From sequence record NC_042098.1: a stretch of DNA of 64,000 nt. The stretch is one strand, 5' to 3'. A program made the translations under genes and the position numbers. Each line of letters opens with the position of its first letter. Positions within the stretch are counted from its first letter, which is position 1. The notes beneath the pieces are model-generated. The model was given only the letters and a program-made list of their open reading frames with translations. It did not search any database and had not been told where the DNA came from. Below, in pieces: positions 1-64,000 of the stretch.

Positions 1-996
1 ATGGCACATGATCATCAATTCAACGAAGCCTCAGACAGAGGGCTATTCGATTATGATGCTGACTGTAAAGTAAGTTACTTTATTAAGTCCGCACTCAAGA
101 CTCCGTTATTCATTCGACAGCGTACCGGATTGGATAATATCATCCCACCGAAGTTTTATGGTGGCGGGGTCATGGATCAGGTGGAAATCATGCTAGAGTT
201 TCAGATCAAGGAGCATGTATTTCTCGACATTAACAGTAAATCAATTGAGGAGCTACCACCCGAGTACGCCGTGATTGCCAAGGCAATTAATGTAATAAAA
301 GAAAAGCGTGTACGTGAACATGGCAACTATTATGTTGGTCGTGTTGTGTATACCTTTACCAGCGAATATTTTGAGCGCTGTAATGGTCAGTTCTATTTCT
401 CTGTGTTGGATATGGTCTTCTCCGTAAATAGCCCAGATGAGACAGACGAACACCCGTATTGCATTAATGTGTTACAGCAAACCATGGCCGCGAAATTAAA
501 GGACGATTATGCCGGCTTAGTGACCTATGCAGTTAAGCTGGTAGATTCGCAGACGCGACTAGGCCCAAAGTACATCAACATCGCTGGTGATGTCTTTGAA
601 GTCACACCCACCGAAGGGCAAGGGACCGAATCAGCTGACGGCCTCTATCTCATTGGTGATGCACCGATCCGCAGAGGGAAGAAAGAATCTACTGGGCGTA
701 CACGATTTACGCCACTCGACTCGATACTACAAAGCCCTGAGAAGTATGGATTATTTTCTACTATTGGGGAAGCAAAGCATCGGGGAGATAAACAGTTGGA
801 TGCGGCATTTAATGCATTAGACGCAGCTAACGCGAAGGAACGGAAAGCGCAGCAGAAGATCGCTCAGCTGGAGACTCAGCTGGAAGGGTTTAAAGCAAAA
901 GAGAAACAGGACAATGGACTGGTTCTCAACAAAGGGATAACGGAGCTCATCAAACTTATTACTGCCACTATAGGCATTGTTAAACTCTTGAGGTAA
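1..996 (+). CDS. Conserved hypothetical jumbo-phage protein with C-terminal coiled coil; start may lie upstream of the window
   Basis: 331-aa ORF ending 4 nt before the RNAP subunit gene; C-terminal heptad-like stretch (ANAKERKAQQKIAQLETQLEG). Confidence 0.75.
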   Translation: MAHDHQFNEASDRGLFDYDADCKVSYFIKSALKTPLFIRQRTGLDNIIPPKFYGGGVMDQVEIMLEFQIKEHVFLDINSKSIEELPPEYAVIAKAINVIKEKRVREHGNYYVGRVVYTFTSEYFERCNGQFYFSVLDMVFSVNSPDETDEHPYCINVLQQTMAAKLKDDYAGLVTYAVKLVDSQTRLGPKYINIAGDVFEVTPTEGQGTESADGLYLIGDAPIRRGKKESTGRTRFTPLDSILQSPEKYGLFSTIGEAKHRGDKQLDAAFNALDAANAKERKAQQKIAQLETQLEGFKAKEKQDNGLVLNKGITELIKLITATIGIVKLLR

Positions 997-1000
997 CTCA

Positions 1001-2689
1001 ATGGACCCGTTGCTCGAAACAGCTATAAAAAATACCATACCAAAAATGAATCCAGATATCTCTAATGGATTTGTAAAGCGAGAGCTAGACAAAGCACTTG
1101 AATATCTCAACAACGTCTTTGCCAGCGCCTTTGGTAGTTTGGGTTCCAACATTAAGTACATCGGGTATCAGCGTTGTCGTCCCGATGAAGAGTACCGTTT
1201 CAGTTTAAAGCGTAATGGCGGAGCAACAGCTTCGAAGGCACGTTATGAGCTGGCCCGGTCTGATGTGTTTCTCACCAAGTTCAACTTTACGGTCGATGGA
1301 AAAGCAACCAAGCCACTGCTGCTCTATGTGCCGTACTGTGATGACACTGGACTAATGCACCTGCGTGGGACAGCACACACCATCTCGCCTGTCTTGGAAG
1401 ATCCAGGGATCTCTGTGACACGGGATGGTTGTTTCTTTCGCGTGACCTGTGACAAGATCGTGGTGAAACGTACTGGCCATACGGTCTGTCGTGATATCAT
1501 GGACATCACACAAAAGCGTAAGCGGGTGCAGAAGCACATCAACGTACCGTGGGCGAAGATCTACCGTGCTAAGCAACAGAAAGCGAACTCAGCGAAGACC
1601 GCACCGGTTACCTCGCTGCCGCACTATCTGTTTGCGAAGTATGGTGTCACACACACCTTCAAGAAGTATGCCGGTATGGATGTGGTGTTCGGGACTGAGT
1701 TGGATATCACACCTCAGAACTATCCTGACAATGAGTGGACACGGTTCTATTCCGCTAAACAAACCCATCCTAACAACAAGCGTCCGTCCCAAGAGTGGGT
1801 GCCAACGGCTGCAGCGTTAGCTGTCAGAACCACCGCGCCGTCTCAGTTGGTGGATATCTTGGTAGCTGGCTACTTCTATGTCGCTGACTGTTATACCCAT
1901 GAATTCAATCCGATTCACTCTGATGAGCCAGATCATTGGCGTCTGATGATGGGTAAGATGGTCTTTAACAAGACGGTCAAGTATGTGCAGATGACAGAAT
2001 ACCTGGCACCGCACTTTGCCTCACTTGATACGTACCTGGACGACATCGCCAAAGAGAACCTGGCCGAAGAAGGGGTGTTGTGTGAAGACGTGTATGAGCT
2101 GATGACTTACATCATTGCGAACCTGGATCACATGATCAACACCGTGAACCTGGCTAGCATGTACAACAAGAAACTCGTTGTATTGCCGTATGTGTTATCA
2201 CCGATCATTCACGGGATCTTCTATACCAAGTTTAACCTGATGCAACAATGCAAGAAGCGTGCTGTTGATACCACCACTGGTGAAGAGATCATGGTGTTCA
2301 CGGAAGACACGTTATTTGATGTTCTTGGACGTAACCTGAAGCCGGAAGCGATTAACAAAGTGAAAGGGCCAGACCATGGCATGATTAGCTCTGTTGCAGC
2401 CCCAGGCGACAATAAGATGTTTAAGATAAATAACAAGATTACACTACAGCAAAATGCAACACAATCAGGTGGGCGTCGTAATGAATCACCGATGACCGAT
2501 GATTCGAAAGGGCTGGATGTCAGTATTGCAGACTGTGCATCGTATCTCCACATTACGAAACCCGATCCGACCGGCCGCTCTTTATTTAACCCCTTTAAGT
2601 TATTGGTACGTGATAAACTGCTTCCGTCCGTTAAATATGAAAAACTGTTTAGCGTAACGCAGGCGATTATCTATCGTCGCAATATTTAG
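1001..2689 (+). CDS. Non-virion RNA polymerase beta subunit, N-terminal part (phiKZ gp123-like)
   Basis: 562 aa; LYVPYCDDTGLMHLRGTAHTISPVL resembles the RpoB/Rpb2 N-terminal iP...G.F.inG.e.v...Ql motif; size and position upstream of the portal block fit split phiKZ-type nvRNAP. Confidence 0.75.
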   Translation: MDPLLETAIKNTIPKMNPDISNGFVKRELDKALEYLNNVFASAFGSLGSNIKYIGYQRCRPDEEYRFSLKRNGGATASKARYELARSDVFLTKFNFTVDGKATKPLLLYVPYCDDTGLMHLRGTAHTISPVLEDPGISVTRDGCFFRVTCDKIVVKRTGHTVCRDIMDITQKRKRVQKHINVPWAKIYRAKQQKANSAKTAPVTSLPHYLFAKYGVTHTFKKYAGMDVVFGTELDITPQNYPDNEWTRFYSAKQTHPNNKRPSQEWVPTAAALAVRTTAPSQLVDILVAGYFYVADCYTHEFNPIHSDEPDHWRLMMGKMVFNKTVKYVQMTEYLAPHFASLDTYLDDIAKENLAEEGVLCEDVYELMTYIIANLDHMINTVNLASMYNKKLVVLPYVLSPIIHGIFYTKFNLMQQCKKRAVDTTTGEEIMVFTEDTLFDVLGRNLKPEAINKVKGPDHGMISSVAAPGDNKMFKINNKITLQQNATQSGGRRNESPMTDDSKGLDVSIADCASYLHITKPDPTGRSLFNPFKLLVRDKLLPSVKYEKLFSVTQAIIYRRNI

Positions 2690-2701
2690 TGAGCCTACAT
2701 C

Positions 2702-2878
2702 ATGAAACAGAACGCTGAGATCGATTCGTCTATTATTTCTACCGGTAATATCTTCCAGGCACATAAGCCAGCCCCAGTTGGTCGTTGTGATCTGTCGGGT
2801 GAATCACAGAAACGCTCGCAGAGCATGACAGAAGAAGATAAGGCGGCAGTAGCCAAACGTTTTGGTTTGACTAAATAA
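2702..2878 (+). CDS. Small hypothetical protein (58 aa, MKQNAEIDSS...RFGLTK), absent from the ORF track
   Basis: Translated by hand; fills the gap between two + strand genes; weak RBS. Confidence 0.5.
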   Translation: MKQNAEIDSSIISTGNIFQAHKPAPVGRCDLSGESQKRSQSMTEEDKAAVAKRFGLTK

Positions 2879-2925
2879 TTAACTTTTTGTAAGCAGATTG
2901 TTTTAGTCTGCAAAAGGAAACCGTT

Positions 2926-5409
2926 ATGAGCAATATGTACCCACCGCAGATGATGATGGCCCAAGGAGGGTTGTATCCTCAGCAAGGGATGTATCCGCAG
3001 CAGCAGATGATGCAACCCCCAATGATGATGCAACAACAAGCTCCACAAATCGATAAGCAAGCTTTAGCACAGGCTTTTGCAAAGTTTATCGATCAGGCGG
3101 CCACGCAGAACCAGAACCAGCTGACTGCCTATATCCACATGCGTTACACACAGAACCAGTATCAGAACCAGCAGTTCCAAACTGCGGTGAACACGGTACT
3201 GGCGATGTACATGTTGGCGCTGCAGACAGCCCCTGGTATGCCACCGCATCAACTGCAGGGTCAAGCGGTGGTTGATGCATACGAAATCCACGCCATTCTG
3301 GAGTTGCAGCAGAACCCCCAGATGGTGCAGGCTTTGGCGCCGAATATCATTCAGGCGCTTGTGCAGAATATCCCGCGCTTACAGCAGCAGTTAAATCAAA
3401 GCTTCCCGCAGCTGCAGTTGCAAGTACCACAGCTTAATGTTCCGGGTTATCAGCTGCAGAATACCATGCAGCCGCAGCAGCACATGTTGCCTGGTTATAA
3501 TGCCATGATGCCACCGATGCAGGGTTATGCACCGGTACCGCAGCAAGGGATGTATCAGAACAGCATGATGCCTGGTCAGCCGTACAATGGTTATAACGCG
3601 CAGACCAATGATAACCTTGGCATGAGCGATGCCCGTGCTCAGTTACCCGCACCGCCAGCCGATGGTAAGTATTACGGCCCGGCGAGCATCGGTAACAACA
3701 CCGACAACAAACCCGCCAATACCGTGCAGCCTATTGCGGTCGCGGGCTTTGAAGTCAGTGAAGCGCGTGTACCAATGCATGCGGTGGGTGTGTTGGAAGA
3801 GTACAGCACACCTAACCTGCAACAAGCGATGCAACAACAGCAAGACATGCCAATGCCGAGTAACATCGACTTTGACAGTGTGATGTCGCTGGAAGAGGAA
3901 GAGCACGAAGAACCGATGTTCAACATCCCGATGGCGGATGAAGAGCAACTGGTGCTGAATGCGGGTACAGATGCTGGCACGGATGACGAACCGTATCAGA
4001 GTCCGTTCCCGTCATTCTCTCAGATCTTCGGTCAACCTGCCTCAGGTGCTAACATCAGTGCAGCAGCAGAAGCGGCGATGACACCACCTCCTGCTGAAGC
4101 GTTACTGTCTCAGCCGGTTGCAAACAAACCGACGGTGGTGGTAACCAAAGCTGCTGAAGTGTCACCAGACGGTCTGCCAGATGGCTGGATGTTCACTGAG
4201 TCGCTGGAAGCCGGTGAGTTCCTGAAGCTGATCCGTGCTGCTAAACGCAATCGTAAGAATCCACTGCCGATTCATTACGACCGTACTTTCATGACCCGCT
4301 TGTATCGCTATAACCAAGATGGTGCGATTGAGCAACGTATCGTAGGAGAAACCATGGACAGACTTCGTCACGACCTATCCTCACTGGACGAGGTAGATAA
4401 CCAAGGGGCACGTGAGCAAGCAGCACTGTTCGCACCACTGACCACTGCTACTATTGATGAAGTCAATAAGGTAGTGAAGGAAGCAGAGAAAGACAGCGGG
4501 AAAGTGACTGAGAAGCTGAAAGAGAAAGATATCGTCGTTCTTAGCAAGCCAGTGACTGTATCGTGCCGTCAAGAAGCAGCTATCCTGGTGGCAGCCAAAG
4601 CGGGCGAGATTCAGAAACTCAACAGCAACAAACACGGTTATGAGTATTACTACCGTGAAGCGATGGTGCTGCAAACCACCAAGAACGTGACTGCGTTGTT
4701 GGAGAACCCAACCGTTAAAGCGCTGTCTCAGCGTTCACAGGTGAACAACCTGGTTGAGCTGGCAGAAGCGATCCGTGCAGCCCGTGCTGAAGGTGCGTTA
4801 AGCCCACAGGCACTGACCAAGCTGACTGACCACATGATGGAAGTGTTTAACGACATGCTCACTCATGATTACGGTTATGCGGGTGAACTGGTGTTGACCG
4901 GTAGCGATGAAGACGGTAACAAAACCCAGCTGGAAGATGAGCTGATGGACTTCGTGGTCTACATGGACAGTAATGAAGATCATCGTGAAGTGCTCGATCT
5001 AATCCATAAGCGTTGGATTCCGCTGCGTGAGCGTCTGTGTATTATCTTAACGGATGGTGCATTAACCTCTGCACAACGTATCCTGGCCAAGCGTTACGGT
5101 TCAGACGATGACATGGATGCGATGGTTGATGCGACCAGTAACATGCTGATTGCAATGACCTCGGTTAGCGTAACCAACCTCAACAAAACTAGCCGTGAGC
5201 TGAAGCTTGATGACAAGGACCGTATCTTCGCTGTAAACGCGTCTGACAGCCCGTATCTGTACAGTGTGTTGAAAGGTATCACCGAGCGCACTAAACAGCA
5301 CACATCGCGTTACACGAAGCATCGCGTGGTAACGGCAGATGGTCGCTTCCTGAACTTCCGCTTAGGTGGTTTGGGTGACGGCAGTGTCTTTATTGCCAAC
5401 TTTGAGTAA
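2926..5409 (+). CDS. 827-aa protein with Gln/Met/Pro-rich low-complexity N-terminus, acidic linker and folded C-terminal region
   Basis: Long ORF followed by hairpin element; AAGGAA upstream; composition visible in translation. Confidence 0.85.
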   Translation: MSNMYPPQMMMAQGGLYPQQGMYPQQQMMQPPMMMQQQAPQIDKQALAQAFAKFIDQAATQNQNQLTAYIHMRYTQNQYQNQQFQTAVNTVLAMYMLALQTAPGMPPHQLQGQAVVDAYEIHAILELQQNPQMVQALAPNIIQALVQNIPRLQQQLNQSFPQLQLQVPQLNVPGYQLQNTMQPQQHMLPGYNAMMPPMQGYAPVPQQGMYQNSMMPGQPYNGYNAQTNDNLGMSDARAQLPAPPADGKYYGPASIGNNTDNKPANTVQPIAVAGFEVSEARVPMHAVGVLEEYSTPNLQQAMQQQQDMPMPSNIDFDSVMSLEEEEHEEPMFNIPMADEEQLVLNAGTDAGTDDEPYQSPFPSFSQIFGQPASGANISAAAEAAMTPPPAEALLSQPVANKPTVVVTKAAEVSPDGLPDGWMFTESLEAGEFLKLIRAAKRNRKNPLPIHYDRTFMTRLYRYNQDGAIEQRIVGETMDRLRHDLSSLDEVDNQGAREQAALFAPLTTATIDEVNKVVKEAEKDSGKVTEKLKEKDIVVLSKPVTVSCRQEAAILVAAKAGEIQKLNSNKHGYEYYYREAMVLQTTKNVTALLENPTVKALSQRSQVNNLVELAEAIRAARAEGALSPQALTKLTDHMMEVFNDMLTHDYGYAGELVLTGSDEDGNKTQLEDELMDFVVYMDSNEDHREVLDLIHKRWIPLRERLCIILTDGALTSAQRILAKRYGSDDDMDAMVDATSNMLIAMTSVSVTNLNKTSRELKLDDKDRIFAVNASDSPYLYSVLKGITERTKQHTSRYTKHRVVTADGRFLNFRLGGLGDGSVFIANFE

Positions 5410-5418
5410 CCCATAACA

Positions 5419-5446
5419 GGAGAGCTTCGGCTCTCCTTTATGCCGG
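5419..5446 (+). terminator. Hairpin + TTTATGCCGG element
   Basis: GGAGAGC-TTCG-GCTCTCC followed by TTTATGCCGG, directly after a stop codon. Confidence 0.8.
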
Positions 5447-5681
5447 CCAGGTTTTCCACCCATTTCCTCTATCGGACAACAGATATAGATAGCGTCTGAT
5501 CAACGTCATTGATCACACCTTATTCTACAACCCCAACGTAACCTGTCGACATTCATAAGGGAATGCCACGCCGTTGTTTATACCCGTCCTTATAAAAGAA
5601 GCGACCAAGCAAAAGACCAATAATCCGCAAGCCTTCTTTAAACTAAACCTGTTCTCTTTTCTTATTAATCTGGAGTGTTGT

Positions 5682-6014
5682 ATGGATTTCTCATTTCTAC
5701 TTGATCAAAACCCGTTGAGCTATTACAAAAACGAGTTACCGGCCTTAGTCCGTGAACTTAATGGCTCGATGGAAGATGATGCCCGTGTTTCTTGTGAAGA
5801 CGCACTGAATGCGCTGGTGCATCTCTTTGCAACACCGGGTGAGCTCATCAGCCTTACTATTCAGCGCCACTGCAGCATTGCGGAGCAGAAGCTTCGCTAT
5901 ACGGCAAAGTTCATCAATGACACGGTGGCCACGGTCGAAGGACCTGAACCAATGGATCTGCGCTATGTGCTAGGGACTGCAGTATTTAACGCCATCACCA
6001 TTCCTATCAAATAA
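5682..6014 (+). CDS. Hypothetical protein (start revised to MDFSFLL)
   Basis: GGAG RBS in TTAATCTGGAGTG upstream of ATG 5682; ends at a bidirectional hairpin. Confidence 0.7.
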   Translation: MDFSFLLDQNPLSYYKNELPALVRELNGSMEDDARVSCEDALNALVHLFATPGELISLTIQRHCSIAEQKLRYTAKFINDTVATVEGPEPMDLRYVLGTAVFNAITIPIK

Positions 6015-6016
6015 AT

Positions 6017-6056
6017 CGGCATAAGAGGAGAGGCAAATGCCTCTCCTCTGTTATGC
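6017..6056. terminator. Bidirectional hairpin element between convergent genes
   Basis: CGGCATAA-GAGGAGAGGC-AAAT-GCCTCTCCTC-TGTTATGC. Confidence 0.85.
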
Positions 6057-6075
6057 TACTTCTTTTTTTTTTGGT

Positions 6076-8931
6076 TTAGAACGTGAACTTCGGGTTTTTC
6101 GAGTCGTCGTCGTTGAAGTCGTCATCCGTCGGATCTTCAAGACTCGGGTCAGCGGCATCATCATCCGGATTAGTGGTATCGTCCGGGTTCTGTGTGTCAT
6201 CCGGGTTCTGCTCATCTACCGGAGGTTCGTCACCATCGGTCGGTGGTGTCGGCATGGCAAACGGGTCAGCTTCACCCTCATCCGGTGCAGCATTCGGATT
6301 AGCGGCGGTATCACCCAGCTGCTCATCTTCCTTCAGCTTATCGTATTTACTCTGCAGCTTCTCTTCGACTTTCTTCTTATCTTTCAGATACGTGAGAATG
6401 CCTTCCCAGACATTTTCATTGTAGCTGATGATTTCAGAAAGCAGGGCAGCGGTAGCGTTAGTGTCTTCACCCAGATCATTCAGGATTGCGTATTGCTGCG
6501 CGTTACCTGAATCATCCATCCACTTACGCATGTACATTGCCACCAGAGACTGACGCCAGGTTTCCAGATCCTCTTCAGAGCCATCCAGGAACTTGCCCAC
6601 CACGGCATCTGGGAAGCGGTCATTGATGACAGCCTCGGTGTGCTCACGACGTGTCTGGTAGGCACGGGTGATCTCTTCCAGGTCGGTGGTTTCAGGTTCA
6701 GGCAGGGTGACGATGATTGAGTTAATGAAGTTGGTCAGCAAACGGGCTGCAATCGCACCTTCATCCTTAGCAACATCCGGGTTATTGGCTTTGAAGTCCT
6801 CAAACATCTTCTTGCCTTTAGCAGAAGACGGACTCCAGAGCTTCTTGTTGTTATGAATGATGTCGTACAGTTCATTCATCAAGTTACCGGACTTGGCAGT
6901 CAGTTTACGCACCAGGTCAGAGGCGTGACCACACACCACACGTTGTGACACGGTGATCTCTTGCGAGTACAGCGCATCGTTGTTGATGTGTTCGATGGCA
7001 AACTTAATGTCGTTCTGCGACGAGATGAGTTCAGGACGAATCCCCCACATCTGTGACAAGAACTCCATCAAGCGGTCATTCCACTCTGGATCAGGTGGAG
7101 TGATGTCACGCTTGCCGTGAGAGATATCTGCATCAATCGACGGGTAGTGATCGTTACCACTGGTCTTTACAATCACGCTGGCACTGTCAAGGATGTTACA
7201 CACATCACGCGGGTTCTTGGCACCGATGATCGAGGAGAGACCAAGGGTGGAGTTCAAGTGCGTGGTGATCACATCTTCGATGGTGTTTTCTGGCTCTGGG
7301 TCATCCTCATCCAGCGGGATGTTCAGGGTGGTGATGTTCACCGAGTTCGCGACGTTAGCAAGCGTAGTCGCAATGATGTTGGTCATCGCCATCGACGCAT
7401 ACAGACGTGAGCGGTCTAACAGAGAACGACCAATACCAAACCGGTTGTAGTCGAAAGCGAAGTAGGTCATCGCTTCTTCTGGCAGGTACAGGATACGGGT
7501 CTGCAGGTTACGGCAAGTACGGGCAAACATGATACGCATGACTTCGTTGGTTAACCCTACGGTCATGGTCTGGCCATAAGTGCCATTAGCCAGGCGCTGC
7601 ACCAGATCTTTCTCCACTTCTTCGACATACTTGTTGTAGAAGGCAGACGTATCAAAGGTACATTTATTACCCGACTTCATCTCCGCCGCCATGGCAATGA
7701 TGCCTTTGGTGCTGTCGATAGCGCTGTTGGTATCCTGACGGTTCTTCATCTGATCTTGATAGAACTGATCATTCTGCGCCGTACGCACCGGGTTACCGTG
7801 TTCATCCAACAGAACGAAGTAACCCACGCGGTGTTTAAAGTCACCTGGGACGTGTACTGGGATCACACACTCTGAGGGCAGGTGCATCAGTAATGGCTGA
7901 CCAACGTTTTCTTTAGACAGCTCGTCGTCACGTCCGACCGTGATGTTGTTGGTCGCTACGTAATCACGCTGTTTAAAGAGGTCGTTGTAGACATTGCTGT
8001 ACTGCTCATCCGTTAACACCGGCGTCTGGGCAACTTTGCTGTCTTTGTCCTTACCGCCTTTTGCTTTCGCCCCACCTTTGTCTTCCAGTGCTTCCATGCC
8101 GGCACGACGCAGACCTAACGGGATACGGTTCTTCTTCGACAGGTTGTGGCGCGCTAACGCCAGCTTAAAGCGCGGCAGACTTAACACCGCATCGTTATCG
8201 GTGATGGTTAGCCCTAGCTCATTTTTATTATCACCATTCAGATGGTGCATGGTCATAATAGGCGTTTCGCCACTCATCAACGATTCGAGTGACGCGGTCA
8301 TCAGCATATTAGAACTACCTGGGTTACCCAGATAGCCACGAGAGCGGAACTGTTGGGAGTGTGCGTCGTAGTCATCAGCAATTGCTTCCATGCCAGAGCC
8401 ACGGGTATAACCGTTAATCACGTTATCCAGTGACGACTGGGAAAGCACTGCCCAGGCTGAGGAACCGGTCTTAAATAACATGTCCGGAACGATGTCAGCA
8501 AGTTTGTCAGTAATTTTATAGTTCTTTTCTATGTACTCCCGCACTGCGCTGATCAAAAGACTGTTAAGCTCTGTGTTCTTACCTTCATACGCTTCTGTGG
8601 TATAAGTCAGGGAGACCGTGCGTAAGTTACGCGGAGAGAGAATAGACGCCGTAAGGATCTTACACGCCTTTAAGGCTCCGGGTACACTTTCCATCAATTC
8701 GGTATTCGAGTCGATACTGGTACTGGTCAGTTTGGAGATGTTTTGGAGCATCCCTGCAGAAGGACCACCATCCCGGTTGGAGCGTCCTGTACGTTTGGAC
8801 GTATCCCGCGGTTTGTTGTCCTTCGGAACCAGTATGTCAATGATCGCTTTTGTCGCAGGATCTTTATTGAGTAAATTCAGTTTTGGCGTAGCAGCACGGC
8901 TGTTACCTGCCAAGCGATTCGATTCGGCCAT
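6076..8931 (-). CDS. Probable portal protein (phiKZ gp129-like); start revised to MAESN
   Basis: About 950 aa, minus strand, downstream of nvRNAP beta-N as in phiKZ-like phages; VGYFVLLDEHGNPV and FDYNRFGIGRSLL motifs; acidic tail; AAGGAG RBS before ATG 8931. Confidence 0.65.
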   Translation of the reverse strand: MAESNRLAGNSRAATPKLNLLNKDPATKAIIDILVPKDNKPRDTSKRTGRSNRDGGPSAGMLQNISKLTSTSIDSNTELMESVPGALKACKILTASILSPRNLRTVSLTYTTEAYEGKNTELNSLLISAVREYIEKNYKITDKLADIVPDMLFKTGSSAWAVLSQSSLDNVINGYTRGSGMEAIADDYDAHSQQFRSRGYLGNPGSSNMLMTASLESLMSGETPIMTMHHLNGDNKNELGLTITDNDAVLSLPRFKLALARHNLSKKNRIPLGLRRAGMEALEDKGGAKAKGGKDKDSKVAQTPVLTDEQYSNVYNDLFKQRDYVATNNITVGRDDELSKENVGQPLLMHLPSECVIPVHVPGDFKHRVGYFVLLDEHGNPVRTAQNDQFYQDQMKNRQDTNSAIDSTKGIIAMAAEMKSGNKCTFDTSAFYNKYVEEVEKDLVQRLANGTYGQTMTVGLTNEVMRIMFARTCRNLQTRILYLPEEAMTYFAFDYNRFGIGRSLLDRSRLYASMAMTNIIATTLANVANSVNITTLNIPLDEDDPEPENTIEDVITTHLNSTLGLSSIIGAKNPRDVCNILDSASVIVKTSGNDHYPSIDADISHGKRDITPPDPEWNDRLMEFLSQMWGIRPELISSQNDIKFAIEHINNDALYSQEITVSQRVVCGHASDLVRKLTAKSGNLMNELYDIIHNNKKLWSPSSAKGKKMFEDFKANNPDVAKDEGAIAARLLTNFINSIIVTLPEPETTDLEEITRAYQTRREHTEAVINDRFPDAVVGKFLDGSEEDLETWRQSLVAMYMRKWMDDSGNAQQYAILNDLGEDTNATAALLSEIISYNENVWEGILTYLKDKKKVEEKLQSKYDKLKEDEQLGDTAANPNAAPDEGEADPFAMPTPPTDGDEPPVDEQNPDDTQNPDDTTNPDDDAADPSLEDPTDDDFNDDDSKNPKFTF
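6161..6207 (-). repeat. Three 18-nt-period repeats encoding NPDD in the acidic portal tail
   Basis: TCATCCGGATT, TCGTCCGGGTT, TCATCCGGGTT at 6161, 6179, 6197. Confidence 0.8.
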
Positions 8932-8963
8932 TTTAAAGAGGCTCCTTGCAGTGGGAGAATAGC

Positions 8964-11339
8964 ATGAATTTAAATGTGGACTATACAATTTACGTGGATA
9001 ACACCAAGAAGCTTATCCGCACAATGGTCATTAATTCGGCTCAATCAGCTAATATAATTAACGGCCGTATGGATGGCTTGGGGTACGGTCGTGACATCTA
9101 CGACAAGAGTACCTGGAAGTACTACATGAACATGGCCGGGATCTACCATCCGTCCAATGACCCGATGCAGGTGAAGTCACTCGATAACGGTCAGCTCATC
9201 GACTTTACCCGTGAGAACATGGAGATCCATGTCAGCACCAAACGCAGCTACCAGTACGGCACCGACTATTATAAAGCCCTGGTTGCCCAATACCCGTATC
9301 AGATCGCGCTGATCAAGGGGATCTTAAACCCAATTGATCTCAGTGTCTCAACCACCGCCGATGACTGGCAGATCCTCTATTACGATAAGACGCTGGTAGA
9401 AGACGGTGAAGAGAACCTGATCCCCCGTTTCCAGGAGTGGGTCAACACCCTGATCACCCAGACCTATCTGCCGGACTATGTCTACATCACCGAAGATCTG
9501 ATGCACCACTTCTATCTTTCCTTAATTGGTGGTTTTGGCCCTGGTGTGATCCTGGGGATTCGCTTAGAGAACATCAAAACCAACCGGGCACACAGCTTCC
9601 ATATCTGGTCGCACATTCTGTCGCATGCTGATATTGAGCAGTATCGTCCGTACCTGAACCGCAAACAGATCCTCTATCTGTATCGCAACATTGTGTGGCA
9701 TACCCGCAACCCAGGTGCGCAATACTCCTTCCAGAAGATGATCGACGCCTTCTTAACGGAACGCCGCATCCCATTACAGTCATACAACGCTCAGCACAAC
9801 ACCTCGAGCATCCTGACCAAGATTAAACCCGAGGTGGAGTTCAAGCGTGAACTGTTGAACATGCAAGATGCGATTGCCAATGTGAACTATGTGCGCAGTA
9901 CCCGTGAGATCCTGGAAGATGAAGTGCCGCTGGCGAAGAACAACGCCGATGTGTACGAAGACCGAATCGGGGAAGTCATTCAGGATGTTGGGACTAACCG
10001 CAACAGTAACCTGCCGACCAAAGTGTTGGAATCCAACATGCGGGATCTCTCTGACTCGCTGCCGTTCTCACACTCCCTGACATTACTGAACGAATGGGTG
10101 CGGTTGTCCTCTACCGGAATGTACACCGCAGTGATCACCACCACCAACCCCAACACCGGATTGACCATGACCATGACAGTAAAGGAAGCGTTCATCCTTT
10201 ACCTGTACGGTGTCTGGCAAAGTCACGGGGTTAACCTGGAGACGATCCCGACCTTCCGTGCCAATATGGTAATGAAGATCCCTCGGCCGCAGTTTGCGTT
10301 CTTAAAAGCACAATACGGCTCGCAGCATGTCACCGACGAGTTCATCAAGTACGCCCTGAATCTCTGTCCGGATATCCCGGCGATCATCTCGACAGAAACC
10401 TTCTATGCGAAGACACTTGAGATTAATGCCGCGACTCAATTGCACCGGGATCTGTACAGTTACCGTAACCATTATCATGCGCGGGCAGAATTCGAAGCCC
10501 TGGCCTTTGGTTTCTACCAGGATCAGGATTGCGACATCAACTCCGGCATGACGTATAAGGAGTTCTTCAAACAGAAGGGGTGGGACTTCACTGACTTACC
10601 ACCGGAAGAGTGGGTGGTGTTCGCCAACAAGGTCTCCTCCATTGCCACCGGGCTGGATACGGCTAACCAGCAGAAGCTTGCGGATATTCAGCAAGCCATG
10701 TTGGGCCTGACCATGCAACTGTCCAGTTACACCATCCAAGTGATCAGGAAGATCAATGAAGAAGCGGTGGTGATGCTCGACTGGCCAACCTTGCGCGGGG
10801 GCGACATGCACATGAAGGTCTATCAGCAGTGGCACTTGGTGGATAACCCTGTGCGACCGATTGATACCCACATGCGTGAGAAGAAGACCTACAACCTGAT
10901 CCACGACTTCCCGAAAGGCCATAACTCGGTAGAGCGCAGCTGGCGCTTCTATATCGACACCGCACGGCAGTTAAGTAGTCAGGGGATCAACTCCCGTTAC
11001 AACTATTTGAATGGTGCACGTATGCGATTGTGGACGGCTGACGATGCGGCCGGTGCCGAGAACGAGTTTGACCAACAGATGACCGTGAAAGATCTGCAAG
11101 GTCTCTGGGTTGACCCGTACGGCGATGCCCGTCCGCCGGCTGACTTCAGTGCAGAAGTGTTGAACGGATTGTGGACTGATCCGTTACCCGGGATTGCACC
11201 GATCGTCAGTAGCTTGGGTGGGTTATGGATCGATGGTCCGAAAGCCAATGCTTTTGATGAGGATCTCAACGGACTGTATACTGAAGCGCCTGCAGCATTA
11301 CAAGCCTTACGCAATACCCCGCCTGATAGCACCACGTAA
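8964..11339 (+). CDS. Large virion structural protein (probable baseplate component); start revised to MNLNV
   Basis: About 790 aa, divergent from the portal, heads the structural operon; GGGAG RBS. Confidence 0.65.
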   Translation: MNLNVDYTIYVDNTKKLIRTMVINSAQSANIINGRMDGLGYGRDIYDKSTWKYYMNMAGIYHPSNDPMQVKSLDNGQLIDFTRENMEIHVSTKRSYQYGTDYYKALVAQYPYQIALIKGILNPIDLSVSTTADDWQILYYDKTLVEDGEENLIPRFQEWVNTLITQTYLPDYVYITEDLMHHFYLSLIGGFGPGVILGIRLENIKTNRAHSFHIWSHILSHADIEQYRPYLNRKQILYLYRNIVWHTRNPGAQYSFQKMIDAFLTERRIPLQSYNAQHNTSSILTKIKPEVEFKRELLNMQDAIANVNYVRSTREILEDEVPLAKNNADVYEDRIGEVIQDVGTNRNSNLPTKVLESNMRDLSDSLPFSHSLTLLNEWVRLSSTGMYTAVITTTNPNTGLTMTMTVKEAFILYLYGVWQSHGVNLETIPTFRANMVMKIPRPQFAFLKAQYGSQHVTDEFIKYALNLCPDIPAIISTETFYAKTLEINAATQLHRDLYSYRNHYHARAEFEALAFGFYQDQDCDINSGMTYKEFFKQKGWDFTDLPPEEWVVFANKVSSIATGLDTANQQKLADIQQAMLGLTMQLSSYTIQVIRKINEEAVVMLDWPTLRGGDMHMKVYQQWHLVDNPVRPIDTHMREKKTYNLIHDFPKGHNSVERSWRFYIDTARQLSSQGINSRYNYLNGARMRLWTADDAAGAENEFDQQMTVKDLQGLWVDPYGDARPPADFSAEVLNGLWTDPLPGIAPIVSSLGGLWIDGPKANAFDEDLNGLYTEAPAALQALRNTPPDSTT

Positions 11340-11340
11340 C

Positions 11341-11371
11341 CGGCATAACGAGGGGTCATCACTGACCCCTC
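11341..11371 (-). terminator. Hairpin + TTATGCCG element in antisense orientation
   Basis: CGGCATAAC-GAGGGGTCA-TCAC-TGACCCCTC; tail reads correctly only on the minus strand. Confidence 0.65.
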
Positions 11372-11418
11372 AAAAGTAATCCTATGTTTACACCACCTCT
11401 ACGCCTAAGGAGAACCAC

Positions 11419-12294
11419 GTGCCTGCTAATCAGCCGATTCACGGTGAGGGTGACTATGTTGTAGACGTCGCATTGAGCTCTGCTGAGTTAGTGTATGGTT
11501 TGATTAACCATGACAACAACACAGACTACACCTCATTGACGTTACGGTTAGGAACCCCGACTGTAAATACCAATGCACAGCACGATCGTAATACCCGTAT
11601 CTTTGCCCAAACTCGTCCAGGCGCGCCGAAGCAGGGGTCAACGTATTTCTATTATGATCGTATTTCGCTGGCCTACTACCTGCAAAACTACCCCGACCTG
11701 GAAGTCGACATCACCGATGACATGCTCACCATGCGTGATCTGATTCCGTGGATGAACCAGACCTTTGGATTAGGGTTGGTTGCTGAAGATGTCCGGGCCG
11801 ATTTAATTGACCGCACCCCGAACGCTGAAAACCGCTTTGCGATGTCAGCTGCCTCCCTGGCCTGGCAGGATTCGATCGTCTTAAAGATCAACATCCCACC
11901 GGTGGATATCGCCACCTTGACCGGCGACTCGGTCTTTGATGCCATTGAAGTGGTGTCAGAACACCCCCGCACTTACGGTCAGCTGTATGGCTACCAGGTT
12001 GATACCTCTGGCATGGCGGCGTTACTGACCGGTCTGCCAATTGGTAAGCTGAGTAATCTCAATGGTGAGAACCTCACGCAAGCATTATCCACTGCTACTT
12101 CTGACTATTGGGCTTTCGATGCAACTCCAGTTGTCCGTAACCTCTATGGTGCTACTGTGCGCTTTAATGGTCGCAGTACTGACCAGGCCGTGTACCCCAC
12201 TAAACCAGACAACGCGTACATGGTAATCGTGGATATTGTTGAGAGCGAATGCCTGGAGTTCGAAGGCCCGTTGGTTCTCTACTACACCCGTTAA
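11419..12294 (+). CDS. Virion structural protein, phiKZ gp131-135-like paralog family
   Basis: GTG start with AAGGAG; N-terminal YFYYDRISL module; C-terminal W...NLYGATVRFNG module shared with 12310 and 14040. Confidence 0.7.
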   Translation: MPANQPIHGEGDYVVDVALSSAELVYGLINHDNNTDYTSLTLRLGTPTVNTNAQHDRNTRIFAQTRPGAPKQGSTYFYYDRISLAYYLQNYPDLEVDITDDMLTMRDLIPWMNQTFGLGLVAEDVRADLIDRTPNAENRFAMSAASLAWQDSIVLKINIPPVDIATLTGDSVFDAIEVVSEHPRTYGQLYGYQVDTSGMAALLTGLPIGKLSNLNGENLTQALSTATSDYWAFDATPVVRNLYGATVRFNGRSTDQAVYPTKPDNAYMVIVDIVESECLEFEGPLVLYYTR

Positions 12295-12309
12295 CCGAGG
12301 AATCGCATT

Positions 12310-13128
12310 ATGTTACAACGCATTCTGCAAAAGACGGCTAACGAGATTATCGTTGAACCGTTTAACCTGGCTTTTAACACCAACTTAAAAGCTGCCAATT
12401 TTGAGCTGAAGGATGTCGGTCCTACAACCGGTGGAAAAGATACCCAGGCCACCTTGTCAGTGATCGACACCACCTCCGGATATAAAGGCGAGCGTCCGTT
12501 CACGTATAGCCGTCTGGATGCCACAGAACTCTTTTACGGCGTGCCGAAGTTCTTCCCAATGGGCTCGGCTGACATTGATGAATACTCTGTCGTTGGGATG
12601 CTGGCCTTACGTTATGGTTTGAAGCTTGACATCAACCATATCGCTAACGTCGCCATCACTGCCGGTAAAGCCGTGGTGACTTTCGCAGATTCATCCCCGA
12701 TCATCAAAGGCAGTGTGCAGTTTGACTTCTACGATGAAGCCATCGATTTGGAAGAACTGATTGCTGATCCAGAAATCGGCGTGTTGGAAATGCCAGAGCG
12801 TACTGAGAAGCCGAACGTGACGTATTACAGTTACGCGTACGACATGACGTACTGCAAAGCGTTTGTTCCGGGTATGGCGGTGGGTTCACTGGCAACACAG
12901 GAACTGGCCGACGCCGTAGCGAACATCACCGGTGATCCGTGGGTGCTGGCAGACGGCACGACCACTGAATACAACCTGGCCGGTGCTGAGCTTGTCTACA
13001 ACGGCAACACCACCACTGCGAATGCCCAGGGCTATCCCGTCAATGACGAATACGCCATGGTGGCTTTGTTTAAATTAACAGATTCATGTAATAATTTTAG
13101 TGGTCTGCTAATGGTTAACATGAACTAA
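12310..13128 (+). CDS. Virion structural protein, same paralog family
   Basis: SGYKGERPFTYSRLD N-module; PWVL...YNLAGAELVYNG C-module. Confidence 0.7.
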   Translation: MLQRILQKTANEIIVEPFNLAFNTNLKAANFELKDVGPTTGGKDTQATLSVIDTTSGYKGERPFTYSRLDATELFYGVPKFFPMGSADIDEYSVVGMLALRYGLKLDINHIANVAITAGKAVVTFADSSPIIKGSVQFDFYDEAIDLEELIADPEIGVLEMPERTEKPNVTYYSYAYDMTYCKAFVPGMAVGSLATQELADAVANITGDPWVLADGTTTEYNLAGAELVYNGNTTTANAQGYPVNDEYAMVALFKLTDSCNNFSGLLMVNMN

Positions 13129-13148
13129 TCTGTTGAAAAGGAACAATA

Positions 13149-14024
13149 ATGAAACGTAATGTCAGATCGCATGCAGGGAACATGTTGCAGGTCGCCCAGA
13201 TGTTGGGGATTGCACATGTGGTTCAGGAGCACACCACGCTGAATGAAAAGTTCAATGTGCTGCCTGATCAGATCCCGCAGACCGGTCGCCCTAACATGCA
13301 GTACTTCTGCATTGGCTTTGGCGGACACAAAGGTATTCTCGGTAAGAACAATACCTTCCTGTCCACATCGATCGACCACTACCCGGATCATGCGGCGCTC
13401 TATAAACACATCCCGTTTGTGTTGCGTGAGATCGGTAATGACCTCACTGCAGATCAGCGCGCGAAGTATCGTCTGCGCAGCATCATCACGTTGGATGACG
13501 GCAGTCGCTATATCGCCTATTACCTGAAGAAGATCGAACTCAGTAATGTGGTGGTGCGTTCTCAAAAGAACACCCGCGACGAGGCCGGTTTAATCACCAC
13601 CTCTGACTACGTGCCGGATGCCTCGGTACTGAACCCACAACAACCTGAACTCAACACCAACAACATCGACCAGGTAGTCACCTCCACGACCTTCTTGTCA
13701 GCCAACGCTGAACTGGATCTGTCGCTGAATGAGCTTGACTGTTCAGAGCTGCTCGATGTCGCCCGCATCCTTTATAAAGATGAAGCGTATGCCCTGGTGT
13801 CGGAGTACGGTCTGGTGGCAGGTATCGATGTCCCTGCTCAGGGTTCAACCGGTGCTGGCGGAACCATTCAGTATACTGAAGTGGTAGCGGCACAGATCGT
13901 GGACTTCATGACCAACCGTGGCTCAGGTGCGGATGATGACGATAAAGGCATCACCTGTCTGGTCAACTACGGCGCTACTGAGCCGCTGTTAGCTGACAGT
14001 GGTGCAAACGCAACAACCGTCTAA
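13149..14024 (+). CDS. Virion structural protein (phiKZ gp139-like, baseplate region)
   Basis: 291 aa; YFCIGFGGH, LYKHIPFVLR and YIAYYLKKI motifs as remembered from jumbo-phage homologs; operon context. Confidence 0.6.
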   Translation: MKRNVRSHAGNMLQVAQMLGIAHVVQEHTTLNEKFNVLPDQIPQTGRPNMQYFCIGFGGHKGILGKNNTFLSTSIDHYPDHAALYKHIPFVLREIGNDLTADQRAKYRLRSIITLDDGSRYIAYYLKKIELSNVVVRSQKNTRDEAGLITTSDYVPDASVLNPQQPELNTNNIDQVVTSTTFLSANAELDLSLNELDCSELLDVARILYKDEAYALVSEYGLVAGIDVPAQGSTGAGGTIQYTEVVAAQIVDFMTNRGSGADDDDKGITCLVNYGATEPLLADSGANATTV

Positions 14025-14039
14025 TGACACGGGGGTGAC

Positions 14040-14909
14040 ATGAACATTCTGGGTAAAGATCCACAACAGTTGATCAAAGAACTCGCTGCCGGTCACAACA
14101 ATGTCACGTTGGTGCCAGGGGCGACGAAAGTGGTCAACTTTCAAAACCTGGCTGGTACGGTTGGTATTGACGCACAGGCGGATATTGTCCCGGCTGACCC
14201 GACCGTCTATTACCGTAAGAAGACCATCCAGTTTGGCAAGATCGATCTGTCCAAGCATTGGCTGAATCAGCGTCTGACGATCCCACTGCAGGCGAACTCA
14301 ACCAGCCACAGCATCCTACCACAGCTGATCAAACGTTATGGTCTGAAACTGTCCACGGATGATCTGGTGTTGACCACGGTAAATACCAGTAAAGATATCT
14401 GGGAATTGCCGATTCGGGTGAAAGCCACCTCGTGGGTCTTTAAGAACACGCTGGACAACATTATCGTCTACGCCACCGATGTCAGCACTGATCTGCAGTA
14501 TGTGATCAAACGCCCATCGTTGACTGGGTTGGCGTATCCTTCTGCCGATACCACCAAGATGCAAGGCCCGCTGTTAAGCTACGGCATGCATTACAGTGTG
14601 TATACCGGACAGAACGAAGCGCTTAGAAATGCGAAGGTCGGTTACAAGATGATTGTAGCCTCTGACGACGACTGGGCGATTGCGGATCTGCTGTCGGACT
14701 ACACGGGTCTGGCGTGGTCGTTTAAACAGACTGGACCAAGCCTGTACAATGCCGAAGTGGTGTATAATGGTGTTGCAACGAATGTGCCGAGCACCTATTC
14801 CCATCTTGATCGCAGTAGTGCCACGAACTTCTTAATTCTGAAGCTCAGTGGTGTCGGTGATGTGGGCGGGTATGTGGCTATTGGTTACACGATCGAAGTT
14901 GATCCGTAG
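14040..14909 (+). CDS. Virion structural protein, same paralog family as 11419 and 12310
   Basis: IQFGKIDLS N-module, LTGLAYP linker, LAWSF...SLYNAEVVYNG C-module. Confidence 0.7.
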   Translation: MNILGKDPQQLIKELAAGHNNVTLVPGATKVVNFQNLAGTVGIDAQADIVPADPTVYYRKKTIQFGKIDLSKHWLNQRLTIPLQANSTSHSILPQLIKRYGLKLSTDDLVLTTVNTSKDIWELPIRVKATSWVFKNTLDNIIVYATDVSTDLQYVIKRPSLTGLAYPSADTTKMQGPLLSYGMHYSVYTGQNEALRNAKVGYKMIVASDDDWAIADLLSDYTGLAWSFKQTGPSLYNAEVVYNGVATNVPSTYSHLDRSSATNFLILKLSGVGDVGGYVAIGYTIEVDP

Positions 14910-14958
14910 CAGTGTATAAATGAAGGGTGGGGCTTCGGCTCTGCCCTTAGGGAGTCTT

Positions 14959-15564
14959 ATGATGGTGTTGCAAGATGGACGCCCGGTGGAAGAGTTACTG
15001 CAGGTCTCCATTGACCCCGGAACTGATACCGTCGGTGTTACGTTATTGGGATTGCATCCGATCACCCTTGAGATGACCTGGAAGGAATCCTTTACGTTGT
15101 ATGGATCATTGCTTAATTACCGCTCAGAGCTCGTGTTCCAGGAAGACCGGAACCGCGATGCACGTTTAAAGGGCCTCACTGATGCCCTGCTGCGTTATCT
15201 CTGTACGGTGCGGCCTCACGTAGTGGTGTTTGAAGATAACTTCTTACGTCACTCCCCACAGGCCTTTAAAGCACTGATCGAATCGGTGGAAGCCATTAAG
15301 CGTGCAGTCTGGGGGTATAACCCATACTTACCGTTCTATGAGATCTCGCCGATGCAGGCGAAAGGTGCCGTGAATGCGATTGCTCCTCGCGGACAAAAAC
15401 ATGATAAGGAGCTAGTGCGTAAGGGACTGATGAACTATCCACGTTTACAAATCCCTCATGCTGTTTTGCAGACACTCTCTGAGCACGCAGTTGACTCCGT
15501 CGCCATCGGCATCTACGGCCTGGAACAATTGTCGCTCGCGTTGAGTGCTGCTCATTGGAGATAA
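14959..15564 (+). CDS. ruvC: RuvC-like Holliday junction resolvase
   Basis: VSIDPGTDTVG, VVVFED and HAVDSVAIG match the RuvC acidic catalytic motifs; GGGAG RBS. Confidence 0.8.
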   Translation: MMVLQDGRPVEELLQVSIDPGTDTVGVTLLGLHPITLEMTWKESFTLYGSLLNYRSELVFQEDRNRDARLKGLTDALLRYLCTVRPHVVVFEDNFLRHSPQAFKALIESVEAIKRAVWGYNPYLPFYEISPMQAKGAVNAIAPRGQKHDKELVRKGLMNYPRLQIPHAVLQTLSEHAVDSVAIGIYGLEQLSLALSAAHWR

Positions 15565-15565
15565 A

Positions 15566-16075
15566 ATGACTACGCAGGCTACTGAAGAAGAGAAGATGGA
15601 AGTACCGGCCTCGAGTCTGGTTGAGCCAGTGATCGAGTCGGTGCATCCGCCGGTTGTCCGGGCAATGAACTTTGCCGGGGTGTTGGCTGTCCTCACCACC
15701 TGTTTGTGTGCCATTGCCTTCTTTGCCAACATGTCAATCCATGTCTGGCGAAACGGGTCATGGCCACCGAACGTCGGGGCAGTGATCGTGGCAGTGGTAT
15801 TGATCGGTCCTGTCTTAACCGCCTGGCAGTTCATGGGTGTGCGCAAAATCCTAACCTCATTACTTTCAAACGAGAATGGCCTGGGGTTAGGCGGAATTGC
15901 GAAAGAGGTCGTGGCCCGTCGTATGGGGTTTCAATACCAACCGACTCAGCCGATGACCAGCCAACAGGTGCAACAGAACTATCCGTCACATCAACCGCCG
16001 GTGGAATATCCCACTCCACCCGAGGGTTATGCACAGAACGTCCCGCCCGTACCACCAGGCGAGAATGCACGATGA
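15566..16075 (+). CDS. Membrane protein with two predicted TM helices and Pro/Gln-rich tail (holin candidate, unproven)
   Basis: FAGVLAVLTTCLCAIAFFA and VGAVIVAVVLIGPVLTAW hydrophobic segments; adjacent to spanins. Confidence 0.55.
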   Translation: MTTQATEEEKMEVPASSLVEPVIESVHPPVVRAMNFAGVLAVLTTCLCAIAFFANMSIHVWRNGSWPPNVGAVIVAVVLIGPVLTAWQFMGVRKILTSLLSNENGLGLGGIAKEVVARRMGFQYQPTQPMTSQQVQQNYPSHQPPVEYPTPPEGYAQNVPPVPPGENAR

Positions 16076-16096
16076 ATAGCACCGAACTGATTTAAT

Positions 16097-16150
16097 CAGC
16101 ATAAAGACAGAGAGCTTCCTTGCGGAGGCCCTCTGTCTTGTTTATGCCGG
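16097..16150. terminator. Bidirectional hairpin element between convergent genes
   Basis: CAGCATAA...AAGACAGAG stem...CTCTGTCTT-GTTTATGCCGG. Confidence 0.8.
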
Positions 16151-16156
16151 TTAAGG

Positions 16157-16660
16157 TTATTTCGTCGATCCCGTAGGGGGATTAACTTTCAGGTTGTTCA
16201 ACTGTTTTATTGCAGTGAGCAGACCGGTGGTGTACTCCTGGAGTTTGGTCAGACGACGAGCAGTGTCATCCGCTTCTGCCCCAATGTTGATTAAGAACTG
16301 ACTGTCTTCAGGTGGAAAGTACAGGTACTCATCATCTTCGAGCACACTGGTGACTTTATAGTTTACATCAGGCAAAGGTGCAATCGCTGCCGTTGAGGTA
16401 GCTGGAGCACCCGCTGGAACACCTACAGTTGCAGGCACGACAGCATCACTCGTACTACCAAAGCGGTCAATGATTCGCTTTTGCACCGTCGGAGCCGCGG
16501 GTCGCATCAGGGGAGCTGGCGGCTCCTGGACTTGCAATACCGTTTGCTCCAGCAACGTTCCGGTAAGGGATGGTGACGGGGGCGCTTGGTTTCTTGATCC
16601 GCAACCGGAAAGAACCATCACTAACAGCCCCAAGCAAGTTCCCAGTAGTAGCTTGCGCAT
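16157..16660 (-). CDS. Outer-membrane spanin (o-spanin, Rz1-like lipoprotein)
   Basis: MRKLLLGTCLGLLVMVLSG-C lipobox, Pro-rich linker; AAGGAG RBS before ATG 16660; starts inside the i-spanin gene. Confidence 0.8.
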   Translation of the reverse strand: MRKLLLGTCLGLLVMVLSGCGSRNQAPPSPSLTGTLLEQTVLQVQEPPAPLMRPAAPTVQKRIIDRFGSTSDAVVPATVGVPAGAPATSTAAIAPLPDVNYKVTSVLEDDEYLYFPPEDSQFLINIGAEADDTARRLTKLQEYTTGLLTAIKQLNNLKVNPPTGSTK

Positions 16661-16931
16661 CCTGTGACTCCTTATCATATTCAGAACTGATTCGTTGAGT
16701 CAGCGCCATCTGTTGTTGCTGGATGTCTCTCGTCTGCTCCCCGAGGACCTTTAGTTGATTAACAGATTCGCCTATCGATTCAATCTGTTTCGACATTTGT
16801 TTCTGTTGTTCACCAAGCGTGGCAACCGACGTCGCTGTTGACCACAGAAAATAGACAACGAAGCCTACCACTGCGATGACAAGTACGACTTTGAAGTTTT
16901 TAAGAAATAGTTCTTTCAGCAGAATCCACAT
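16467..16931 (-). CDS. Inner-membrane spanin (i-spanin, Rz-like)
   Basis: N-terminal TM, coiled coil, GSFRLRIK resembling the Rz RL(R/K)V motif; overlaps the lipoprotein gene. Confidence 0.8.
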   Translation of the reverse strand: MWILLKELFLKNFKVVLVIAVVGFVVYFLWSTATSVATLGEQQKQMSKQIESIGESVNQLKVLGEQTRDIQQQQMALTQRISSEYDKESQDAQATTGNLLGAVSDGSFRLRIKKPSAPVTIPYRNVAGANGIASPGAASSPDATRGSDGAKANH

Positions 16932-16940
16932 AAGTCGACC

Positions 16941-18170
16941 TTAATAGGTAGAGATCTTCAACCACCAGGCTTTGGCAAAGACCCAGGGTTTGGGCATCAG
17001 CCCATAGTCTGTGACAATGTCCTCGTTACGGTACTGGATGGTTGTGTTAAGGGCGAATCGCCGACGATGGTGTAAGGTAAGTAACCGAGAGCGTCCCTCG
17101 CCCGGGCGTAGCAAAGGCTCCGCCATCACCCCGTTGTTCAGCTGAATGGGGATACGAGTGTTATCGGGCACGGTGAACATACCAGGCCATTTATGTGTCT
17201 CCAGGGGAATCTGCTCCACTTCTAAGAGCGGATTGTCAAACACCACCCAAAAACTGGTAGATAAGAGCAGCCAGGCTTTATAGAAGTCATCCTTCTGGTA
17301 ATCACCCTTGCTCATGATCCGAGGCGAGTCAGGATTGATATTGGCCGGAATGCTAGATAGGTCTATGAATTCGCGGTCATAGAAATAGCGATCAACCCAG
17401 TCAATATACACCGTTGACAAACTGACCAGGCCTTCTCCGAGGATAGAGATGACTTCATCCTGCCAATAGAAGATCCCACCGATCACAATCCCGACGGATT
17501 TACCCTGGGTGCTAAACGGTGGCGACATCAGGATCTTCTGCCGATAGGGGTTCAGTTCATCTGAAGGCTGGAGCTGGTCAGCGGTGATGGAGTAACACTT
17601 CAGGGTGCTGACATTATGAAAGCTCAATACGCCTGATTTTACATCGTTGCTGACTTTGGCATTTTTACACGCATCTAACAGATAGATGCCGTCATCGGAT
17701 AGCGAGCTGCGGTGCAGGTAGCCGTTCACGGTAAACAATGCACAGTTAAATAATGTCGGGTAGTCCACTCCTTCTTTCATTAAGATGACATCATTAGCGT
17801 CCGCATAGCTAAAGTCACGTTTCAGGGATGAGGTGATGTTGGTTGGTTTTTGGGTAAACCACCATTCATTGAGATTGTTAAATAGCGCAGACTTCTTGGT
17901 GAGATTAGGCAGCGTCGTTGAGGTGGTCAACGCCCGGTTACCGAGCGAGGCTAACCACTGTACCAACGTACCGTTGAAAGCACTCACTTCATTATAATAA
18001 TCCTGCAGAACCAGGCAGACGTTCTTCTTTAGAAAGGGTGACGATAATATGACCCGGTTTTCAGAATAGGTCTGCAACACCGTTTTGAGCTGCATGGATG
18101 AAATATCGTCAGCAACTAACTTCGGGCGCTTGCCCACGGTTTTGGAAATACAGGCAACGTAGTTATACAT
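16941..18170 (-). CDS. Conserved jumbo-phage protein, probably virion structural
   Basis: 409-aa ORF; LFTVNGYLH and SVGIVIGG motifs; located between spanins and tail fibre genes. Confidence 0.6.
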   Translation of the reverse strand: MYNYVACISKTVGKRPKLVADDISSMQLKTVLQTYSENRVILSSPFLKKNVCLVLQDYYNEVSAFNGTLVQWLASLGNRALTTSTTLPNLTKKSALFNNLNEWWFTQKPTNITSSLKRDFSYADANDVILMKEGVDYPTLFNCALFTVNGYLHRSSLSDDGIYLLDACKNAKVSNDVKSGVLSFHNVSTLKCYSITADQLQPSDELNPYRQKILMSPPFSTQGKSVGIVIGGIFYWQDEVISILGEGLVSLSTVYIDWVDRYFYDREFIDLSSIPANINPDSPRIMSKGDYQKDDFYKAWLLLSTSFWVVFDNPLLEVEQIPLETHKWPGMFTVPDNTRIPIQLNNGVMAEPLLRPGEGRSRLLTLHHRRRFALNTTIQYRNEDIVTDYGLMPKPWVFAKAWWLKISTY

Positions 18171-18255
18171 GCGCTCCGCCCTTAGTTTGAAAAATCAATC
18201 ATATGTGCTCGTTACTTAAACATACCTAAGCTATAAAATTACTTTGGAGACCGAC

Positions 18256-19230
18256 ATGGCTCAGCAGATCAGCGTGAACGACGTAGTTTATCCGTTCAAC
18301 CCCCTTAATACCGTGGCCGGTGCCAAAGGCATTGTGGAGTCCCATACACTTACGCCAGCCAACGGCGTGAACTATGTGACTTTCGTTCCACGCGCAGCCC
18401 CTTTCTTTCGCCGCACCTTAGTACTCAAGAACAAAGCCAACAACCAGGTGTTAGTCGAAGGCCAGCATTATACCCTGGCGTATTTCTTTGCCCCATTCAC
18501 CCAGCTGGTCTATAAAGGTGTCTACGGCGGTATTACAGTCAATGAACTGGATGCACCGATTGAAGTCGAAGTGACCTATGATACCATCGGCGGGGATTTT
18601 GTTCTGGACAGCACTGGTTATGCACAGCTGGCTGCTAACCTGGTAAACAACCCGCGTGAACTGGACTGGACACAGATCGCTGATACCCCAGATACGTACC
18701 CGCCGATCGACCACACCCACCCGGCCGACCAAACGCTGAACTACATGGATTACGTTGAGCAACTGCAGGCCATGCAGGCACTGGTCACCAGCGCCATCGG
18801 TGGGTATGTGGCCTCCCTCAACACCCACATCGACACCCAAGGTAATGCCCATGGCATGAAGCCGATTGATATCGGACTGGGTAATGTGATGAACTGGGCA
18901 CCGGCGACCACTGAAGATATCCCGGGGGGCGGGACGACGCTGTATGCTTCACTGGCGATTGTGAAACAAGCCTTCCAGTACATGTACGGTGGCTTAACCA
19001 CCCCGGCGTTGAAGAGTGCGATTCTCAATGACTACCTGTCAGCAGAATCTGTAGTCCGTACCTTAACGGTGCTGAATGAAGGCGCATTACTGAACACCGA
19101 TGAAGTGGCGAACTTTGGTTTGTGGAAAACCTATCGGGCACAGATGTTGATCAAAGCATCAACCGGCAATACCACCGTGCTCACTCCGCCAGCGGTAAAC
19201 GGAGCGTTCTCACGACTGTTAGGAGTCTAA
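18256..19230 (+). CDS. Baseplate/tail fibre-associated protein (start revised to MAQQIS)
   Basis: Shares N-terminal P...APFF...L.L and LDW.QI...P..YPP..HTH modules with the next genes. Confidence 0.7.
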   Translation: MAQQISVNDVVYPFNPLNTVAGAKGIVESHTLTPANGVNYVTFVPRAAPFFRRTLVLKNKANNQVLVEGQHYTLAYFFAPFTQLVYKGVYGGITVNELDAPIEVEVTYDTIGGDFVLDSTGYAQLAANLVNNPRELDWTQIADTPDTYPPIDHTHPADQTLNYMDYVEQLQAMQALVTSAIGGYVASLNTHIDTQGNAHGMKPIDIGLGNVMNWAPATTEDIPGGGTTLYASLAIVKQAFQYMYGGLTTPALKSAILNDYLSAESVVRTLTVLNEGALLNTDEVANFGLWKTYRAQMLIKASTGNTTVLTPPAVNGAFSRLLGV

Positions 19231-19231
19231 C

Positions 19232-20494
19232 ATGAGCAGTACTTTATTTCCTGATGTACGTCGGTTGGAGTTTGACCGCTCAGGCGTTAGCGCTGACAAT
19301 CACATCACGGACGATTACATTGATCTGCCTGTGGCGGGATCAAACCGCGCGATCGTGTTAAAGCATGGGGCGTTCTATACCGACTCATTGATATTGAAAG
19401 ATGACAGCGGCAATATTCTGGAGAAATGGGTGGATTACCAACCTGTCTATCCTTATAACCGCCCTGAGCTCAATATCACTGAGATGACCGGCAAGGACAA
19501 CGCCGCGTTTATCATGATCCTCAATGCCAGTCTGACCGGACGGGTGATCGCTGATTATCAGGCAGTGGGGATTCCAAGTGGGATCGCTAACCGGGACTTG
19601 ATCGACATCCTGGATGCCATTGCCAAAGATGCGCGTAAGTATTACTGGGATGATATCTTTGATAAGCCCGATAAGTTCCCGCCATCTCCACACCCATTGG
19701 ATATCAAAGACACCTATAACTGGGCACCCATGACAGAAGCCATGGCACGGTTCGTGGATTGTTTAAAACACCTTGATCGCCTGCCAACCATTCAGGATTA
19801 CATCGATCAGATCGACACGGTGTATAAGGACGCGTTACCAAAACTCAATGCAGTTTATAGTGCGTTCCTCACCCACCGTCGGAACTACAGTAACCCGCAT
19901 CTTGATGTGAAGACCACGGTAGTTAATCTGAACAATGTGGATGATTTTGATATGGCGACCTTGGCAGAGGTTATTGCCGGCACATCCAGTGTTAAGTTCA
20001 TGTCACCGTACACCGGCTCGCAAGCGGCTTACAATACCCTGCTGAAGAATGACACCTCGTTAGTGCACGTTAACCGTGTGCCGATGGTGCAGTTCGGGGA
20101 CCTGAGCACCACTGCGATTCCGTATACGCTCGCAGGTTTCGTACTGACCATCACGGCGGACGTTCCGGCTATGTTGGCGTCACGGGAGTTCACCCTGAAG
20201 AAAGGGGCGATCGACCTGACGAAGTTTGTCAGTGCACCGGCGAACAAGACCCTCTTCCTCTATGTGCGTATCCGTAATGGACAAGCGAGCTATGAGGTCG
20301 CGAGTGCAGCATCGCCTGAGACCACCACGTATATCAACGTAGGACGCATTGTAACCGGTGCATCTGCTATCACGTCTGTTACGATCAATAAGATCTCCGG
20401 ACTCGGTACCGTGCGTGTCAGTGAGGTTCAGATTGGTTCTGCGATTGCAGTGACATCTGGTCTGCCATCCCAATCGGCGAATTTGAACTGGTAA
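19232..20494 (+). CDS. Baseplate/tail fibre-associated protein
   Basis: LEFDRSG..ADNHI N-module, YWDDI..KP..FPP..H, H..NYSNPH, and a C-module shared with 20548 and 24088. Confidence 0.7.
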   Translation: MSSTLFPDVRRLEFDRSGVSADNHITDDYIDLPVAGSNRAIVLKHGAFYTDSLILKDDSGNILEKWVDYQPVYPYNRPELNITEMTGKDNAAFIMILNASLTGRVIADYQAVGIPSGIANRDLIDILDAIAKDARKYYWDDIFDKPDKFPPSPHPLDIKDTYNWAPMTEAMARFVDCLKHLDRLPTIQDYIDQIDTVYKDALPKLNAVYSAFLTHRRNYSNPHLDVKTTVVNLNNVDDFDMATLAEVIAGTSSVKFMSPYTGSQAAYNTLLKNDTSLVHVNRVPMVQFGDLSTTAIPYTLAGFVLTITADVPAMLASREFTLKKGAIDLTKFVSAPANKTLFLYVRIRNGQASYEVASAASPETTTYINVGRIVTGASAITSVTINKISGLGTVRVSEVQIGSAIAVTSGLPSQSANLNW

Positions 20495-20499
20495 GGGTG

Positions 20500-20522
20500 A
20501 GTGGGTGATCCCCTCACCCACT
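20500..20522 (+). terminator. Intergenic hairpin
   Basis: AGTGGGTGA-TCCCC-TCACCCACT followed by TCCCTATGACC (degenerate tail). Confidence 0.5.
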
Positions 20523-20547
20523 TCCCTATGACCCAGGAGAGGTTTCG

Positions 20548-23500
20548 ATGAACACCCCGATTTTAACGAAGTATAAATTTGACCCCACGGGGAAAGATCC
20601 CGAGAACCTGATTGGTGGCGAACGCCACACTGTTGCGGCGGGCCCAAAGAACAAAATCATCGCCGTGTTTGAAGGTCCCTTTTTCTCAGCCAGTGCCAAA
20701 GTGCGCTTGCTTGATGGCAGTTACCTGGAACCCTGGGTAGACTTCCAACCCGTGCACCATTTCCCTGAAGCCTCCAAACGCACCGGGAAGTCCTGTACGT
20801 GCTTTATCAAGATCCTCAATGAATCGGTCAATGGGGATGTCTTTATTGAATACCAGGTGGTGGGGGGTGAGTTCACCTTCAACAGCATCACGCTTGAGAA
20901 CCTGTTGTGGGCGATCATTAATGATGAGCGTTCGGTCCTGTGGGATAACATCAACAACCGTCCCGCTACTTACCCGCCGTCGTATCATACCCATGACATC
21001 TTCAATGACACGTATGGCTGGGATGATCGTATCGCTTTCAGTAACTGGATCTCGGATTATCTGATCCTCGGTGGCGAGCGCTTGAACTACGAAGGCTTTA
21101 CCAACAAGGTCAATGTGGTACTGGATGAGATCACCACCATTCAGGCGAACATCTTAGCCCAAGTTGCTGAGCACGAAGCCGATCACACCAACCCGCATGC
21201 CGATACGGCAAAAGCTTTGGGTTACAGCAAGTTGCAGAACCTGGCCACCGCTGATGAACCACAAGCGCTGGAAGGGCAACGGACCGATCTGCGTCTTACC
21301 GTGAAGACCGCTGAGAGCATTCTGGCGGATGCGGTAAAAGGCTATTCGGTCAACCTGATTCACCAGGGGATTATTCCGGTCAGTCGCTTTGGTAACCTGA
21401 ACTTCTTACAGCCAGGAATCATCGGGTCGTTTGAAGGAGCGTCGATGGTTGATGCGCATGACCACTATGCCCAGGTGGTTGAGAATGACGGTACCTTCAT
21501 CCGTCTTCGTCCCGGGACCAATGGCGAATCCATTGCGCTGTATTACGACTACGCCACCAACATCCACCGTAATATCAATACCTTTACGATTACTAACACC
21601 AACAACAAATATGCACCCGCCGGGTTAGACCAAGCGTATATTCCGGCTCGTCTGTTTGATTGTCAGGGTGATGTGATTGCAGGGATCATGTACAACAAGG
21701 CAGCGTTGCCGGCAACCAGTGATTACAAATACTGGATTGCCTTGACAAACGGCACACTGGACAGCACCAAGCATAACTGCGCGCAGATTGGCAATGCCTT
21801 CTTTACCATGGACGATGGCTCAACCCAAGAGTTCAGTCCGTCGTGGACGCAGTTGTGTATGGTGGGTTCGCGGATCTACGTGATTCATCAGAACCCTAAC
21901 GTGGCCACTACCATGGAAGTCGGTGGGGCAATCAGTGGTAACGCCATCCCGCAGATCTACCTCGGGTACATCAACGTTGCGGACATTGTCGCCGGTGGAT
22001 CAGTCACGTTTACGCAGATCACAGGCTGGACGACCACGTTCCTCGGTCAAGTCCGTGCAGCTGCCCGCAGTATGCAGATTTGTGATCAAGTAATCGGCCG
22101 CTCTAATCAGCATGTGCTGGTACGTTATGACGGGAATCAATACGTCAGAGCTCAGTATCGCTCATGGCCAGGTGGCTACGGTAAGATGGTGGCGAACAGC
22201 GATGGTACGTTAACGATGTTAGTGGATTTTACTATTAACGTCGATGGCCGTAACAACTCCAATATTTCGGTGTATCCAATTCGCTTTATTATCGATGTTA
22301 ATGCCAAGACCGCCAGACCTGCTGACACCATGAACCCGTTTACCGTGGTTGATGACACTGCCAGTACATTGAAGATGACGGTGGTGACCAATGGCTCTAA
22401 CCTCAACTACTTTAAGTTGCGCGGCGTCAACGATGGTACTGCGGCACTGAGCGGCGATTACCATGGCAGTCGGTTGATCACCAAGAAAGGGTTCTCAATC
22501 TGTACCAGTCGCCAACAAGCATCCAACGTGGGCATGCGCATTGATATCCAACAGATCCCGAACTTTGTTGATATCGATACATATTGGCGGAATCCCGCCG
22601 CCTACACCAATCTCCTGTTCCGGACGATTGGTGATGGTACGTCCTACGGGTCAGAAGCGAAAGGTAACTTGCGTTGTCCGATCCTCTTCCCGAATAACCG
22701 TCTGGGCTTCTGGGCATTTGATGGCACGAACACCTTCTTTGCTTCACAGCCGTTAGTGGGTAATGGTGATTTCGTTTATAAGCTGATTGGGCTTGGTACG
22801 GTTCCGGGTTTCCAGCCTTCGAATGATCGCGTTAGAGCGACCGTTGCTCGTCCTGAGCGAGAGATCATCACGGAGATCAATGGCAGTTCGGTGGTTACCC
22901 ACTGTCGTGCAATCTCTGATGATGCACCGACCGGTGCGGCAAATATCGATTCATCCCTGAACACCTCGGGCTCCATCAGCACCGATGTGAACTACTTGCG
23001 TGCCCAGGGCCAGCGCGTACTCAATCAACTGGGTATCACGGCAGCTAAGTTTCGTTGTATTCTGTTCGTCCCAACGGATGGCGGAATGTCATTGATGCTT
23101 AAGATTGTGGGCTTCACTCCGGCACAGGCTAATGGTATCACTGACATGATCACGGTGATCGCTACCGTGACCTACAATGGTGCACGTGACGGTGTACTGG
23201 CTGGCTGGACCGCTAACCTCGATGACATCGTCAGTAAACCACAATCAGTTGGTACATCCGACATCTCCCGTATTCTAACCACCTTCGGGCTGCTGACATA
23301 TAAGGTGGGTGGCGAGTACATCATTGCGATGGGTGGGTTCTATTGCCCGTACACGGTTGGGCCAGCGAACAACCTGCCACTGGTGTACATGAAAATGACC
23401 AATGGTCGTCTTTCAGGCAACCCGTCGAATATGTACCTCGTCTCACCGTATGTTGACTTGTTATCAAACACACCGTTTGCCCTTCCAGGTAAGGGGTTGT

Positions 23501-24039
23501 TTGTTACATATTCAGATAACAACTATACCGTACCGGTGACCCCGAGTGCACAGTCAGCGGTAGGGCCGTGTGCGATCGTGTTAGCGGCGCAGGGTGAGAA
23601 CTTTGATACGATTCGTCAGTGGACCATTCCGGGTAACGGCACTTCAGTACTGATCTCACAAACGGTAGAACAAGGCTGGATCTTGTACTTTGCTGAAGAG
23701 ATCCCGGTGATTCTGAATGGGCGGGAATACACCTTACCGATCACCAGTATCGACCTGCGTAATGTGAAAGCTAACCCGGCGAGCACCACCTTCTTTGTCT
23801 ACATTGAAGCTGTGGATGTAGCCACCGCGAAGTACACCATCTCGGCCACGGAGTTGGCGGCAGCAACCACACGGATGTTCATTGGTACGGTAGCAACCAA
23901 TACGTCACAGATCAACACGATCAACGTGACCAAGCGATCGGGTCTGAATAAGTACCAGATCTCTGCGGTGAAAGCCGGATCGTCTATTCCGGTGTCAACC
24001 GGGTTGCCGTTCCAACGCGGTAACTGGAGTCAGGAATAA
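20548..24039 (+). CDS. Large tail fibre/baseplate protein (phiKZ gp145/146-like)
   Basis: 1163 aa; YKFDPTGKDPENLI N-module; Thr/Asn/Gly-rich beta-type composition. Confidence 0.7.
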   Translation: MNTPILTKYKFDPTGKDPENLIGGERHTVAAGPKNKIIAVFEGPFFSASAKVRLLDGSYLEPWVDFQPVHHFPEASKRTGKSCTCFIKILNESVNGDVFIEYQVVGGEFTFNSITLENLLWAIINDERSVLWDNINNRPATYPPSYHTHDIFNDTYGWDDRIAFSNWISDYLILGGERLNYEGFTNKVNVVLDEITTIQANILAQVAEHEADHTNPHADTAKALGYSKLQNLATADEPQALEGQRTDLRLTVKTAESILADAVKGYSVNLIHQGIIPVSRFGNLNFLQPGIIGSFEGASMVDAHDHYAQVVENDGTFIRLRPGTNGESIALYYDYATNIHRNINTFTITNTNNKYAPAGLDQAYIPARLFDCQGDVIAGIMYNKAALPATSDYKYWIALTNGTLDSTKHNCAQIGNAFFTMDDGSTQEFSPSWTQLCMVGSRIYVIHQNPNVATTMEVGGAISGNAIPQIYLGYINVADIVAGGSVTFTQITGWTTTFLGQVRAAARSMQICDQVIGRSNQHVLVRYDGNQYVRAQYRSWPGGYGKMVANSDGTLTMLVDFTINVDGRNNSNISVYPIRFIIDVNAKTARPADTMNPFTVVDDTASTLKMTVVTNGSNLNYFKLRGVNDGTAALSGDYHGSRLITKKGFSICTSRQQASNVGMRIDIQQIPNFVDIDTYWRNPAAYTNLLFRTIGDGTSYGSEAKGNLRCPILFPNNRLGFWAFDGTNTFFASQPLVGNGDFVYKLIGLGTVPGFQPSNDRVRATVARPEREIITEINGSSVVTHCRAISDDAPTGAANIDSSLNTSGSISTDVNYLRAQGQRVLNQLGITAAKFRCILFVPTDGGMSLMLKIVGFTPAQANGITDMITVIATVTYNGARDGVLAGWTANLDDIVSKPQSVGTSDISRILTTFGLLTYKVGGEYIIAMGGFYCPYTVGPANNLPLVYMKMTNGRLSGNPSNMYLVSPYVDLLSNTPFALPGKGLFVTYSDNNYTVPVTPSAQSAVGPCAIVLAAQGENFDTIRQWTIPGNGTSVLISQTVEQGWILYFAEEIPVILNGREYTLPITSIDLRNVKANPASTTFFVYIEAVDVATAKYTISATELAAATTRMFIGTVATNTSQINTINVTKRSGLNKYQISAVKAGSSIPVSTGLPFQRGNWSQE

Positions 24040-24046
24040 CTAGCAC

Positions 24047-24075
24047 GGGGGAGGTGACTCCCCCTTTCTTTATTG
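24047..24075 (+). terminator. Intrinsic terminator-like hairpin
   Basis: GGGGGAG-GTGA-CTCCCCC-TTTCTTTATT. Confidence 0.7.
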
Positions 24076-24087
24076 AAAGGAGTTGCC

Positions 24088-27000
24088 ATGAGCAGCAACC
24101 TTGTGGTCGAGCCAGGCAGTTGGGGTGAGTTCTATGCCTCGATTGAAGCTTTGACCTGGAAGTTACAAAACTCACGTTATTCTCAGTATGATCTGGCTTC
24201 CACGGTGATGGTCAACTTTGAAAACGATGTTGATGATCTGGTAACCAGTGCACAGACCCTTTTGGCCAGCCACCAGGCACGTCGGGATAATGTCCATCAG
24301 GTGAACGCCGAGCAGTTAGGGTTTGGGTTAGTCGATAACTTTAAAACTGCAACCGTGGCACAGGCTGGTGAAGGCGGGCATCCCAATCTCTTTGTTACCC
24401 CACAGGGTTTTAATGCCCTGGCGAGTAAAGTGTTTGCAGATTTCGGTTCATCACTTCATCATCAAGGGATCAACCCAATCTCATCATTTGGTTCACTGTC
24501 TTTCCTCCCCCCTGACGTCTCCGGTTCTTTTGAAGGTTCAGGTCAGGTATCGGGAAACTCAGCCAGTCCAATGATCATTGAAGACGATGGAACGTTAGTG
24601 GGCTTGCGCTACGGCACGACCGGCACCACCGAAGGACTGTACTACTTCTATTTGCCAACCGCTGAAGACCGTATTGATAACGCGTCTGTTATTCGCACCA
24701 ACTTTAAGTATGCACCTGCAAACTTACCGGCTGGGGCTTATTGCACCGATGTTTACAATACCGAGTCGGATGTGCTGCTGGGGAATATCAAAGGGTCATC
24801 AAGCTACAATTGGTTTATCTCCATTACCAACGGAACGTTTGACGCCACCAAACACAACACCGCTTACTTCACTATCAATGGTGATCCGGACCTTGCTTAC
24901 CTGGGCAAGTATTCCACGGCGCTGGTTGTCAATGGTTATGTTTATATTTTCGGCATGTTGGATGACGGCTTTACCACCAACCGACCTATTGGCGGTGAGT
25001 TGAAAAACACCAACCCCATTGACATGGTGGTTTGGCGGGTAGCAGTGAGCAGCATCATTAATAACAATGCAGTGACCCTTGAAAAGATCAGTACTTGGTC
25101 TACCAAAGATATCTGGGGTGACACAACCAGCAATCCCCGTATTCAGCTCAGTAAAATCGCGATCAGTGAGAATGCAGCTGACAAACCGTATGTGCAGGTG
25201 AATGGTGCGCTGGTGCGCTCAGTAATCGTTCGTAATGCCCAGCGTCGTCTGTTTGCCGTGGTTGACCCAGCCAACCCTACCCGTATTCGACTGGCGGTTA
25301 ATCACACCTTTTATGCACAGCTCTCAACCGGCAGCAGTTATAACGGCAGTTGTGCGCTGAGCATGTTGCTGGATCTGACTGCAAAGACCGCAGTGGTGGA
25401 AGATAACGCCAACCGTATCCTGGTCGGTGTAAGTGGTCAGACAGTTACGGTAACCGGCAATACCCTATTGACCGATAACCTGTTAACGGGTTCGGCCTTA
25501 GGGGGTAACTGGCATCCGAACGTCACGTTGACCTCACGCGGCTATCTGTTCTGTCGCACCTCGGGTAACCAACCTGATGAGAACCCACGGTTCAGTAAAG
25601 GACTGATTACCAACTTTACTACCCGGTTTGAAGCGATGCGGATTCGGTCACGTCAAGTGCGTCAGATCACCCTGGTTACCGATCCACTGGTTACCGGCAC
25701 GGCACTGACCAACAACTTCATGAAGCCACAGTACTTGGCTGGTAATGCATTGTTGCTCACCAGTAACCCGTACAAGACGCCCGGGTATTACGCTTACGGT
25801 ACGACTAAACGGGTATTGCTTACCGGATCACCCACCTTTAACTACACGCTGAACTCTGGTGTGACGTTACAGGGCTGGGCGCCTAACAGCAACCGTTATG
25901 AAATCACCGATGCCAACAACCCACCCCGCAATCGCTTTTACCACATCATCACCCAGGTTGACAGTGCAGGCAATGTGACCTCCAGTCCGTCAGTGTTATC
26001 AGATGGCAGTTCTGCACAAGTGGGTACTTCCATTGATGCTAACCTGAACATCACCGGCTCGATCACCTTTAATCAGGCTGAACTGAACACCGTGGCGAAA
26101 GCGGCTTGTCAGACTGCCTTGGGTACTGCGCCGTCATTGTGGCGAGGTTTGATCTATGTGCCGCAGGATACTGCGGTGCCGTTGATCATGGTGTGTACCG
26201 GCGAAGTGTTGCGCAGTGACGGTAATGGTTATCGGGTGAATCACTCGTTGGTTGAGTTAACGTACACCGGCGCACGGTCAGGGAACATCACGGGTTATAC
26301 CGTGAAGCGGGTACTCAACTCACAGCTCAATGACCAGCAACCAACCGGCGTGCCGTTAGAGCTGGCGTGTAACGGTGGGTTGAACATCTACAAAACAGCG
26401 GCGGGGGATTATCTGCTGGGGATTGGTGAACCTACCTTCCATCAGACCTACGGTGGGATCTACGGTTATGTCTGGTATGCGGCGATCAAAGCCGGCACAG
26501 GCACCATTGAAGACAGTTCGTTAAAAGCCTTTAACCATGGCTATTATCCGACGTCCGTTAACCCAACCCCGGTTGTGGTGCCGGGTTATGGCTTGTGTGT
26601 AATGGATTATCAGACGCAGCAGGCTAACGCCAACGCCTTGATGATCGTGGATGTGATGGCGGCAACCTACGCCGAGTTTGTTGCCTGGACGTCCAAGCGT
26701 AAGCTGGTCTTAACCGCCCAACAGGTAGAGCAAGGGTATCTCGTTTACTTCACGGCACCCACTCAGGTGTTCATGGCCGGTAACGAATACACCCTGCCTG
26801 CGGGTAACATTGACCTGCGTACCATCACTGCCAATCCTGCCAGTAAGACGTTCTATGTTTACGTGCAGTTAGTCGACGAGCAGGTACAATACCTGATCAC
26901 CCTCGATCAGCTCGCCCCAACCATAACGTTGATGTACATTGGCAAGATTACCACCAACACCACGCAAATCAGTAGCATTGCTGTTGATAAACGTATCCGC

Positions 27001-27537
27001 ATCGAAACCTTCGAATTGTCAGCTACCCACATCGGGTCGGGTATTCCGATCACGACAGGTGTGCCGTCAACCGCGGGTAACTTTGCTTGGCGGGATGGGT
27101 TTGTGAAGTTGATGAAGTTTGATATGAATCTGGATTACAACGGCATCGTGAGTATGAACTTACGCACTGGTGCGGTAACGATCCAGTTAAGTCAGTCCGG
27201 CGAACCGCCAGATGTTTCCCGTACAAACACGCAGTTTGTGTACGCAACGGGCGAGGCATGGGCGCCGGGGTTAGTGGCAGCGGGTACAACGGCATCGGGG
27301 TCATCAGATGCTTTCAACACCTACGTCACTACATCGAAGACATTTGCAGCATTGGCTAAAGCTGATATTGCCGCAACAGGCACCCTGTCAGCAAAAGTAG
27401 GTAATCAGACCGGGCGGGTTGCCGGTACGATCACCCAACAACCATCTGCAGCAAACGACTATACCCTTAAATGGCAGGTTACTGACCAGCCAGGCGGGAT
27501 TGGTAACTACACCTTCGATCTCTACGTGCATTACTAA
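24088..27537 (+). CDS. Large tail fibre/baseplate protein, paralog of 20548 with extra C-terminal domain (start revised to MSSNL)
   Basis: HQG..P.S.FG.L.FL.P...GSFEG and EDDGT...LR.GT.G...LYY shared with 20548; AAGGAG RBS. Confidence 0.7.
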   Translation: MSSNLVVEPGSWGEFYASIEALTWKLQNSRYSQYDLASTVMVNFENDVDDLVTSAQTLLASHQARRDNVHQVNAEQLGFGLVDNFKTATVAQAGEGGHPNLFVTPQGFNALASKVFADFGSSLHHQGINPISSFGSLSFLPPDVSGSFEGSGQVSGNSASPMIIEDDGTLVGLRYGTTGTTEGLYYFYLPTAEDRIDNASVIRTNFKYAPANLPAGAYCTDVYNTESDVLLGNIKGSSSYNWFISITNGTFDATKHNTAYFTINGDPDLAYLGKYSTALVVNGYVYIFGMLDDGFTTNRPIGGELKNTNPIDMVVWRVAVSSIINNNAVTLEKISTWSTKDIWGDTTSNPRIQLSKIAISENAADKPYVQVNGALVRSVIVRNAQRRLFAVVDPANPTRIRLAVNHTFYAQLSTGSSYNGSCALSMLLDLTAKTAVVEDNANRILVGVSGQTVTVTGNTLLTDNLLTGSALGGNWHPNVTLTSRGYLFCRTSGNQPDENPRFSKGLITNFTTRFEAMRIRSRQVRQITLVTDPLVTGTALTNNFMKPQYLAGNALLLTSNPYKTPGYYAYGTTKRVLLTGSPTFNYTLNSGVTLQGWAPNSNRYEITDANNPPRNRFYHIITQVDSAGNVTSSPSVLSDGSSAQVGTSIDANLNITGSITFNQAELNTVAKAACQTALGTAPSLWRGLIYVPQDTAVPLIMVCTGEVLRSDGNGYRVNHSLVELTYTGARSGNITGYTVKRVLNSQLNDQQPTGVPLELACNGGLNIYKTAAGDYLLGIGEPTFHQTYGGIYGYVWYAAIKAGTGTIEDSSLKAFNHGYYPTSVNPTPVVVPGYGLCVMDYQTQQANANALMIVDVMAATYAEFVAWTSKRKLVLTAQQVEQGYLVYFTAPTQVFMAGNEYTLPAGNIDLRTITANPASKTFYVYVQLVDEQVQYLITLDQLAPTITLMYIGKITTNTTQISSIAVDKRIRIETFELSATHIGSGIPITTGVPSTAGNFAWRDGFVKLMKFDMNLDYNGIVSMNLRTGAVTIQLSQSGEPPDVSRTNTQFVYATGEAWAPGLVAAGTTASGSSDAFNTYVTTSKTFAALAKADIAATGTLSAKVGNQTGRVAGTITQQPSAANDYTLKWQVTDQPGGIGNYTFDLYVHY

Positions 27538-27538
27538 C

Positions 27539-27577
27539 CAGCATAAGGAGAGGGCGTTTGCCCTCTCCTCTATGCCG
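27539..27577. terminator. Bidirectional hairpin element between convergent genes
   Basis: CAGCATA-AGGAGAGGGC-GTTT-GCCCTCTCCT-CTATGCCG. Confidence 0.85.
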
Positions 27578-27578
27578 A

Positions 27579-28517
27579 TTAAACAGGGCCACCAGTTTCT
27601 GAACCGCCTTTCTGTACCCCGCCGTGCAGGTGACCGGTTAGTGAAATCCCGGCTGCGACAACATCCGCTGGGGTGTTTAAACCGCCAGAGGTCTCAATGT
27701 GACCAGTGTGGTCGATATCGCCAATCATACTGATCCCGCCTGGGGAGTTAATCGTGGTTTTATTGGTAATGAGCTCGAAGGATTCATTAGCCGTGATCTT
27801 CATGGTTTTGCACAACATGGAAATCAGTTCTTGGGCTGTGAGATTGAAGTTCTCTTGCGCAATGATTTCAATGTTCTTTTTGCTCATGGTGATCAGGCAC
27901 TTGTCGGTATTGGTGATCTGCCATAACGCCTCAAGCGAGTTCAGCACCAGGTTGTTGTCCAGGTCATCCGCCAATGAGAAGATAGCTTCACCGTAATCCG
28001 CCTTGATGACATACTGGACTTGTTCGCCATTCATCTTCGAGTTGGACATCATGAAGTGTTTTTTATGAGAGGACCATTCAATGAAGTACCAGTCCCCTTC
28101 ACCAATGTTCTTGTCTTCGGTGGTAGCAGGCGACCCACTCAAGGCAATGATGATGGTCTCTAAACGTCGTAGGTCATCATCCAGACCCGTTTCCGTCCAG
28201 TAGTACTTGTCCTCGTCACCAATCTGCCAGATCACGACACGTTCACCTTTGACCACATCGGGTGCAGTGACACGGTTAGAACGGAATGGGAACCAGATTG
28301 CTGCGATAGTGGAGTCCGTTACCACTTTGTCTTGGGTGCTGTCGCCCGACGAGGTCTTGCCGTTATGGGTGATGACCTGTGGGTTCACTTCAGCTTCACC
28401 CGACATCATCGGTGCAGTTTCACGGGGAATAACTTGAATCTCTTTGCTGTTGGTGCTCTTGACTGCAGCCACCACACCCATAGAGTAAAATTTAAGAACC
28501 GATACGTTACTGGCCAT
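27579..28517 (-). CDS. Baseplate central spike protein (P2 gpV/phi92 gp138-like)
   Basis: OB-fold-like N-terminus, beta-helix-like short repeats, C-terminal SLTGHLHGGVQKGGSETGGP with HxH metal motif. Confidence 0.8.
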   Translation of the reverse strand: MASNVSVLKFYSMGVVAAVKSTNSKEIQVIPRETAPMMSGEAEVNPQVITHNGKTSSGDSTQDKVVTDSTIAAIWFPFRSNRVTAPDVVKGERVVIWQIGDEDKYYWTETGLDDDLRRLETIIIALSGSPATTEDKNIGEGDWYFIEWSSHKKHFMMSNSKMNGEQVQYVIKADYGEAIFSLADDLDNNLVLNSLEALWQITNTDKCLITMSKKNIEIIAQENFNLTAQELISMLCKTMKITANESFELITNKTTINSPGGISMIGDIDHTGHIETSGGLNTPADVVAAGISLTGHLHGGVQKGGSETGGPV

Positions 28518-28590
28518 AGCTAACCCTAATGTTATTTTTTACGTAACCCGACCATTCTATAAACCAGATCGAATTAATAGGAATCGATAA

Positions 28591-28782
28591 ATGAACCAAG
28601 TCTTCTTTATTGAGGCAGCGCCTCAGCGTTTACCGCAGTGGCTCAACCAAGCGATTCTTGACGGCCGTGTTCTTGTGCGCGGTGACTCCGTAGTAGACTA
28701 CCCGTTTTACGTGGTCGACGGACAGGTCGCAACAGTCGGCCAGAGCCTGGTCTTTGACGGGCAAACTATCACCATTAACTAG
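28591..28782 (+). CDS. Small hypothetical protein
   Basis: 63 aa with AGGA RBS, directly upstream of the SbcC-like gene. Confidence 0.6.
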   Translation: MNQVFFIEAAPQRLPQWLNQAILDGRVLVRGDSVVDYPFYVVDGQVATVGQSLVFDGQTITIN

Positions 28783-28793
28783 CGGCGCACATC

Positions 28794-31286
28794 ATGCTGA
28801 TTAAATTTATTGAGCTATACAATTATCAGCGATTGAAGAACAAAGGTATCAATCGCATCACCATGACCTTCAGTGAAGTGGTGCAAGTTATTCTGGGTAA
28901 GAACGGCAGTGGTAAGTCATCGCTGATTCGCGAGCTCTCACCACTGCCACCTGCGAATGACGAGTATGATAAAGACGGTTACAAACATATCGTCATCGAA
29001 CACAAAGGCGCGGAGTATGAGTTGTACTCCCAGCCTGGCTCGCCATCACGTCACACCTTTAAGCGTAATGGCGAAGACCTGAACGAAAGCATGACCATGA
29101 ATGCGCAGAAGATCTTAGTGAAAGAACACTTTGGGTACACTGCCGAAATCCATGAAGTCTTGCTGGGGATGGTGAATGGGGTTTCCTTTACTTCCATGAC
29201 CCCGCAGAAGCGCCGTGAGTGGTTCACCTTACTCCACCCAACTGACCTGTCGTATGTCATTGAATTGCATCAGGTGTTAAAGGTGATGTTGCGTGATGCC
29301 AAAGGCGGAATCAAAACCAGTAACCAGCACTTGACAGACCTGTACGGTCAGCGTCAGGAAGGGGTGACAGTTGAAGCACAGCAAAGTCAACTGGACGATA
29401 TCCAACACCGACGTGATCGCATTGCACGGTTTATCTCGGATGAGTTAGCCGGGAAGAACTTCAAGCAAGAGCTCGATAACGACATGTACCGGTTGAAAGA
29501 TATCGGTGAGCGTTTCCAGGCCAACCCGCCATTACTGTCACGCAACTATCGGTCACGGGAAGAGATCTTAACCGAGCTGGAGAACTGCCGGGCTGAACTG
29601 GGTAAGCTGGAGTATGCCCACAAGACCCACAGCAACGAACTGGCTGAGCTTTCAAAGAACGAGATCTTTACCAGCGGTGATGCTGAGAAAGACAAAGCAG
29701 AACTGGAAGCCTCTAAGCTTGCTATTGCTGAGCATCTCGAACAAAGCCGGGCAGCCCATGCGGATGCGATGAACCGTTTAGGGGATAACCCTTTATGGCA
29801 AAAAATGTACAGTATGCCGTTTGAGCAGGTACGGGTGGTGTTATCACAGGTGGAGAACCTGATCGATCACCTGTTGCGTATGGTGCCGATGGATGAGCGC
29901 AAGAACACCTTGATGTTCTATGACCGTGCCCGCCGCAGCCAGTATGATCTGCAGGTGATGATTGAAGGGTTAGAGCAAGAAGACAAGAAGTACAGTCACC
30001 AGCTCTCCCATTTCAATTCAGCCGATAAGACCGAGTGTCCGTCGTGTCATCATCGCTGGGTACCGGGAGTATCTGAGCGGCAGATGGAAGAAGTCAAGCA
30101 GAAGCACAATGCGGTGAACGTGGAACTCACCACAGCCCGGGAGCGACTGGGTCGGTGTAATGCCTACCTTGAAGCCAATGAGACGTGGTATCAGGCTGCC
30201 AGTGCGTATATCCGCTATACCGAAACCATGCCAGAGTGTCGGGATGTGTTTGAGTGGATGCTGGCGAATGATGTCCTCTATATGGCTAACCGGGAATTCG
30301 CGGCGATTCTGCCGACCATCAAGCACGGTATCTTAAGTCGTGAAGCGTTGGCGAATGATGAGCAGCGTCTGGTGCAGATTGACAATAAGCTGAAGCTCTT
30401 TACCAACGATGCCATTGAGTGGCATACCCGCCGTTACAATGAGCATGAGACAGCTTTAAGTCAGGTAATCAGTCAGACCCAAGCAATCAATCACACCATG
30501 GCGGTGCTAAAGAAAGATCTGCGTCTGGTCGATGACAGTCTGATGATGGCAGAAGTCGCACGGGTCTCAATGGAGGGGGTGCGGGTCAATACCGGTAACC
30601 TGGCTAAGCAGGCGATTGCCAATACGGCCAATGACGAATACCGGATGTTGGGGGATCAACACAAATCCATCACTGCAGGGCTCTATAACGCCCGCTCACT
30701 GGAGTCAACCATTCTCAGCACTGAATCCCACGTGCAGTCAATGAAAGCCTCTAAGGACGCGCTGGAGCTCTTGGTGAAGGCCACCTCACCAACCGAAGGC
30801 ATTCCGGCTGAACAGTTGTCTGAGTTCATTGAAACCTTTGTCGGTAACATGAACGCGATCATCTCCGATATCTGGGGTGACAATCTGCAGATCAAACCGT
30901 GTAACATGGAAAACGGCGACCTCTCCTTTAAGTTTCCGTTAATCTCAGGTGACTTTGAAGGCGGGGCGAAAGATGTCTCTGACTCCTCAACCGGGGAAGC
31001 GCAGATCATCAACTACGTCTTCCGGTTAGTGGTGATGCAGTACCTGGGCTTTGAACAGTATCCGTTGGTCATGGATGAGGCGGGCGCGAACTTCGATGAA
31101 GCACACCGTCCGGCATTAATGAACTACATCAAACGTGCCTCAGAGTCTGGGGTCTATTCGCAGATCTTTTTGATCTCTCACTATATCGCACAGCACGGTG
31201 TATTAACCCATGCAGAAGTCTGCGCTTTGTCTAACGATGGTGTCGCACTGCCTGAGACATACAACGACCATGTTGTTATCGAGTAA
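28794..31286 (+). CDS. sbcC: SbcC/Rad50-like SMC ATPase
   Basis: Walker A GKNGSGKSS, coiled coils, CPSC zinc hook, SSTGE signature, Walker B LVMDE, ISH H-loop. Confidence 0.92.
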   Translation: MLIKFIELYNYQRLKNKGINRITMTFSEVVQVILGKNGSGKSSLIRELSPLPPANDEYDKDGYKHIVIEHKGAEYELYSQPGSPSRHTFKRNGEDLNESMTMNAQKILVKEHFGYTAEIHEVLLGMVNGVSFTSMTPQKRREWFTLLHPTDLSYVIELHQVLKVMLRDAKGGIKTSNQHLTDLYGQRQEGVTVEAQQSQLDDIQHRRDRIARFISDELAGKNFKQELDNDMYRLKDIGERFQANPPLLSRNYRSREEILTELENCRAELGKLEYAHKTHSNELAELSKNEIFTSGDAEKDKAELEASKLAIAEHLEQSRAAHADAMNRLGDNPLWQKMYSMPFEQVRVVLSQVENLIDHLLRMVPMDERKNTLMFYDRARRSQYDLQVMIEGLEQEDKKYSHQLSHFNSADKTECPSCHHRWVPGVSERQMEEVKQKHNAVNVELTTARERLGRCNAYLEANETWYQAASAYIRYTETMPECRDVFEWMLANDVLYMANREFAAILPTIKHGILSREALANDEQRLVQIDNKLKLFTNDAIEWHTRRYNEHETALSQVISQTQAINHTMAVLKKDLRLVDDSLMMAEVARVSMEGVRVNTGNLAKQAIANTANDEYRMLGDQHKSITAGLYNARSLESTILSTESHVQSMKASKDALELLVKATSPTEGIPAEQLSEFIETFVGNMNAIISDIWGDNLQIKPCNMENGDLSFKFPLISGDFEGGAKDVSDSSTGEAQIINYVFRLVVMQYLGFEQYPLVMDEAGANFDEAHRPALMNYIKRASESGVYSQIFLISHYIAQHGVLTHAEVCALSNDGVALPETYNDHVVIE

Positions 31287-31306
31287 CTAGGCTTAAGGAG
31301 TCTATT

Positions 31307-32707
31307 GTGTCGGCTATTCCTGCTAATCTGTATTACGGTCCTGAGGTTCCGGTCGACGCATTGCCTGGTGCAGTGTTTAACGACGGTACATGTTTGTATC
31401 GCGGAGGTGAACACGGCTGGTTGTATATGTGTCATCTCCACACTGTTTTAAACACTCTCGATTCACCGTTGGCAGCGTATGCTGCTGAACCGAACAACGG
31501 CACGATCGCTGAGCTTAATGAACCGTTCGCGGTTTACCATCAAGGTAACTGGTTGGAGTTGGACAAAGACGCCGTACCGGACCTGAATGCGACGGTGGTC
31601 TTCAAAGATGAAGATGTGCGCGCAATCGCCGCCGACAGCAATAGAACCTGTTTAGTGTTTATGGACGGCAGCAACGGCACACAGGTGGCTTTCAAGGTAA
31701 CACTGTACCTTTGCCATAAAGGCGAAGTGGTGGGGCTTGGTGACTACGACTACGTTAGCGCCGATAATCTACCGCTGCTGCAGAGAATGATGTTCGGTAA
31801 CCGGGGAGGGGGTATGGTTGAATACATGGAGTTAGATATCACGTCACGGTTTATCGTGAACAAAGGGCATTTGCCGGAGGTGGGCGATACCTGGATCGAT
31901 AACGAGTTCAACGAATACGTGTACAGTCCGACACGGTTGTGGGATCGTATTGGTAAGCTTGCCTTTGTGTATAAAGGTAGCCTGGCTTCCGGTATCGATG
32001 CCCTGCGTCACCCCGGCCCGCATAACACCGGCGACACGTACTTGGTTGACAATTTTGCGTATGTCTATAACAAAATCGTGAACCGCTTTGTGGTGTTGCA
32101 AGTTGACCCGGGTAACGATAACACACCGTTTGATCTCTATCCTGATGGCGCGCTCGAACCCATTCCAATGCAGGGGATCTATCGCCGCAGTACTGATGCC
32201 TTGCCTAGTGAACCCAATGGCTGTGGGTATGTCGTGATTGAGCAAGATGGCAGTCATGTCATCTACAATCAGTACGGATTGCGTATTGACTGCGATGTGG
32301 TGGAAACCACCGAGCGCACCGAGTCCCGCACACCGATGGTGGTGATCGGCGATAACGCGTTGCTGAGACTTTATTACGAAGCCAACGACATGGACCCTTG
32401 TGAAGGGGATGTCTGGGTGAATGATAAACAGCTCATGACCTTCTTTGCTGGCGAATGGACGTTATTACCCGTGGGTCGTCTCTACACGGAACGCCACCAA
32501 CCGCTGCGTGATAAAGTTCAGGCATTGCGTGAACTGATTGACAGTGGTCGGTTCAAAAGTGTGATCGACAAAGCCCGAGAGCAGGAGTTTGAACGCGAGC
32601 TGGCCGAGTATGACGCTGTCCGCAAACAACCCCCGCTAGAACAAGAACCCAAAGACACTTCTTTCTTTGCACCGATCAAAGCCTTCTTTAAGCGTTTGAT
32701 ACAGTAA
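31307..32707 (+). CDS. Hypothetical protein with degenerate GD-x-W/Y repeats
   Basis: 466 aa; GTG start with AAGGAG. Confidence 0.75.
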   Translation: MSAIPANLYYGPEVPVDALPGAVFNDGTCLYRGGEHGWLYMCHLHTVLNTLDSPLAAYAAEPNNGTIAELNEPFAVYHQGNWLELDKDAVPDLNATVVFKDEDVRAIAADSNRTCLVFMDGSNGTQVAFKVTLYLCHKGEVVGLGDYDYVSADNLPLLQRMMFGNRGGGMVEYMELDITSRFIVNKGHLPEVGDTWIDNEFNEYVYSPTRLWDRIGKLAFVYKGSLASGIDALRHPGPHNTGDTYLVDNFAYVYNKIVNRFVVLQVDPGNDNTPFDLYPDGALEPIPMQGIYRRSTDALPSEPNGCGYVVIEQDGSHVIYNQYGLRIDCDVVETTERTESRTPMVVIGDNALLRLYYEANDMDPCEGDVWVNDKQLMTFFAGEWTLLPVGRLYTERHQPLRDKVQALRELIDSGRFKSVIDKAREQEFERELAEYDAVRKQPPLEQEPKDTSFFAPIKAFFKRLIQ

Positions 32708-32727
32708 AGATCGTAGATCATTTTATT

Positions 32728-32737
32728 CCTACATTAC
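32728..32737 (+). promoter_or_regulatory. Putative early (virion RNAP) promoter core CCTACATTAC
   Basis: Resembles the phiKZ early consensus TATATTAC; T-rich upstream; recurs at 40028 and 58068. Confidence 0.5.
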
Positions 32738-32764
32738 CAGATTGGTATAGTCATCGAGGTCATC

Positions 32765-33109
32765 ATGTTAGTGATACTACCCCTCGGTAATTTGGCCGCA
32801 CGGATTGATCGTGCGCTCCAGGTTACTGATTACGTGTTCTCTGCTGAAGAGATTGCTGAAGCTGCGGTTCATTACATCAACGGAGATGTGGACTGTGCGC
32901 TGGATCAACTCTTTCGCAAGATCAACGCTTTAGATGAGACCTTTGTTGACTTACCGTATAACACCCCTTCTGACCAAGTACTGAAAAAAGTGATTGGTCA
33001 GGTAGGGCGTGAAATCAATACCAATCTATTTAACCTCTATCACGACGTCTGCATCCCGCACTTTGTGAGCGCAGGAGAACATCAAGTCGTGTTAACTGTC
33101 GATATGTAG
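32765..33109 (+). CDS. Hypothetical protein
   Basis: 114 aa, GAGG RBS, tightly packed. Confidence 0.7.
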   Translation: MLVILPLGNLAARIDRALQVTDYVFSAEEIAEAAVHYINGDVDCALDQLFRKINALDETFVDLPYNTPSDQVLKKVIGQVGREINTNLFNLYHDVCIPHFVSAGEHQVVLTVDM

Positions 33110-33118
33110 GAGTTACTC

Positions 33119-33607
33119 ATGAGCAGTATTCATCGCGTCTTTTCCACGGACTTACAAACTATCAAAGACACTCCGACGCCGGAGCTCGAAGATAGTGTTA
33201 CTGTCGCCCGGAGGATTGCCATGCAGCAACAGCATCAAACGAGTTTCCTGATACTTTTCAAAGAGCGTGCACGTCAATGCACCGATGGCTTTGATAAGTG
33301 GCGGATGGATAAAACCAACAACCCTCTGTTTGAACAGACGGCACGCCAGCGCTTAGCGGGCATCGCCATCAACATCTACCAGGAAGTCACCGGTGAGGTG
33401 GTCAGCAGCGACACCAGGCACCAGTTGATTAAATGGGCAGAAGACAACAAAGTGATCATCATCAACCATGTTGTCGGCATGCAGCTGTGGCACCGCATGG
33501 TGAACAACACCCCGGCTGAAACCCAGCTCCAGGTGTTCAGTGGTGGTCGGCAAGCTCTGATGTTCTCTTTCAAAATCCCCGGGGCGAAGCATCCTTATCT
33601 TATATAA
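33119..33607 (+). CDS. Hypothetical protein
   Basis: 162 aa, AGGAG RBS. Confidence 0.75.
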   Translation: MSSIHRVFSTDLQTIKDTPTPELEDSVTVARRIAMQQQHQTSFLILFKERARQCTDGFDKWRMDKTNNPLFEQTARQRLAGIAINIYQEVTGEVVSSDTRHQLIKWAEDNKVIIINHVVGMQLWHRMVNNTPAETQLQVFSGGRQALMFSFKIPGAKHPYLI

Positions 33608-33613
33608 GGTGTC

Positions 33614-33946
33614 GTGATGAAGCTGCAATATCATGCTATCATCCCTATCCCCTCTATGCCGGCTATTTGTCAGCAGTACGGTATTTCGCGTGAAGGGCTC
33701 GTGCGAATGGTATTGGAATACCTGGAGGGGAATGAGTATCAGATGATGAGACGCATCCAAGAACTGCCTGCTGTGACTGACCCTGACATGACTGAAGCGG
33801 TTGTAGCCGCTGTTTCACGTGCCATGTTGGAGTTCCTGGATTCGTTACCTGAGGTTAGTATAGGTCAACATATTCGGGATATCTATTTGATAGCAGCCCA
33901 TTCATTAACCGCCCATGTCGGATTCGCTGTGTGCGATGACGAGTAG
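33614..33946 (+). CDS. Hypothetical protein
   Basis: 110 aa, AAGGTG RBS. Confidence 0.7.
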   Translation: MMKLQYHAIIPIPSMPAICQQYGISREGLVRMVLEYLEGNEYQMMRRIQELPAVTDPDMTEAVVAAVSRAMLEFLDSLPEVSIGQHIRDIYLIAAHSLTAHVGFAVCDDE

Positions 33947-33952
33947 ATTCCC

Positions 33953-34363
33953 ATGACCCTTTATAAAGAACACGTGGTGTTGTGTATTGTCCAATCTGAT
34001 GCAACCACCGAAGCCTGGGCCGAGCTATCGCAGCTAGTTTTCGACAACCCGACTTTGATGTTTGATCAGGAAGACTTTACCCGCCTCCTTAATTTAGCGT
34101 TGGCCGATGACCGGGATGAGATGATCAAATACATCCGCACCGCACTCACGGTCGACCTAAATATCGAGCTCATTAATTGGCTCACAGACAGCATGCTTGA
34201 CATCGCCTATGCTCTTCGCAAATCGTTACCGGTGTTAACACCCACACAACCCGGAGTTGTGACCAAGTGTGAGTACCTGTCCCATTGCAGGCGCAACGTC
34301 GTACTAAAAGCTACCATCCTCGAACCTTTACCTAAGGAGCATTTGACAGTTATTCACTTCTGA
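33953..34363 (+). CDS. Hypothetical protein
   Basis: 136 aa, tight packing. Confidence 0.7.
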   Translation: MTLYKEHVVLCIVQSDATTEAWAELSQLVFDNPTLMFDQEDFTRLLNLALADDRDEMIKYIRTALTVDLNIELINWLTDSMLDIAYALRKSLPVLTPTQPGVVTKCEYLSHCRRNVVLKATILEPLPKEHLTVIHF

Positions 34364-34437
34364 CTTTGGGAGAAGTGACCAAGGCCGTGGGGGTATAAGC
34401 CTCCACTTAAAGAACCACGACTTCGGTAAAAACCAAA

Positions 34438-35205
34438 ATGAAAACGATCAACGCGATCCTTCACACCCTCGTGCTGTTTGCACTTGTCTTCGTTGCACAA
34501 TCCTCACTGGTCCACGCCTCGACATCAACTGGAAAAGCTGCCGTCCAGTTTAATCAAGCAGGGTGGGATAAATACAAATCCACATTAACCCGAGCCTCGT
34601 TAGCATCCGGTGTACCGGTCACTGAGCTCGTGATCTTTACCTCTATTGAGTCTGACTTCGAAGCCAAGGCCCGCAACACAGCCGGGAGCAATGCAGGCGG
34701 ACTGACCCAATTCATTCCAAGTACTTGGCGATCGATGGTGCGAACCCACCACAAAAAGTACGGGTTAAGTAAAAACGTGTCTCGTTTTAATGCCTATGCC
34801 AACGCGGCTATGACCGCAGAGTATATTAAGCAGAACAGGAGCCTTCTACAACAGGCACTAAAACGGGAGATCACCACTACCGATGTCTATATGGCTCACT
34901 TCCTTGGCCCGGGTACTGCAATTCAAGTCCTGAAGGCCAAAGGTAACCGCTCGATCACATCTGTTGTAAAGGCGACAAAAGGAAATGCCCGCTTGTTTTA
35001 CAACAAAGGTCGACCATTAACGGTTGCGCAGTTTAAAGCCAATATGGCCCGCAAAGTGGCTAACCACCGCCAGGTCTATAAACCCGTTGCCGTAAAGTAC
35101 GCTGTACGCTACGAGGAAAACCAACGCCTCGATGCACTTATCGCCAAAGTCAATGATAAGCCAGTGCGCGTCGGGTTTAGTACCGCATACGTCAGGGAAA
35201 TGTAA
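34438..35205 (+). CDS. Lytic transglycosylase (SLT family, phiKZ gp144-like catalytic domain) with N-terminal signal peptide
   Basis: SIES catalytic Glu, AGGLTQFIPSTW and YMAHFLGPG motifs; hydrophobic N-terminus ending VHA/S. Confidence 0.88.
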   Translation: MKTINAILHTLVLFALVFVAQSSLVHASTSTGKAAVQFNQAGWDKYKSTLTRASLASGVPVTELVIFTSIESDFEAKARNTAGSNAGGLTQFIPSTWRSMVRTHHKKYGLSKNVSRFNAYANAAMTAEYIKQNRSLLQQALKREITTTDVYMAHFLGPGTAIQVLKAKGNRSITSVVKATKGNARLFYNKGRPLTVAQFKANMARKVANHRQVYKPVAVKYAVRYEENQRLDALIAKVNDKPVRVGFSTAYVREM

Positions 35206-35236
35206 AAGTTAACATACCTGCACGATAATATACATT

Positions 35237-35268
35237 GGGAGGGGCGCAGGTCTCTCCCTTTTATGCCG
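35237..35268 (+). terminator. Hairpin + TTTTATGCCG element
   Basis: GGGAGGGGC-GCAG-GTCTCTCCC-TTTTATGCCG. Confidence 0.8.
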
Positions 35269-35300
35269 TTTGAATTTATTAACCCCCAAGGAGGCTGTGT

Positions 35301-35714
35301 ATGCCTGCGTTATTGCGTACTGCCAATACCAGCTGTAACACCATTGGCCATGAGTATCACTCCCCGTTAAACGAACAGGTCATCATGATCAGCGATAACC
35401 AAATGAAAATGTTAATAGCCATGCCTGCGAGCAAACTGAATCTATTAACACGTAATCCGGTCTACGCTGACAATGGCATTGAATCTGTGTTCGTGCATCC
35501 CCGGTTTATTGAGCTGGCTGGCCTGATCCAGTTAAGCGCCTATGCCAAAGACCCCGCATGGCAGCAGCATGACCTCAGTAGCATGATGGTCTACCTCGGG
35601 ATGGTCGGGCGTAACAATGTTCGTCTGGTTGAAGTAAATGCCCACCTGGCCAGTTGCGGCATGCTCACGTTGCGCCGTAGTGCCCTTGAGTTTGCCAAAC
35701 CCGTTATGTCTTAA
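35301..35714 (+). CDS. Hypothetical protein
   Basis: 137 aa, AAGGAGG RBS. Confidence 0.7.
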   Translation: MPALLRTANTSCNTIGHEYHSPLNEQVIMISDNQMKMLIAMPASKLNLLTRNPVYADNGIESVFVHPRFIELAGLIQLSAYAKDPAWQQHDLSSMMVYLGMVGRNNVRLVEVNAHLASCGMLTLRRSALEFAKPVMS

Positions 35715-35759
35715 TGGACAAACACTTACTATTATCTGTTAATTAATCTGGAGTGCCTT

Positions 35760-36206
35760 ATGATTCAACCTATTAACGTTCCCGGGATGGTGATCAACCC
35801 TGAAGTCTCCCGTGAAGTGATCTTAATGACCAGTGAACAGCTGGACCGTTTCTCGATTGCTGCCTTTGACATGCTGGCGCTAGGTAATACCGTATTCAGT
35901 GGTGAGTTCGGCAGTTATGTCACACCATCGCGTGACGAGTTCATGCAGGCTTACCTGCGTCCATTGCAAGCCCCTGACTCGGTAAGGCGCTACAATGAGA
36001 TCGATCAAACCCAAGTCGCCTGTCTGGTCGATTCAATTACCCGTAACGAAAAAGGCGATCTGATTGGGCGGGTGATCCCACATGGTCCGAATGGCCCGAA
36101 ACTTGAGAAGCTGTTTAAAGAAAAGAAACAGAAGTTCAAAGTCTTTCCACGACTCAAGTGGGAAAATGGCTGGAAGTTCGTGGCGTTTGATGTGGGGTAT
36201 AAGTAA
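35760..36206 (+). CDS. Degenerate prohead-protease-like protein (T4 gp21/phiKZ gp175 fold), probably inactive
   Basis: GEFG, RYNEIDQTQV, GRVIPHGPNG..L, FPR and VAFDV follow the protease motif order; catalytic His and Ser positions substituted. Confidence 0.55.
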   Translation: MIQPINVPGMVINPEVSREVILMTSEQLDRFSIAAFDMLALGNTVFSGEFGSYVTPSRDEFMQAYLRPLQAPDSVRRYNEIDQTQVACLVDSITRNEKGDLIGRVIPHGPNGPKLEKLFKEKKQKFKVFPRLKWENGWKFVAFDVGYK

Positions 36207-36527
36207 ATGGTACGCGCCGATACAACCATCGCAACAAAAGGAAAGGTTGTGCGCTTGAGTGTCACTGGCTACGGAGTGATGAGTATGGATGGGGTTATGG
36301 TGGATGATCCTAAGCAGCGCGTAAACATGCGCACTGCGCACCCCAGCCAAAGTTCTTACCCACTACCGGGTGAAAAGAAATGGTACGAAGTTAAACGGGT
36401 AGAACAGACAGCCAATGGTTGGTGTTATCCGGTGGTCGGTTTATTTAAGTATCCCGGTGATGCCACAAACTTTATTCAATCCCTTATTCAGAAATACAAA
36501 CTCGATCAGGAAAAACCCCATGAGTGA
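36207..36527 (+). CDS. Hypothetical protein
   Basis: 106 aa abutting the upstream stop. Confidence 0.6.
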   Translation: MVRADTTIATKGKVVRLSVTGYGVMSMDGVMVDDPKQRVNMRTAHPSQSSYPLPGEKKWYEVKRVEQTANGWCYPVVGLFKYPGDATNFIQSLIQKYKLDQEKPHE

Positions 36528-36999
36528 AATTACCGTAAAAGTTGTTGGCCCAATTCAAGCGGGTAAAACTGCGATCGCCTCTTTATTGGACAATGCCCTG
36601 CGTGCCAATGGTATCACGGCAAAGATCCAGTCTGACTCAGCGCTGTCCTATCTGCGTGAAGCCAAGAACCACGTCCCAACCAATGTCAGCGTGACGATCA
36701 TTGACGGCACCACCGACGGTGTGCGTGAATTTGGCAACAGCGATGATGTCATTCCAATCCGTGGTCGCATCATGGGTATCGAAGTCCAACCGGTCAAATA
36801 TACCCCCGCTGAAGCGACAGTGGTTGCACTGGCCGATGCTAACGCCTTTGCCGTGTATCGCCGTGAATGGCTGAACAATACTTCGCTGGCGGTCTGGGTG
36901 GGTGACTTCCATGTTGAAAGCGATGCCATTGACTGCGCCAACACCCTGGCTGAGAAATACGGCACCGCCGCTGACTTCCTTTATAAGGCAGGTTTGTAA
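36520..36999 (+). CDS. Small protein with N-terminal P-loop-like motif (start revised to MSEITV)
   Basis: VKVVGPIQAGKTAIASLL; AGGA RBS. Confidence 0.7.
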   Translation: MSEITVKVVGPIQAGKTAIASLLDNALRANGITAKIQSDSALSYLREAKNHVPTNVSVTIIDGTTDGVREFGNSDDVIPIRGRIMGIEVQPVKYTPAEATVVALADANAFAVYRREWLNNTSLAVWVGDFHVESDAIDCANTLAEKYGTAADFLYKAGL

Positions 37000-37001
37000 C
37001 C

Positions 37002-37271
37002 ATGCATCAGTTTACTCCTGAGATGAAAGAAACGTTAAACGAACTCGAGCGTGAGTTAGCCCACATTCGTTTAACGCAACCGAACCGGATTAACACACTG
37101 ATCAAAACCAAGTGTTTTAGCCTGACCCGGAAAACAAAGTCACCGCACGTCAAACGGGTTCTGCAGTCAATTACTGCTACCCCGTTGTCGGTTGTAAAGT
37201 TAGAAGAAGTTCTGAAGCTTTACCATGAAGTGGATAGTGGTGAAGTGGAACTCTCTATCCAGCAGGTTTGA
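37002..37271 (+). CDS. Hypothetical protein
   Basis: 89 aa, tight packing. Confidence 0.65.
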   Translation: MHQFTPEMKETLNELERELAHIRLTQPNRINTLIKTKCFSLTRKTKSPHVKRVLQSITATPLSVVKLEEVLKLYHEVDSGEVELSIQQV

Positions 37272-37744
37272 GGGGGGTAGAATGGCGTTGGCTTTCGATT
37301 CTTAACGAGTCGGACTTCAACGCAATGACCTTCCTCGCGGTGAAACAATACCACGCTCAGTCTATCTACTGGAAACGACTGGGTGTGGATTGGAACACCC
37401 CTAAGCCTGAGACTGTCCACAAGTTTATGGCGACCTATGTGAAGAATGCCCCGATCAAACTGATGATCCGTAACGCGGATGCGGTGATGATTGGGTTTGC
37501 ACTACTCAGTACCGAACGCACGGATAAAGGACTTGTCTGTCACATCGACGAGGTGTTTATCGACGAACCCTATCGTAATAAGGGCATTGGTAAGAAAACG
37601 CTTATTAGGATTAAACGGCACGCCGAAAAACAGAAGATCGCTGCATTGACCTTGAACGTCAGTGCTGCCAATCCCGTTCGTGCACTTTATGAACGTATGG
37701 GGTTTGAACCAGTGCAGGTGAAATACCAGATGCGGCTGGGTTGA
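37268..37744 (+). CDS. GNAT family N-acetyltransferase
   Basis: IDEVFIDEPYRNKGIGKK (motif A), LTLNVSAANPVRALYERMGF (motif B); start uncertain. Confidence 0.9.
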   Translation: MRGVEWRWLSILNESDFNAMTFLAVKQYHAQSIYWKRLGVDWNTPKPETVHKFMATYVKNAPIKLMIRNADAVMIGFALLSTERTDKGLVCHIDEVFIDEPYRNKGIGKKTLIRIKRHAEKQKIAALTLNVSAANPVRALYERMGFEPVQVKYQMRLG

Positions 37745-37762
37745 CCTAGTGAGGAGTTTGTC

Positions 37763-38317
37763 GTGTCTATCTATCGCATTGAAATCCACCCGAACGCCAC
37801 CAGTGGTCTTACGGTACTTGTCAGCACCGCTGAAGGTATACGCCGGTTGGCATTAATGGAAGGGTGTTCGGAACATGGAGCGTTTGTAGTTGTACGGGAT
37901 AAAGTCATACGGTTCTATCATTGGGATGTGCGACGGGAAGAAGACCGGGTGCTGTTCAATGCTGACGGTCTGGCACGGAACGCGCTGGTTGGGATCGAAG
38001 CCTTGTTGTGCAAGAACAAAGATTGGGGGTTTGGTGGGACGCGTTTCCTGGCTTTTATGACAGGTGGCTTAAAACACCGCTGGAACGAGTACAGCAACAC
38101 GCGGGGGTTTATCCGAGCAGAACATCATCATTTGGTACACACTCGCGTAGATCGCCGTGAGGAGCGTGTATTCGTGACATTAGGGGATTGGGCACAACAC
38201 GCACCGTGGAACTTGCGCCTGGACCGTAAAACCCCCTATTCAACGAAATTCAGAGAGGTGGTTGAACGCCTCGTCCGTCAGGAGTTCGACTTACCGGCGG
38301 TCTTTGACATTAATTAA
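37763..38317 (+). CDS. Hypothetical protein
   Basis: 184 aa, GAGGAG RBS with GTG start. Confidence 0.7.
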   Translation: MSIYRIEIHPNATSGLTVLVSTAEGIRRLALMEGCSEHGAFVVVRDKVIRFYHWDVRREEDRVLFNADGLARNALVGIEALLCKNKDWGFGGTRFLAFMTGGLKHRWNEYSNTRGFIRAEHHHLVHTRVDRREERVFVTLGDWAQHAPWNLRLDRKTPYSTKFREVVERLVRQEFDLPAVFDIN

Positions 38318-38331
38318 CCTAAGGTGCTTTC

Positions 38332-38829
38332 ATGGACATTCAACAGTACCAGCCCTCTGCACAGATCCTGCATCTCGCTAATCTGTTCTGCGACTACTTC
38401 AACCAATCGCCGAATTATTATAACTTGGATTTGGGTAACCGGATCTTTGTCGAGACCAGCATCTATCCCATTACTGGGGTCGTTGATATAACACCACAGC
38501 GGATCGAACGTCTGCAAGCGTCACACATGACAGGTCAGCTGGTCACCGTGGTCGATGAGCTGTTAAAACTATTTCCTAACATGCGCTATGTATCAGATGA
38601 GTGTGATGGGTTGTTGTCTTTACTGTGTAACGGACGGGCAATTGAGATGACAACGACTAAGGGTCTCTGTCGGGGTATTGTCACCTTACGGGGCGTGGTC
38701 TGGTTAGATCGCTTTGATCACGACTACCTCAATCCTGATGCGGCACATTATGAAGAGATGGCCCGGCTGATCAATGTCCACCTGGCGCTGATTAAATTCC
38801 AAGGCACCATCCTAAAAAGATTTCTTTAA
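38332..38829 (+). CDS. Hypothetical protein
   Basis: 165 aa, AAGGTG RBS. Confidence 0.7.
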   Translation: MDIQQYQPSAQILHLANLFCDYFNQSPNYYNLDLGNRIFVETSIYPITGVVDITPQRIERLQASHMTGQLVTVVDELLKLFPNMRYVSDECDGLLSLLCNGRAIEMTTTKGLCRGIVTLRGVVWLDRFDHDYLNPDAAHYEEMARLINVHLALIKFQGTILKRFL

Positions 38830-38855
38830 CACAAGTATACGTAGCGAGGTCATGA

Positions 38856-39440
38856 ATGAACTACATCTACCGGGCAAACGGCCATTTATTTGTGTTGCTC
38901 TACCACATTCCAGTTCTTGATGTCGATCCAAATAAAATGACCCATTGGGAACGGGTATTGCATTACCGTCCCTTAACGATTGCCCTCGGGGCTGAAGAAA
39001 CAGCGGCGGTCGCATTCATGCCCGTTCATCTCGAACTGAGTGGCTGGTCAATGACAACCGATGAAGGTGAGTTCTACGACGGCATCTATGTGATCTGGGA
39101 GGGTAAACTCTATCTAACACAGAACGATGAAATGTGTTTGATAGAAGAAATCCCTACCCTGTTTCACAACCTGATGCCAAGTGCTTATCATCAGCAAATG
39201 GTGCGTTACACTCAACCGTTTGAGTTCATCAACGGGCTCGACCATCGTAAGTTACGCACGCTAAAGGCGACAGCCGAAACCGCCAACAGTTTCCTGCGTA
39301 TGATGGATCGGTTTGAACAAGCGGTTGAGTGCCATTACATCAATGAACGCACCAACCTCATGGCGTCCACCGAAATGCCCTTGAGCTTTATTCCGCGCCA
39401 ACGTGGTGCTGCTATTAACGAACCTATCGTCTTACATTAA
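38856..39440 (+). CDS. Hypothetical protein
   Basis: 194 aa, GAGG RBS. Confidence 0.7.
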   Translation: MNYIYRANGHLFVLLYHIPVLDVDPNKMTHWERVLHYRPLTIALGAEETAAVAFMPVHLELSGWSMTTDEGEFYDGIYVIWEGKLYLTQNDEMCLIEEIPTLFHNLMPSAYHQQMVRYTQPFEFINGLDHRKLRTLKATAETANSFLRMMDRFEQAVECHYINERTNLMASTEMPLSFIPRQRGAAINEPIVLH

Positions 39441-39451
39441 CGGAGCCAGTC

Positions 39452-39904
39452 ATGTCAGAACAAAAACCCCTTATCCCGTTTCTCCACTTCCAGATCGATG
39501 CATTCCGTAATTACCTGGTCGCTAATGATCTGACCCCGTACGCCGTCTTTACCTTACCTAAAGGTCTGGACCCGGTACTGGATCGCTACGCCGACCCTGC
39601 CAGTGGTCAGCTGATCCTTAACCTCAGCCCTAACTCCTGTGGTCACTACGAGATCACTGATGATGGTTATATGGTTCTGCATCAGCGTTTCTCGGGTAAA
39701 GCCCACGAAGCGTTCCTGCCGGTCCAACACCTGCTGGCCATGTATGCGCGTGAACGTCAAGACCAGGCCATGGTCTTTGCCGACATCGAGCACACCTGCG
39801 ATGATGATGTGAAATTTGTTGAAGATGAGACTGTACCGGAAGTGGATGACACTAACGTAACAGCCCTGCCCTTCAAGAAACCCACATTAACGGTAGTCAA
39901 GTAA
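39452..39904 (+). CDS. sspB: SspB-like ClpXP adaptor protein
   Basis: NDLTPY, LILNLSP, RFSGKAHEAFLPV..LLAMYARE core plus C-terminal KKPTLTVVK resembling the ClpX-binding LRVVK tail. Confidence 0.9.
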   Translation: MSEQKPLIPFLHFQIDAFRNYLVANDLTPYAVFTLPKGLDPVLDRYADPASGQLILNLSPNSCGHYEITDDGYMVLHQRFSGKAHEAFLPVQHLLAMYARERQDQAMVFADIEHTCDDDVKFVEDETVPEVDDTNVTALPFKKPTLTVVK

Positions 39905-39966
39905 ATTCTATGACTGCGGTTGCGTTCGGTGAGCTTGCCTTTGTACGGTATTGAAGTTCAGCAGTC

Positions 39967-39990
39967 GGGTGGCATTTGCCACCCTTCTAT
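39967..39990 (+). terminator. Hairpin after sspB
   Basis: GGGTGGC-ATTT-GCCACCC-TTCTAT. Confidence 0.6.
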
Positions 39991-40023
39991 ACACAGCTTC
40001 TTTATTTTTTGTCGAAAAATAAT

Positions 40024-40037
40024 CAGACCTACATTAC
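40024..40037 (+). promoter_or_regulatory. Putative early promoter core CAGACCTACATTAC
   Basis: TACATTAC preceded by T7 and A5 tracts; matches 58064 CAGACCTATATCAC. Confidence 0.55.
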
Positions 40038-40090
40038 GTATAGGCTACAGCTAGTCTGTTGTAATTCGCATCACTAAGGCTAGGTTTACT

Positions 40091-40387
40091 ATGTCACTCA
40101 TTTGCGTTGATCATCTTGTGGCGGCTTGCGCTACATTTGTTCTGCTGTTGGTGTTGGAGCGCATCATTCACAGAGACGAACCCGACCACACCCTGATTGA
40201 ACTGCTCCTTACGGCCTTCGGCATTTCAATCAGCATTCCCGTCACTGTCGGTATGATTATGCTGACTTACGTGATTCTATTGATCCGTAAGCAACCCAAC
40301 GCCTTAACCAGGGCGAGTTATTTCCCGGTGGAGATCCTGCGTCTTATTACCCGCAATCGCTTCAGGCGAAAACCCTCTATTCTCTAA
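40091..40387 (+). CDS. Small membrane protein (2 TM)
   Basis: Two hydrophobic segments and a basic tail. Confidence 0.65.
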   Translation: MSLICVDHLVAACATFVLLLVLERIIHRDEPDHTLIELLLTAFGISISIPVTVGMIMLTYVILLIRKQPNALTRASYFPVEILRLITRNRFRRKPSIL

Positions 40388-40397
40388 CTTACTTCTG

Positions 40398-40427
40398 GGG
40401 TGAGTGAAAACTCACCCTTTATGCCGG
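40398..40427 (+). terminator. Hairpin + TTTATGCCGG element
   Basis: GGGTGAGT-GAAA-ACTCACCC-TTTATGCCGG. Confidence 0.85.
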
Positions 40428-40488
40428 CGTGTTTAAAACAACTAAATTGCGCCATTATTTAGACACCGTTAATTAAAGGAATACTGTT

Positions 40489-41040
40489 ATGTCTGTTGTC
40501 GACAAATTCAAGAACTGGAAAGCGAACAAGCGCATCGCGTTGCTCGAAGAACTGCTGGAGGTTCACTACTCAATCGGAGATGTGGTGAGTTACCCAGATC
40601 CACCGGCGTTCGAAGTCTGCTGGCACGACACACCGGATTCGATCCACCGGGCACGCTGGACAGGTGTGGCTGAAGCCACCGACATGACGTATGACGATTT
40701 CTTCAAAGCCACTCGCGTAGGTCAACTGCACGATACCTCAAACGTTGAAATCACCGGTGAACAAGAAGTCGCGGATATGCAAACCCAGGGTTGCTATGCC
40801 TTCTGTAACTGGCTGACGAATGAGATCCACATCTGGCTGGGTGATCTGCCGTATGATGACCCACGCACGGAAGAGATCCTGCACACCATGATCGCCAGTG
40901 AGATCGCGCACCTCACCCCCAACCGTCATCGTAATGAACAGCTGGAAATGTACCGGGCGATGCAGTATGCCGTGGTAGCGCGTTCTGCCAAAGCGGTATT
41001 GGTTGATGCACTGGGTCTGCTGAAAGGAAAGCAGGTATGA
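40489..41040 (+). CDS. Hypothetical protein with SEIAH (HExxH-like) motif
   Basis: 183 aa, AAGGA RBS. Confidence 0.7.
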   Translation: MSVVDKFKNWKANKRIALLEELLEVHYSIGDVVSYPDPPAFEVCWHDTPDSIHRARWTGVAEATDMTYDDFFKATRVGQLHDTSNVEITGEQEVADMQTQGCYAFCNWLTNEIHIWLGDLPYDDPRTEEILHTMIASEIAHLTPNRHRNEQLEMYRAMQYAVVARSAKAVLVDALGLLKGKQV

Positions 41041-41354
41041 AGAAGGAACTCTTCACGGTCGTTACCATTGCAGGTGAAGTTAAAACCCCGATCACCGTGT
41101 TTGTTCCAGAGCATGACTACGACATCAATCAACGGGTAGATCTGGTGGCTGCGTGTTATGACCGTCGCCACAAACAAACACCCATCAGCAAAGAACACAA
41201 AGCATTGGTTACTGACTTACTGGCGCAGATGCGCGAGAAGCTTAACACCGCGATTACACTCGGGGAAGATGTTGTGCTGGTCTCAGGCGATGTCTCATTG
41301 AAGTACCGGGTTTACCTCAGTACTTTTAAAGGAACGACCTATGTTGAGACATGA
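41037..41354 (+). CDS. Hypothetical protein, paralog of 41341
   Basis: 105 aa; overlaps the upstream stop. Confidence 0.7.
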   Translation: MKKELFTVVTIAGEVKTPITVFVPEHDYDINQRVDLVAACYDRRHKQTPISKEHKALVTDLLAQMREKLNTAITLGEDVVLVSGDVSLKYRVYLSTFKGTTYVET

Positions 41355-41655
41355 GTTGATTACTTCAGTAGCAGTCAACGGCAAGGAGTATTCGCCGATT
41401 GTCTGCCCGCTGGCTAAAGGACCGGATTACAGCCGGGCTTTTGGTGCGTTGCATAAAGCGTATCGGGATGCTGCGACTTACGGCAGTCAGATCATCACGG
41501 AGCCGTATGTCAAAACCATTTGCGGGTTGATCGACCAAATCCAAACTGATCTGGCTGCAGGTGTCGATTTCACCGAGACCCGTAAAGTCAGCGACGGTGA
41601 TGTGGCAATCAGCTATCAGATCACTGTTCGTACGCTCCCGCGCCACGGCAGTTAA
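41341..41655 (+). CDS. Hypothetical protein, paralog of 41037
   Basis: 104 aa, AAGGA RBS. Confidence 0.7.
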   Translation: MLRHELITSVAVNGKEYSPIVCPLAKGPDYSRAFGALHKAYRDAATYGSQIITEPYVKTICGLIDQIQTDLAAGVDFTETRKVSDGDVAISYQITVRTLPRHGS

Positions 41656-41663
41656 TGACCTCA

Positions 41664-41694
41664 CCCAATCAGTGCAGCCGCTGGTTGGGTTTTC
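41664..41694 (+). terminator. Intrinsic terminator-like hairpin
   Basis: CCCAATCAGT-GCAGCC-GCTGGTTGGG-TTTTC. Confidence 0.6.
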
Positions 41695-41721
41695 TTACGC
41701 TTCATTATAAAGGAAGACATC

Positions 41722-42351
41722 ATGGGTTGGTTTAATAAACAGAAAGCTACACCGGTAGCTGAAGACACTCCCACGACAGACAAGCAAGACAGTGCCGACT
41801 ACCCATGGGGTGCAACGTATCGCCAACGGCTAATGACACATGCTCGTTCACTATTGACCGTTGATGAACAACAACCCCTGCGTTCTGGCGAAGCCGGTAA
41901 GTTGATCGTTTTTAACGGCGTGGGTTTCTTGATCCGGGGTGAATCGGCCAACATTCCTGATTTGGCTTACATGCACTATCTGGAAGAAATGTGGAACTGG
42001 TTGTTGCGCTGTAATGGAATCGAGCAAAAGCACGGGGGTGTCGTGCCTCGGGCTGAGGTGATTCGCCGTTACGATATCGGCGGGGTAGCTGAAGGCCTGG
42101 GTTACACCGTTGGGTCGCTAGAGCCAATCGTCCCGGCCTATACCGCCAGTAGCCTGCGTCACCGTAATGCTGCAGACGGTCTGCATTTGCTCAAAACCCT
42201 GCAGGACGTGATTCCGGTCACGGACATACTGATGATTAGTGAACATGAGAAAGAGCTGATCCGCAATATAGAGAACTTGGGGATGAAATTGGTTTCAACT
42301 CCACTCAGTCACGCCGGTCAGATATTTAGCCGAATCCGCTTTAAGGACTGA
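41722..42351 (+). CDS. Hypothetical protein
   Basis: 209 aa, AAGGAAG RBS. Confidence 0.75.
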   Translation: MGWFNKQKATPVAEDTPTTDKQDSADYPWGATYRQRLMTHARSLLTVDEQQPLRSGEAGKLIVFNGVGFLIRGESANIPDLAYMHYLEEMWNWLLRCNGIEQKHGGVVPRAEVIRRYDIGGVAEGLGYTVGSLEPIVPAYTASSLRHRNAADGLHLLKTLQDVIPVTDILMISEHEKELIRNIENLGMKLVSTPLSHAGQIFSRIRFKD

Positions 42352-42356
42352 CACCG

Positions 42357-43466
42357 ATGATCTATCTGGTCTGGATTCTGATTCCATCCTTGCTACTGGT
42401 GCTGTTGTCCAAAGCCGTGTTCCCGCATCACATCACCTTTAAAGAGTGGTCGCTGCAGGGCGTGGCAGTTGTAGTGGGGACGGCGTTGTCTGTCTTGATA
42501 CTCTATATCACTACAACGGGGATGAGTATCGATCATGAAGTCTGGAATGGCTCTGTGATCTCCAAAGCGCCGGTGCGGGTCTCCTGTACGCACGAACACC
42601 AATGTGGCGAGACGTGTTCTACCGACAGCAAGGGTAAGAAACACTGCACGCCGATCTATTGTCCGGATCATGCCTTTGATGTTGATTGGGATGTCAAGAC
42701 AACGGTCGGAACGTTTACCATTGATCGCGTGGCGTTTGACCGTCAGGGATTACGGGAACCTAAGCGCTTTACGGCGGTACAGATTGGTGAACCGGCAGCA
42801 GCGGAGAAGTACACCCGCAATTACCTGTTGTTGGACAGTGATCGCTTTAAAGCCTCAGAAGGGGTGATGGAGAAGTACAAAGGACGGATACCGGATTATC
42901 CCTCCACGTATGACTATTACCGTTTTAACCGGGTAGTCAATACCACCAAGGATGATTTCAATTACATCAATGATTACCTGAATAAGGAACTGATTACACT
43001 CGGCGCACAAAAACAACTCAACATTGTCGTGGTAATAACCGACAAGAGTAAAGACTTCTATGAAGCCCTCCGTGAATCCTGGGACGGTGCCCGTAAGAAC
43101 GATGTGATACTCGTCTACGGCATTGACAAGGAACATCATGTGAACTGGTTTAAAGCCGATGCGTTTGCAGACGGGCAGTCAAATATGTCGATGATCAAAA
43201 CACTGAACTCGACAGCCCTTGACCGCACCCTTGATGCTGACCTCGTGCATGAACAACTTCACGTGATCCAGGAGCGTTTTACTAGACTGCCTAATAAAAC
43301 CTTCGAATACCTCAATGAAGATTTCACCCCACCGATGTGGGCAATCATCATGACGGTGCTCATTAACCTGCTACTCAATATTGGCGTGACCTGGTTCATG
43401 GTAAAAAATGAAATGGGCGAATACGCATTCATGAATGATAAAGGAAGAAGAAATGCAAGATGGTAA
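42357..43466 (+). CDS. Membrane protein: two N-terminal TMs, Cys-rich segment, TPM-like domain, C-terminal TM
   Basis: CTHEHQCGETC...CTPIYC; QLNIVVVIT...SWDGARKNDVILVYGID resembles the TPM (DUF477) pattern. Confidence 0.6.
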   Translation: MIYLVWILIPSLLLVLLSKAVFPHHITFKEWSLQGVAVVVGTALSVLILYITTTGMSIDHEVWNGSVISKAPVRVSCTHEHQCGETCSTDSKGKKHCTPIYCPDHAFDVDWDVKTTVGTFTIDRVAFDRQGLREPKRFTAVQIGEPAAAEKYTRNYLLLDSDRFKASEGVMEKYKGRIPDYPSTYDYYRFNRVVNTTKDDFNYINDYLNKELITLGAQKQLNIVVVITDKSKDFYEALRESWDGARKNDVILVYGIDKEHHVNWFKADAFADGQSNMSMIKTLNSTALDRTLDADLVHEQLHVIQERFTRLPNKTFEYLNEDFTPPMWAIIMTVLINLLLNIGVTWFMVKNEMGEYAFMNDKGRRNARW

Positions 43467-44043
43467 GAAAGGCCTATCTACTGGTGCTCTTGTGGGCATC
43501 GTCGCTGTTGGTTTCCTGGTATTGGTCCTGGCCATAGCCGGTTCGATCTTTATGGGTTATGTCTCGGCATCGAATGAAGGGGTGCGATCTGAAAGCCGCA
43601 TTGAGCAGCTGAACAAAGACTCCGAGAACGTGCTGAGCACCTCAACGATCAAGATCAAGAACATGGCTCAGATTCCGGGCATGTATGTGAAAGATCTTAA
43701 AGAGGTGATCAGGGCGACCTTTGAAGGGCGTTATGGTAAAGACGGGTCGAAAGCCGTAGTGCAGTTTATTCAGGAACAAAACCAGCAGGTCGATGCCAAA
43801 CTGTACCTGAACATTCAAAATGAGATGGCGGCTGGTCAGGATGAGTTTCGTATTGCGCAGAGCAACAAGCTTGCAGCATGTCGTAATTATGAAAACAGCC
43901 TGGGTTATTTCTGGAAAGGCATGTTCTTGAAGTGGGCGGGTTATCCGAAGAAAGACCTGAGCAAACTCTGCCAGGTGGTGTCGGATGATCAAACGCAAGA
44001 AGCGTTTAAGACCGGCAAGCAAAAGACCATCGAGCTGAACTAA
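43453..44043 (+). CDS. LemA-like membrane-anchored protein (start revised to MQDG)
   Basis: N-terminal TM, helical body ending AQ.NKL..CRNYEN.LGYFWKGMF..WAGYP, like the LemA R..YN..v..YN..i..FP..l.A..gf motif. Confidence 0.65.
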   Translation: MQDGKKGLSTGALVGIVAVGFLVLVLAIAGSIFMGYVSASNEGVRSESRIEQLNKDSENVLSTSTIKIKNMAQIPGMYVKDLKEVIRATFEGRYGKDGSKAVVQFIQEQNQQVDAKLYLNIQNEMAAGQDEFRIAQSNKLAACRNYENSLGYFWKGMFLKWAGYPKKDLSKLCQVVSDDQTQEAFKTGKQKTIELN

Positions 44044-44083
44044 CTCACCATCGGACAGGGATGTCCTTTTAATGGAGGTCGTC

Positions 44084-44428
44084 ATGCCTTTTATTCGATT
44101 CAAAGCAAAAGAGATTAAACATACTGCGGACGCCGTAACAAGTCTGAAGCGGTTCTTTGGTCTGATTGATAAAAACATTGATGCCGTTAAGATTGTCCAG
44201 GCATTTCAAACGGTCGATACCCGCAACGAACCCCTGCTGGAAAACTCGTTGTTGATTATCACACGGATGCCAGACGGGACAAAACGTCACACTCATATCT
44301 GGAACTCGAAGTTCAAAGAAGAACTCGCTGCATTTAAACCTGAACTGGTTGGTGAAGTCCGATCGTTCAGACTCGATTATCAGTTGTATATGGACGGCGA
44401 CGAGGATAACCCCCTTAAAAGGTTTTAG
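44084..44428 (+). CDS. Hypothetical protein (start revised to MPFIRF)
   Basis: GGAGG RBS. Confidence 0.7.
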   Translation: MPFIRFKAKEIKHTADAVTSLKRFFGLIDKNIDAVKIVQAFQTVDTRNEPLLENSLLIITRMPDGTKRHTHIWNSKFKEELAAFKPELVGEVRSFRLDYQLYMDGDEDNPLKRF

Positions 44429-44470
44429 TTACCCCCAATTAACCGTACTGTCTTTATAAAGGTAGTTATC

Positions 44471-45709
44471 ATGTCAAACATTATTGAATTAGAAGGTAAG
44501 CAGGTTCCCATCAAGATGTGGACGAAGTTTGTTCCGGTAGAAGAACGTGCTCAACAACAATTACTAAACTTGAGTGAGTTACCTTTCATCTTCAAACACC
44601 TCGCCGTGATGCCTGATGTGCACTGGGGAATGGGCGCGACCATTGGTTCGGTTATCGCGACTAAAGGTGCGATTATTCCTGCCGCAGTGGGTGTTGATAT
44701 TGGTTGTGGAATGATTGCCCAACAAACCTCACTGGTTGCTGCTGACCTACCCGATAACCTCAGTGCTTTGCGCAGTCGTATTGAAGCAGGCATCCCGCAT
44801 GGACGTACCGATAACGGCGGTGCAAACGATCGCGGTGCTTGGGGTGATGAGTTCGCCATGGGCTTAGACGATGTACACCGTGAAGCATTGCTGGTTCTTC
44901 AGCAACGTTTAGTGGCTATTGTGGCTAAGCACCCGAAGCTCACCAAAGCAGCAGGTAAGTTCACCAAACATACTGGCACACTGGGTAGCGGTAACCACTT
45001 CGTTGAAATCTGTTTAGACGAAGAGCAACGCGTTTGGGTAATGCTTCATTCAGGTTCACGTGGTATCGGCAACACCATCGGTAAATACTTCATCGAGAAA
45101 GCCAAAGAAGAGATGAACCGTTTCTTCGTCCATTTAGTTGACCAAGATCTGGCGTATCTCCCAGAAGGCTCTCAGTATTACGATGACTACCTGCAAGCGG
45201 TGCAATGGGCACAAGACTTTGCAGCGCTCAATCGTGCGGTGATGCTGAGTGCGACACTGAAGGCATTGCACAGTGCCGTGGCTAAGCCATTCACTGAAAG
45301 CACCATTGCGGTTAACTGTCACCACAACTATGTCGCAATGGAAAACCATTTTGATACCAATGTCCTGGTCACCCGTAAAGGTGCAGTGCGGGCGCGTGTA
45401 GGTGATTTGGCGATTATCCCGGGTAGTATGGGTGCAAAGTCGTTTATTGTCGAAGGGCTGGGTAACCAGGAAAGCTTCTGTTCGTGCTCGCATGGTGCTG
45501 GTCGTTTACTGTCGCGCTCAGCAGCGGTGAAACAATTTAGTCTGGAAGACCATATCCGTGATACCGAGGGTGTGGAATGTCGTAAAGATAAAGACGTCCT
45601 TGATGAAACACCGAAGGCGTATAAGTCGATTGAAGACGTGATGCGTTCACAAGACGATTTGGTGAAAATCAAATATACCCTGAAACAGATCCTTTGTGTA
45701 AAAGGTTAA
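44471..45709 (+). CDS. rtcB: RtcB family RNA ligase
   Basis: MPDVH, VGVDIGCGM, GTLGSGNHFVE, HSGSRG, HNY, IPGSMG, SHGAGR and ETPKAYK motifs all present. Confidence 0.97.
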   Translation: MSNIIELEGKQVPIKMWTKFVPVEERAQQQLLNLSELPFIFKHLAVMPDVHWGMGATIGSVIATKGAIIPAAVGVDIGCGMIAQQTSLVAADLPDNLSALRSRIEAGIPHGRTDNGGANDRGAWGDEFAMGLDDVHREALLVLQQRLVAIVAKHPKLTKAAGKFTKHTGTLGSGNHFVEICLDEEQRVWVMLHSGSRGIGNTIGKYFIEKAKEEMNRFFVHLVDQDLAYLPEGSQYYDDYLQAVQWAQDFAALNRAVMLSATLKALHSAVAKPFTESTIAVNCHHNYVAMENHFDTNVLVTRKGAVRARVGDLAIIPGSMGAKSFIVEGLGNQESFCSCSHGAGRLLSRSAAVKQFSLEDHIRDTEGVECRKDKDVLDETPKAYKSIEDVMRSQDDLVKIKYTLKQILCVKG

Positions 45710-45711
45710 TT

Positions 45712-46032
45712 ATGAACAAGAAAAAGCAAGTTACGATCTTCGTGGCGGGTGATGTCAATTCAGCTAAGACCACGGTCATTGCCATTATTGAAAAGGCGCT
45801 GAAAGAAGCGGGTCTGGATGCCAAACTGCTTGCGCATGCAGCGGCGGATGCGGAATATTTCGTTGGCGTAAAAAGCGCGTTAGAATATATTCCAGAGATC
45901 AGCGATAAGGTCGAGGTCTCCATTGAAGAACTCACCCGCCCAGCACCGACCAACGATGATGGCTCGCGCCCTGAGAGTTATGTGGCGATCACACATAGCG
46001 CCGGCATCAAGATCCTTCCCCGTAACAGCTAG
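45712..46032 (+). CDS. Small protein with P-loop-like N-terminus, paralog of 36520
   Basis: VTIFVAGDVNSAKTTVIAIIEKAL. Confidence 0.65.
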   Translation: MNKKKQVTIFVAGDVNSAKTTVIAIIEKALKEAGLDAKLLAHAAADAEYFVGVKSALEYIPEISDKVEVSIEELTRPAPTNDDGSRPESYVAITHSAGIKILPRNS

Positions 46033-46037
46033 CTTCT

Positions 46038-46064
46038 AAGAGGACTTCGGTCCTCTTTTATGCC
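46038..46064 (+). terminator. Hairpin + TTATGCC element
   Basis: AAGAGGAC-TTCG-GTCCTCTT-TTATGCC. Confidence 0.85.
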
Positions 46065-46110
46065 CGGTTTAATTGTATATAGACACAGTACACATCAACC
46101 GAGGGCCATC

Positions 46111-47049
46111 ATGTTAGAGTTACTGATGTTAGGACACACCACCCAAAGCGCGGGGGGTAAGCAGGAAGACATCAAGACTGACGTCTCGGGACTCATTGCA
46201 AAATATAGCAATGCAGGATCTATCAGCGCCTTAAATATCACCGTTGGCGCCAGCGCCGGCCTTGCAGTATATGACAACCAATTAATCCTCATTAATCCGG
46301 GTTCGATGAGCTATTATGACATCAACACCTTTGCATTAAAGAAGAGCACAACCAACAACGTCAATATCAGCGTTAGTTTTAACAGTGTTGCGCATCAGTC
46401 AGGCAAACATTGGTGGTTTGGTCAGGATCGTACTACCGCAGTAATTTACCATGCGGATTTAGAAACTGGGGTCATTACCAAATACCCTACGCCACCGGTT
46501 AAGAAAGGTATGTTCTTTGCTTATAACGGCAGGCTCTGGTTAGTAGGTGGCTGGGTGGGTAGTGTTAGTAATACCACGACCATCTACAGCATCGACTACA
46601 GCAACCCCGTGAGTTGGAGTAGCCAGCCTTTAAACACTCCATTACCTCGTCAGTTAGCGGGTGCCTCAGCCTATTTCACTACAAATGGTTTAGTGGCGTT
46701 TGTCGGTGGCGGAGCGGTAGGTAGTTCCGGAGATACTGATGGTACAGGCTATACCAGTGTCATGCTCTTCAATCCCGATACGTTAACCTTCACAGGCAAG
46801 ACGATCTCCACACCAATGGGTGGCGGATACCACAACCCGAACTTTGTCTTCAATGATACCGCGTACCAATTTAAATACACCAACACCGGGCAGCGTTGGG
46901 CGTTAGGCGATGCCAGTCGGGAATCTAGCCTCAGTCCTGCGCCGATCATTGGCGGTTACCATAACGCATTCACCATTGCAGGTCGCGTTGCTTTCTACGG
47001 GAACAGTTACTCTACCAGTCCTGTTTATCTCTACGTTTTACCAGATTAA
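46111..47049 (+). CDS. Kelch-like beta-propeller protein with MLELLMLG leader
   Basis: RLWLVGGW and LVAFVGGG GG-repeats with Y/W spacing; GAGG RBS before ATG 46111. Confidence 0.7.
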   Translation: MLELLMLGHTTQSAGGKQEDIKTDVSGLIAKYSNAGSISALNITVGASAGLAVYDNQLILINPGSMSYYDINTFALKKSTTNNVNISVSFNSVAHQSGKHWWFGQDRTTAVIYHADLETGVITKYPTPPVKKGMFFAYNGRLWLVGGWVGSVSNTTTIYSIDYSNPVSWSSQPLNTPLPRQLAGASAYFTTNGLVAFVGGGAVGSSGDTDGTGYTSVMLFNPDTLTFTGKTISTPMGGGYHNPNFVFNDTAYQFKYTNTGQRWALGDASRESSLSPAPIIGGYHNAFTIAGRVAFYGNSYSTSPVYLYVLPD

Positions 47050-47055
47050 GAACCG

Positions 47056-47084
47056 GAGAGGCGCATAGCCTCTCTCTTATGCCG
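47056..47084 (+). terminator. Hairpin + TTATGCCG element
   Basis: GAGAGGC-GCATA-GCCTCTC-TCTTATGCCG. Confidence 0.8.
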
Positions 47085-47101
47085 TCAAAAGGAAATTAAC
47101 C

Positions 47102-47512
47102 ATGCGTACACTTGTTGTTGTTTTAACTGAACCGGCTGAGAACCAATCGATTGCTCTGACTATCCGTGACCCGTATCACGAGCTTACCTTTGACAAGATC
47201 GCAGGCTGGATCGAGTCAGCCACCGGTGACAGTGTATTTCGTGACAAATTCGATTTATTGTGTAACGAACACACCCTGGAAGTTTTGGTCGATGTAGTTG
47301 ATGACGGCGACACGCCAACGGTGCATTTCGTCTACAGCAATACCCAGTGGAAAGATTGGGTAAAGTCAGTGGCAAAAGCTTTTGTTTACAATGACCCGCA
47401 TTCTCGTAACTTCTGCACGGTGAAGGCCGCAGCCGCTTTACTGACCCGTGCGAAACCAACCCTTAGTGACCAACACAGCGATCTGCGTGGCATTGCCTAC
47501 GTCGAGGAGTAA
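47102..47512 (+). CDS. Hypothetical protein
   Basis: 136 aa, AAGGA RBS. Confidence 0.7.
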   Translation: MRTLVVVLTEPAENQSIALTIRDPYHELTFDKIAGWIESATGDSVFRDKFDLLCNEHTLEVLVDVVDDGDTPTVHFVYSNTQWKDWVKSVAKAFVYNDPHSRNFCTVKAAAALLTRAKPTLSDQHSDLRGIAYVEE

Positions 47513-47514
47513 TC

Positions 47515-47946
47515 ATGGACAACAAGATTCAAGTCGTTATCTTATCGGATGATTCGTATCAGCAACGCTTCCTGTTCCTGGAAGTCCCTGCGCTCGTGAA
47601 CAACACCGATACCGACATCACCGTCCGCAAGCTTATTAATGAAGCGACCGCAAAAGGACGCCCTGATTTTAACGTCTCTCTGATCAGTGCAGGGATCGGT
47701 ATGATTGCCGGCTCCAATAATGTTACCATGGAATACCAGATCAAAGCGAACTGCTCAGGTGCCGCTGGTGAGATCGCTGAGTATATCCGCACCGTAGGTA
47801 ACTACGAGCGGGTACAGGTAGCAACTAAACCCCACATCGCTCTGGCAATGCTACACAACGAAGACTGGGTAGGTAAGCAAACCATCGATCTGATGGATGC
47901 AACGCCATTCCTGACCATCACTCCAGTTACTGAAGAGACCTGCTAA
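47515..47946 (+). CDS. Hypothetical protein
   Basis: 143 aa, GAGGAG RBS. Confidence 0.7.
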   Translation: MDNKIQVVILSDDSYQQRFLFLEVPALVNNTDTDITVRKLINEATAKGRPDFNVSLISAGIGMIAGSNNVTMEYQIKANCSGAAGEIAEYIRTVGNYERVQVATKPHIALAMLHNEDWVGKQTIDLMDATPFLTITPVTEETC

Positions 47947-47947
47947 C

Positions 47948-48901
47948 ATGGCTGAAGTCATTAAACGCTCGCCGGGGATGAATCACCATCCGGCACACCC
48001 TGGTATCTGGGTGCCCTTCGAAAGCTATCGTCTGAAAGACTACTACGACATCAAACTGAAAACCGGTGAGGTGTATAAGTGCTGGTACCCGAACGCCACC
48101 GCCTGGTCACCCCGGGGTGAATTGGTCGAAGGTCAGCCGGGTCGGGTAGAAGATGATGACGTGGTGGAGATCCGCCTGTTACCCGATGAAGAGATCACTG
48201 ACCGTTATTGGTTCAAAGGCGAAGATCGTCTGAAGCGCAATATCGATTTCTTTGGCGATGTGTTGCCGGAAGTGATCACCGCAGAAGATGGCACGGTAAC
48301 CTTTAAACCGATCACCCGTCGCGTGTTTGATGAGTTGGTGACCAGTAGTTGGGATGGCGAGAAAGCGATCTGGCTACGGGAGGATGAGTTATCCGTCGAG
48401 GAGCTCAAGACCAGGCTCTGGAGTGAGAAGGGTGACATCGATCCTGATTCGATACTGGGTCGGTCATTCACCACTTATCTGACACTACTCTGCACCCAGG
48501 CCAAGTACGAGCTTGAGTTGCTGGAAGTGCCGTGGAAGGGCAGTACGTTCTACATGAACCTGATGAGCGCCACTGACTATCAGCGTGAAGCGTGTCTGAA
48601 TGCAGTGGTCAAACTTGAAGAGTTGGCCGCACAGAAGCAGGCTGAGGGGCGTTTACCTTCTACGCCTTGTCGTGGCGTTGTTCCTCATCTGCGTAAACAG
48701 CGTGCGGCGGTCACAGCAGCGGTGCATACATTGGTATCTGCCTTGGATCGTAAAGCGATAGCTGGCGCCAAGCACATGAAAGGTGATCGCTTTGTCACCA
48801 AAGGCGAAGCACGGGTAGTCGATGGTCAGAAACTGACCGGGAAGCAATTACGTAAACTGCAGAAGAAACAACGGAGGGCTGAACGTGGAACAGTCGAATG
48901 A
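47948..48901 (+). CDS. Hypothetical protein with basic C-terminal tail
   Basis: 317 aa; ends GKQLRKLQKKQRR. Confidence 0.75.
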   Translation: MAEVIKRSPGMNHHPAHPGIWVPFESYRLKDYYDIKLKTGEVYKCWYPNATAWSPRGELVEGQPGRVEDDDVVEIRLLPDEEITDRYWFKGEDRLKRNIDFFGDVLPEVITAEDGTVTFKPITRRVFDELVTSSWDGEKAIWLREDELSVEELKTRLWSEKGDIDPDSILGRSFTTYLTLLCTQAKYELELLEVPWKGSTFYMNLMSATDYQREACLNAVVKLEELAAQKQAEGRLPSTPCRGVVPHLRKQRAAVTAAVHTLVSALDRKAIAGAKHMKGDRFVTKGEARVVDGQKLTGKQLRKLQKKQRRAERGTVE

Positions 48902-49193
48902 AGAAATCAAACTGATCAGTGGTGATGAAGAACGTGGCGAAGCTTCGTATTTAGTCGAAAGTGAATACGAAGCCCGTGACGCGTATCAACATTTCATTGA
49001 GCACTATACTGGCGATTCAATCACCGATGGCGAAGATCAGTGGCATACGGTTGCCAGTGAAGGATTCCTCAGTGACCTTGACTATCCGGTGATTGTGATC
49101 TTCTACATCAACTGGGATCATGCTGATCGTCATGAAGTGAAGTCCGTTCCCGTCAATGGTTTGAGTGCGCTTGCGCCTCATCTGTTTAAATAA
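48885..49193 (+). CDS. Hypothetical acidic protein
   Basis: 102 aa, GGAGG upstream. Confidence 0.65.
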   Translation: MEQSNEEIKLISGDEERGEASYLVESEYEARDAYQHFIEHYTGDSITDGEDQWHTVASEGFLSDLDYPVIVIFYINWDHADRHEVKSVPVNGLSALAPHLFK

Positions 49194-49218
49194 GTTCCAT
49201 TAACCCAAAGAGGTAATT

Positions 49219-49512
49219 ATGTCGTTCACATTGTCAAAGAAACTCGTTCCTGTTCTGCTCACCGCGAAAGACGGCCGTAAGTACGCCGTTGTTAATGGCG
49301 GTAACCGCGCCAAGCTGACCCTCGGCTTTGATGACGGGATCAGTCAGGAGGTTGCTGTGCCTTCTGAGCAGATTCCTGAAGAAGCGCGCATCAACGGCAC
49401 CAAACTGTATTTCGATGCAGAAGGTGCGGTGACGGGCTGGGATGCAGCACCGGGTGGAAAGACGAAGTCAAGCACGACTGCCGGATCAATGACCATGCGT
49501 CGTCCTGGCTAA
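49219..49512 (+). CDS. Hypothetical protein
   Basis: 97 aa, GAGG RBS. Confidence 0.7.
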   Translation: MSFTLSKKLVPVLLTAKDGRKYAVVNGGNRAKLTLGFDDGISQEVAVPSEQIPEEARINGTKLYFDAEGAVTGWDAAPGGKTKSSTTAGSMTMRRPG

Positions 49513-49520
49513 ACCATCAG

Positions 49521-49546
49521 GGGGAGGGAAACCTCCCCTTATGCCG
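49521..49546 (+). terminator. Hairpin + TTATGCCG element
   Basis: GGGGAGG-GAAA-CCTCCCC-TTATGCCG. Confidence 0.85.
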
Positions 49547-49558
49547 TATGGAGGGGTT

Positions 49559-50089
49559 ATGAGTTTATTGATCTACACTGACGGGCTGTTAATCGGTGAT
49601 CGTCGGGGAACACGTAATGCAGAGCATGAGCGATTCATCCGTGACATGAAGAAGACCCATGTTTCGAAATGCAAACGCTTAGCGTTAGGGGTGGTAGGGG
49701 AAGAGATTCATCCAACAGATCTGCCAAAGGTGATGACCTTCTTTATTAACTCGCTGACAGATCACTATCACCGTGAACATGATGTGGGCTATGCCCACAG
49801 TTATAGCGAAGAAGAGTCATTGGTAGCTGGCCTTGAGAATCGTCGTTTTATCCTGATGACAGCTGACCGGGCTTTTATCATTAACTTCGGTTCTTTGACT
49901 GAGATCACTCACGAGCCCTGGTATTGCTCAGGTAACGGAATGGCGATGGCCGATGTCTTTCTGACTGCAGGGATGTCGCCGGGGAAAGTGATTGAAGCGG
50001 TAGCCAAACTCAACCTGGAAGTGGGGCATTCATTTACCCGTGTCGAACAGTCTCGCTTAAAACCCTTGATTAAGAAGGTGGAAGAATGA
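49559..50089 (+). CDS. Proteasome-beta/HslV-like Ntn-hydrolase fold protein (start revised to MSLLIY)
   Basis: SLLIYTDGLLIGDRR (T1...D17 pattern), MKK (K33), LGVVG, CSGNG (GSG) and helix GMSPGKVIEAV; GGAGG RBS. Confidence 0.55.
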   Translation: MSLLIYTDGLLIGDRRGTRNAEHERFIRDMKKTHVSKCKRLALGVVGEEIHPTDLPKVMTFFINSLTDHYHREHDVGYAHSYSEEESLVAGLENRRFILMTADRAFIINFGSLTEITHEPWYCSGNGMAMADVFLTAGMSPGKVIEAVAKLNLEVGHSFTRVEQSRLKPLIKKVEE

Positions 50090-50604
50090 GTGGCATATTC
50101 GCAGCCCAAGGACGTAACCTGGTGTTTCCTACTCAACTGGAGAAAAGGAGTGGGCTTTACTACACCCCGCCCCCTGAAGCGTGCTGGATGCCTTGGGGGC
50201 GTTACTTCCCACTGTCAGCAACCAGCTTCAATATCCTCGAGCATTTCATGACCGGAGAAGATCTACCCCGGGAGAGTTCATACTCGACGCACGTGCTCGG
50301 CATTCTGGTCACGCCAAACGGACTGATCTACGAATACATCAATACCGTTGAAGGGATTAGGCGGCGGGTTGTTCCTTTGGGTAAAGGTGCAGTGTATTGT
50401 CGCTCCGATGATCCATTGCTGGAAGAAGCTATGACAGCAGCGATGGTAGTCCATGACCAGCTGGTTGATGCCATTACGCTGGTGAGTAAGTCCCGCAAAC
50501 TGATGACCCATCAGTACAAATATACAACACTGGACAAAGTATATGCGGAAATAAAGGAACGTAAACTTGTCCTGCAGCCGCCCACGAGGAATAATCTAAT
50601 TTAA
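50086..50604 (+). CDS. Hypothetical protein, possible diverged partner of 49559
   Basis: 172 aa, translationally coupled (ATGA overlap). Confidence 0.7.
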   Translation: MSGIFAAQGRNLVFPTQLEKRSGLYYTPPPEACWMPWGRYFPLSATSFNILEHFMTGEDLPRESSYSTHVLGILVTPNGLIYEYINTVEGIRRRVVPLGKGAVYCRSDDPLLEEAMTAAMVVHDQLVDAITLVSKSRKLMTHQYKYTTLDKVYAEIKERKLVLQPPTRNNLI

Positions 50605-50629
50605 CCCCTGTTTATATAGAAAGGAAAAT

Positions 50630-51076
50630 ATGAACAACTTTATCAACGATGCTTTAGATATCATTGAACTTAACGAAAGTAGTGCACGTACTGAACTCTG
50701 CCGCAAGCAGGAAGCTTCGTTACCGGCCTATATTCTCAAACTGGCGACCCGCCTGGCCAAGAAGATTGCCTATGCAGTTCGCTTAATGGAGAGACGCGAT
50801 GAAGGGTATGTTCGTCTTGGTACTTATAGCGATCGCTGGTTACTCTGTTTTGGTGACCGCATCAGCCGTTATGGCATGCATACGTCGGGTAAGCATGCGC
50901 TCTATCTTACCTTGGATTGGGCTACTTTTATCCGTGACCATAAGTTATTTGACGTGGCAAATCACCTACTTCAATTGGCTCTGGGCAAGTTGCTTCCTGG
51001 GCATTGTGTGTTACTGGGCGGTGAAACACCCAAACACGAATTCGAGTTCGTGATCTGCAAACAAACAATAAAATAA
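50630..51076 (+). CDS. Hypothetical protein
   Basis: 148 aa, AAGGA RBS. Confidence 0.7.
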   Translation: MNNFINDALDIIELNESSARTELCRKQEASLPAYILKLATRLAKKIAYAVRLMERRDEGYVRLGTYSDRWLLCFGDRISRYGMHTSGKHALYLTLDWATFIRDHKLFDVANHLLQLALGKLLPGHCVLLGGETPKHEFEFVICKQTIK

Positions 51077-51087
51077 GAGAGGGCGCC

Positions 51088-51507
51088 ATGCCACAGCGTG
51101 GTACAACACCGAGCTTTGCAGAATTCACACAGCAAGAACTGGCAGAGAAGGTAATCCCGATACTGCCAGATTACTGTAACCGTCTTTGTGGGGTCATGAT
51201 CAGCACATGCTTTGCGCATCGCGTGGGGCTTACTGACAAATCTGTACTGCGTTTTGCTGAGTATCACTTCAACCCCACGCCCGACCTAGCGCGACAAACA
51301 GACTGGTCGGTGGAAGTGCGAAGTGAGCAGTGTGTGGTTTATGAACTCAACATCCCCAAGTTTGTCCATGAGGCTGGATTGGTAAAGCAGTTTTTAGATA
51401 TCCTCTCCAGCCATCTTGAACTTTATTTCACTGACAGTAAGGTGCTCCTCGGTCATGTACTCCCGCCGTGCTTCCTTACTATCCGCATTGAGAAAACAAC
51501 ACCATGA
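51088..51507 (+). CDS. Hypothetical protein
   Basis: 139 aa, GAGG RBS. Confidence 0.7.
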   Translation: MPQRGTTPSFAEFTQQELAEKVIPILPDYCNRLCGVMISTCFAHRVGLTDKSVLRFAEYHFNPTPDLARQTDWSVEVRSEQCVVYELNIPKFVHEAGLVKQFLDILSSHLELYFTDSKVLLGHVLPPCFLTIRIEKTTP

Positions 51508-52271
51508 ATCTTTATCTCGTCTCTGACAGTCGTTATACCCCGCCAGGTGATTTCTACAACAACTGGTTAGTCCACGCTAATAGTCGTGACAATGCCGCGA
51601 TGTTGTGTAATTCACGTTGTCTGGTTGATACCTTTGAGATCGGTAGCCTGAACTACAACAACGGCGAACTGATCATGATGCACAAGACCGTCCAGCACAC
51701 GGATGAACCGCGCCTGAAGCAGAAGGTTGGTGATGCACTGTATTATCCTTTAACGGTATCACCTGACAGCAGTGCCTTTGACCGTATCATTGGTGAGATC
51801 GTGAACAAAGCCGCCTCTCCGTTACCGGAAGGTGTCTCTGTCGATCGCCTTCTCATCAATGCTGACAGTCCTGAAGCGCTGTTCTTTATCTCGCGCCATG
51901 ACTTTGGTAGTTCGCGTTGTTACTACAAAATCCCCAGTGAACTCGACAGCCAGATCTCTAAACTGCTGGACTTCAATAAAGGCGAGCGTATTCCCCGTAC
52001 GTCCCACGAACCGGTCGTGCTCTCCTGGCGTAGTCGACTGTCCCTCATGATCGCGCGTCAGCATGATGATGCGTACAACCATGAGAAGCTGGAGATCTAC
52101 CGTAAAATGGCATTTGATCTGGTAGCTGCTGCGACTGACCACGAGAACGCTGCACTCGCGATACTGGACCCGGACCAACCCGAATTCAAAGTCTGGATGC
52201 CCGGGATTGATGAAGAGAAGATCCATCAAGCGCTGGATGCGTTTGGTGCACCACGTCAGTTAGGGGAATAG
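51504..52271 (+). CDS. Hypothetical protein
   Basis: 255 aa, overlaps the upstream stop. Confidence 0.75.
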   Translation: MNLYLVSDSRYTPPGDFYNNWLVHANSRDNAAMLCNSRCLVDTFEIGSLNYNNGELIMMHKTVQHTDEPRLKQKVGDALYYPLTVSPDSSAFDRIIGEIVNKAASPLPEGVSVDRLLINADSPEALFFISRHDFGSSRCYYKIPSELDSQISKLLDFNKGERIPRTSHEPVVLSWRSRLSLMIARQHDDAYNHEKLEIYRKMAFDLVAAATDHENAALAILDPDQPEFKVWMPGIDEEKIHQALDAFGAPRQLGE

Positions 52272-52288
52272 CCTATTAGGAGCTGTTT

Positions 52289-52879
52289 ATGGAGAGGCTA
52301 ACATTAGCTTGGCTAAGAGCTAATCAAGGAAGGAAATCTCTGGAAGATCGTTTGTTTCAATTCGGTCACGTTTATAGTGAGAGAGATTCCTGTTTCACCT
52401 GGCGTGGGATGGTGGATAATTACGGCTACGGAAAGATAAAGGTTAAAAGTAGATTGGTGGGTGCACACAAACTGTCTTATCTGCTATTCAAAGGGGATAT
52501 TCCAGAAGGTATGGTAGTTAGACACACGTGCGATAACCCAGTCTGTATTAACCCCTCTCATTTAATCGCGGGTACGGTAAAGCAAAACGTTCATGATGCA
52601 ATAGCAAAAGGCCGTGCTTCTTTTCAGAATGCTATCAATTCATCGGTATGTAAGTTTCTGCCGGCCAACGCTATTATTATGGTAGATAGAAAGATAGGCC
52701 CACTACTATGTTATGCAACAACCCGGCGATTAGCCCTTGCTGATAATTCTAAAGTTTACTGGGGTCGTCCGTGTAAGTCACACGGCATGCCTTGGAGAAG
52801 AACCAGTAATGGCGAATGTGTCTATTGCAGGCACGAATACCGAGCAGGTGTGAAGTATACACCTAATGGAAAGAGGTGA
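52289..52879 (+). CDS. Free-standing HNH homing endonuclease
   Basis: CFTW.G...GYG, AHKLSY, VRHTCDNPVCINPSHL..GTVKQN; C-terminal CxxH...CxxC; visibly more AT-rich than neighbours. Confidence 0.9.
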   Translation: MERLTLAWLRANQGRKSLEDRLFQFGHVYSERDSCFTWRGMVDNYGYGKIKVKSRLVGAHKLSYLLFKGDIPEGMVVRHTCDNPVCINPSHLIAGTVKQNVHDAIAKGRASFQNAINSSVCKFLPANAIIMVDRKIGPLLCYATTRRLALADNSKVYWGRPCKSHGMPWRRTSNGECVYCRHEYRAGVKYTPNGKR

Positions 52880-52894
52880 TCCCTTTATCTTCCG

Positions 52895-52970
52895 CGGGTG
52901 AGGGTTAGAACCCGGCTGTGGCCGCATAGCCAAAGTCGGTTAATCAAAGTCGACGGATTTGGATTACCCG
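52895..52970 (+). ncRNA. Candidate structured RNA (closing stem plus three hairpins)
   Basis: CGGGTGA/TTACCCG encloses GGGT-TAGA-ACCC, GGCTGTG-GCCG-CATAGCC and GTCGGTT-AATCAA-AGTCGAC; folded by hand. Confidence 0.35.
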
Positions 52971-53032
52971 GCGTGACTTGTCATTGTTTCACTTTGTTCC
53001 ACTACACAAACAGCTCAACTCTCTCATAATTC

Positions 53033-53063
53033 AAGGGGTGGGGTAACTCACCCCTTTATGCCG
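53033..53063 (+). terminator. Hairpin + TTATGCCG element
   Basis: AAGGGGTGG-GGTAAC-TCACCCCTT-TATGCCG. Confidence 0.8.
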
Positions 53064-53078
53064 CAAGGATCTATTATC

Positions 53079-53411
53079 ATGCAGGAATTCTTCAAAAGCT
53101 ACGGCACGTACTTCTTTGATGTACTCATGTTTATCATGGTGTTCGCCTGGTGTTTCTGTGGCAGTGGCGGTACACGTCATGACAAAAACAAATGGTTGCG
53201 TTACGGCGCACCTGTTGCACTTGGTCTTTTTGTTGTGCTGGTCGTCCACGGGTTTGGTGCATTTGATCGTTATCTGGAAAGGAATAAGTGCGCTGACTTA
53301 CCAATAGGTGTCGGCGTAATGATTGAAGACCGCTGCTACAAGCGCGTTGATGGACCCGTGTACATATCCGCCGACAGTACCGTGTACAAGGAGAGCAATG
53401 TACATGACTGA
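53079..53411 (+). CDS. Small membrane protein (2 TM); start revised to MQEFF
   Basis: Two hydrophobic segments; AAGGA RBS. Confidence 0.65.
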   Translation: MQEFFKSYGTYFFDVLMFIMVFAWCFCGSGGTRHDKNKWLRYGAPVALGLFVVLVVHGFGAFDRYLERNKCADLPIGVGVMIEDRCYKRVDGPVYISADSTVYKESNVHD

Positions 53412-53607
53412 TTTGTGGTTGTACATTGCAATCTTTCTGCTCTGTTATATCTGGGCATTCTTCGGTCTTCCACCTACCGGTAATAAAAGAAAGCTTTATC
53501 TGTATCCGGGAATCGTTGCAGTAGCGTTCTGTTTAGGTGTAATGGCGATTAAGAACTGCAGTGATTCAACCACACGATATCAACCGCTGTACAACGTGCA
53601 TCAATAA
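53404..53607 (+). CDS. Small membrane protein (2 TM); start revised to MTDLW
   Basis: AAGGAG RBS; two hydrophobic segments. Confidence 0.6.
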   Translation: MTDLWLYIAIFLLCYIWAFFGLPPTGNKRKLYLYPGIVAVAFCLGVMAIKNCSDSTTRYQPLYNVHQ

Positions 53608-53610
53608 CGG

Positions 53611-53658
53611 GAGGAGGCTTTGGCCTCCTCTTATGCCGACTATTCTTTTTTGGTTATT
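53611..53658 (+). terminator. Hairpin + TTATGCCG + TTCTTTTTTGGTTATT element
   Basis: GAGGAGGC-TTTG-GCCTCCTC-TTATGCCG then a 16-mer also found at 63520. Confidence 0.85.
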
Positions 53659-53708
53659 TCCTACATCTACCCGCAAATCATTTAGCCCATTATACACTGG
53701 AGTTATTC

Positions 53709-54263
53709 ATGGAAAAGATTACGAGTGATACGATCCTTGCTAAGTTACATGAGGTGGCAGAAACAAACAAAGAAAACCAACATCGGAAACTCCGCTCAAT
53801 AAGCCAAACCATGGCGTACAACATTGAAGCGATAGTCGAGTTGATTGCGTTATCGGGTGAGATGCACCTTGATCTGCTTGATCGACGCAAGGTTGATGAG
53901 ATCATAGAGCCGCATTACAAAGGCAATCAACGGGCTTATAGTCGACTGAGTCATACCGCCTCTATTCACACGGGGATGGAGTACCTTGCCGGCAACGCGC
54001 ACATCTACACCAACAACGAGGGTAAAGAAGCGGTACGAATCGTCTGTACCTTTAAGTTTAAACGCGACTTCCTGCAACCTAGCTTATTACCTAAGGTACT
54101 TCACTACTGTCTGCAGGAGCTTCAACCGCAGTTTGATGATGGCGGCAGTAGCGTCTTCTTCCACACACCGGGTGAGTTAGATAATCCCCGTCTTAAAGCC
54201 ATTCCGGGCTGGCACGTCGACGCTAACGTCCGTGATAACTCCATTGTCATTAGTTTACGTTAA
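53709..54263 (+). CDS. Hypothetical protein
   Basis: 184 aa, GGAG RBS. Confidence 0.75.
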   Translation: MEKITSDTILAKLHEVAETNKENQHRKLRSISQTMAYNIEAIVELIALSGEMHLDLLDRRKVDEIIEPHYKGNQRAYSRLSHTASIHTGMEYLAGNAHIYTNNEGKEAVRIVCTFKFKRDFLQPSLLPKVLHYCLQELQPQFDDGGSSVFFHTPGELDNPRLKAIPGWHVDANVRDNSIVISLR

Positions 54264-54273
54264 GGAACCAAAC

Positions 54274-54984
54274 ATGATCGTTGTTGTTGTTGATACTGAA
54301 TCGACTGCTTTGGATGAGCTCGCGGGTATTCTGAGTTTGTCCGCTATTCGCACTAACGTGGCTGACATGAGTTGCATCAAGCACCTGATCGGCGTGCACC
54401 AAGCCGGCAAGACGCATGACGACATCTTCCATGCCGTATTGAACCTTAATGAACAATACGTGATGGGTCGTACCTTCTTGCAAAGCACCCAGGATTGGTG
54501 GATGAAGAAAACCACCCCGGCGGCGAAGGCTTCAGTAACCGGACCAACACAGTCTGCAAAAGATGCTTTGACAGCATTTGTGGTTTTCATCGAAAAGGCC
54601 ATTGAGGCGACGATTAACGAACGCGGGGAGAAAGCGAAGGTCCAGCTGTACTACCGTGGCGACTTCGATGCTAAAGCCATTGCGTCCCTGGCAAAAGCGG
54701 TGGGTGTTGAACTCCCGTATATTTTCAATCAGAACAAAGAGATCCGCACATATATCGATGCCAAGCTGGACACGGATATCGGTTATATCCCGTGGCTCGG
54801 TTACCCAGAAGGACTGGGGCGTCATAGCTCACTCGATGATGTTCTAATCGATGGCTTCGAGATGGCGGTGGCCTATCGCATCAATCACCTCGAAAAGTTC
54901 GATAAAAAGTCGGTGCCGGGCGAGATCGCCAAACTGAAAGAAACGTACCCTGTTCCGGAGAAAACCCATGCAAAATCTAAATGA
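54274..54984 (+). CDS. DEDD-family (DnaQ-like) 3'-5' exonuclease
   Basis: VVVDTES (ExoI), RGDFD (ExoII), HSSLDD (ExoIII); T.DWW typical of the exonuclease VIII/DUF5051-like group. Confidence 0.8.
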   Translation: MIVVVVDTESTALDELAGILSLSAIRTNVADMSCIKHLIGVHQAGKTHDDIFHAVLNLNEQYVMGRTFLQSTQDWWMKKTTPAAKASVTGPTQSAKDALTAFVVFIEKAIEATINERGEKAKVQLYYRGDFDAKAIASLAKAVGVELPYIFNQNKEIRTYIDAKLDTDIGYIPWLGYPEGLGRHSSLDDVLIDGFEMAVAYRINHLEKFDKKSVPGEIAKLKETYPVPEKTHAKSK

Positions 54985-55690
54985 CCGTATCTTTGCCAAT
55001 TATGATGGTTACATTGAAGCTATTGATGCGCATTTTAAACCTACCTATCAACTGCAGCTGGCTGAGCAAGTCATCCCGGGCGAGCAGATGGATAAGCTTG
55101 TAACCTGGATGGACCACAACGCCCATGTCAAAGGTGCGACGGTCTACCTGATGGAGTTGGTGCCTGATCTCGATAAACCGCATCCTGCACAATCAGAGAT
55201 GCGTGTGTTTATTGCACTCGGTATGTTTAATCGTGAAGTCAACCCTGATTTGCCTTACTGGTGTCATGTACATCGCCATTACCCGGTTAACCTCGCTGTC
55301 GACTTGATTGTTACTGACCTGCAAGGCGTTCCTGTAACCCATGCCGTTCTGACTGCGTTTAAGTCATTTGATCGAGCACGCACCTACAGGGATAATCTCG
55401 GCGGCAAAGGTGGGCATCAACCGCATCACGAAATCCATACTGGCATTATTGACCAAAGTGGTAAGGTGATCTTCGAAGCCTACGGGAATATCAACTGGCA
55501 TACCAAGAATGCCATTCGCCTGCTGGCTGAACGACAGATTTTGCAGGAAGATACCGAGTTGTCAGCGGTGTGGTTACTGGCGGGTTTAAAAGCGGGTGTT
55601 AACTGGAAAGTCGAAGACCATGTTGACATCATGAAAGCAATCGATACTTTCCGTCCGAGGAATACCCATGATTTTAACGGCTATGTTTAA
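54968..55690 (+). CDS. Hypothetical protein
   Basis: 240 aa, overlapping neighbours. Confidence 0.75.
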   Translation: MQNLNDRIFANYDGYIEAIDAHFKPTYQLQLAEQVIPGEQMDKLVTWMDHNAHVKGATVYLMELVPDLDKPHPAQSEMRVFIALGMFNREVNPDLPYWCHVHRHYPVNLAVDLIVTDLQGVPVTHAVLTAFKSFDRARTYRDNLGGKGGHQPHHEIHTGIIDQSGKVIFEAYGNINWHTKNAIRLLAERQILQEDTELSAVWLLAGLKAGVNWKVEDHVDIMKAIDTFRPRNTHDFNGYV

Positions 55691-56432
55691 GAAGTGCTTT
55701 GGTGCGTCGTCTGTCTATAAAGAAGATGACGGCAGTACACGCATTACCGCTGACCAGTATGAACTTACGCTGGGTCGATCCTACCATCCTAAGCTCAAGC
55801 GTAAGGTGGGTCGGGGATTTGGCTTCTATGTCGAAAATGGCGAGAAGCTCGAGTTCGTCTTGCGGGGTTACTGGTTTGTGTTGATCGCCTGGAGCAAGAA
55901 GCGCAAATCACTCAATTGGGACGAAGCGGAAAATGCACCGACCTACGGCTTCAATGTTGTCGACTCTGACTTAGCGATCTATCTCGGCAATGAATCCGCT
56001 AAGTCAGACAAACACATCAGCATGCGTAGTCGTAGCAAATACATCCCCCTGCCCTGGGCCTGGACCTTCCATAAGCGTGAAGTGTTAACCACCCGTGATA
56101 CCTGGGTTGATGTCAAAGAAGGTGCGTTATCTCAGGAGTGGTCGTTCCCCGCCACATACGTCACCAAGCACAATGAAGTGCAAGAGATGATGATCGAAGC
56201 GAAGATGGAGCGCATGACCTGGCGCCTGGCATGGCTCCCTTGGTTCGCACCGGTTACCAAGAAAGACCGCTCGGCGAGTTACAAGTACCACGGGAACGGT
56301 GGTAACGGGGTTGGTCACGATGCCAGTGGGTGGAAAGGCGGGGTCATCGGTGGCGGGGTCATCATGCGAGACAATGAACACAACCCGAAAGAAACATTCG
56401 ACCGTTTAATTAAAGAGCAGCATTACGGCTAA
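55668..56432 (+). CDS. Hypothetical Trp-rich protein
   Basis: 254 aa; start could be 55683. Confidence 0.75.
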   Translation: MILTAMFKKCFGASSVYKEDDGSTRITADQYELTLGRSYHPKLKRKVGRGFGFYVENGEKLEFVLRGYWFVLIAWSKKRKSLNWDEAENAPTYGFNVVDSDLAIYLGNESAKSDKHISMRSRSKYIPLPWAWTFHKREVLTTRDTWVDVKEGALSQEWSFPATYVTKHNEVQEMMIEAKMERMTWRLAWLPWFAPVTKKDRSASYKYHGNGGNGVGHDASGWKGGVIGGGVIMRDNEHNPKETFDRLIKEQHYG

Positions 56433-56444
56433 GAAGGAAAACAC

Positions 56445-57596
56445 ATGCGTCAGTATTTGGATGGGATTCGTTACATCTTTGAGAACGGGTCACAACGAGG
56501 GGATCGCACCGGGGTAGGTACGTTGTCGGTGTTCTCGATGAAGCAGACTTACGATCTGCGTCTGGGATTCCCACTGGTCACCAGTAAGAAAGTGCGTATC
56601 GATTTTATTATCGAAGAGCTCATCTCCTTCCTGTCGGGTAATCCCGATATGCCGGGTGTGGGTATCTGGGATGATTGGCGTGTTAAAGACGAAGTCTCTC
56701 GTGAAGTCCCGTTAGAGAACCACGAGCGTTTAAAACTCTGGGTTGAGAAGTCGGACCTGAAGTATAACGTTGCTTACCTTCAACTCAATGCGATGGGTTC
56801 TGTCGAAGCGGGTCATCGTTTCCTGGATGAGCAAGGGATTCCACGTAACAGAAAAGAAGTACTGGTAGCAGAAGGTGCACTCAATGCACCCTATGGGCCA
56901 GCGTGGCGTGCGTGGAAAGGTCGTCAGGGCGAAGTGCATGATCAGATCGGTTATCTGCTCAAGCTGCTTAAAAACAATCCTACGAGCCGTCGTATGCTAT
57001 TGTCTGCTTGGGACCCGGCGAACATGCCGGATGAGTCTATCAGCCCGCAGGATAACATCATTGATGGCAAGCCACCTCTGACTCCGTGTCATTGGGCGTT
57101 TGAGCTGTACACTGACGAAATCCTGGCAGAGGAACGCCTTGATTGGGTCGAAGCTAACGCACCTAGCCTCTGGGAAGACTACAATGATCGTTCAGGACGT
57201 GGTCAATGGTTAGGCGACACAGACAGTAAGCGCCTTCATGAATTCCTGGACGAAGCCGGCGTACCGAAGTATTACCTGGATATGAAGTATCACCAACGTT
57301 CCTGTGACTATATGGTTGGCGTGCCGTATAACATCGCCAGCTATGCGGTGTTGCAGCACATGTTCGCCGCCACCTGTAACATGATCCCGCGGATACTGGA
57401 AGCGGATATGACTAACATCCATATCTACAACTTCCACAAAACCAATGCGGTCATGCAGGCCAGTCGCAGCCCACGCGCACTACCCACTCTGAAGGTACTC
57501 GCCGCTCACGATAAGTTGGAAGACTATACGTTGGAAGACTTTGAACTCGAAGGTTATGATCCGCATCCTTTTATTAAATATGAAAGAGCGGTCTGA
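56445..57596 (+). CDS. thyA: Thymidylate synthase with two large insertions
   Basis: DRTGVGT, FPLVTSKK, YGPAWR, SRRMLLSAW, PCH (catalytic Cys), QRSCD and PYNIASY motifs. Confidence 0.95.
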   Translation: MRQYLDGIRYIFENGSQRGDRTGVGTLSVFSMKQTYDLRLGFPLVTSKKVRIDFIIEELISFLSGNPDMPGVGIWDDWRVKDEVSREVPLENHERLKLWVEKSDLKYNVAYLQLNAMGSVEAGHRFLDEQGIPRNRKEVLVAEGALNAPYGPAWRAWKGRQGEVHDQIGYLLKLLKNNPTSRRMLLSAWDPANMPDESISPQDNIIDGKPPLTPCHWAFELYTDEILAEERLDWVEANAPSLWEDYNDRSGRGQWLGDTDSKRLHEFLDEAGVPKYYLDMKYHQRSCDYMVGVPYNIASYAVLQHMFAATCNMIPRILEADMTNIHIYNFHKTNAVMQASRSPRALPTLKVLAAHDKLEDYTLEDFELEGYDPHPFIKYERAV

Positions 57597-57628
57597 TCCA
57601 TTGGTGCGTTGAAGGGAGCACAACGGTA

Positions 57629-57994
57629 ATGAAGAGAGAGTCCAGTTACACCCTGGTCTTTGGGGAAGGTAGTACTGAAGAAGATGTCAATACCCTGCGT
57701 GAGATGGTGTCACACATGCGGGGGTTGACCGGGTTGTCGCAGCTGGGGGCGTTTGAGGTGTTCGTTACCCATTATGAATTGCAACGTAAAGACGCAGGGC
57801 TGATCATCAGTGATCTTCCAGTGAATGCACAGTCGTTGTTTGATGTCAGTGATCGACAGAACTGGCTGACACCGCTGTTCACTTCCCGGGGGTTAGTGGC
57901 GTGTGACTTGTTGTTGCTGTTGAAGCAAGGCAAATGGGCCGGAGAACACCTCAAGGTGACCTTTCGGGTAAAGGGTATCAGGGCGAAAGCATAA
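57629..57994 (+). CDS. Hypothetical protein
   Basis: 121 aa, GGGAG RBS. Confidence 0.7.
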   Translation: MKRESSYTLVFGEGSTEEDVNTLREMVSHMRGLTGLSQLGAFEVFVTHYELQRKDAGLIISDLPVNAQSLFDVSDRQNWLTPLFTSRGLVACDLLLLLKQGKWAGEHLKVTFRVKGIRAKA

Positions 57995-58000
57995 CGCATA

Positions 58001-58028
58001 CGGAGGGGTCATTCCCTCCGCTATGCCG
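58001..58028 (+). terminator. Hairpin + CTATGCCG element
   Basis: CGGAGGG-GTCATT-CCCTCCG-CTATGCCG. Confidence 0.8.
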
Positions 58029-58063
58029 ATTAAGTTTTTAACAAAGTTTACTGCAGATCTTTT

Positions 58064-58077
58064 CAGACCTATATCAC
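58064..58077 (+). promoter_or_regulatory. Putative early promoter core CAGACCTATATCAC
   Basis: One mismatch to the phiKZ TATATTAC core; shares CAGACCTA with 40024. Confidence 0.55.
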
Positions 58078-58126
58078 GTCGGTGAATAACCTTTCACTAA
58101 TTAACCAATCCGTAAGGAGTTTTATC

Positions 58127-59503
58127 ATGGCTGCATTAAAATCTAAAGTTGAACTGTTTCACTGGTATCAGGAACTGAAAACTGAATTTAAAACCGGCAA
58201 GATTACCGTGTTCGAATTTGAGCGGCAAGTGCTCAGCGAAATTCTTTCCCTGACCGATACTGGTAAAACACCATCTACTGCCAAAATCAGTCTGGTAGTG
58301 GACATCCTTAATTCTGTGGTTTTTGATCATGTGTTTACCGCAGACGGTATCATTGACCTGGACAACATGCTCGCTCGTGAACACGTACGCAACATTTCGG
58401 AATTGACGGCAGCACGCAATAACTTTATTACCATACAAGCCCAGGCCCGTCTGAACAAAGAAAAGGAACAGACTGCGAAACCAGCAGAGCAGAAGGCGTT
58501 TGCCAAGTTTCCAACGAAAGAAGAGCTCGAATATTGGGTTAATGCCAGAAAGCTATTCCGTTATGGTAACCCCAATACGCTCGGCACTGAAGCATACCAG
58601 GAGGTTGTCAAATACTGGCATCTGGTCGATAAATATCTGGGTACATTAAAACTGGAACTGGATCACACCGACCCTAACTACGTCGATAACATCCTGTTGA
58701 TTGACTACTTTGTATCGTTGGTCGCCAAGCAAGAGGTTCCTGAGGAAGAACGCAGGCATCTGAAAGACACACTTAGCAGTCTATATGCGTGCCCCATTAA
58801 AACCCCACACATCGATGCATTTGTCGAACGTGACCAACACCCCCTTCCAGTTAAGCCAAAACAACCACCCATCGCGCAACAAGCCATCGACCGCGCTATT
58901 GCCTGGCGTGAAGAGGAAACCAAAACAAACCATCAGCAAAAAGACATATTACGAGAATTCGCCGATCAATACTGTCCGGTAATGGTGGCCAAGCAACATG
59001 CCACTCAGCAGTTGTTTGATTTCGTTGCTCGTGCGGTGAAACGTGTCTTGACCGCCATTGCTCAGCCAAACAACCCGGAAGACGCCGAGATGCTGGCAAA
59101 AGGTCATGCCATCAACATTCTCAATGTTAAGCATGGTGTAATTGGTGTCAGTACCACGATTACCAGAAACGGTCTGGTCAAGTTACGCATCTTCGCTGAA
59201 CGTGAACTATGTAACGAGGACTACGGTATTCCGACTCTGTCGTATAATCAAGTCCGTCAATCACCTCATGCAACGTTCAGCATACCAATGCCGGCACTGA
59301 TAGATGGGTTCATTAACATGTGGGATATCCCTAATCAGGCCCCTCGCCATATGCATAATAGCGTAGGCGGTATGTTGGGTAATCCCTATCCGTTACAGCA
59401 GCTTGATGGTTTGATGTCAGCTATTGCAAGAGAAACAGCCGAGTACGGCGTTACGCCTACTTATGGCATGATCGAAGACAGCATGATTGTTGTGCTGCAT
59501 TAA
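58127..59503 (+). CDS. Hypothetical protein sharing an N-terminal module with 59567 (start revised to MAALKS)
   Basis: AAGGAG RBS; about 458 aa. Confidence 0.8.
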   Translation: MAALKSKVELFHWYQELKTEFKTGKITVFEFERQVLSEILSLTDTGKTPSTAKISLVVDILNSVVFDHVFTADGIIDLDNMLAREHVRNISELTAARNNFITIQAQARLNKEKEQTAKPAEQKAFAKFPTKEELEYWVNARKLFRYGNPNTLGTEAYQEVVKYWHLVDKYLGTLKLELDHTDPNYVDNILLIDYFVSLVAKQEVPEEERRHLKDTLSSLYACPIKTPHIDAFVERDQHPLPVKPKQPPIAQQAIDRAIAWREEETKTNHQQKDILREFADQYCPVMVAKQHATQQLFDFVARAVKRVLTAIAQPNNPEDAEMLAKGHAINILNVKHGVIGVSTTITRNGLVKLRIFAERELCNEDYGIPTLSYNQVRQSPHATFSIPMPALIDGFINMWDIPNQAPRHMHNSVGGMLGNPYPLQQLDGLMSAIARETAEYGVTPTYGMIEDSMIVVLH

Positions 59504-59510
59504 TTCACAC

Positions 59511-59540
59511 GGGGAGGTTTCCCTCCCCCTTTTATTTTTT
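59511..59540 (+). terminator. Intrinsic terminator
   Basis: GGGGAGG-TTTC-CCTCCCC followed by a long T tract. Confidence 0.85.
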
Positions 59541-59566
59541 AATTAACCTACTGTGAGAATTTAACC

Positions 59567-60268
59567 ATGAACAAAGAAACTTATACTACCTGGTACAATG
59601 GATTAAAAGAAAGATTGGCGACTGGGCACATTAATCAGGAACACTACGAGACACTTATTGTTGACAATCTAAGTTCATTGATTACTCATTTCTTCAATAG
59701 TCGATACGACGATGGTCATATGTCTCTGGAGGAGCATTTTGCGTTAGTTAATCATTATTTCGAACTGGTTGCTGATGCAGAAATATCAGAACGCAGTGCC
59801 ATGCTCATGGTACGTTCTGTAGCTAGCAGTATTCAAAAGCTACCAGCGGCTAAAGCCTTCGCAGAGAAACATAACACTCCGGCGCCGTCAATTAAAGAAA
59901 TTCTTGGTAGTCGACCTGGTTTACTGCGTAAGCATGCTGCCAGCACGACCGAGAAGATGATAGGGTGTCCGGTGATCACCCAGGCCAACGAACCTGAGAA
60001 CGAAGTAACCATTGACTTACCCTGGAAATTGGCATTGCACGTTTACAAAGGGTTCCTGGTAAAGGCGCTGATGTCAAAGCACGGATATAAATACAGTGAT
60101 GCGTATAACTACATTACTGATCATCAGAACAAATACGACGAACTCTTGGCAGAAGTCCTCAACAACATTATTGCTAATGAGGAATCGCATCTGGTGTCGG
60201 TAGGTGGCGGCATCACTGCAGCGGGTACTGGTCTGGTGGTAAGCGGGATTATTAAGCCGGAGGAGTGA
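59567..60268 (+). CDS. Protein carrying a degenerate RNA polymerase beta-prime switch-2/dock-like segment
   Basis: aa 108-202 align by eye with the RpoC G.R...G..VIT...LP..AL..FK.F...L...G pattern; no NADFDGD. Confidence 0.6.
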   Translation: MNKETYTTWYNGLKERLATGHINQEHYETLIVDNLSSLITHFFNSRYDDGHMSLEEHFALVNHYFELVADAEISERSAMLMVRSVASSIQKLPAAKAFAEKHNTPAPSIKEILGSRPGLLRKHAASTTEKMIGCPVITQANEPENEVTIDLPWKLALHVYKGFLVKALMSKHGYKYSDAYNYITDHQNKYDELLAEVLNNIIANEESHLVSVGGGITAAGTGLVVSGIIKPEE

Positions 60269-60828
60269 TGAAAGGAGAGATAGAGACACGCTTCAGAAGA
60301 CACTACGGCAACCACATTAAACGGGGTAGTGATATCGCAGTGCCTTTATACCACATTAGTCTACAGAATGACTTGGAGGGGCTATGGCGACCTAAAGCCC
60401 CTGACTCGCCATTTGATATTCCGAAGAAACCCAACATCATTACTGAAATGCCGCTCCCGCGTATCTGTGTAGCACCATCTATCGAACAGTGCTTCTGGGC
60501 AATCTATCCCAATATCTCTAAGCTCTTTGAAGAGGAAGAATACGCAGCGGTTTGTTTTGCGGTTTATCAACCGATTCTGCATGCCGGTATTGCTGTCGTG
60601 GATACCAGTACGTTAACGCAATGCCGACTAGTGCACGATGCACATATTACCGGCGAGCATTGGTTACTTAGTGATACCACCATGTGTGTGATCGACTTTA
60701 TTCAGGTTAATAACACCTCACACGGCGAGTTCGTAAAGTTCCATCCGTTTAATACCCCGGTTGGTAACGAATGGGAGCTCGCCCCTAAAAATGTTGTTTA
60801 TCATTCACTTAAATTAACGGAGTTGTAA
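60265..60828 (+). CDS. Hypothetical protein, possible ADP-ribosyltransferase-like fold
   Basis: LYHIS and PRICVAPSIEQC motifs. Confidence 0.6.
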   Translation: MMKGEIETRFRRHYGNHIKRGSDIAVPLYHISLQNDLEGLWRPKAPDSPFDIPKKPNIITEMPLPRICVAPSIEQCFWAIYPNISKLFEEEEYAAVCFAVYQPILHAGIAVVDTSTLTQCRLVHDAHITGEHWLLSDTTMCVIDFIQVNNTSHGEFVKFHPFNTPVGNEWELAPKNVVYHSLKLTEL

Positions 60829-60832
60829 ATCC

Positions 60833-61477
60833 ATGGTAACTGCTAGAAAAGCTAATAAGACCTTAGGTGAGCACGCAGTGGCTCATGAGGCAGTAACACG
60901 CTTAGGTAGCAACAAGAAAGTCAAACCAGTTAAACCGCTTTGGACACTGGAGAACATCGAGGACAATCTGGTTGGTCAAGGCATCCTTGCCTACTTGAAA
61001 CGCCACACGTCGTTATCGATCCGTGATATCAACACCGCGGCTAACCGCCTGACGAAGATTGCTGATTCAGATATAAAGGAAGGGAAAGCGCGTGATTACG
61101 TGGCACGAGTTATTGGGTACAACAATTACGACGCTCTCAACGTCACCGTTCGTGCAGCGGTACCTGTGCGCAATCATGTACAACGTCGTAAAGCAAATCA
61201 GCCGGTCACAGAGTTGTTGATAGAAGACGAAGAACTGCCGCCGGTAACACGTACTGAAATCAACCCCTTGGTGATGTTAGCCCTACAGCGTGAGATCTCT
61301 AAACGCGGCTTTCGTCTACTGGGTAAGAACTACCGGGCTTTCGTTAACAAGGATAACCCCGAGCACACCTTTACGTTGATGCAGGCGTATAACTACCTTG
61401 CCAAACAACTGGGTTATCCGGATTATCACTCTATGCCCCGTCAATACCCAATCATTAACTTGCGCTACGTCGATTAA
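60833..61477 (+). CDS. Basic protein with two internal A...GY..Y helical repeats
   Basis: ARDYVARVIGYNNYDAL and AYNYLAKQLGYPDYHSM. Confidence 0.7.
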   Translation: MVTARKANKTLGEHAVAHEAVTRLGSNKKVKPVKPLWTLENIEDNLVGQGILAYLKRHTSLSIRDINTAANRLTKIADSDIKEGKARDYVARVIGYNNYDALNVTVRAAVPVRNHVQRRKANQPVTELLIEDEELPPVTRTEINPLVMLALQREISKRGFRLLGKNYRAFVNKDNPEHTFTLMQAYNYLAKQLGYPDYHSMPRQYPIINLRYVD

Positions 61478-61499
61478 CCTATTGTAAGGAATAAAGAAC

Positions 61500-62249
61500 A
61501 TGACAACGACTTTCCCGAAAGAGATGAATGCTGCTTTCCATCCTGATAACGAACAAACCACCCAGCTGTGCAAAACGATCCAGCAGATCAGCGGGGTGGA
61601 GATCAAACGTGTACATGTGGTGATGGCGATCCACCATTACAAACAAAACGATGCGGCACATCAGCCTGACCACATGCTGGCGGTCTTAGCAGAAGCAGCC
61701 CACATCATCCAGTCGTTTCCTGACCTGGAGAAATGGCGCACCCAGATCATGTTAGGGTGTCTGTTCCATGACACCCACTGTCACATCGATCGGGATATGC
61801 ACCACCTGCTAGGCGCCGAACATGCCCAAGAGGCATTACTGGAGTATGCGTGTGGTTATGGGATGTCACGTGCGGATGTCTACCTGATCAGTCAGGCCGT
61901 GCTGGAGCATCGGGCTTCCTGGAAGTACCCGCGTATTAACCCTGTATCCAACGCTGTGGCGTCTGCAGATCGTGGCTACCCTGATCTAAAGAAATACATC
62001 CGTCGTGCTGTACAGTACCGTTACAAGCGCACGGCAGTCATCAACATGAACACCATCATCGATGAGTCGATCGAGCACATGGTAGAGAAGTTCGGGGATG
62101 GCGGTTATGCCTGGGAGAGCTACCCGACATATGCGGCAGTGATGCACGGTGATGCGATCCAACAAGTGAAGCAACAACTGCGCAGTAAAGAAGGAAAGGC
62201 GCAACTCAAAGAGTACGCTGAACTCCACTTTGATGAGTGGGTAGAGTAA
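61500..62249 (+). CDS. HD-domain phosphohydrolase
   Basis: H..DH, LFHD, HH..GA, AVLEH and SAD motifs in canonical order. Confidence 0.85.
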   Translation: MTTTFPKEMNAAFHPDNEQTTQLCKTIQQISGVEIKRVHVVMAIHHYKQNDAAHQPDHMLAVLAEAAHIIQSFPDLEKWRTQIMLGCLFHDTHCHIDRDMHHLLGAEHAQEALLEYACGYGMSRADVYLISQAVLEHRASWKYPRINPVSNAVASADRGYPDLKKYIRRAVQYRYKRTAVINMNTIIDESIEHMVEKFGDGGYAWESYPTYAAVMHGDAIQQVKQQLRSKEGKAQLKEYAELHFDEWVE

Positions 62250-62257
62250 GCTACGTG

Positions 62258-62286
62258 GCCGGAGGATTACCTCCGGCTGTTATGCC
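62258..62286 (+). terminator. Hairpin + GTTATGCC element
   Basis: GCCGGAGG-ATTA-CCTCCGGC-TGTTATGCC, then a T-rich tract. Confidence 0.8.
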
Positions 62287-62409
62287 TGTTCTTTCTTCTT
62301 TGTAATTCTCAACACATTCGGTCTTTGTTATACAAAGGCTATAATCTTTGTCCCGAGCTAAGGGTAACGTGAACAGTTATGCTGGCTTACTTTTTAAAGG
62401 TATCTTTTC

Positions 62410-62940
62410 ATGGATGGTTTATTTAATCTCTCCTCATGGCAATCGCTTTTACTTGTGGTAGTCGTACTCCTACTGTGGGCGTATTACCAACGACTTCAAC
62501 ACCTGCGTCGTAAGTATCATCGCCGTAATGAACGCATGATGGCGCAGAGCGTGGTCATGACATCCCGGCTGTTACTGAGTACCTTCTCGGAGATTGTGGA
62601 ACGCGCTAAAGAGGAGGACATCTACCAGCGTGATCCTAACTCCCCGATTGCGGCAGACCGGGCCAGTGCGATGGCCTGCTCCTCCATCTTCAGTGGGTTG
62701 TATAACCTGGTTGTGGTGCCCGTCACCACCCTTGATCCGGTGTTCAACGATTTATTGATTACCGGTACTGAGCGGGAAGATGTTGAGGAAGGGGTCTTTG
62801 TGTCGTTTTATTTGGGTGAACAGCGTAATGATGTGGTTAGGCATTTTATACCCGACCGGTCGTTACAGGCCTTTATCACCCAAACGCGTGCCTTCAGTGC
62901 TTACCTGCGACAGGCTGCGAATACAAAACCACCACAATGA
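62410..62940 (+). CDS. Membrane-anchored hypothetical protein
   Basis: N-terminal TM LLLVVVVLLLWAYY. Confidence 0.75.
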   Translation: MDGLFNLSSWQSLLLVVVVLLLWAYYQRLQHLRRKYHRRNERMMAQSVVMTSRLLLSTFSEIVERAKEEDIYQRDPNSPIAADRASAMACSSIFSGLYNLVVVPVTTLDPVFNDLLITGTEREDVEEGVFVSFYLGEQRNDVVRHFIPDRSLQAFITQTRAFSAYLRQAANTKPPQ

Positions 62941-62948
62941 GGTGACAC

Positions 62949-63479
62949 ATGACCAATTATGGTTTTCTGCTGAACACAGTACTTCTGGCTTTTCTTATTT
63001 GGTTTGGTTACCGACTGCACACGTTGGTAAACAACAGCGAGAAAGCCACCCTCGCCGCTGATCATAACGCCAAGCTGCGCTTCCTGACCTATGCAGCCCG
63101 GCAGATAATGAGTGACTTGTATACGTCGCTCAATCTTCCGACGCTCACCGGGTGTGCGAAGATGTATCTACGTGATGACGGCAAGCTTGATAATATTGAA
63201 GTCATTATGCGACTCTTCATGAAAACCCATAATGAGATTATTACCAAGCTCTCCGAGGGATTGGTGTCGGATCATTTGAAGATCACCGATGTTAAAGTTA
63301 CCCATGATCTGGTGACCAACGAAGTGCTCATCACACTCTTGTATCCGAATAAAGTCACTGACATCCTGGTTTTCCATCATAACCACCTGGCGCAGGCGAT
63401 CTACCAGCTGGATCGATTGCAGCATCGGCTCTCAACGTTCCACAAAGCGGTGCCGAACCGCGACCTGTACCAACTCTAA
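62949..63479 (+). CDS. Membrane-anchored hypothetical protein
   Basis: N-terminal TM; GAGGTG RBS. Confidence 0.75.
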   Translation: MTNYGFLLNTVLLAFLIWFGYRLHTLVNNSEKATLAADHNAKLRFLTYAARQIMSDLYTSLNLPTLTGCAKMYLRDDGKLDNIEVIMRLFMKTHNEIITKLSEGLVSDHLKITDVKVTHDLVTNEVLITLLYPNKVTDILVFHHNHLAQAIYQLDRLQHRLSTFHKAVPNRDLYQL

Positions 63480-63482
63480 ACC

Positions 63483-63535
63483 AAGGGAGGGCTTCGGCTC
63501 TCCCTTATGCCACCCGTTCTTCTTTTTTGGTTATT
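63483..63535 (+). terminator. Hairpin + TTATGCC + TTCTTTTTTGGTTATT element
   Basis: AAGGGAGGGC-TTCG-GCTCTCCCTT-ATGCC and a downstream 16-mer identical to 53643. Confidence 0.85.
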
Positions 63536-63599
63536 ACTATGAATTGCAAGATTCACCACGTTGTTCGTTTCACTTATTAACCCTTAAAGAGGAATAGTC

Positions 63600-64000
63600 A
63601 TGACAGATAGCACTACAGCGCAGAGCCCGACCGTGACGTTAGACCAAGTCATTGCGTCAGGCGGCCAGATTGTCTTCCTGGACAATGGGCAACTGAAAAG
63701 CTTTCCTGTCTCTCAGATCACTGACTTACTGAAAAGCGGCATGTCTACTGACGTGTTGGGTCAGGCTGATTCTCTGAGTATGTTTGGTCAGGTGGAGTCG
63801 TTCGAGGCTCTACGTAAGCTTAAGCCACAGAAAGAAGGTGCACGCATCTCTCTTCGTGGTTGGAACAAAGGCAGTTGTCTGGGTGGTGGTGAGTTCATTG
63901 GTCATCTCGTCACCAAAGAGCTTAAAGCCCGTCCAGATGATGGCGGTATGATTGCAGCCGGTAGCGGGTTCTTCTGGGAACGTGTGTGCTCAGATTGCGG
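63600..64000 (+). CDS. Tailspike/depolymerase-like protein, N-terminal part (truncated by window end; not in ORF track)
   Basis: Hand translation gives SFEALRKLKPQKEGARISLRGW...GGGEF...DDGGMI...WER, the particle-binding domain pattern of enterobacterial tailspikes; AGAGGA RBS. Confidence 0.7.
   Translation, partial: MTDSTTAQSPTVTLDQVIASGGQIVFLDNGQLKSFPVSQITDLLKSGMSTDVLGQADSLSMFGQVESFEALRKLKPQKEGARISLRGWNKGSCLGGGEFIGHLVTKELKARPDDGGMIAAGSGFFWERVCSDC

Follow-up and report, generated by a model that had tools for sequence, protein, structure and literature searches.

A hairpin and TATGCCG-type tail at transcription-unit ends of the jumbo phage Desertfox, a local version of the phiKZ terminator motif

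In the jumbo phage Desertfox, a hairpin with TTATGCCG directly behind it does recur, and it marks where transcription units end. The element is the local version of a terminator motif that has been mapped by RNA-seq in the related phages phiKZ and 201phi2-1. We consider it highly probable (about 85%) that these elements are phiKZ-family terminators of the intrinsic, factor-independent type. This reading is based on the position, orientation and geometry of the elements, on their RNA-strand bias and conservation, and on the identity of their architecture with the mapped terminators of the relatives. The window, that is, the whole stretch of 64 kb analysed here, consists of bases 1-64000 of Erwinia phage vB_EamM_Desertfox, a phiKZ-like, nucleus-forming phage of the genus Agricanvirus. 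No Rfam family was matched in this window at gathering thresholds, and no tRNAs were found in it.

Hairpins, tails and gene ends

An initial annotation of this DNA had listed 15 intergenic hairpins followed by a TATGCC-like tail, and all of them are present in the sequence as quoted (Table 1). In the window scan, TATGC was counted when a stem with a minimum of 7 pairs, including 4 or more G:C, ended no more than 5 nt upstream. This gave 17 sites, compared to 0.56 +/- 0.79 (maximum, 5) in 200 dinucleotide-preserving shuffles. Without the hairpin condition, TATGCC is barely enriched in the window (38 found, 28 expected), so the signal lies in the coupling of the tail to hairpins. In the genome-wide motif scan that the annotation had suggested as a check, the motif is enriched after hairpins: TTATGCCG occurs in 40 copies (Markov-3 expectation, 6.9), 33 of which are directly behind a hairpin, and a hairpin precedes 75 of the 394 TATGC in the whole genome (19%). 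Control pentamers follow a hairpin mostly in 2-4.5% of cases, and those that overlap the tail run higher (TTTAT, 8.6%; TTATT, 4.7%; CTATG, 5.5%). When TATGCC stands behind a hairpin, the next base is G in 40 of 50 cases genome-wide. The tail was also recovered by counting hairpins first, with no motif as an anchor. Among 67 hairpin sides lying at most 80 nt downstream of a co-oriented gene end, 54 have (T/C/A)TAT within 9 nt of the hairpin, corresponding to the TTAT of phiKZ, 44 have TATG within 10 nt, and 31 carry TATG-Y-Y-G, corresponding to its K-Y-Y-G. In the columns after the last G:C pair, T is dominant only at positions 1-5, and C or G is dominant at positions 6-9. Three more intergenic hairpins in the window, starting at 20500, 24047 and 59511, have other tails.

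The location of the elements is of the phiKZ type: behind gene ends, oriented with the gene, and two-sided between convergent genes. Genome-wide, 57 of the 75 hairpin and TATGC sites are found no more than 80 nt past the stop of a co-oriented gene. Of 18 convergent junctions, 17 carry the element, whereas it is absent from all 18 divergent, promoter-bearing ones (Fisher p = 4e-9), and 10 of the 17 element-bearing convergent junctions have tails on both sides. The three convergent junctions of the window indeed have tails on both strands, as had been described (6023 minus and 6052 plus, 16103 minus and 16143 plus, 27545 minus and 27571 plus). The proposal of a strand-specific transcript-end signal is supported, but the copy at 11350 departs from it. 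There, only the minus strand carries the tail while both flanking genes are on the plus strand, so no co-oriented transcript ends at this tail; AH06 keeps the hairpin and the downstream 45 nt and has lost the minus-strand tail. This copy (11347, minus strand), with no co-oriented gene upstream, sits uneasily with termination. The plus side at 6025 also turned out differently from its first description, as the TATGC is buried in an extended outer stem with 10 U behind it, which makes this side a canonical terminator.

Table 1. Predicted terminators and related features in the window
Feature	Position	Strand	Remarks
Beta-like subunit of non-virion RNA polymerase (gp2)	1001..2689	+	RAY gp2 annotation; context, outside the element
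Predicted terminator after gp4	5418..5445	+	8-bp stem, UUCG loop, tail tTATGCCG; z = -4.6; kept in RAY and AH06
Predicted terminator of gp6 (portal-like structural gene)	6017..6049	-	11-bp stem, TATGCCG; z = -7.5
Predicted terminator of gp5	6018..6072	+	Palindrome shared with gp6; outer stem extends inner; outer stem CGGCAUAA with UUAUGCU, then CUUC and U10; canonical type; -28 kcal/mol, z = -6.8
Orphan hairpin between plus-strand gp7 and gp8	11341..11372	-	TATGCCG; plus-strand tail AAAAG
Predicted terminator of gp14	16097..16139	-	Long interrupted stem, TATGCUG
Predicted terminator of gp13	16104..16149	+	Palindrome shared with gp14; tail gttTATGCCG
Hairpin after gp18	20500..20535	+	Tail TCCCTATGACC (variant)
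Hairpin after gp19	24047..24078	+	T-rich tail still containing TTAT (variant class)
Predicted terminator of gp21	27539..27569	-	10-bp stem, TATGCUG
Predicted terminator of gp20	27546..27577	+	Palindrome shared with gp21; tail cTATGCCG; z = -7.1
Predicted terminator after gp29	35237..35268	+	9-bp stem, 2 G.U pairs, tail tttTATGCCG
Predicted terminator after gp40	40397..40426	+	
Predicted terminator after gp49	46038..46065	+	Tail tTATGCCC; ATG of the tail annotated as start of gp50
Predicted terminator after gp50	47055..47084	+	AH06: stem replaced, tail kept
Predicted terminator after gp55	49520..49546	+	Annotated gp56 start is the ATG inside the tail
Hairpin upstream of gp61	53033..53063	+	TATGCCG; annotated gp61 start is the ATG inside the tail
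Predicted terminator after gp62	53610..53638	+	3 nt past the gp62 stop; then T-run
Predicted terminator after gp68	58001..58028	+	
Hairpin after gp69	59511..59540	+	Tail CTTTTATTTTTT (canonical class; TTAT also present)
Predicted terminator after gp73	62255..62287	+	Tail TATGCCT
Predicted terminator after gp75	63484..63512	+	Tail TATGCCA; z = -3.5

The hairpins are G+C-rich, with stems of 8-16 bp, a mean energy of -19 kcal/mol over 57 sites, and folding z-scores of -2.7 to -7.5 in eight examples. It is the structure that is kept, rather than the sequence of the stem. Across 32 copies, with pairs tallied on an ungapped, loop-centred subset because MAFFT could not bring hairpins of differing geometry into register, we counted 100 double-change cells compared to 26 in shuffles; the pairing of 95% is partly circular, because these hairpins had been selected for folding. 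Of 35 one-sided sites, 30 have a sense hairpin whose stability exceeds that of the complement (mean, -3.2 kcal/mol), with 37 G.U pairs; two-sided sites are symmetric. The hairpin after gp29, for example, folds with -15.5 kcal/mol in the sense and -6.8 kcal/mol in the antisense direction. The G of TATG lies 5-7 nt past the last G:C pair in 51 of 57 sites, which puts CC|G at 7-9 nt from the stem, and this is the usual window for release of a transcript. The tail pairs with an upstream CAUAA more often than expected, yet such pairing is present at just 6 of the 35 one-sided sites and so is not required.

RAY and AH06 retain the tail at orthologous junctions, where the stem is altered or replaced. 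At the gp20 locus both phages have a different hairpin with the same tail, and at the gp49 locus AH06 has a different stem and the tail TTTTATACCC. The same tails were found by scanning KTN4 (phiKZ species), 201phi2-1, Goslar, Xoo-sp14, RP12 and pEa_SNUABM_48. A filter for perfect Watson-Crick stems had made Goslar and AH06 appear motif-poor, which was corrected by direct reading of the 3' flanks with G.U pairs allowed. In the 42 kb of SPN3US that were sampled, the G-Y-Y-G tail was not found.

Comparison with mapped and canonical terminators

In phiKZ, a stem-loop followed by TTAT and K-Y-Y-G is found at 61 of the 133 mapped termination sites (Putzeys et al. 2024, PMC10914365), and in 201phi2-1 motif A is found at 59 of 132 (PMC11512511). 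Because the same motif has already been mapped in these two phages, the Desertfox element is a new example of a known signal and not the new kind of signal that it had first been taken for. As in phiKZ and 201phi2-1, a G+C-rich stem-loop, TTAT and K-Y-Y-G follow each other downstream of genes, two-sided between convergent genes and in dozens of copies per genome, and this in a nucleus-forming phage with two multisubunit RNA polymerases of its own. Desertfox encodes split multisubunit RNA polymerases of the phiKZ type: RNAP beta-like genes are annotated throughout its genome, and its gp2 protein, a homologue of phiKZ GP123, aligns with KTN4/phiKZ GP123 at 25% identity. At the convergent junctions, extended stems in two tiers recall the combination of motifs A and B in 201phi2-1. 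Besides the host and genus (Erwinia, Agricanvirus), two features differ. The tail is fixed as G-C-C-G in Desertfox, whereas the phiKZ motif has K-Y-Y-G-T, and the polarity of the stem is reversed. At stem pairs 3-9 the purine is on the 5' arm (G:C plus A:U) in 24-28 of 31 distinct sequences, and this purine-rich, GGAGRGG-like arm contrasts with CCYCCCC in phiKZ and Goslar; the polarity of the logo, CCYCCCC...GGGRRGG, was not found in Desertfox. Stem polarity belongs to the logo rather than to the mechanism. An arm polarity opposite to that of phiKZ and Goslar is nevertheless a point that can be held against the terminator reading.

The register of the 3' end was examined on the eight 201phi2-1 coordinates that are printed in the text of the paper (PMC11512511). 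All eight of these published termination sites map onto a stem with TTAT-N-N-Y-G. Seven are at the pyrimidine before the final G, 8 nt past the stem, and one is a base earlier, with an accuracy of only about 1-2 nt for 3' ends from ONT-cappable-seq (PMC11512511). By homology, the 3' end in Desertfox would be at CC|G. A promoter-pocket register was also tried on the mapped 201phi2-1 ends and did not fit, as TATG would occupy -3 to +1 only if these ends were 3 nt earlier.

With a canonical intrinsic terminator, the element shares a G+C-rich hairpin, a U-rich start of the tail and the two-sided use at convergent genes. Release would also be 7-9 nt past the stem, based on the homology with 201phi2-1, and the related 201phi2-1 elements work with the host polymerase in a reporter. 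A minority of the Desertfox sites have the long U-runs of canonical intrinsic terminators. Unlike in these, the Desertfox tail has 2-4 U followed by an invariant A-U-G and two C, and a conserved G stands behind the predicted 3' end. An uninterrupted U-rich tract of about 7-8 nt was not found, and a tract of 3-4 U that continues with A, U, G, C, C departs strongly from the canonical form, which counts against the terminator reading. A simple terminator scan (5 T in 8) recovered only 1 of the 7 tail sites in 44001-64000; such a consensus scan misses almost all sites because it demands a T-run.

Proposed mechanism and alternative readings

If the elements are terminators, the nascent RNA would fold into the G+C-rich hairpin, the next 7-9 nt (UUUAUGCC) would serve as a short, imperfect U-tract, and the transcript would be released at the pyrimidine directly before the conserved G. 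The enzymes that stop there are presumably the phage polymerases. Multisubunit polymerases are more prone to pause when the RNA ends in a pyrimidine, G comes next and the downstream duplex is G+C-rich, and from this general knowledge we infer that the G-C-C-G part acts at the level of the elongation complex. It had been suggested that the terminator is specific for phage RNA polymerase. This is doubtful, as eight 201phi2-1 terminators of this type scored as such in a reporter assay in the host, where phage polymerases were absent (PMC11512511).

A more speculative idea, which we regard as unlikely, is that the beta-lobe pocket with which the non-virion polymerase recognises TATG at late promoters also reads the TATG of the tail while the enzyme is elongating. 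If this is true, one four-letter word would mark both starts and stops and the following sequence would decide, with TA-rich sequence leading to melting and initiation, and CCG behind a hairpin leading to pausing and release. This would be a sequence-specific termination signal read by the core enzyme, without a counterpart in cellular polymerases. When tail type was compared with the GP123 pocket residues, SPN3US was the most divergent and lacks the tail, but this is a single case on an alignment at 22-28% identity.

Among the alternatives to termination, a mark for RNA processing, stability or export, in which the hairpin and tail are read by a nuclease or an RNA-binding protein, is quite improbable. 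The 3' end would then arise by cleavage or trimming, or the mark would license exit from the phage nucleus. In favour of such a mark, selection acts on the sense RNA strand and the tail is conserved beyond the needs of a U-tract, but the mapped 201phi2-1 ends are inside the tail, before the conserved G, so that this G is absent from the RNA, and a constant distance of 7-9 nt to the stem is the signature of termination. A 3' hairpin would shield any transcript from exonucleases, but the 201phi2-1 elements lower downstream expression in a reporter without phage proteins. It should be added that a 3' end at a hairpin could also come from exonucleolytic trimming or processing, which is a caveat for the terminator reading. 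The phage nucleus requires export of mRNA, but nothing connects the tail with a protein, and ChmC, the only RNA-binding protein known to be associated with the nucleus, bound close to start codons without any motif, which leaves the earlier suggestion of an export mark without support.

We consider it very improbable that the element is a terminator fused to a late promoter, at which transcription stops at the hairpin and the non-virion polymerase restarts at the G of TATG. In the phiKZ late promoter this word, with its G as +1, is bound by the beta-lobe pocket of GP123. As in that promoter, the TATG of the tail is on the non-template strand, and the binding subunit is conserved, the Desertfox homologue keeping F151, H331, Q466 and aromatic residues at 185 and 406. 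However, the TATG of Desertfox stands behind a hairpin at gene ends, followed by CCG and not by TA(A/G), and the G+C-rich CCG past the G would hinder melting. A co-oriented gene follows 30 of the 57 sites, but the downstream genes are mostly small and non-structural, and the sites are not concentrated ahead of structural genes. At the 17 convergent junctions, often with the element on both strands, a start would give antisense RNA only, and none of the 18 divergent junctions, where promoters must lie, carries it. Separate promoter-like motifs (CCTAYATTAY) are found 23-30 nt past four tails, and the candidate TATG promoters ahead of the capsid gene and in divergent junctions have the sequence TATGTA(A), as in phiKZ/201phi2-1 P119L (TATGTAGA), and not TATGCCG. 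As these candidate promoters are separate motifs, the proposed re-initiation at TATG is not supported. Promoters of the N4 type are short DNA hairpins upstream of early genes that direct initiation; this candidate was rejected, as the elements sit at gene 3' ends and convergent junctions and have stems of 8-16 bp.

A DNA-level palindromic repeat accumulating between genes (REP-like, a recombination or replication signal, or a small mobile element) is hardly credible: near-identical modules do occur at distant junctions, some with the loop flipped, in one set at 27546, 119587, 155812 and 253039 and in a second at 6024, 96369, 172451 and 271545, but the tail orientation tracks the gene strand (57 of 75 sites), the transcribed strand is the one favoured by the G.U pairs, the element is lacking at divergent junctions although these are of similar length, the stem sequences are unrelated in most copies, and no target-site duplications or flanking repeats were seen.

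Implications for Agricanvirus and nucleus-forming phages

With the elements taken as terminators of the phiKZ family, a first map of transcription-unit ends is available for the Agricanvirus phages, candidates for the biocontrol of fire blight. In the paper describing the genus, motif searches were run and nothing was judged significant. The map also flags probable mis-annotations of start codons, in which the ATG of a tail has been taken as the start of a gene (gp50, gp56 and gp61). Why A-U-G-Y-Y|G is conserved can now be tested on RNA-end data that already exist. Nucleus-forming phages with Pseudomonas, Erwinia, Escherichia, Xanthomonas or Ralstonia as host share the phiKZ terminator architecture irrespective of genomic G+C content, and this points to a constraint from the phage's own transcription machinery.

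Hairpins and tails in the Desertfox genome

The window corresponds to bases 1-64000 of the Erwinia phage vB_EamM_Desertfox, a 272-kb phiKZ-like, nucleus-forming jumbo phage with several split RNA-polymerase beta-like genes. A 7-kb piece of the window was identical (100%, same coordinates) to MG655268.1, and it matched eight other Agricanvirus genomes at 88-96% and phage AH06 at 76%. Every G+C-rich hairpin and TATGC-type tail quoted in the initial annotation was found in the sequence. TATGCC alone is scarcely enriched in the window (38 copies versus 28 expected); TATGC directly after a hairpin occurs 17 times, versus 0.56 +/- 0.79 in 200 dinucleotide shuffles. When the window and the rest of the Desertfox record were scanned, 19% of TATGC copies were preceded by a hairpin, versus 2-4.5% for most control pentamers (4.7-8.6% for the tail-overlapping TTTAT, TTATT and CTATG), so that the enrichment after hairpins holds genome-wide. 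For the octamer TTATGCCG, 33 of 40 genome copies lie immediately 3' of a hairpin (Markov expectation, 6.9). We also counted from the hairpins rather than from the motif, using the 67 hairpin sides that follow the end of a co-oriented gene within 80 nt. TATG was present within 10 nt of the hairpin in 44 sides, TATG-Y-Y-G in 31, and at least (T/C/A)TAT in 54, and most remaining sides carried near variants (TTATACCG twice, TTATTACCG, TTTATGAC) or T-rich tails still containing TTAT.

Position, geometry and stem variation

Genome-wide, 57 sites have the stop codon of a co-oriented gene within 80 nt upstream. Because the annotation contains 18 minus-strand gene blocks, convergent and divergent junctions number 18 each. 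Of the convergent ones, 17 carry the element, 10 with tails on both strands, and the sole convergent junction lacking it has zero intergenic space; none of the 18 divergent junctions carries it (Fisher p = 4e-9). Promoters must be present in divergent regions and are useless in convergent ones, so that such a distribution is expected of a terminator and contrary to that expected of a start site. The earlier suggestion of re-initiation at TATG is therefore unsupported. An exception is the copy at 11347 (minus), which lies between two plus-strand genes and whose tail is not kept in AH06; at 120446 (plus) and 271541 (minus) the copy is the antisense side of a hairpin with tails on both strands.

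In 51 of the 57 sites, the G of TATG is 5, 6 or 7 nt past the stem's last G:C pair. Where only one strand has a tail, the sense hairpin exceeds its complement in stability at 30 of 35 sites (mean difference, -3.2 kcal/mol), because 37 G.U pairs become A.C mismatches on the opposite strand, whereas at two-sided sites both strands are equivalent. It follows that the sense RNA of the gene is where the structure is under selection. The stem sequences are diverse, not a single repeat. When 32 copies were aligned on the loop without gaps, 95% of cells were paired, a value that is partly circular because the copies were picked for folding; the informative part is the diversity of pair types, with 100 cells changed on both sides relative to the commonest pair versus 26 +/- 5 in shuffles. 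At orthologous junctions of AH06 and RAY, another Erwinia phage, the tail is kept and the stem shows compensatory or wobble substitutions or is wholly replaced, the latter at gp20/21, gp49/50 and gp50/51.

In the same 32 hairpins the 5' arm is strongly purine-rich, with frequent GGAGG-like, Shine-Dalgarno-like words. Near-identical palindromic terminator modules, in two sets, are found again at junctions far apart, in some cases with an inverted 4-nt loop, which points to copying or exchange among junctions.

At six convergent junctions (e.g., 6018-6072), the plus-strand TATGC is base-paired rather than a free tail. Together with the complement of the minus-strand tail it makes an outer stem, behind which come 8-10 U, and this two-tier form reads as a canonical terminator. 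On the minus strand, where most genes are virion structural genes, the TTATGCCG tail is bare. Genome-wide, long T-runs after extended two-tier stems are found only on the plus strand at convergent junctions (e.g., window 6058-6072), a difference between the strands that may reflect the two phage polymerases. A T-run plus GGTTA(T/A), resembling TTCTTTTTTGGTTAT, follows several tails at about 8-12 nt.

Transcript ends and alternative readings

Position, geometry, strand bias and homology with mapped relatives support the element as a terminator. All eight termination-site coordinates printed for 201phi2-1 (PMC11512511) map to a stem-loop with TTAT-N-N-Y-G after it, and seven of the transcripts end on the pyrimidine directly 5' of the final G, 8 nt past the stem, the eighth a base earlier. 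By homology, Desertfox transcripts would end ...UUUAUGCC, 7-9 nt past the stem, and the conserved G would be the first base left untranscribed. This predicted release point is where intrinsic terminators classically let go of the transcript. Multisubunit polymerases pause more readily at a 3' pyrimidine with a G incoming and a G+C-rich duplex ahead, which might be why the tail is conserved beyond a short U-stretch. The RNA 3' ends may reflect pure termination or partly trimming back to the hairpin.

It is also conceivable that the tail is read by the polymerase pocket that binds promoters. According to a 2026 structure, TATG of the non-template strand is bound at -3 to +1 by GP123, the beta-like subunit of the phiKZ non-virion polymerase. 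The Desertfox homologue, gp2, is encoded in the window, and F151, H331 and Q466 are invariant among the homologues of nine phages. SPN3US has the most divergent homologue and is the only phage in the sample without G-Y-Y-G tails, a single case. The mapped 201phi2-1 ends overshoot by 3 nt the register needed for TATG to occupy this pocket, and we consider such a reading suggestive at best and improbable. Specificity for a phage polymerase, as initially proposed, is unsupported, as the eight 201phi2-1 terminators were positive in a host terminator-trap assay, four outdoing lambda T0 (PMC11512511). Nothing supports an RNA export mark.

Candidate promoters, start codons and the phiKZ-type terminator class

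CCTAYATTAY, probably a class of phage promoter, has 19 genome copies, all on the plus strand and most 37-214 nt upstream of a gene start; four are 23-30 nt past a tail. A (G/C/A)TG comes 4-5 nt after it, and the motif is similar to the ATTAC core seen in middle promoters of phiKZ. In upstream regions TATGTAA shows a 23-fold enrichment, with copies before the capsid gene and at several divergent regions. Such copies are putative late promoters of the TATG type; they differ from the tail in the bases after the G, as do the P119L promoters of phiKZ and 201phi2-1 (TATGTAGA). AH06 has an almost identical 45-nt stretch between the 11350 hairpin and the start of gp8, with flanking genes at only about 76% identity; the stretch contains CCTATGTTTAC and may thus be the conserved promoter or leader sequence of a virion gene.

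The annotated starts of gp50, gp56 and gp61 are probably longest-ORF artefacts. In-frame ATGs follow Shine-Dalgarno-like sequences downstream at 49559 (GGAGGGG) and 53079 (AAGGA), and the gp50 orthologue of AH06 starts well past the tail.

Coordinates of tail-associated and promoter-like features (L002-L006, consecutive pieces of the Desertfox record)
Feature	Window	Genome	Strand
gp50 annotated start, ATG inside TATGCC tail	46060
gp56 annotated start, same	49541
gp61 annotated start, same	53058
T-run + GGTTA(T/A) after tail	53639-53660, 63513-63535	81148, 6058
CCTAYATTAY	32728, 40028	17 others in L002-L006	+
TATGTAA before capsid gene		269105-269121 (L006:19105-19121)
Further TATGTAA		99465, 111629, 220001	-
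Further TATGTAA		182849	+
Palindromic module, first set	27546-27569	119587, 155812, 253039
Palindromic module, second set	6024-6049	96369, 172451, 271545
Segment before gp8	11372-11418

In phiKZ, ONT-cappable-seq gave 133 termination regions, 61 with a common stem-loop followed by TTAT (consensus, BCCYCCCCHWWDGGGRRGGBYTTATKYYGT) (PMC10914365), and a motif said to strongly resemble it is present at 59 of 132 termination sites of 201phi2-1, where motif combinations lengthen the stem (PMC11512511). The TTAT-K-Y-Y-G of phiKZ accommodates TTATGCCG, whereas the stem polarity in phiKZ and Goslar is opposite to that of the purine-rich 5' arm in Desertfox, the Desertfox stems being the reverse of the phiKZ logo. 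We found the same tails in KTN4 (phiKZ species), 201phi2-1, Goslar, Xoo-sp14 and RP12 (about 42 kb around the capsid gene in each) and in 22 kb of pEa_SNUABM_48. They were weaker in the RSL2 scan and T-rich, still with TTAT, in the sampled part of SPN3US. For Agricanvirus the motif is undescribed, because the genus description paper, which used MEME/FIMO, listed only motifs with little significance or none. The element is best read as the Desertfox member of the already known phiKZ-type terminator class.

Follow-up and report, generated by a model that had tools for sequence, protein, structure and literature searches.

Results

The gp70 locus

We analysed a 64-kb window comprising bases 1–64000 of Erwinia phage vB_EamM_Desertfox. 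This jumbo phage forms a nucleus and belongs to the genus Agricanvirus. The gene of interest, gp70 (DESERTFOX_70, annotated as hypothetical), is an open reading frame of 233 codons plus stop at positions 59567..60268 of the plus strand, on which all other features given below also lie. An earlier note on this DNA had quoted a peptide from this frame, and both frame and peptide were correct, positions 59888–60172 corresponding to amino acids 108–202. The protein matches the family phrog_11276 over its full length (residues 1–233 of 233, E=8.3e-160). Its homologs fall into eleven clusters with 55–98% identity, all of them Agricanvirus-like, and among the matches listed the family is restricted to one genus-level clade.

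The homology of gp70 to RNA polymerase is already known from one GenBank annotation, in which the homolog of phage AH06 is called RNA polymerase subunit beta-prime, and from a 2023 figure legend that gives phiKZ gp055 as homologous to two genes of phage RAY, gp223 and gp070 (Prichard et al. 2023, PMC10299810, Fig. 2 legend). RAY gp223 was tagged in that study, which gives no localisation for gp070 (PMC10299810). The protein is absent from the mass-spectrometry protein lists of RAY and Deimos-Minion lysates, a shallow survey, and the recurrent motifs found by k-mer enrichment assign it to no expression class. Pfam and NCBIfam scans gave no meaningful match for gp70 or for gp69–gp72, and a Pfam scan gave none for gp73. 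Resemblances to L22, YciE and NagK in this region were weak, short and under the cut-offs, and were rejected as identities.

The upstream neighbour is always gp69 (58127..59503), a synteny that is also found in AH06 and in two metagenomic contigs. An alignment of five homologs suggests that its true start is probably the ATG at 58127 rather than the annotated GTG at 58082. Between gp69 and gp70 lies a terminator-like hairpin (GGGGAGG-TTTC-CCTCCCC, 59511..59538) with seven base pairs, six of them G-C, followed by a T-run. After the hairpin, 22 nucleotides before the gp70 ATG, is the motif TAATTAACCTAC, which recurs upstream of other genes. On the downstream side the start of gp71 (60268..60828) overlaps the stop of gp70 in an ATGA sequence that is also present in AH06, Ea35-70 and L012, and translational coupling of the two genes is therefore likely. 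The gp71 protein has no match in Pfam, NCBIfam or PDB. The nearest genuine polymerase gene is gp2 (1001..2689), which encodes the beta-like subunit of the non-virion RNA polymerase (nvRNAP) and is an ortholog of phiKZ gp123 (phmmer against PDB 7ogp_E, E=3.2e-44, amino acids 2–532). With gp2 at a distance of 57 kb and gp223 at 125 kb, gp70 does lie in the accessory region, as the earlier note had it.

A module homologous to phage beta-prime-N

Amino acids 111–206 (59897..60184) form a module in which a switch-2-like helix is followed by a beta hairpin and by four helices resembling the dock. The module is homologous to, and collinear with, part of phiKZ gp55 and its orthologs, which are the N-terminal beta-prime subunits (beta-prime-N) of jumbo-phage non-virion RNA polymerases (phrog_2987; PDB 7OGP/8QUE chain A; Desertfox gp223; Goslar gp188). 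Its counterparts are residues 272–366, approximately, of phiKZ gp55, 290–386 of Desertfox gp223 and 328–419 of E. coli RpoC. Alignment of gp70 with a 60-sequence beta-prime-N alignment by hhalign places amino acids 111–206 on gp223 290–386 with a probability of 99.5% (E=2.6e-23). A phmmer search of PDB with the single sequence already recovers phiKZ gp55 (7ogp_A; amino acids 111–204 on chain residues 292–385, E=1.6e-5), and a profile of 12 gp70-family sequences reaches E=6e-10 for the same chain (42 bits for phiKZ gp55) and E=8e-5 for the AR9 nvRNAP beta-prime over gp70 53–209. The part of the AR9 match that extends into 53–110 is not confirmed by hhalign, and the AR9 N-terminal beta-prime subunit (PDB 7S00/7S01 chain d) is, unlike gp70, a full catalytic subunit.

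The similarity is confined to one part of the longer protein. The phrog_2987 profile ('RNA polymerase beta subunit') matches gp70 with E=4e-17 at profile positions 226–368 of 478 only, and the beta-prime-N HMM at 254–366 of 474 only. A profile search of 1.8 billion cluster representatives returned 228 at E<=1e-3; among the 150 listed, nearly all have the size of beta-prime-N and are matched at about residues 265–365. These sequence comparisons confirm that the similarity of the segment, traced through phage intermediates, is far beyond chance.

The register on RpoC, and the RpoC sequence itself, had been given in the earlier note, and both were right: columns 270–366 of the beta-prime-N HMM also align RpoC 328–419, and the gap-free alignment of the first 31 residues was recovered. 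Direct comparisons with bacterial proteins gave little. The gp70-family profile scores 0.9 bits against E. coli RpoC, which is not significant, the 12-sequence profile finds bacterial beta-prime in PDB with E=0.53, and Pfam RNA_pol_Rpb1 (Rpb1_1 or Rpb1_2) does not match gp70 even at E<=10. From the RpoC score and the missing Pfam match it follows that gp70 is related to the phage beta-prime-N lineage and to bacterial RpoC only transitively. Of the profile and structural matches that the earlier note suggested looking for, phage beta-prime-N was found (at the 99.5% given above) while Pfam Rpb1 and a direct RpoC match were not. The idea of a captured polymerase fragment holds insofar as the segment is polymerase-derived and non-catalytic, but the donor is a jumbo-phage non-virion beta-prime-N of the phiKZ gp55 type rather than host RpoC.

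Structural comparison is consistent with this assignment. In an AlphaFold2 (AF2) model of amino acids 100–233 the pLDDT is 87–96 at 150–199, and the switch-2-like part has low confidence. The best 50 Foldseek matches of this model in PDB are all RNA polymerase beta-prime chains, led by AR9 7s00_d (E=0.014) and phiKZ 7ogr_A (68 columns, rmsd 1.8), although all E-values are 0.014 or worse and the model was built from an alignment that includes beta-prime-N sequences. Beta-prime of Thermus, E. coli and mycobacteria superimposes over 53–56 columns at 1.5–2.8 A. With the full-length AF2 model, Foldseek gave no significant match in PDB or BFVD; the Ea35-70 ortholog came up, and the phiKZ and AR9 beta-prime chains did so only weakly.

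The phiKZ gp55 protein has the same order of secondary structures (helix, hairpin, four helices), and its G..R, VIT, LPW and L signatures are kept in gp70. Of nine positions in the module that hardly vary in beta-prime-N, six do not vary at all in the gp70 family (G118, R121, V136, P152, W153 and L168). In contrast, the conserved arginines of switch 2 are not strictly maintained at two positions: the beta-prime-N R309 position has lost its arginine and the R315 position is R, C or Q across the family. The K297 position is R116 in Desertfox and variable elsewhere. The substitution of basic DNA-contacting residues claimed earlier was borne out, the E. coli R346 position being T128 and the R352 position being C134 in Desertfox and R, C or Q in the family.

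Missing catalytic elements, and complete subunits elsewhere

The one part of beta-prime-N that gp70 retains is the module linking the clamp to the catalytic barrel. The clamp of phiKZ gp55 spans residues 1–291 (PMC7618050), and the stretch resembling gp70 comes right after it and before the barrel. With 233 amino acids against about 500 in phiKZ gp55, gp70 lacks the clamp, the zinc cysteines, RNPSL and DFDGD. None of the invariant or near-invariant residues C72, C74, C87, C90, R396, N397, P398, N433, D435, D437 and G438 of the beta-prime-N alignment has a counterpart in gp70. Its only cysteine is C134, so there is no zinc-binding Cys4 element, and its N-terminal domain cannot be aligned to the clamp. 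The double-psi beta-barrel is absent, as is a collinear match over a full-length beta-prime-N (about 480–500 amino acids including the barrel). Because the zinc cysteines, RNPSL and DFDGD are missing, gp70 cannot be catalytic. As had been pointed out, the protein stops short of NADFDGD; its end reaches the first barrel strand or lies slightly within it, and the alignment allows two registers here. We also considered a vestigial DFDG in one homolog, in which the tail is followed by 37 further amino acids that include PDFDGAA; this extension is left unaligned by the beta-prime-N HMM, and we set the observation aside.

The phage has two complete RNA polymerases, and full beta-prime-N subunits for both are encoded elsewhere in this genome, in which only seven polymerase genes are annotated. 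Besides gp2 and gp223, the nvRNAP subunits include gp249 and gp250, one of which may be the SF2 helicase in RAY numbering. The gp223 protein is a complete non-virion beta-prime-N that matches gp55 residues 2–417 (E=1.9e-54), carries RNPTL and the magnesium-binding DxDGD motif and passes the Pfam Rpb1_2 cut-off (28.7 bits against 25.3). The virion beta-prime-N is gp164, with its own switch 2 and DYDGD. Since both are present, gp70 represents a third copy, and a partial one. It has not been copied recently from the phage's own gp223, which the gp70 family profile scores at 19.6 bits as against 38–57 bits for the listed representatives of other lineages outside the family. A tree of the segment, a FastTree topology alone that is based on about 100 residues, agrees in nesting gp70 among other lineages and not beside gp223.

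The N-terminal domain and the C-terminal tail

The segment is flanked by two parts that set gp70, a protein restricted to Agricanvirus-like phages, apart from phiKZ gp55. The first is a lineage-specific domain (amino acids 1–105, 59567..59881) that is all helical in the AF2 model, with a pLDDT of about 76–94. The N-terminal 110 amino acids or so have no similarity to beta-prime-N at the level of profiles, and the description of this module as unrelated therefore stands. Within its first ~40 amino acids is a motif, K..x.WY.xLK.xL..G.I....FE, that is common to gp69; hhalign of the two families places gp70 3–40 on gp69 22–59 (E=4.8e-5), and a joint motif HMM matches only gp69 and gp70 in the Desertfox genome. 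Some HMM and phrog_2987 matches reach back to amino acid 54, but hhalign adds no score there, in greedy mode too, and a diverged clamp is not supported. The gp69 protein is likewise not a second polymerase-derived protein (hhalign probability against beta-prime-N, 0.3%).

The second part is a glycine-rich tail, SHLVSVGGGITAAGTGLVVSGIIKPEE (amino acids 207–233, 60185..60265), which is nearly invariant in the family. Across 12 sequences, 23 of its 27 columns show no variation and the remaining four are conserved to at least 90%, while synonymous codon changes are many (pN 0.02–0.06 against pS 0.5–0.7). AF2 predicts coil or a weak hairpin with pLDDT below 50. The Kyte-Doolittle maximum over 19 residues is 1.48, at 211–229, a borderline value for a membrane anchor, where the usual threshold for a membrane segment is 1.6. 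Pfam and NCBIfam scans found no family or motif for the tail, and blastp-short against all Desertfox open reading frames found no mimic. A homolog of 191 amino acids has the same last 48 residues, but it is not an independent protein that would make the tail a mobile module: it turned out to be a gene model spliced together across degraded pieces of Agricanvirus-like sequence, on a retroelement-rich contig of 4.7 Mb. Either the tail is a relic of the loop and first strand that precede the catalytic barrel, or it is a new effector or anchor peptide.

Selection and recombination

Purifying selection acts over the whole of gp70. It is strongest in the tail and the dock-like helices and weakest in the switch-2-like part. 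Codons ~16–135 (59611..59970) form a mosaic replacement patch between Desertfox and Ea35-70, with 53–69% nucleotide identity and no indels inside the patch, 93–97% identity in the adjoining windows and 96–100% in nearly all of the wider flanks. By tblastn, gp70 has 72.5% amino acid identity in genomes that are otherwise ~98% identical. Judged from these identities, codons 16–135 are a recombination patch between near-identical phages.

Discussion

A stand-alone, non-catalytic protein with a true homolog of the beta-prime switch-2 and dock region, as proposed in the earlier note, is thus present in Desertfox. It is a truncated paralog of beta-prime-N, and our best guess at its role, which we put forward tentatively, is that it may serve as a pseudo-subunit modulating the polymerase of the phage itself. 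Switch 2 would no longer have its function in contacting DNA, and the dock-like surface would be retained for protein binding. The protein would then bind a partner that normally touches this part of beta-prime-N; candidates are a beta or beta-prime-C piece, an initiation subunit like gp68, or an assembly or import intermediate. If the dock-like surface does bind such a partner, gp70 would influence how the phage polymerase assembles, enters the nucleus or initiates, with the N-terminal domain and the tail possibly supplying an effector or localisation function. A regulator derived in a comparable way is the archaeal inhibitor TFS4, a non-catalytic paralog of TFS. The concept is alike, in that catalytic residues are lost, a binding surface is kept and the product is a modulator, as gp70 may be; there is no homology between the two.

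Import of the phiKZ nvRNAP involves a complete or partly assembled set of subunits and requires contacts between them (bioRxiv 10.64898/2026.09.21.753271), and gp68 contacts gp55 (PMC8287921). Conserved synteny and the likely coupling to gp71 were counted in favour of a pseudo-subunit. On the other side, the module is not an autonomous domain in the intact polymerase; its absence from the lysate protein lists, the low AF2 confidence of the switch-2-like part and the weak structural E-values also speak against the idea, and the narrow distribution counts against this role in that gp70 is dispensable for chimalliviruses in general.

It is possible, if somewhat unlikely, that the beta-prime-derived helices are a mere remnant of an exapted scaffold and that the activity lies in the tail, in the gp69-like N-terminal domain or in both, unrelated to polymerase; membrane or vesicle anchoring, oligomerisation and host-factor binding are examples. 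The tail is the most constrained part of the protein and has no known polymerase role, so the key activity of gp70 may indeed be unrelated to transcription. It is moderately hydrophobic, the N-terminal motif is common to the non-polymerase neighbour gp69, and gp70 is an accessory-region gene with a mosaic patch of the kind typical of host-interaction genes. However, the dock-like helices keep their beta-prime-N signatures invariant (LPW..AL, L168) under clear purifying selection. In addition, the hydropathy of the tail is below the membrane threshold, AF2 places no helix there, and the searches described above yielded neither a family or motif nor a mimic for it.

Less is to be said for gp70 as a pseudo-subunit that mimics the dock region in a dominant-negative or regulatory way, with the tail as its effector, which we regard as unlikely. 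Such a mimic might bind the partner surface of the phage's own nvRNAP, affecting timing or import, or of that of a competitor, leading to exclusion. A stronger form of the latter idea is that gp70 acts as an assembly poison for the non-virion polymerases of rival jumbo phages, its own gp223 having diverged at this interface and become immune, and for this we see only a small chance. All 228 matches outscore gp223, which has LPRC in place of the near-invariant W of the PW motif that gp70 keeps; the nesting of gp70 among other lineages and a mosaic patch suggestive of ongoing exchange point the same way. Nevertheless, the argument is purely inferential, its tree is limited as stated above, gp223 may have diverged for other causes, and the switch-2-like part, which faithful mimicry would need, is the least constrained.

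In bacterial beta-prime, the dock and switch-2 region lies next to the RNA exit channel and to the route taken by the sigma 3.2-4 linker, which was counted in favour of a decoy directed at the host: gp70 would mimic RpoC, titrate host sigma, NusA or RpoB and shut off host transcription. RAY does not degrade the host chromosome (PMC10299810), so that some control of host transcription would be useful. This is nonetheless improbable. A host polymerase target looks less likely than a phage polymerase target because the similarity to RpoC is negligible (0.9 bits, as against 42 bits for phiKZ gp55). Among the matches listed, all significant relatives are phage beta-prime-N, and gp70 has none of the clamp helices to which sigma region 2 and NusG bind.

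Finally, splitting or interruption of polymerase genes is common in jumbo phages (in phiKZ, the gp55 gene contains an intron that harbours an HNH gene) and Desertfox has few annotated ones, but an essential trans-acting piece of a further-split beta-prime is largely refuted, as is a decaying pseudogene remnant, both having a very low probability: gp223 and gp164 each hold the region duplicated in gp70, so nothing is missing from the polymerases, and purifying selection over the whole frame at 55% identity together with the invariant tail excludes decay.

The annotation of this family needs correcting: most records give 'hypothetical' and AH06 has 'RNA polymerase subunit beta-prime', but the protein is a truncated paralog that is not a subunit in the catalytic sense. 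Being small and expressible, it also offers a means of probing the surface that surrounds the RNA exit channel. Should it act through its invariant tail, a new short functional peptide would be at hand; should it act as a mimic, it would be the first phage-encoded regulator made from a piece of the polymerase itself. Nucleus-forming jumbo phages transcribe entirely with their own split polymerases, enzymes that are assembled, imported into the phage nucleus and switched between gene classes. As a conserved, selected and non-catalytic copy of one interface-rich part of the catalytic subunit, gp70 naturally suggests itself as a candidate regulator of this machinery or competitor to it.

Homology of gp70 to phage RNA polymerase subunits

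The region 58000-62000 is 100% identical by megablast to the genome of Erwinia phage vB_EamM_Desertfox (MG655268.1), with coordinates unchanged, and bases 1-64000 of the fetched record are identical to the 64-kb window. Desertfox (272,458 bp) belongs to the genus Agricanvirus. DESERTFOX_70 (gp70; 59567-60268, plus strand) encodes a 233-aa 'hypothetical protein' identical in sequence to gp070 of RAY, a closely related, characterised chimallivirus that forms a nucleus and possesses two multisubunit RNA polymerases (PMC10299810). An earlier note had placed an RpoC-like segment at aa 108-202, and both the peptide and its position (59888-60172) are right.

The likeness to beta-prime is genuine, and runs through phage proteins. 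When gp70 alone is run against the PDB with phmmer, its aa 111-204 match phiKZ gp55 at chain residues 292-385 (E=1.6e-5). This protein is the N-terminal beta-prime (beta-prime-N) subunit of the non-virion polymerase. With a profile of 12 gp70-family sequences the match improves to E=6e-10, the AR9 non-virion beta-prime is also found (E=8e-5), and a cyanobacterial gamma subunit and bacterial beta-prime align in the same register with non-significant E-values. PHROGs assigns gp70 to a separate family, phrog_11276, with a further match (E=4e-17) to phrog_2987, 'RNA polymerase beta subunit'. Among 1.84 billion cluster representatives the profile detects 228 proteins at E<=1e-3; of the 150 matches listed, almost every one is of beta-prime-N size (mostly 370-550 aa, with some shorter partial proteins) and is matched at about residues 265-365. 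Using an alignment of 60 beta-prime-N sequences, hhalign pairs gp70 111-206 with residues 290-386 of gp223, the Desertfox non-virion subunit (probability 99.5%, E=2.6e-23), and in reverse the beta-prime-N HMM recovers every gp70-family member at 74-92 bits.

The HMM columns matched by gp70 (270-366) align to residues 328-419 of the fetched E. coli RpoC with 83 bits, so the RpoC sequence given in the earlier note and its gapless 31-residue alignment are correct. Switch 2, a hairpin and the dock helices make up this part of RpoC. Host RpoC as the donor is not borne out: the gp70-family profile scores 0.9 bits directly against E. coli RpoC, Pfam finds no Rpb1 domain in gp70, and it is the lineage of phage beta-prime-N proteins that served as donor. 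In phiKZ the gp70-like stretch directly follows the clamp (gp55 1-291; PMC7618050) and precedes the barrel with DFDGD at 417-421 (PMC8287921).

A third, partial copy

Jumbo-phage polymerase genes are frequently split, so gp70 could also be a needed piece of a split subunit; phiKZ gp55 is itself interrupted by an HNH gene within an intron. A search of all ORFs of the whole Desertfox genome for other polymerase subunits found gp223 (185295-186782), which is orthologous to gp55 and complete (E=1.9e-54 over gp55 2-417), with a Pfam Rpb1_2 match, RNPTL and its own GLLRK...VIT segment; gp164, its equivalent in the virion polymerase, which carries DYDGD and a switch 2 of its own, GKRGILQQKWGRRRIFNGTRNVIT; and gp2, inside the window, an ortholog of phiKZ gp123. 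No piece is missing, and gp70 is thus a third, partial copy. It carries none of the zinc cysteines, RNPSL or DFDGD conserved in the 60-sequence alignment, so catalysis is impossible. The truncation, absent motifs and unaligned N-domain bear out the proposed architecture of a stand-alone, non-catalytic beta-prime fragment with a foreign N-terminal domain.

Domain structure and selection

The N-domain (aa 1-105) is predicted to be helical (AF2 pLDDT ~76-94 throughout), and no profile likeness to beta-prime-N was found in it, including by greedy alignment. Within its first ~40 residues lies the motif K..x.WY.xLK.xL..G.I....FE, also present in upstream gp69 (hhalign E=4.8e-5), in which no polymerase likeness was found; a joint motif HMM matches only these two proteins in the Desertfox genome. 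The polymerase-derived module (aa 111-206) has the predicted order helix, hairpin, four helices. A model of aa 100-233 (pLDDT 87-96 over aa 150-199) was built with gp70-family and beta-prime-N sequences and depends on that alignment. All of its top 50 PDB matches are polymerase beta-prime chains, the best being AR9 7s00_d (E=0.014) and phiKZ 7ogr_A, which aligns over 68 columns at 1.8 A, and mycobacterial and Thermus beta-prime over 53-56 columns at 1.5-2.8 A. Given the weak E-values and non-independent model, these matches are consistent with homology rather than a separate proof.

The Gly-rich tail SHLVSVGGGITAAGTGLVVSGIIKPEE (aa 207-233) is invariant in 23 of 27 columns of the 12-sequence alignment and at least 90% conserved in the other 4, against an overall identity of only 55% in the family. 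In one register it pairs with the variable loop and first strand preceding RNPSL; a second possible register sets it against the first hairpin of the barrel. Nei-Gojobori estimates from five gp70-family coding sequences give the tail a pN of 0.02-0.06, pS of 0.5-0.7 and dN/dS of 0.01-0.08; synonymous sites vary freely, so the constraint acts on the protein. The dock-like helices have a pN of about 0.2 with saturated pS, and dN/dS is not computable. For the N-domain pN is 0.22-0.39 and pS 0.67-0.92, mostly saturated, with dN/dS about 0.15 where computable. Constraint is weakest in the switch-2-like part (pN 0.26-0.41, pS 0.44-0.77, dN/dS 0.2-0.5). Six of nine near-invariant beta-prime-N module positions are invariant in the family (G118, R121, V136, P152, W153 and L168). 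At the other three, R309 has been lost, the position of R315 holds R, C or Q, and that of K297, which is R116 in Desertfox, varies across the family. This pattern suggests that a nucleic-acid-contacting role has probably been lost and a folded, putatively protein-binding dock-like surface kept.

Distribution, genomic context and origin

The family occurs only in Agricanvirus-like phages (11 clusters, one 50%-identity representative and three IMG/VR loci). Gene order is kept, with small insertions in some genomes: thymidylate synthase, small ORF, gp69, gp70, gp71, gp72, phosphohydrolase. Between gp69 and gp70 lies a strong hairpin terminator, and the gp71 start overlaps the gp70 stop. For gp69 the GTG start in the annotation (58082) is probably an error, as all homologs start with the Met codon at 58127 (MAALKSK...). 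Thymidylate synthase is intact in Desertfox (56445-57596); in Erwinia phage AH06 (L009 3028-5022) it is split by an insertion with an HNH homing endonuclease.

About 45 GC-rich hairpins across the Desertfox genome run straight into (T)TTATGCCG rather than a plain T-run (in the window, for example, at 5438, 35261, 40419, 47077, 49539, 53056, 53631, 62280 and 63505), which looks like a phage-specific terminator or a combined terminator/TATG-type promoter signature; the hairpin ahead of gp70 (59511-59528) lacks (T)TTATGCCG. The motif (A)ACCTA[CT]ATTAC recurs 5' of genes, mostly 30-70 nt ahead of the start, and TTAACC lies immediately 5' of many ATGs; k-mer counts show 6-20 fold enrichment. Sites include window 59545 (before gp70) and 61476 (before gp73), and genome 79081, 90066, 158728, 174606 and 222285, among others. 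Such motifs may mark a class of promoters and an unusual context for starting translation; they pointed to no particular expression class.

Between Desertfox and Ea35-70, 59611-59970 (gp70 codons 16-135) is only 53-69% identical without indels, adjoining windows are 93-97% identical and wider flanks almost all 96-100%, so this stretch has been cleanly replaced by recombination. Against the phage's own gp223 the gp70 profile reaches 19.6 bits, below all 228 matches, and against the listed non-family representatives of other lineages 38-57 bits. In a poorly resolved FastTree of the ~100-residue segment, gp70 nests among other phage beta-prime-N, apart from gp223. From the weaker self match and tree placement, gp70 is not a recent internal duplicate; it is either an old duplicate or an acquisition from another jumbo-phage lineage.

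In one family member, P0007 (L012 5001-5813), a 37-aa extension beyond the conserved tail holds PDFDGAA, which resembles the catalytic NADFDGD but is left unaligned by the beta-prime-N HMM. L008 (GCA_054859325.1, JBTAPL010000082.1, 1300-15500 of an apparently eukaryotic 4.7-Mb contig) holds scrambled, decayed fragments resembling gp2, gp4, gp72, gp73, the gp70 C-terminus and others among reverse-transcriptase/integrase genes, spanned by a spliced gene model (P0012); they represent either phage DNA that was transferred or a chimeric assembly.

Possible function of gp70

Homology of gp70 to beta-prime-N is already in the literature: in a figure legend Goslar gp188 and phiKZ gp055 are said to have two RAY homologs, gp223 and gp070 (Prichard et al. 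2023, PMC10299810), and GenBank names the AH06 homolog 'DNA-directed RNA polymerase subunit beta-prime'. We found no published analysis of the truncation, absent motifs, tail or mosaicism, and a comparative review of jumbo-phage polymerases does not include a third partial copy. Gp70 is absent from the protein lists of RAY and Deimos-Minion lysates, a shallow mass-spectrometry survey.

Gp70 is a truncated, non-catalytic paralog of beta-prime-N that is under selection; its N-domain is foreign and its tail invariant. Our leading, tentative proposal is that gp70 would bind protein through the kept dock-like surface, its most likely target being the non-virion polymerase of the phage itself or assembly/import intermediates of that enzyme. 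It is possible, with somewhat less weight, that the module is an exapted scaffold and that the tail or N-domain carries the activity. It is unlikely that gp70 serves as a dominant-negative weapon against rival jumbo phages, although it does match foreign beta-prime-N better than its own gp223; a decoy for host polymerase is more doubtful still, the similarity of gp70 to RpoC being negligible. A needed trans piece or decaying remnant is highly improbable, contradicted by the complete gp223 and gp164 and by selection, respectively. Action on the phage's own polymerase would fit two observations in phiKZ, where the polymerase subunits rely on one another for nuclear import (bioRxiv 10.64898/2026.09.21.753271) and the initiation subunit gp68 contacts gp55 (PMC8287921).
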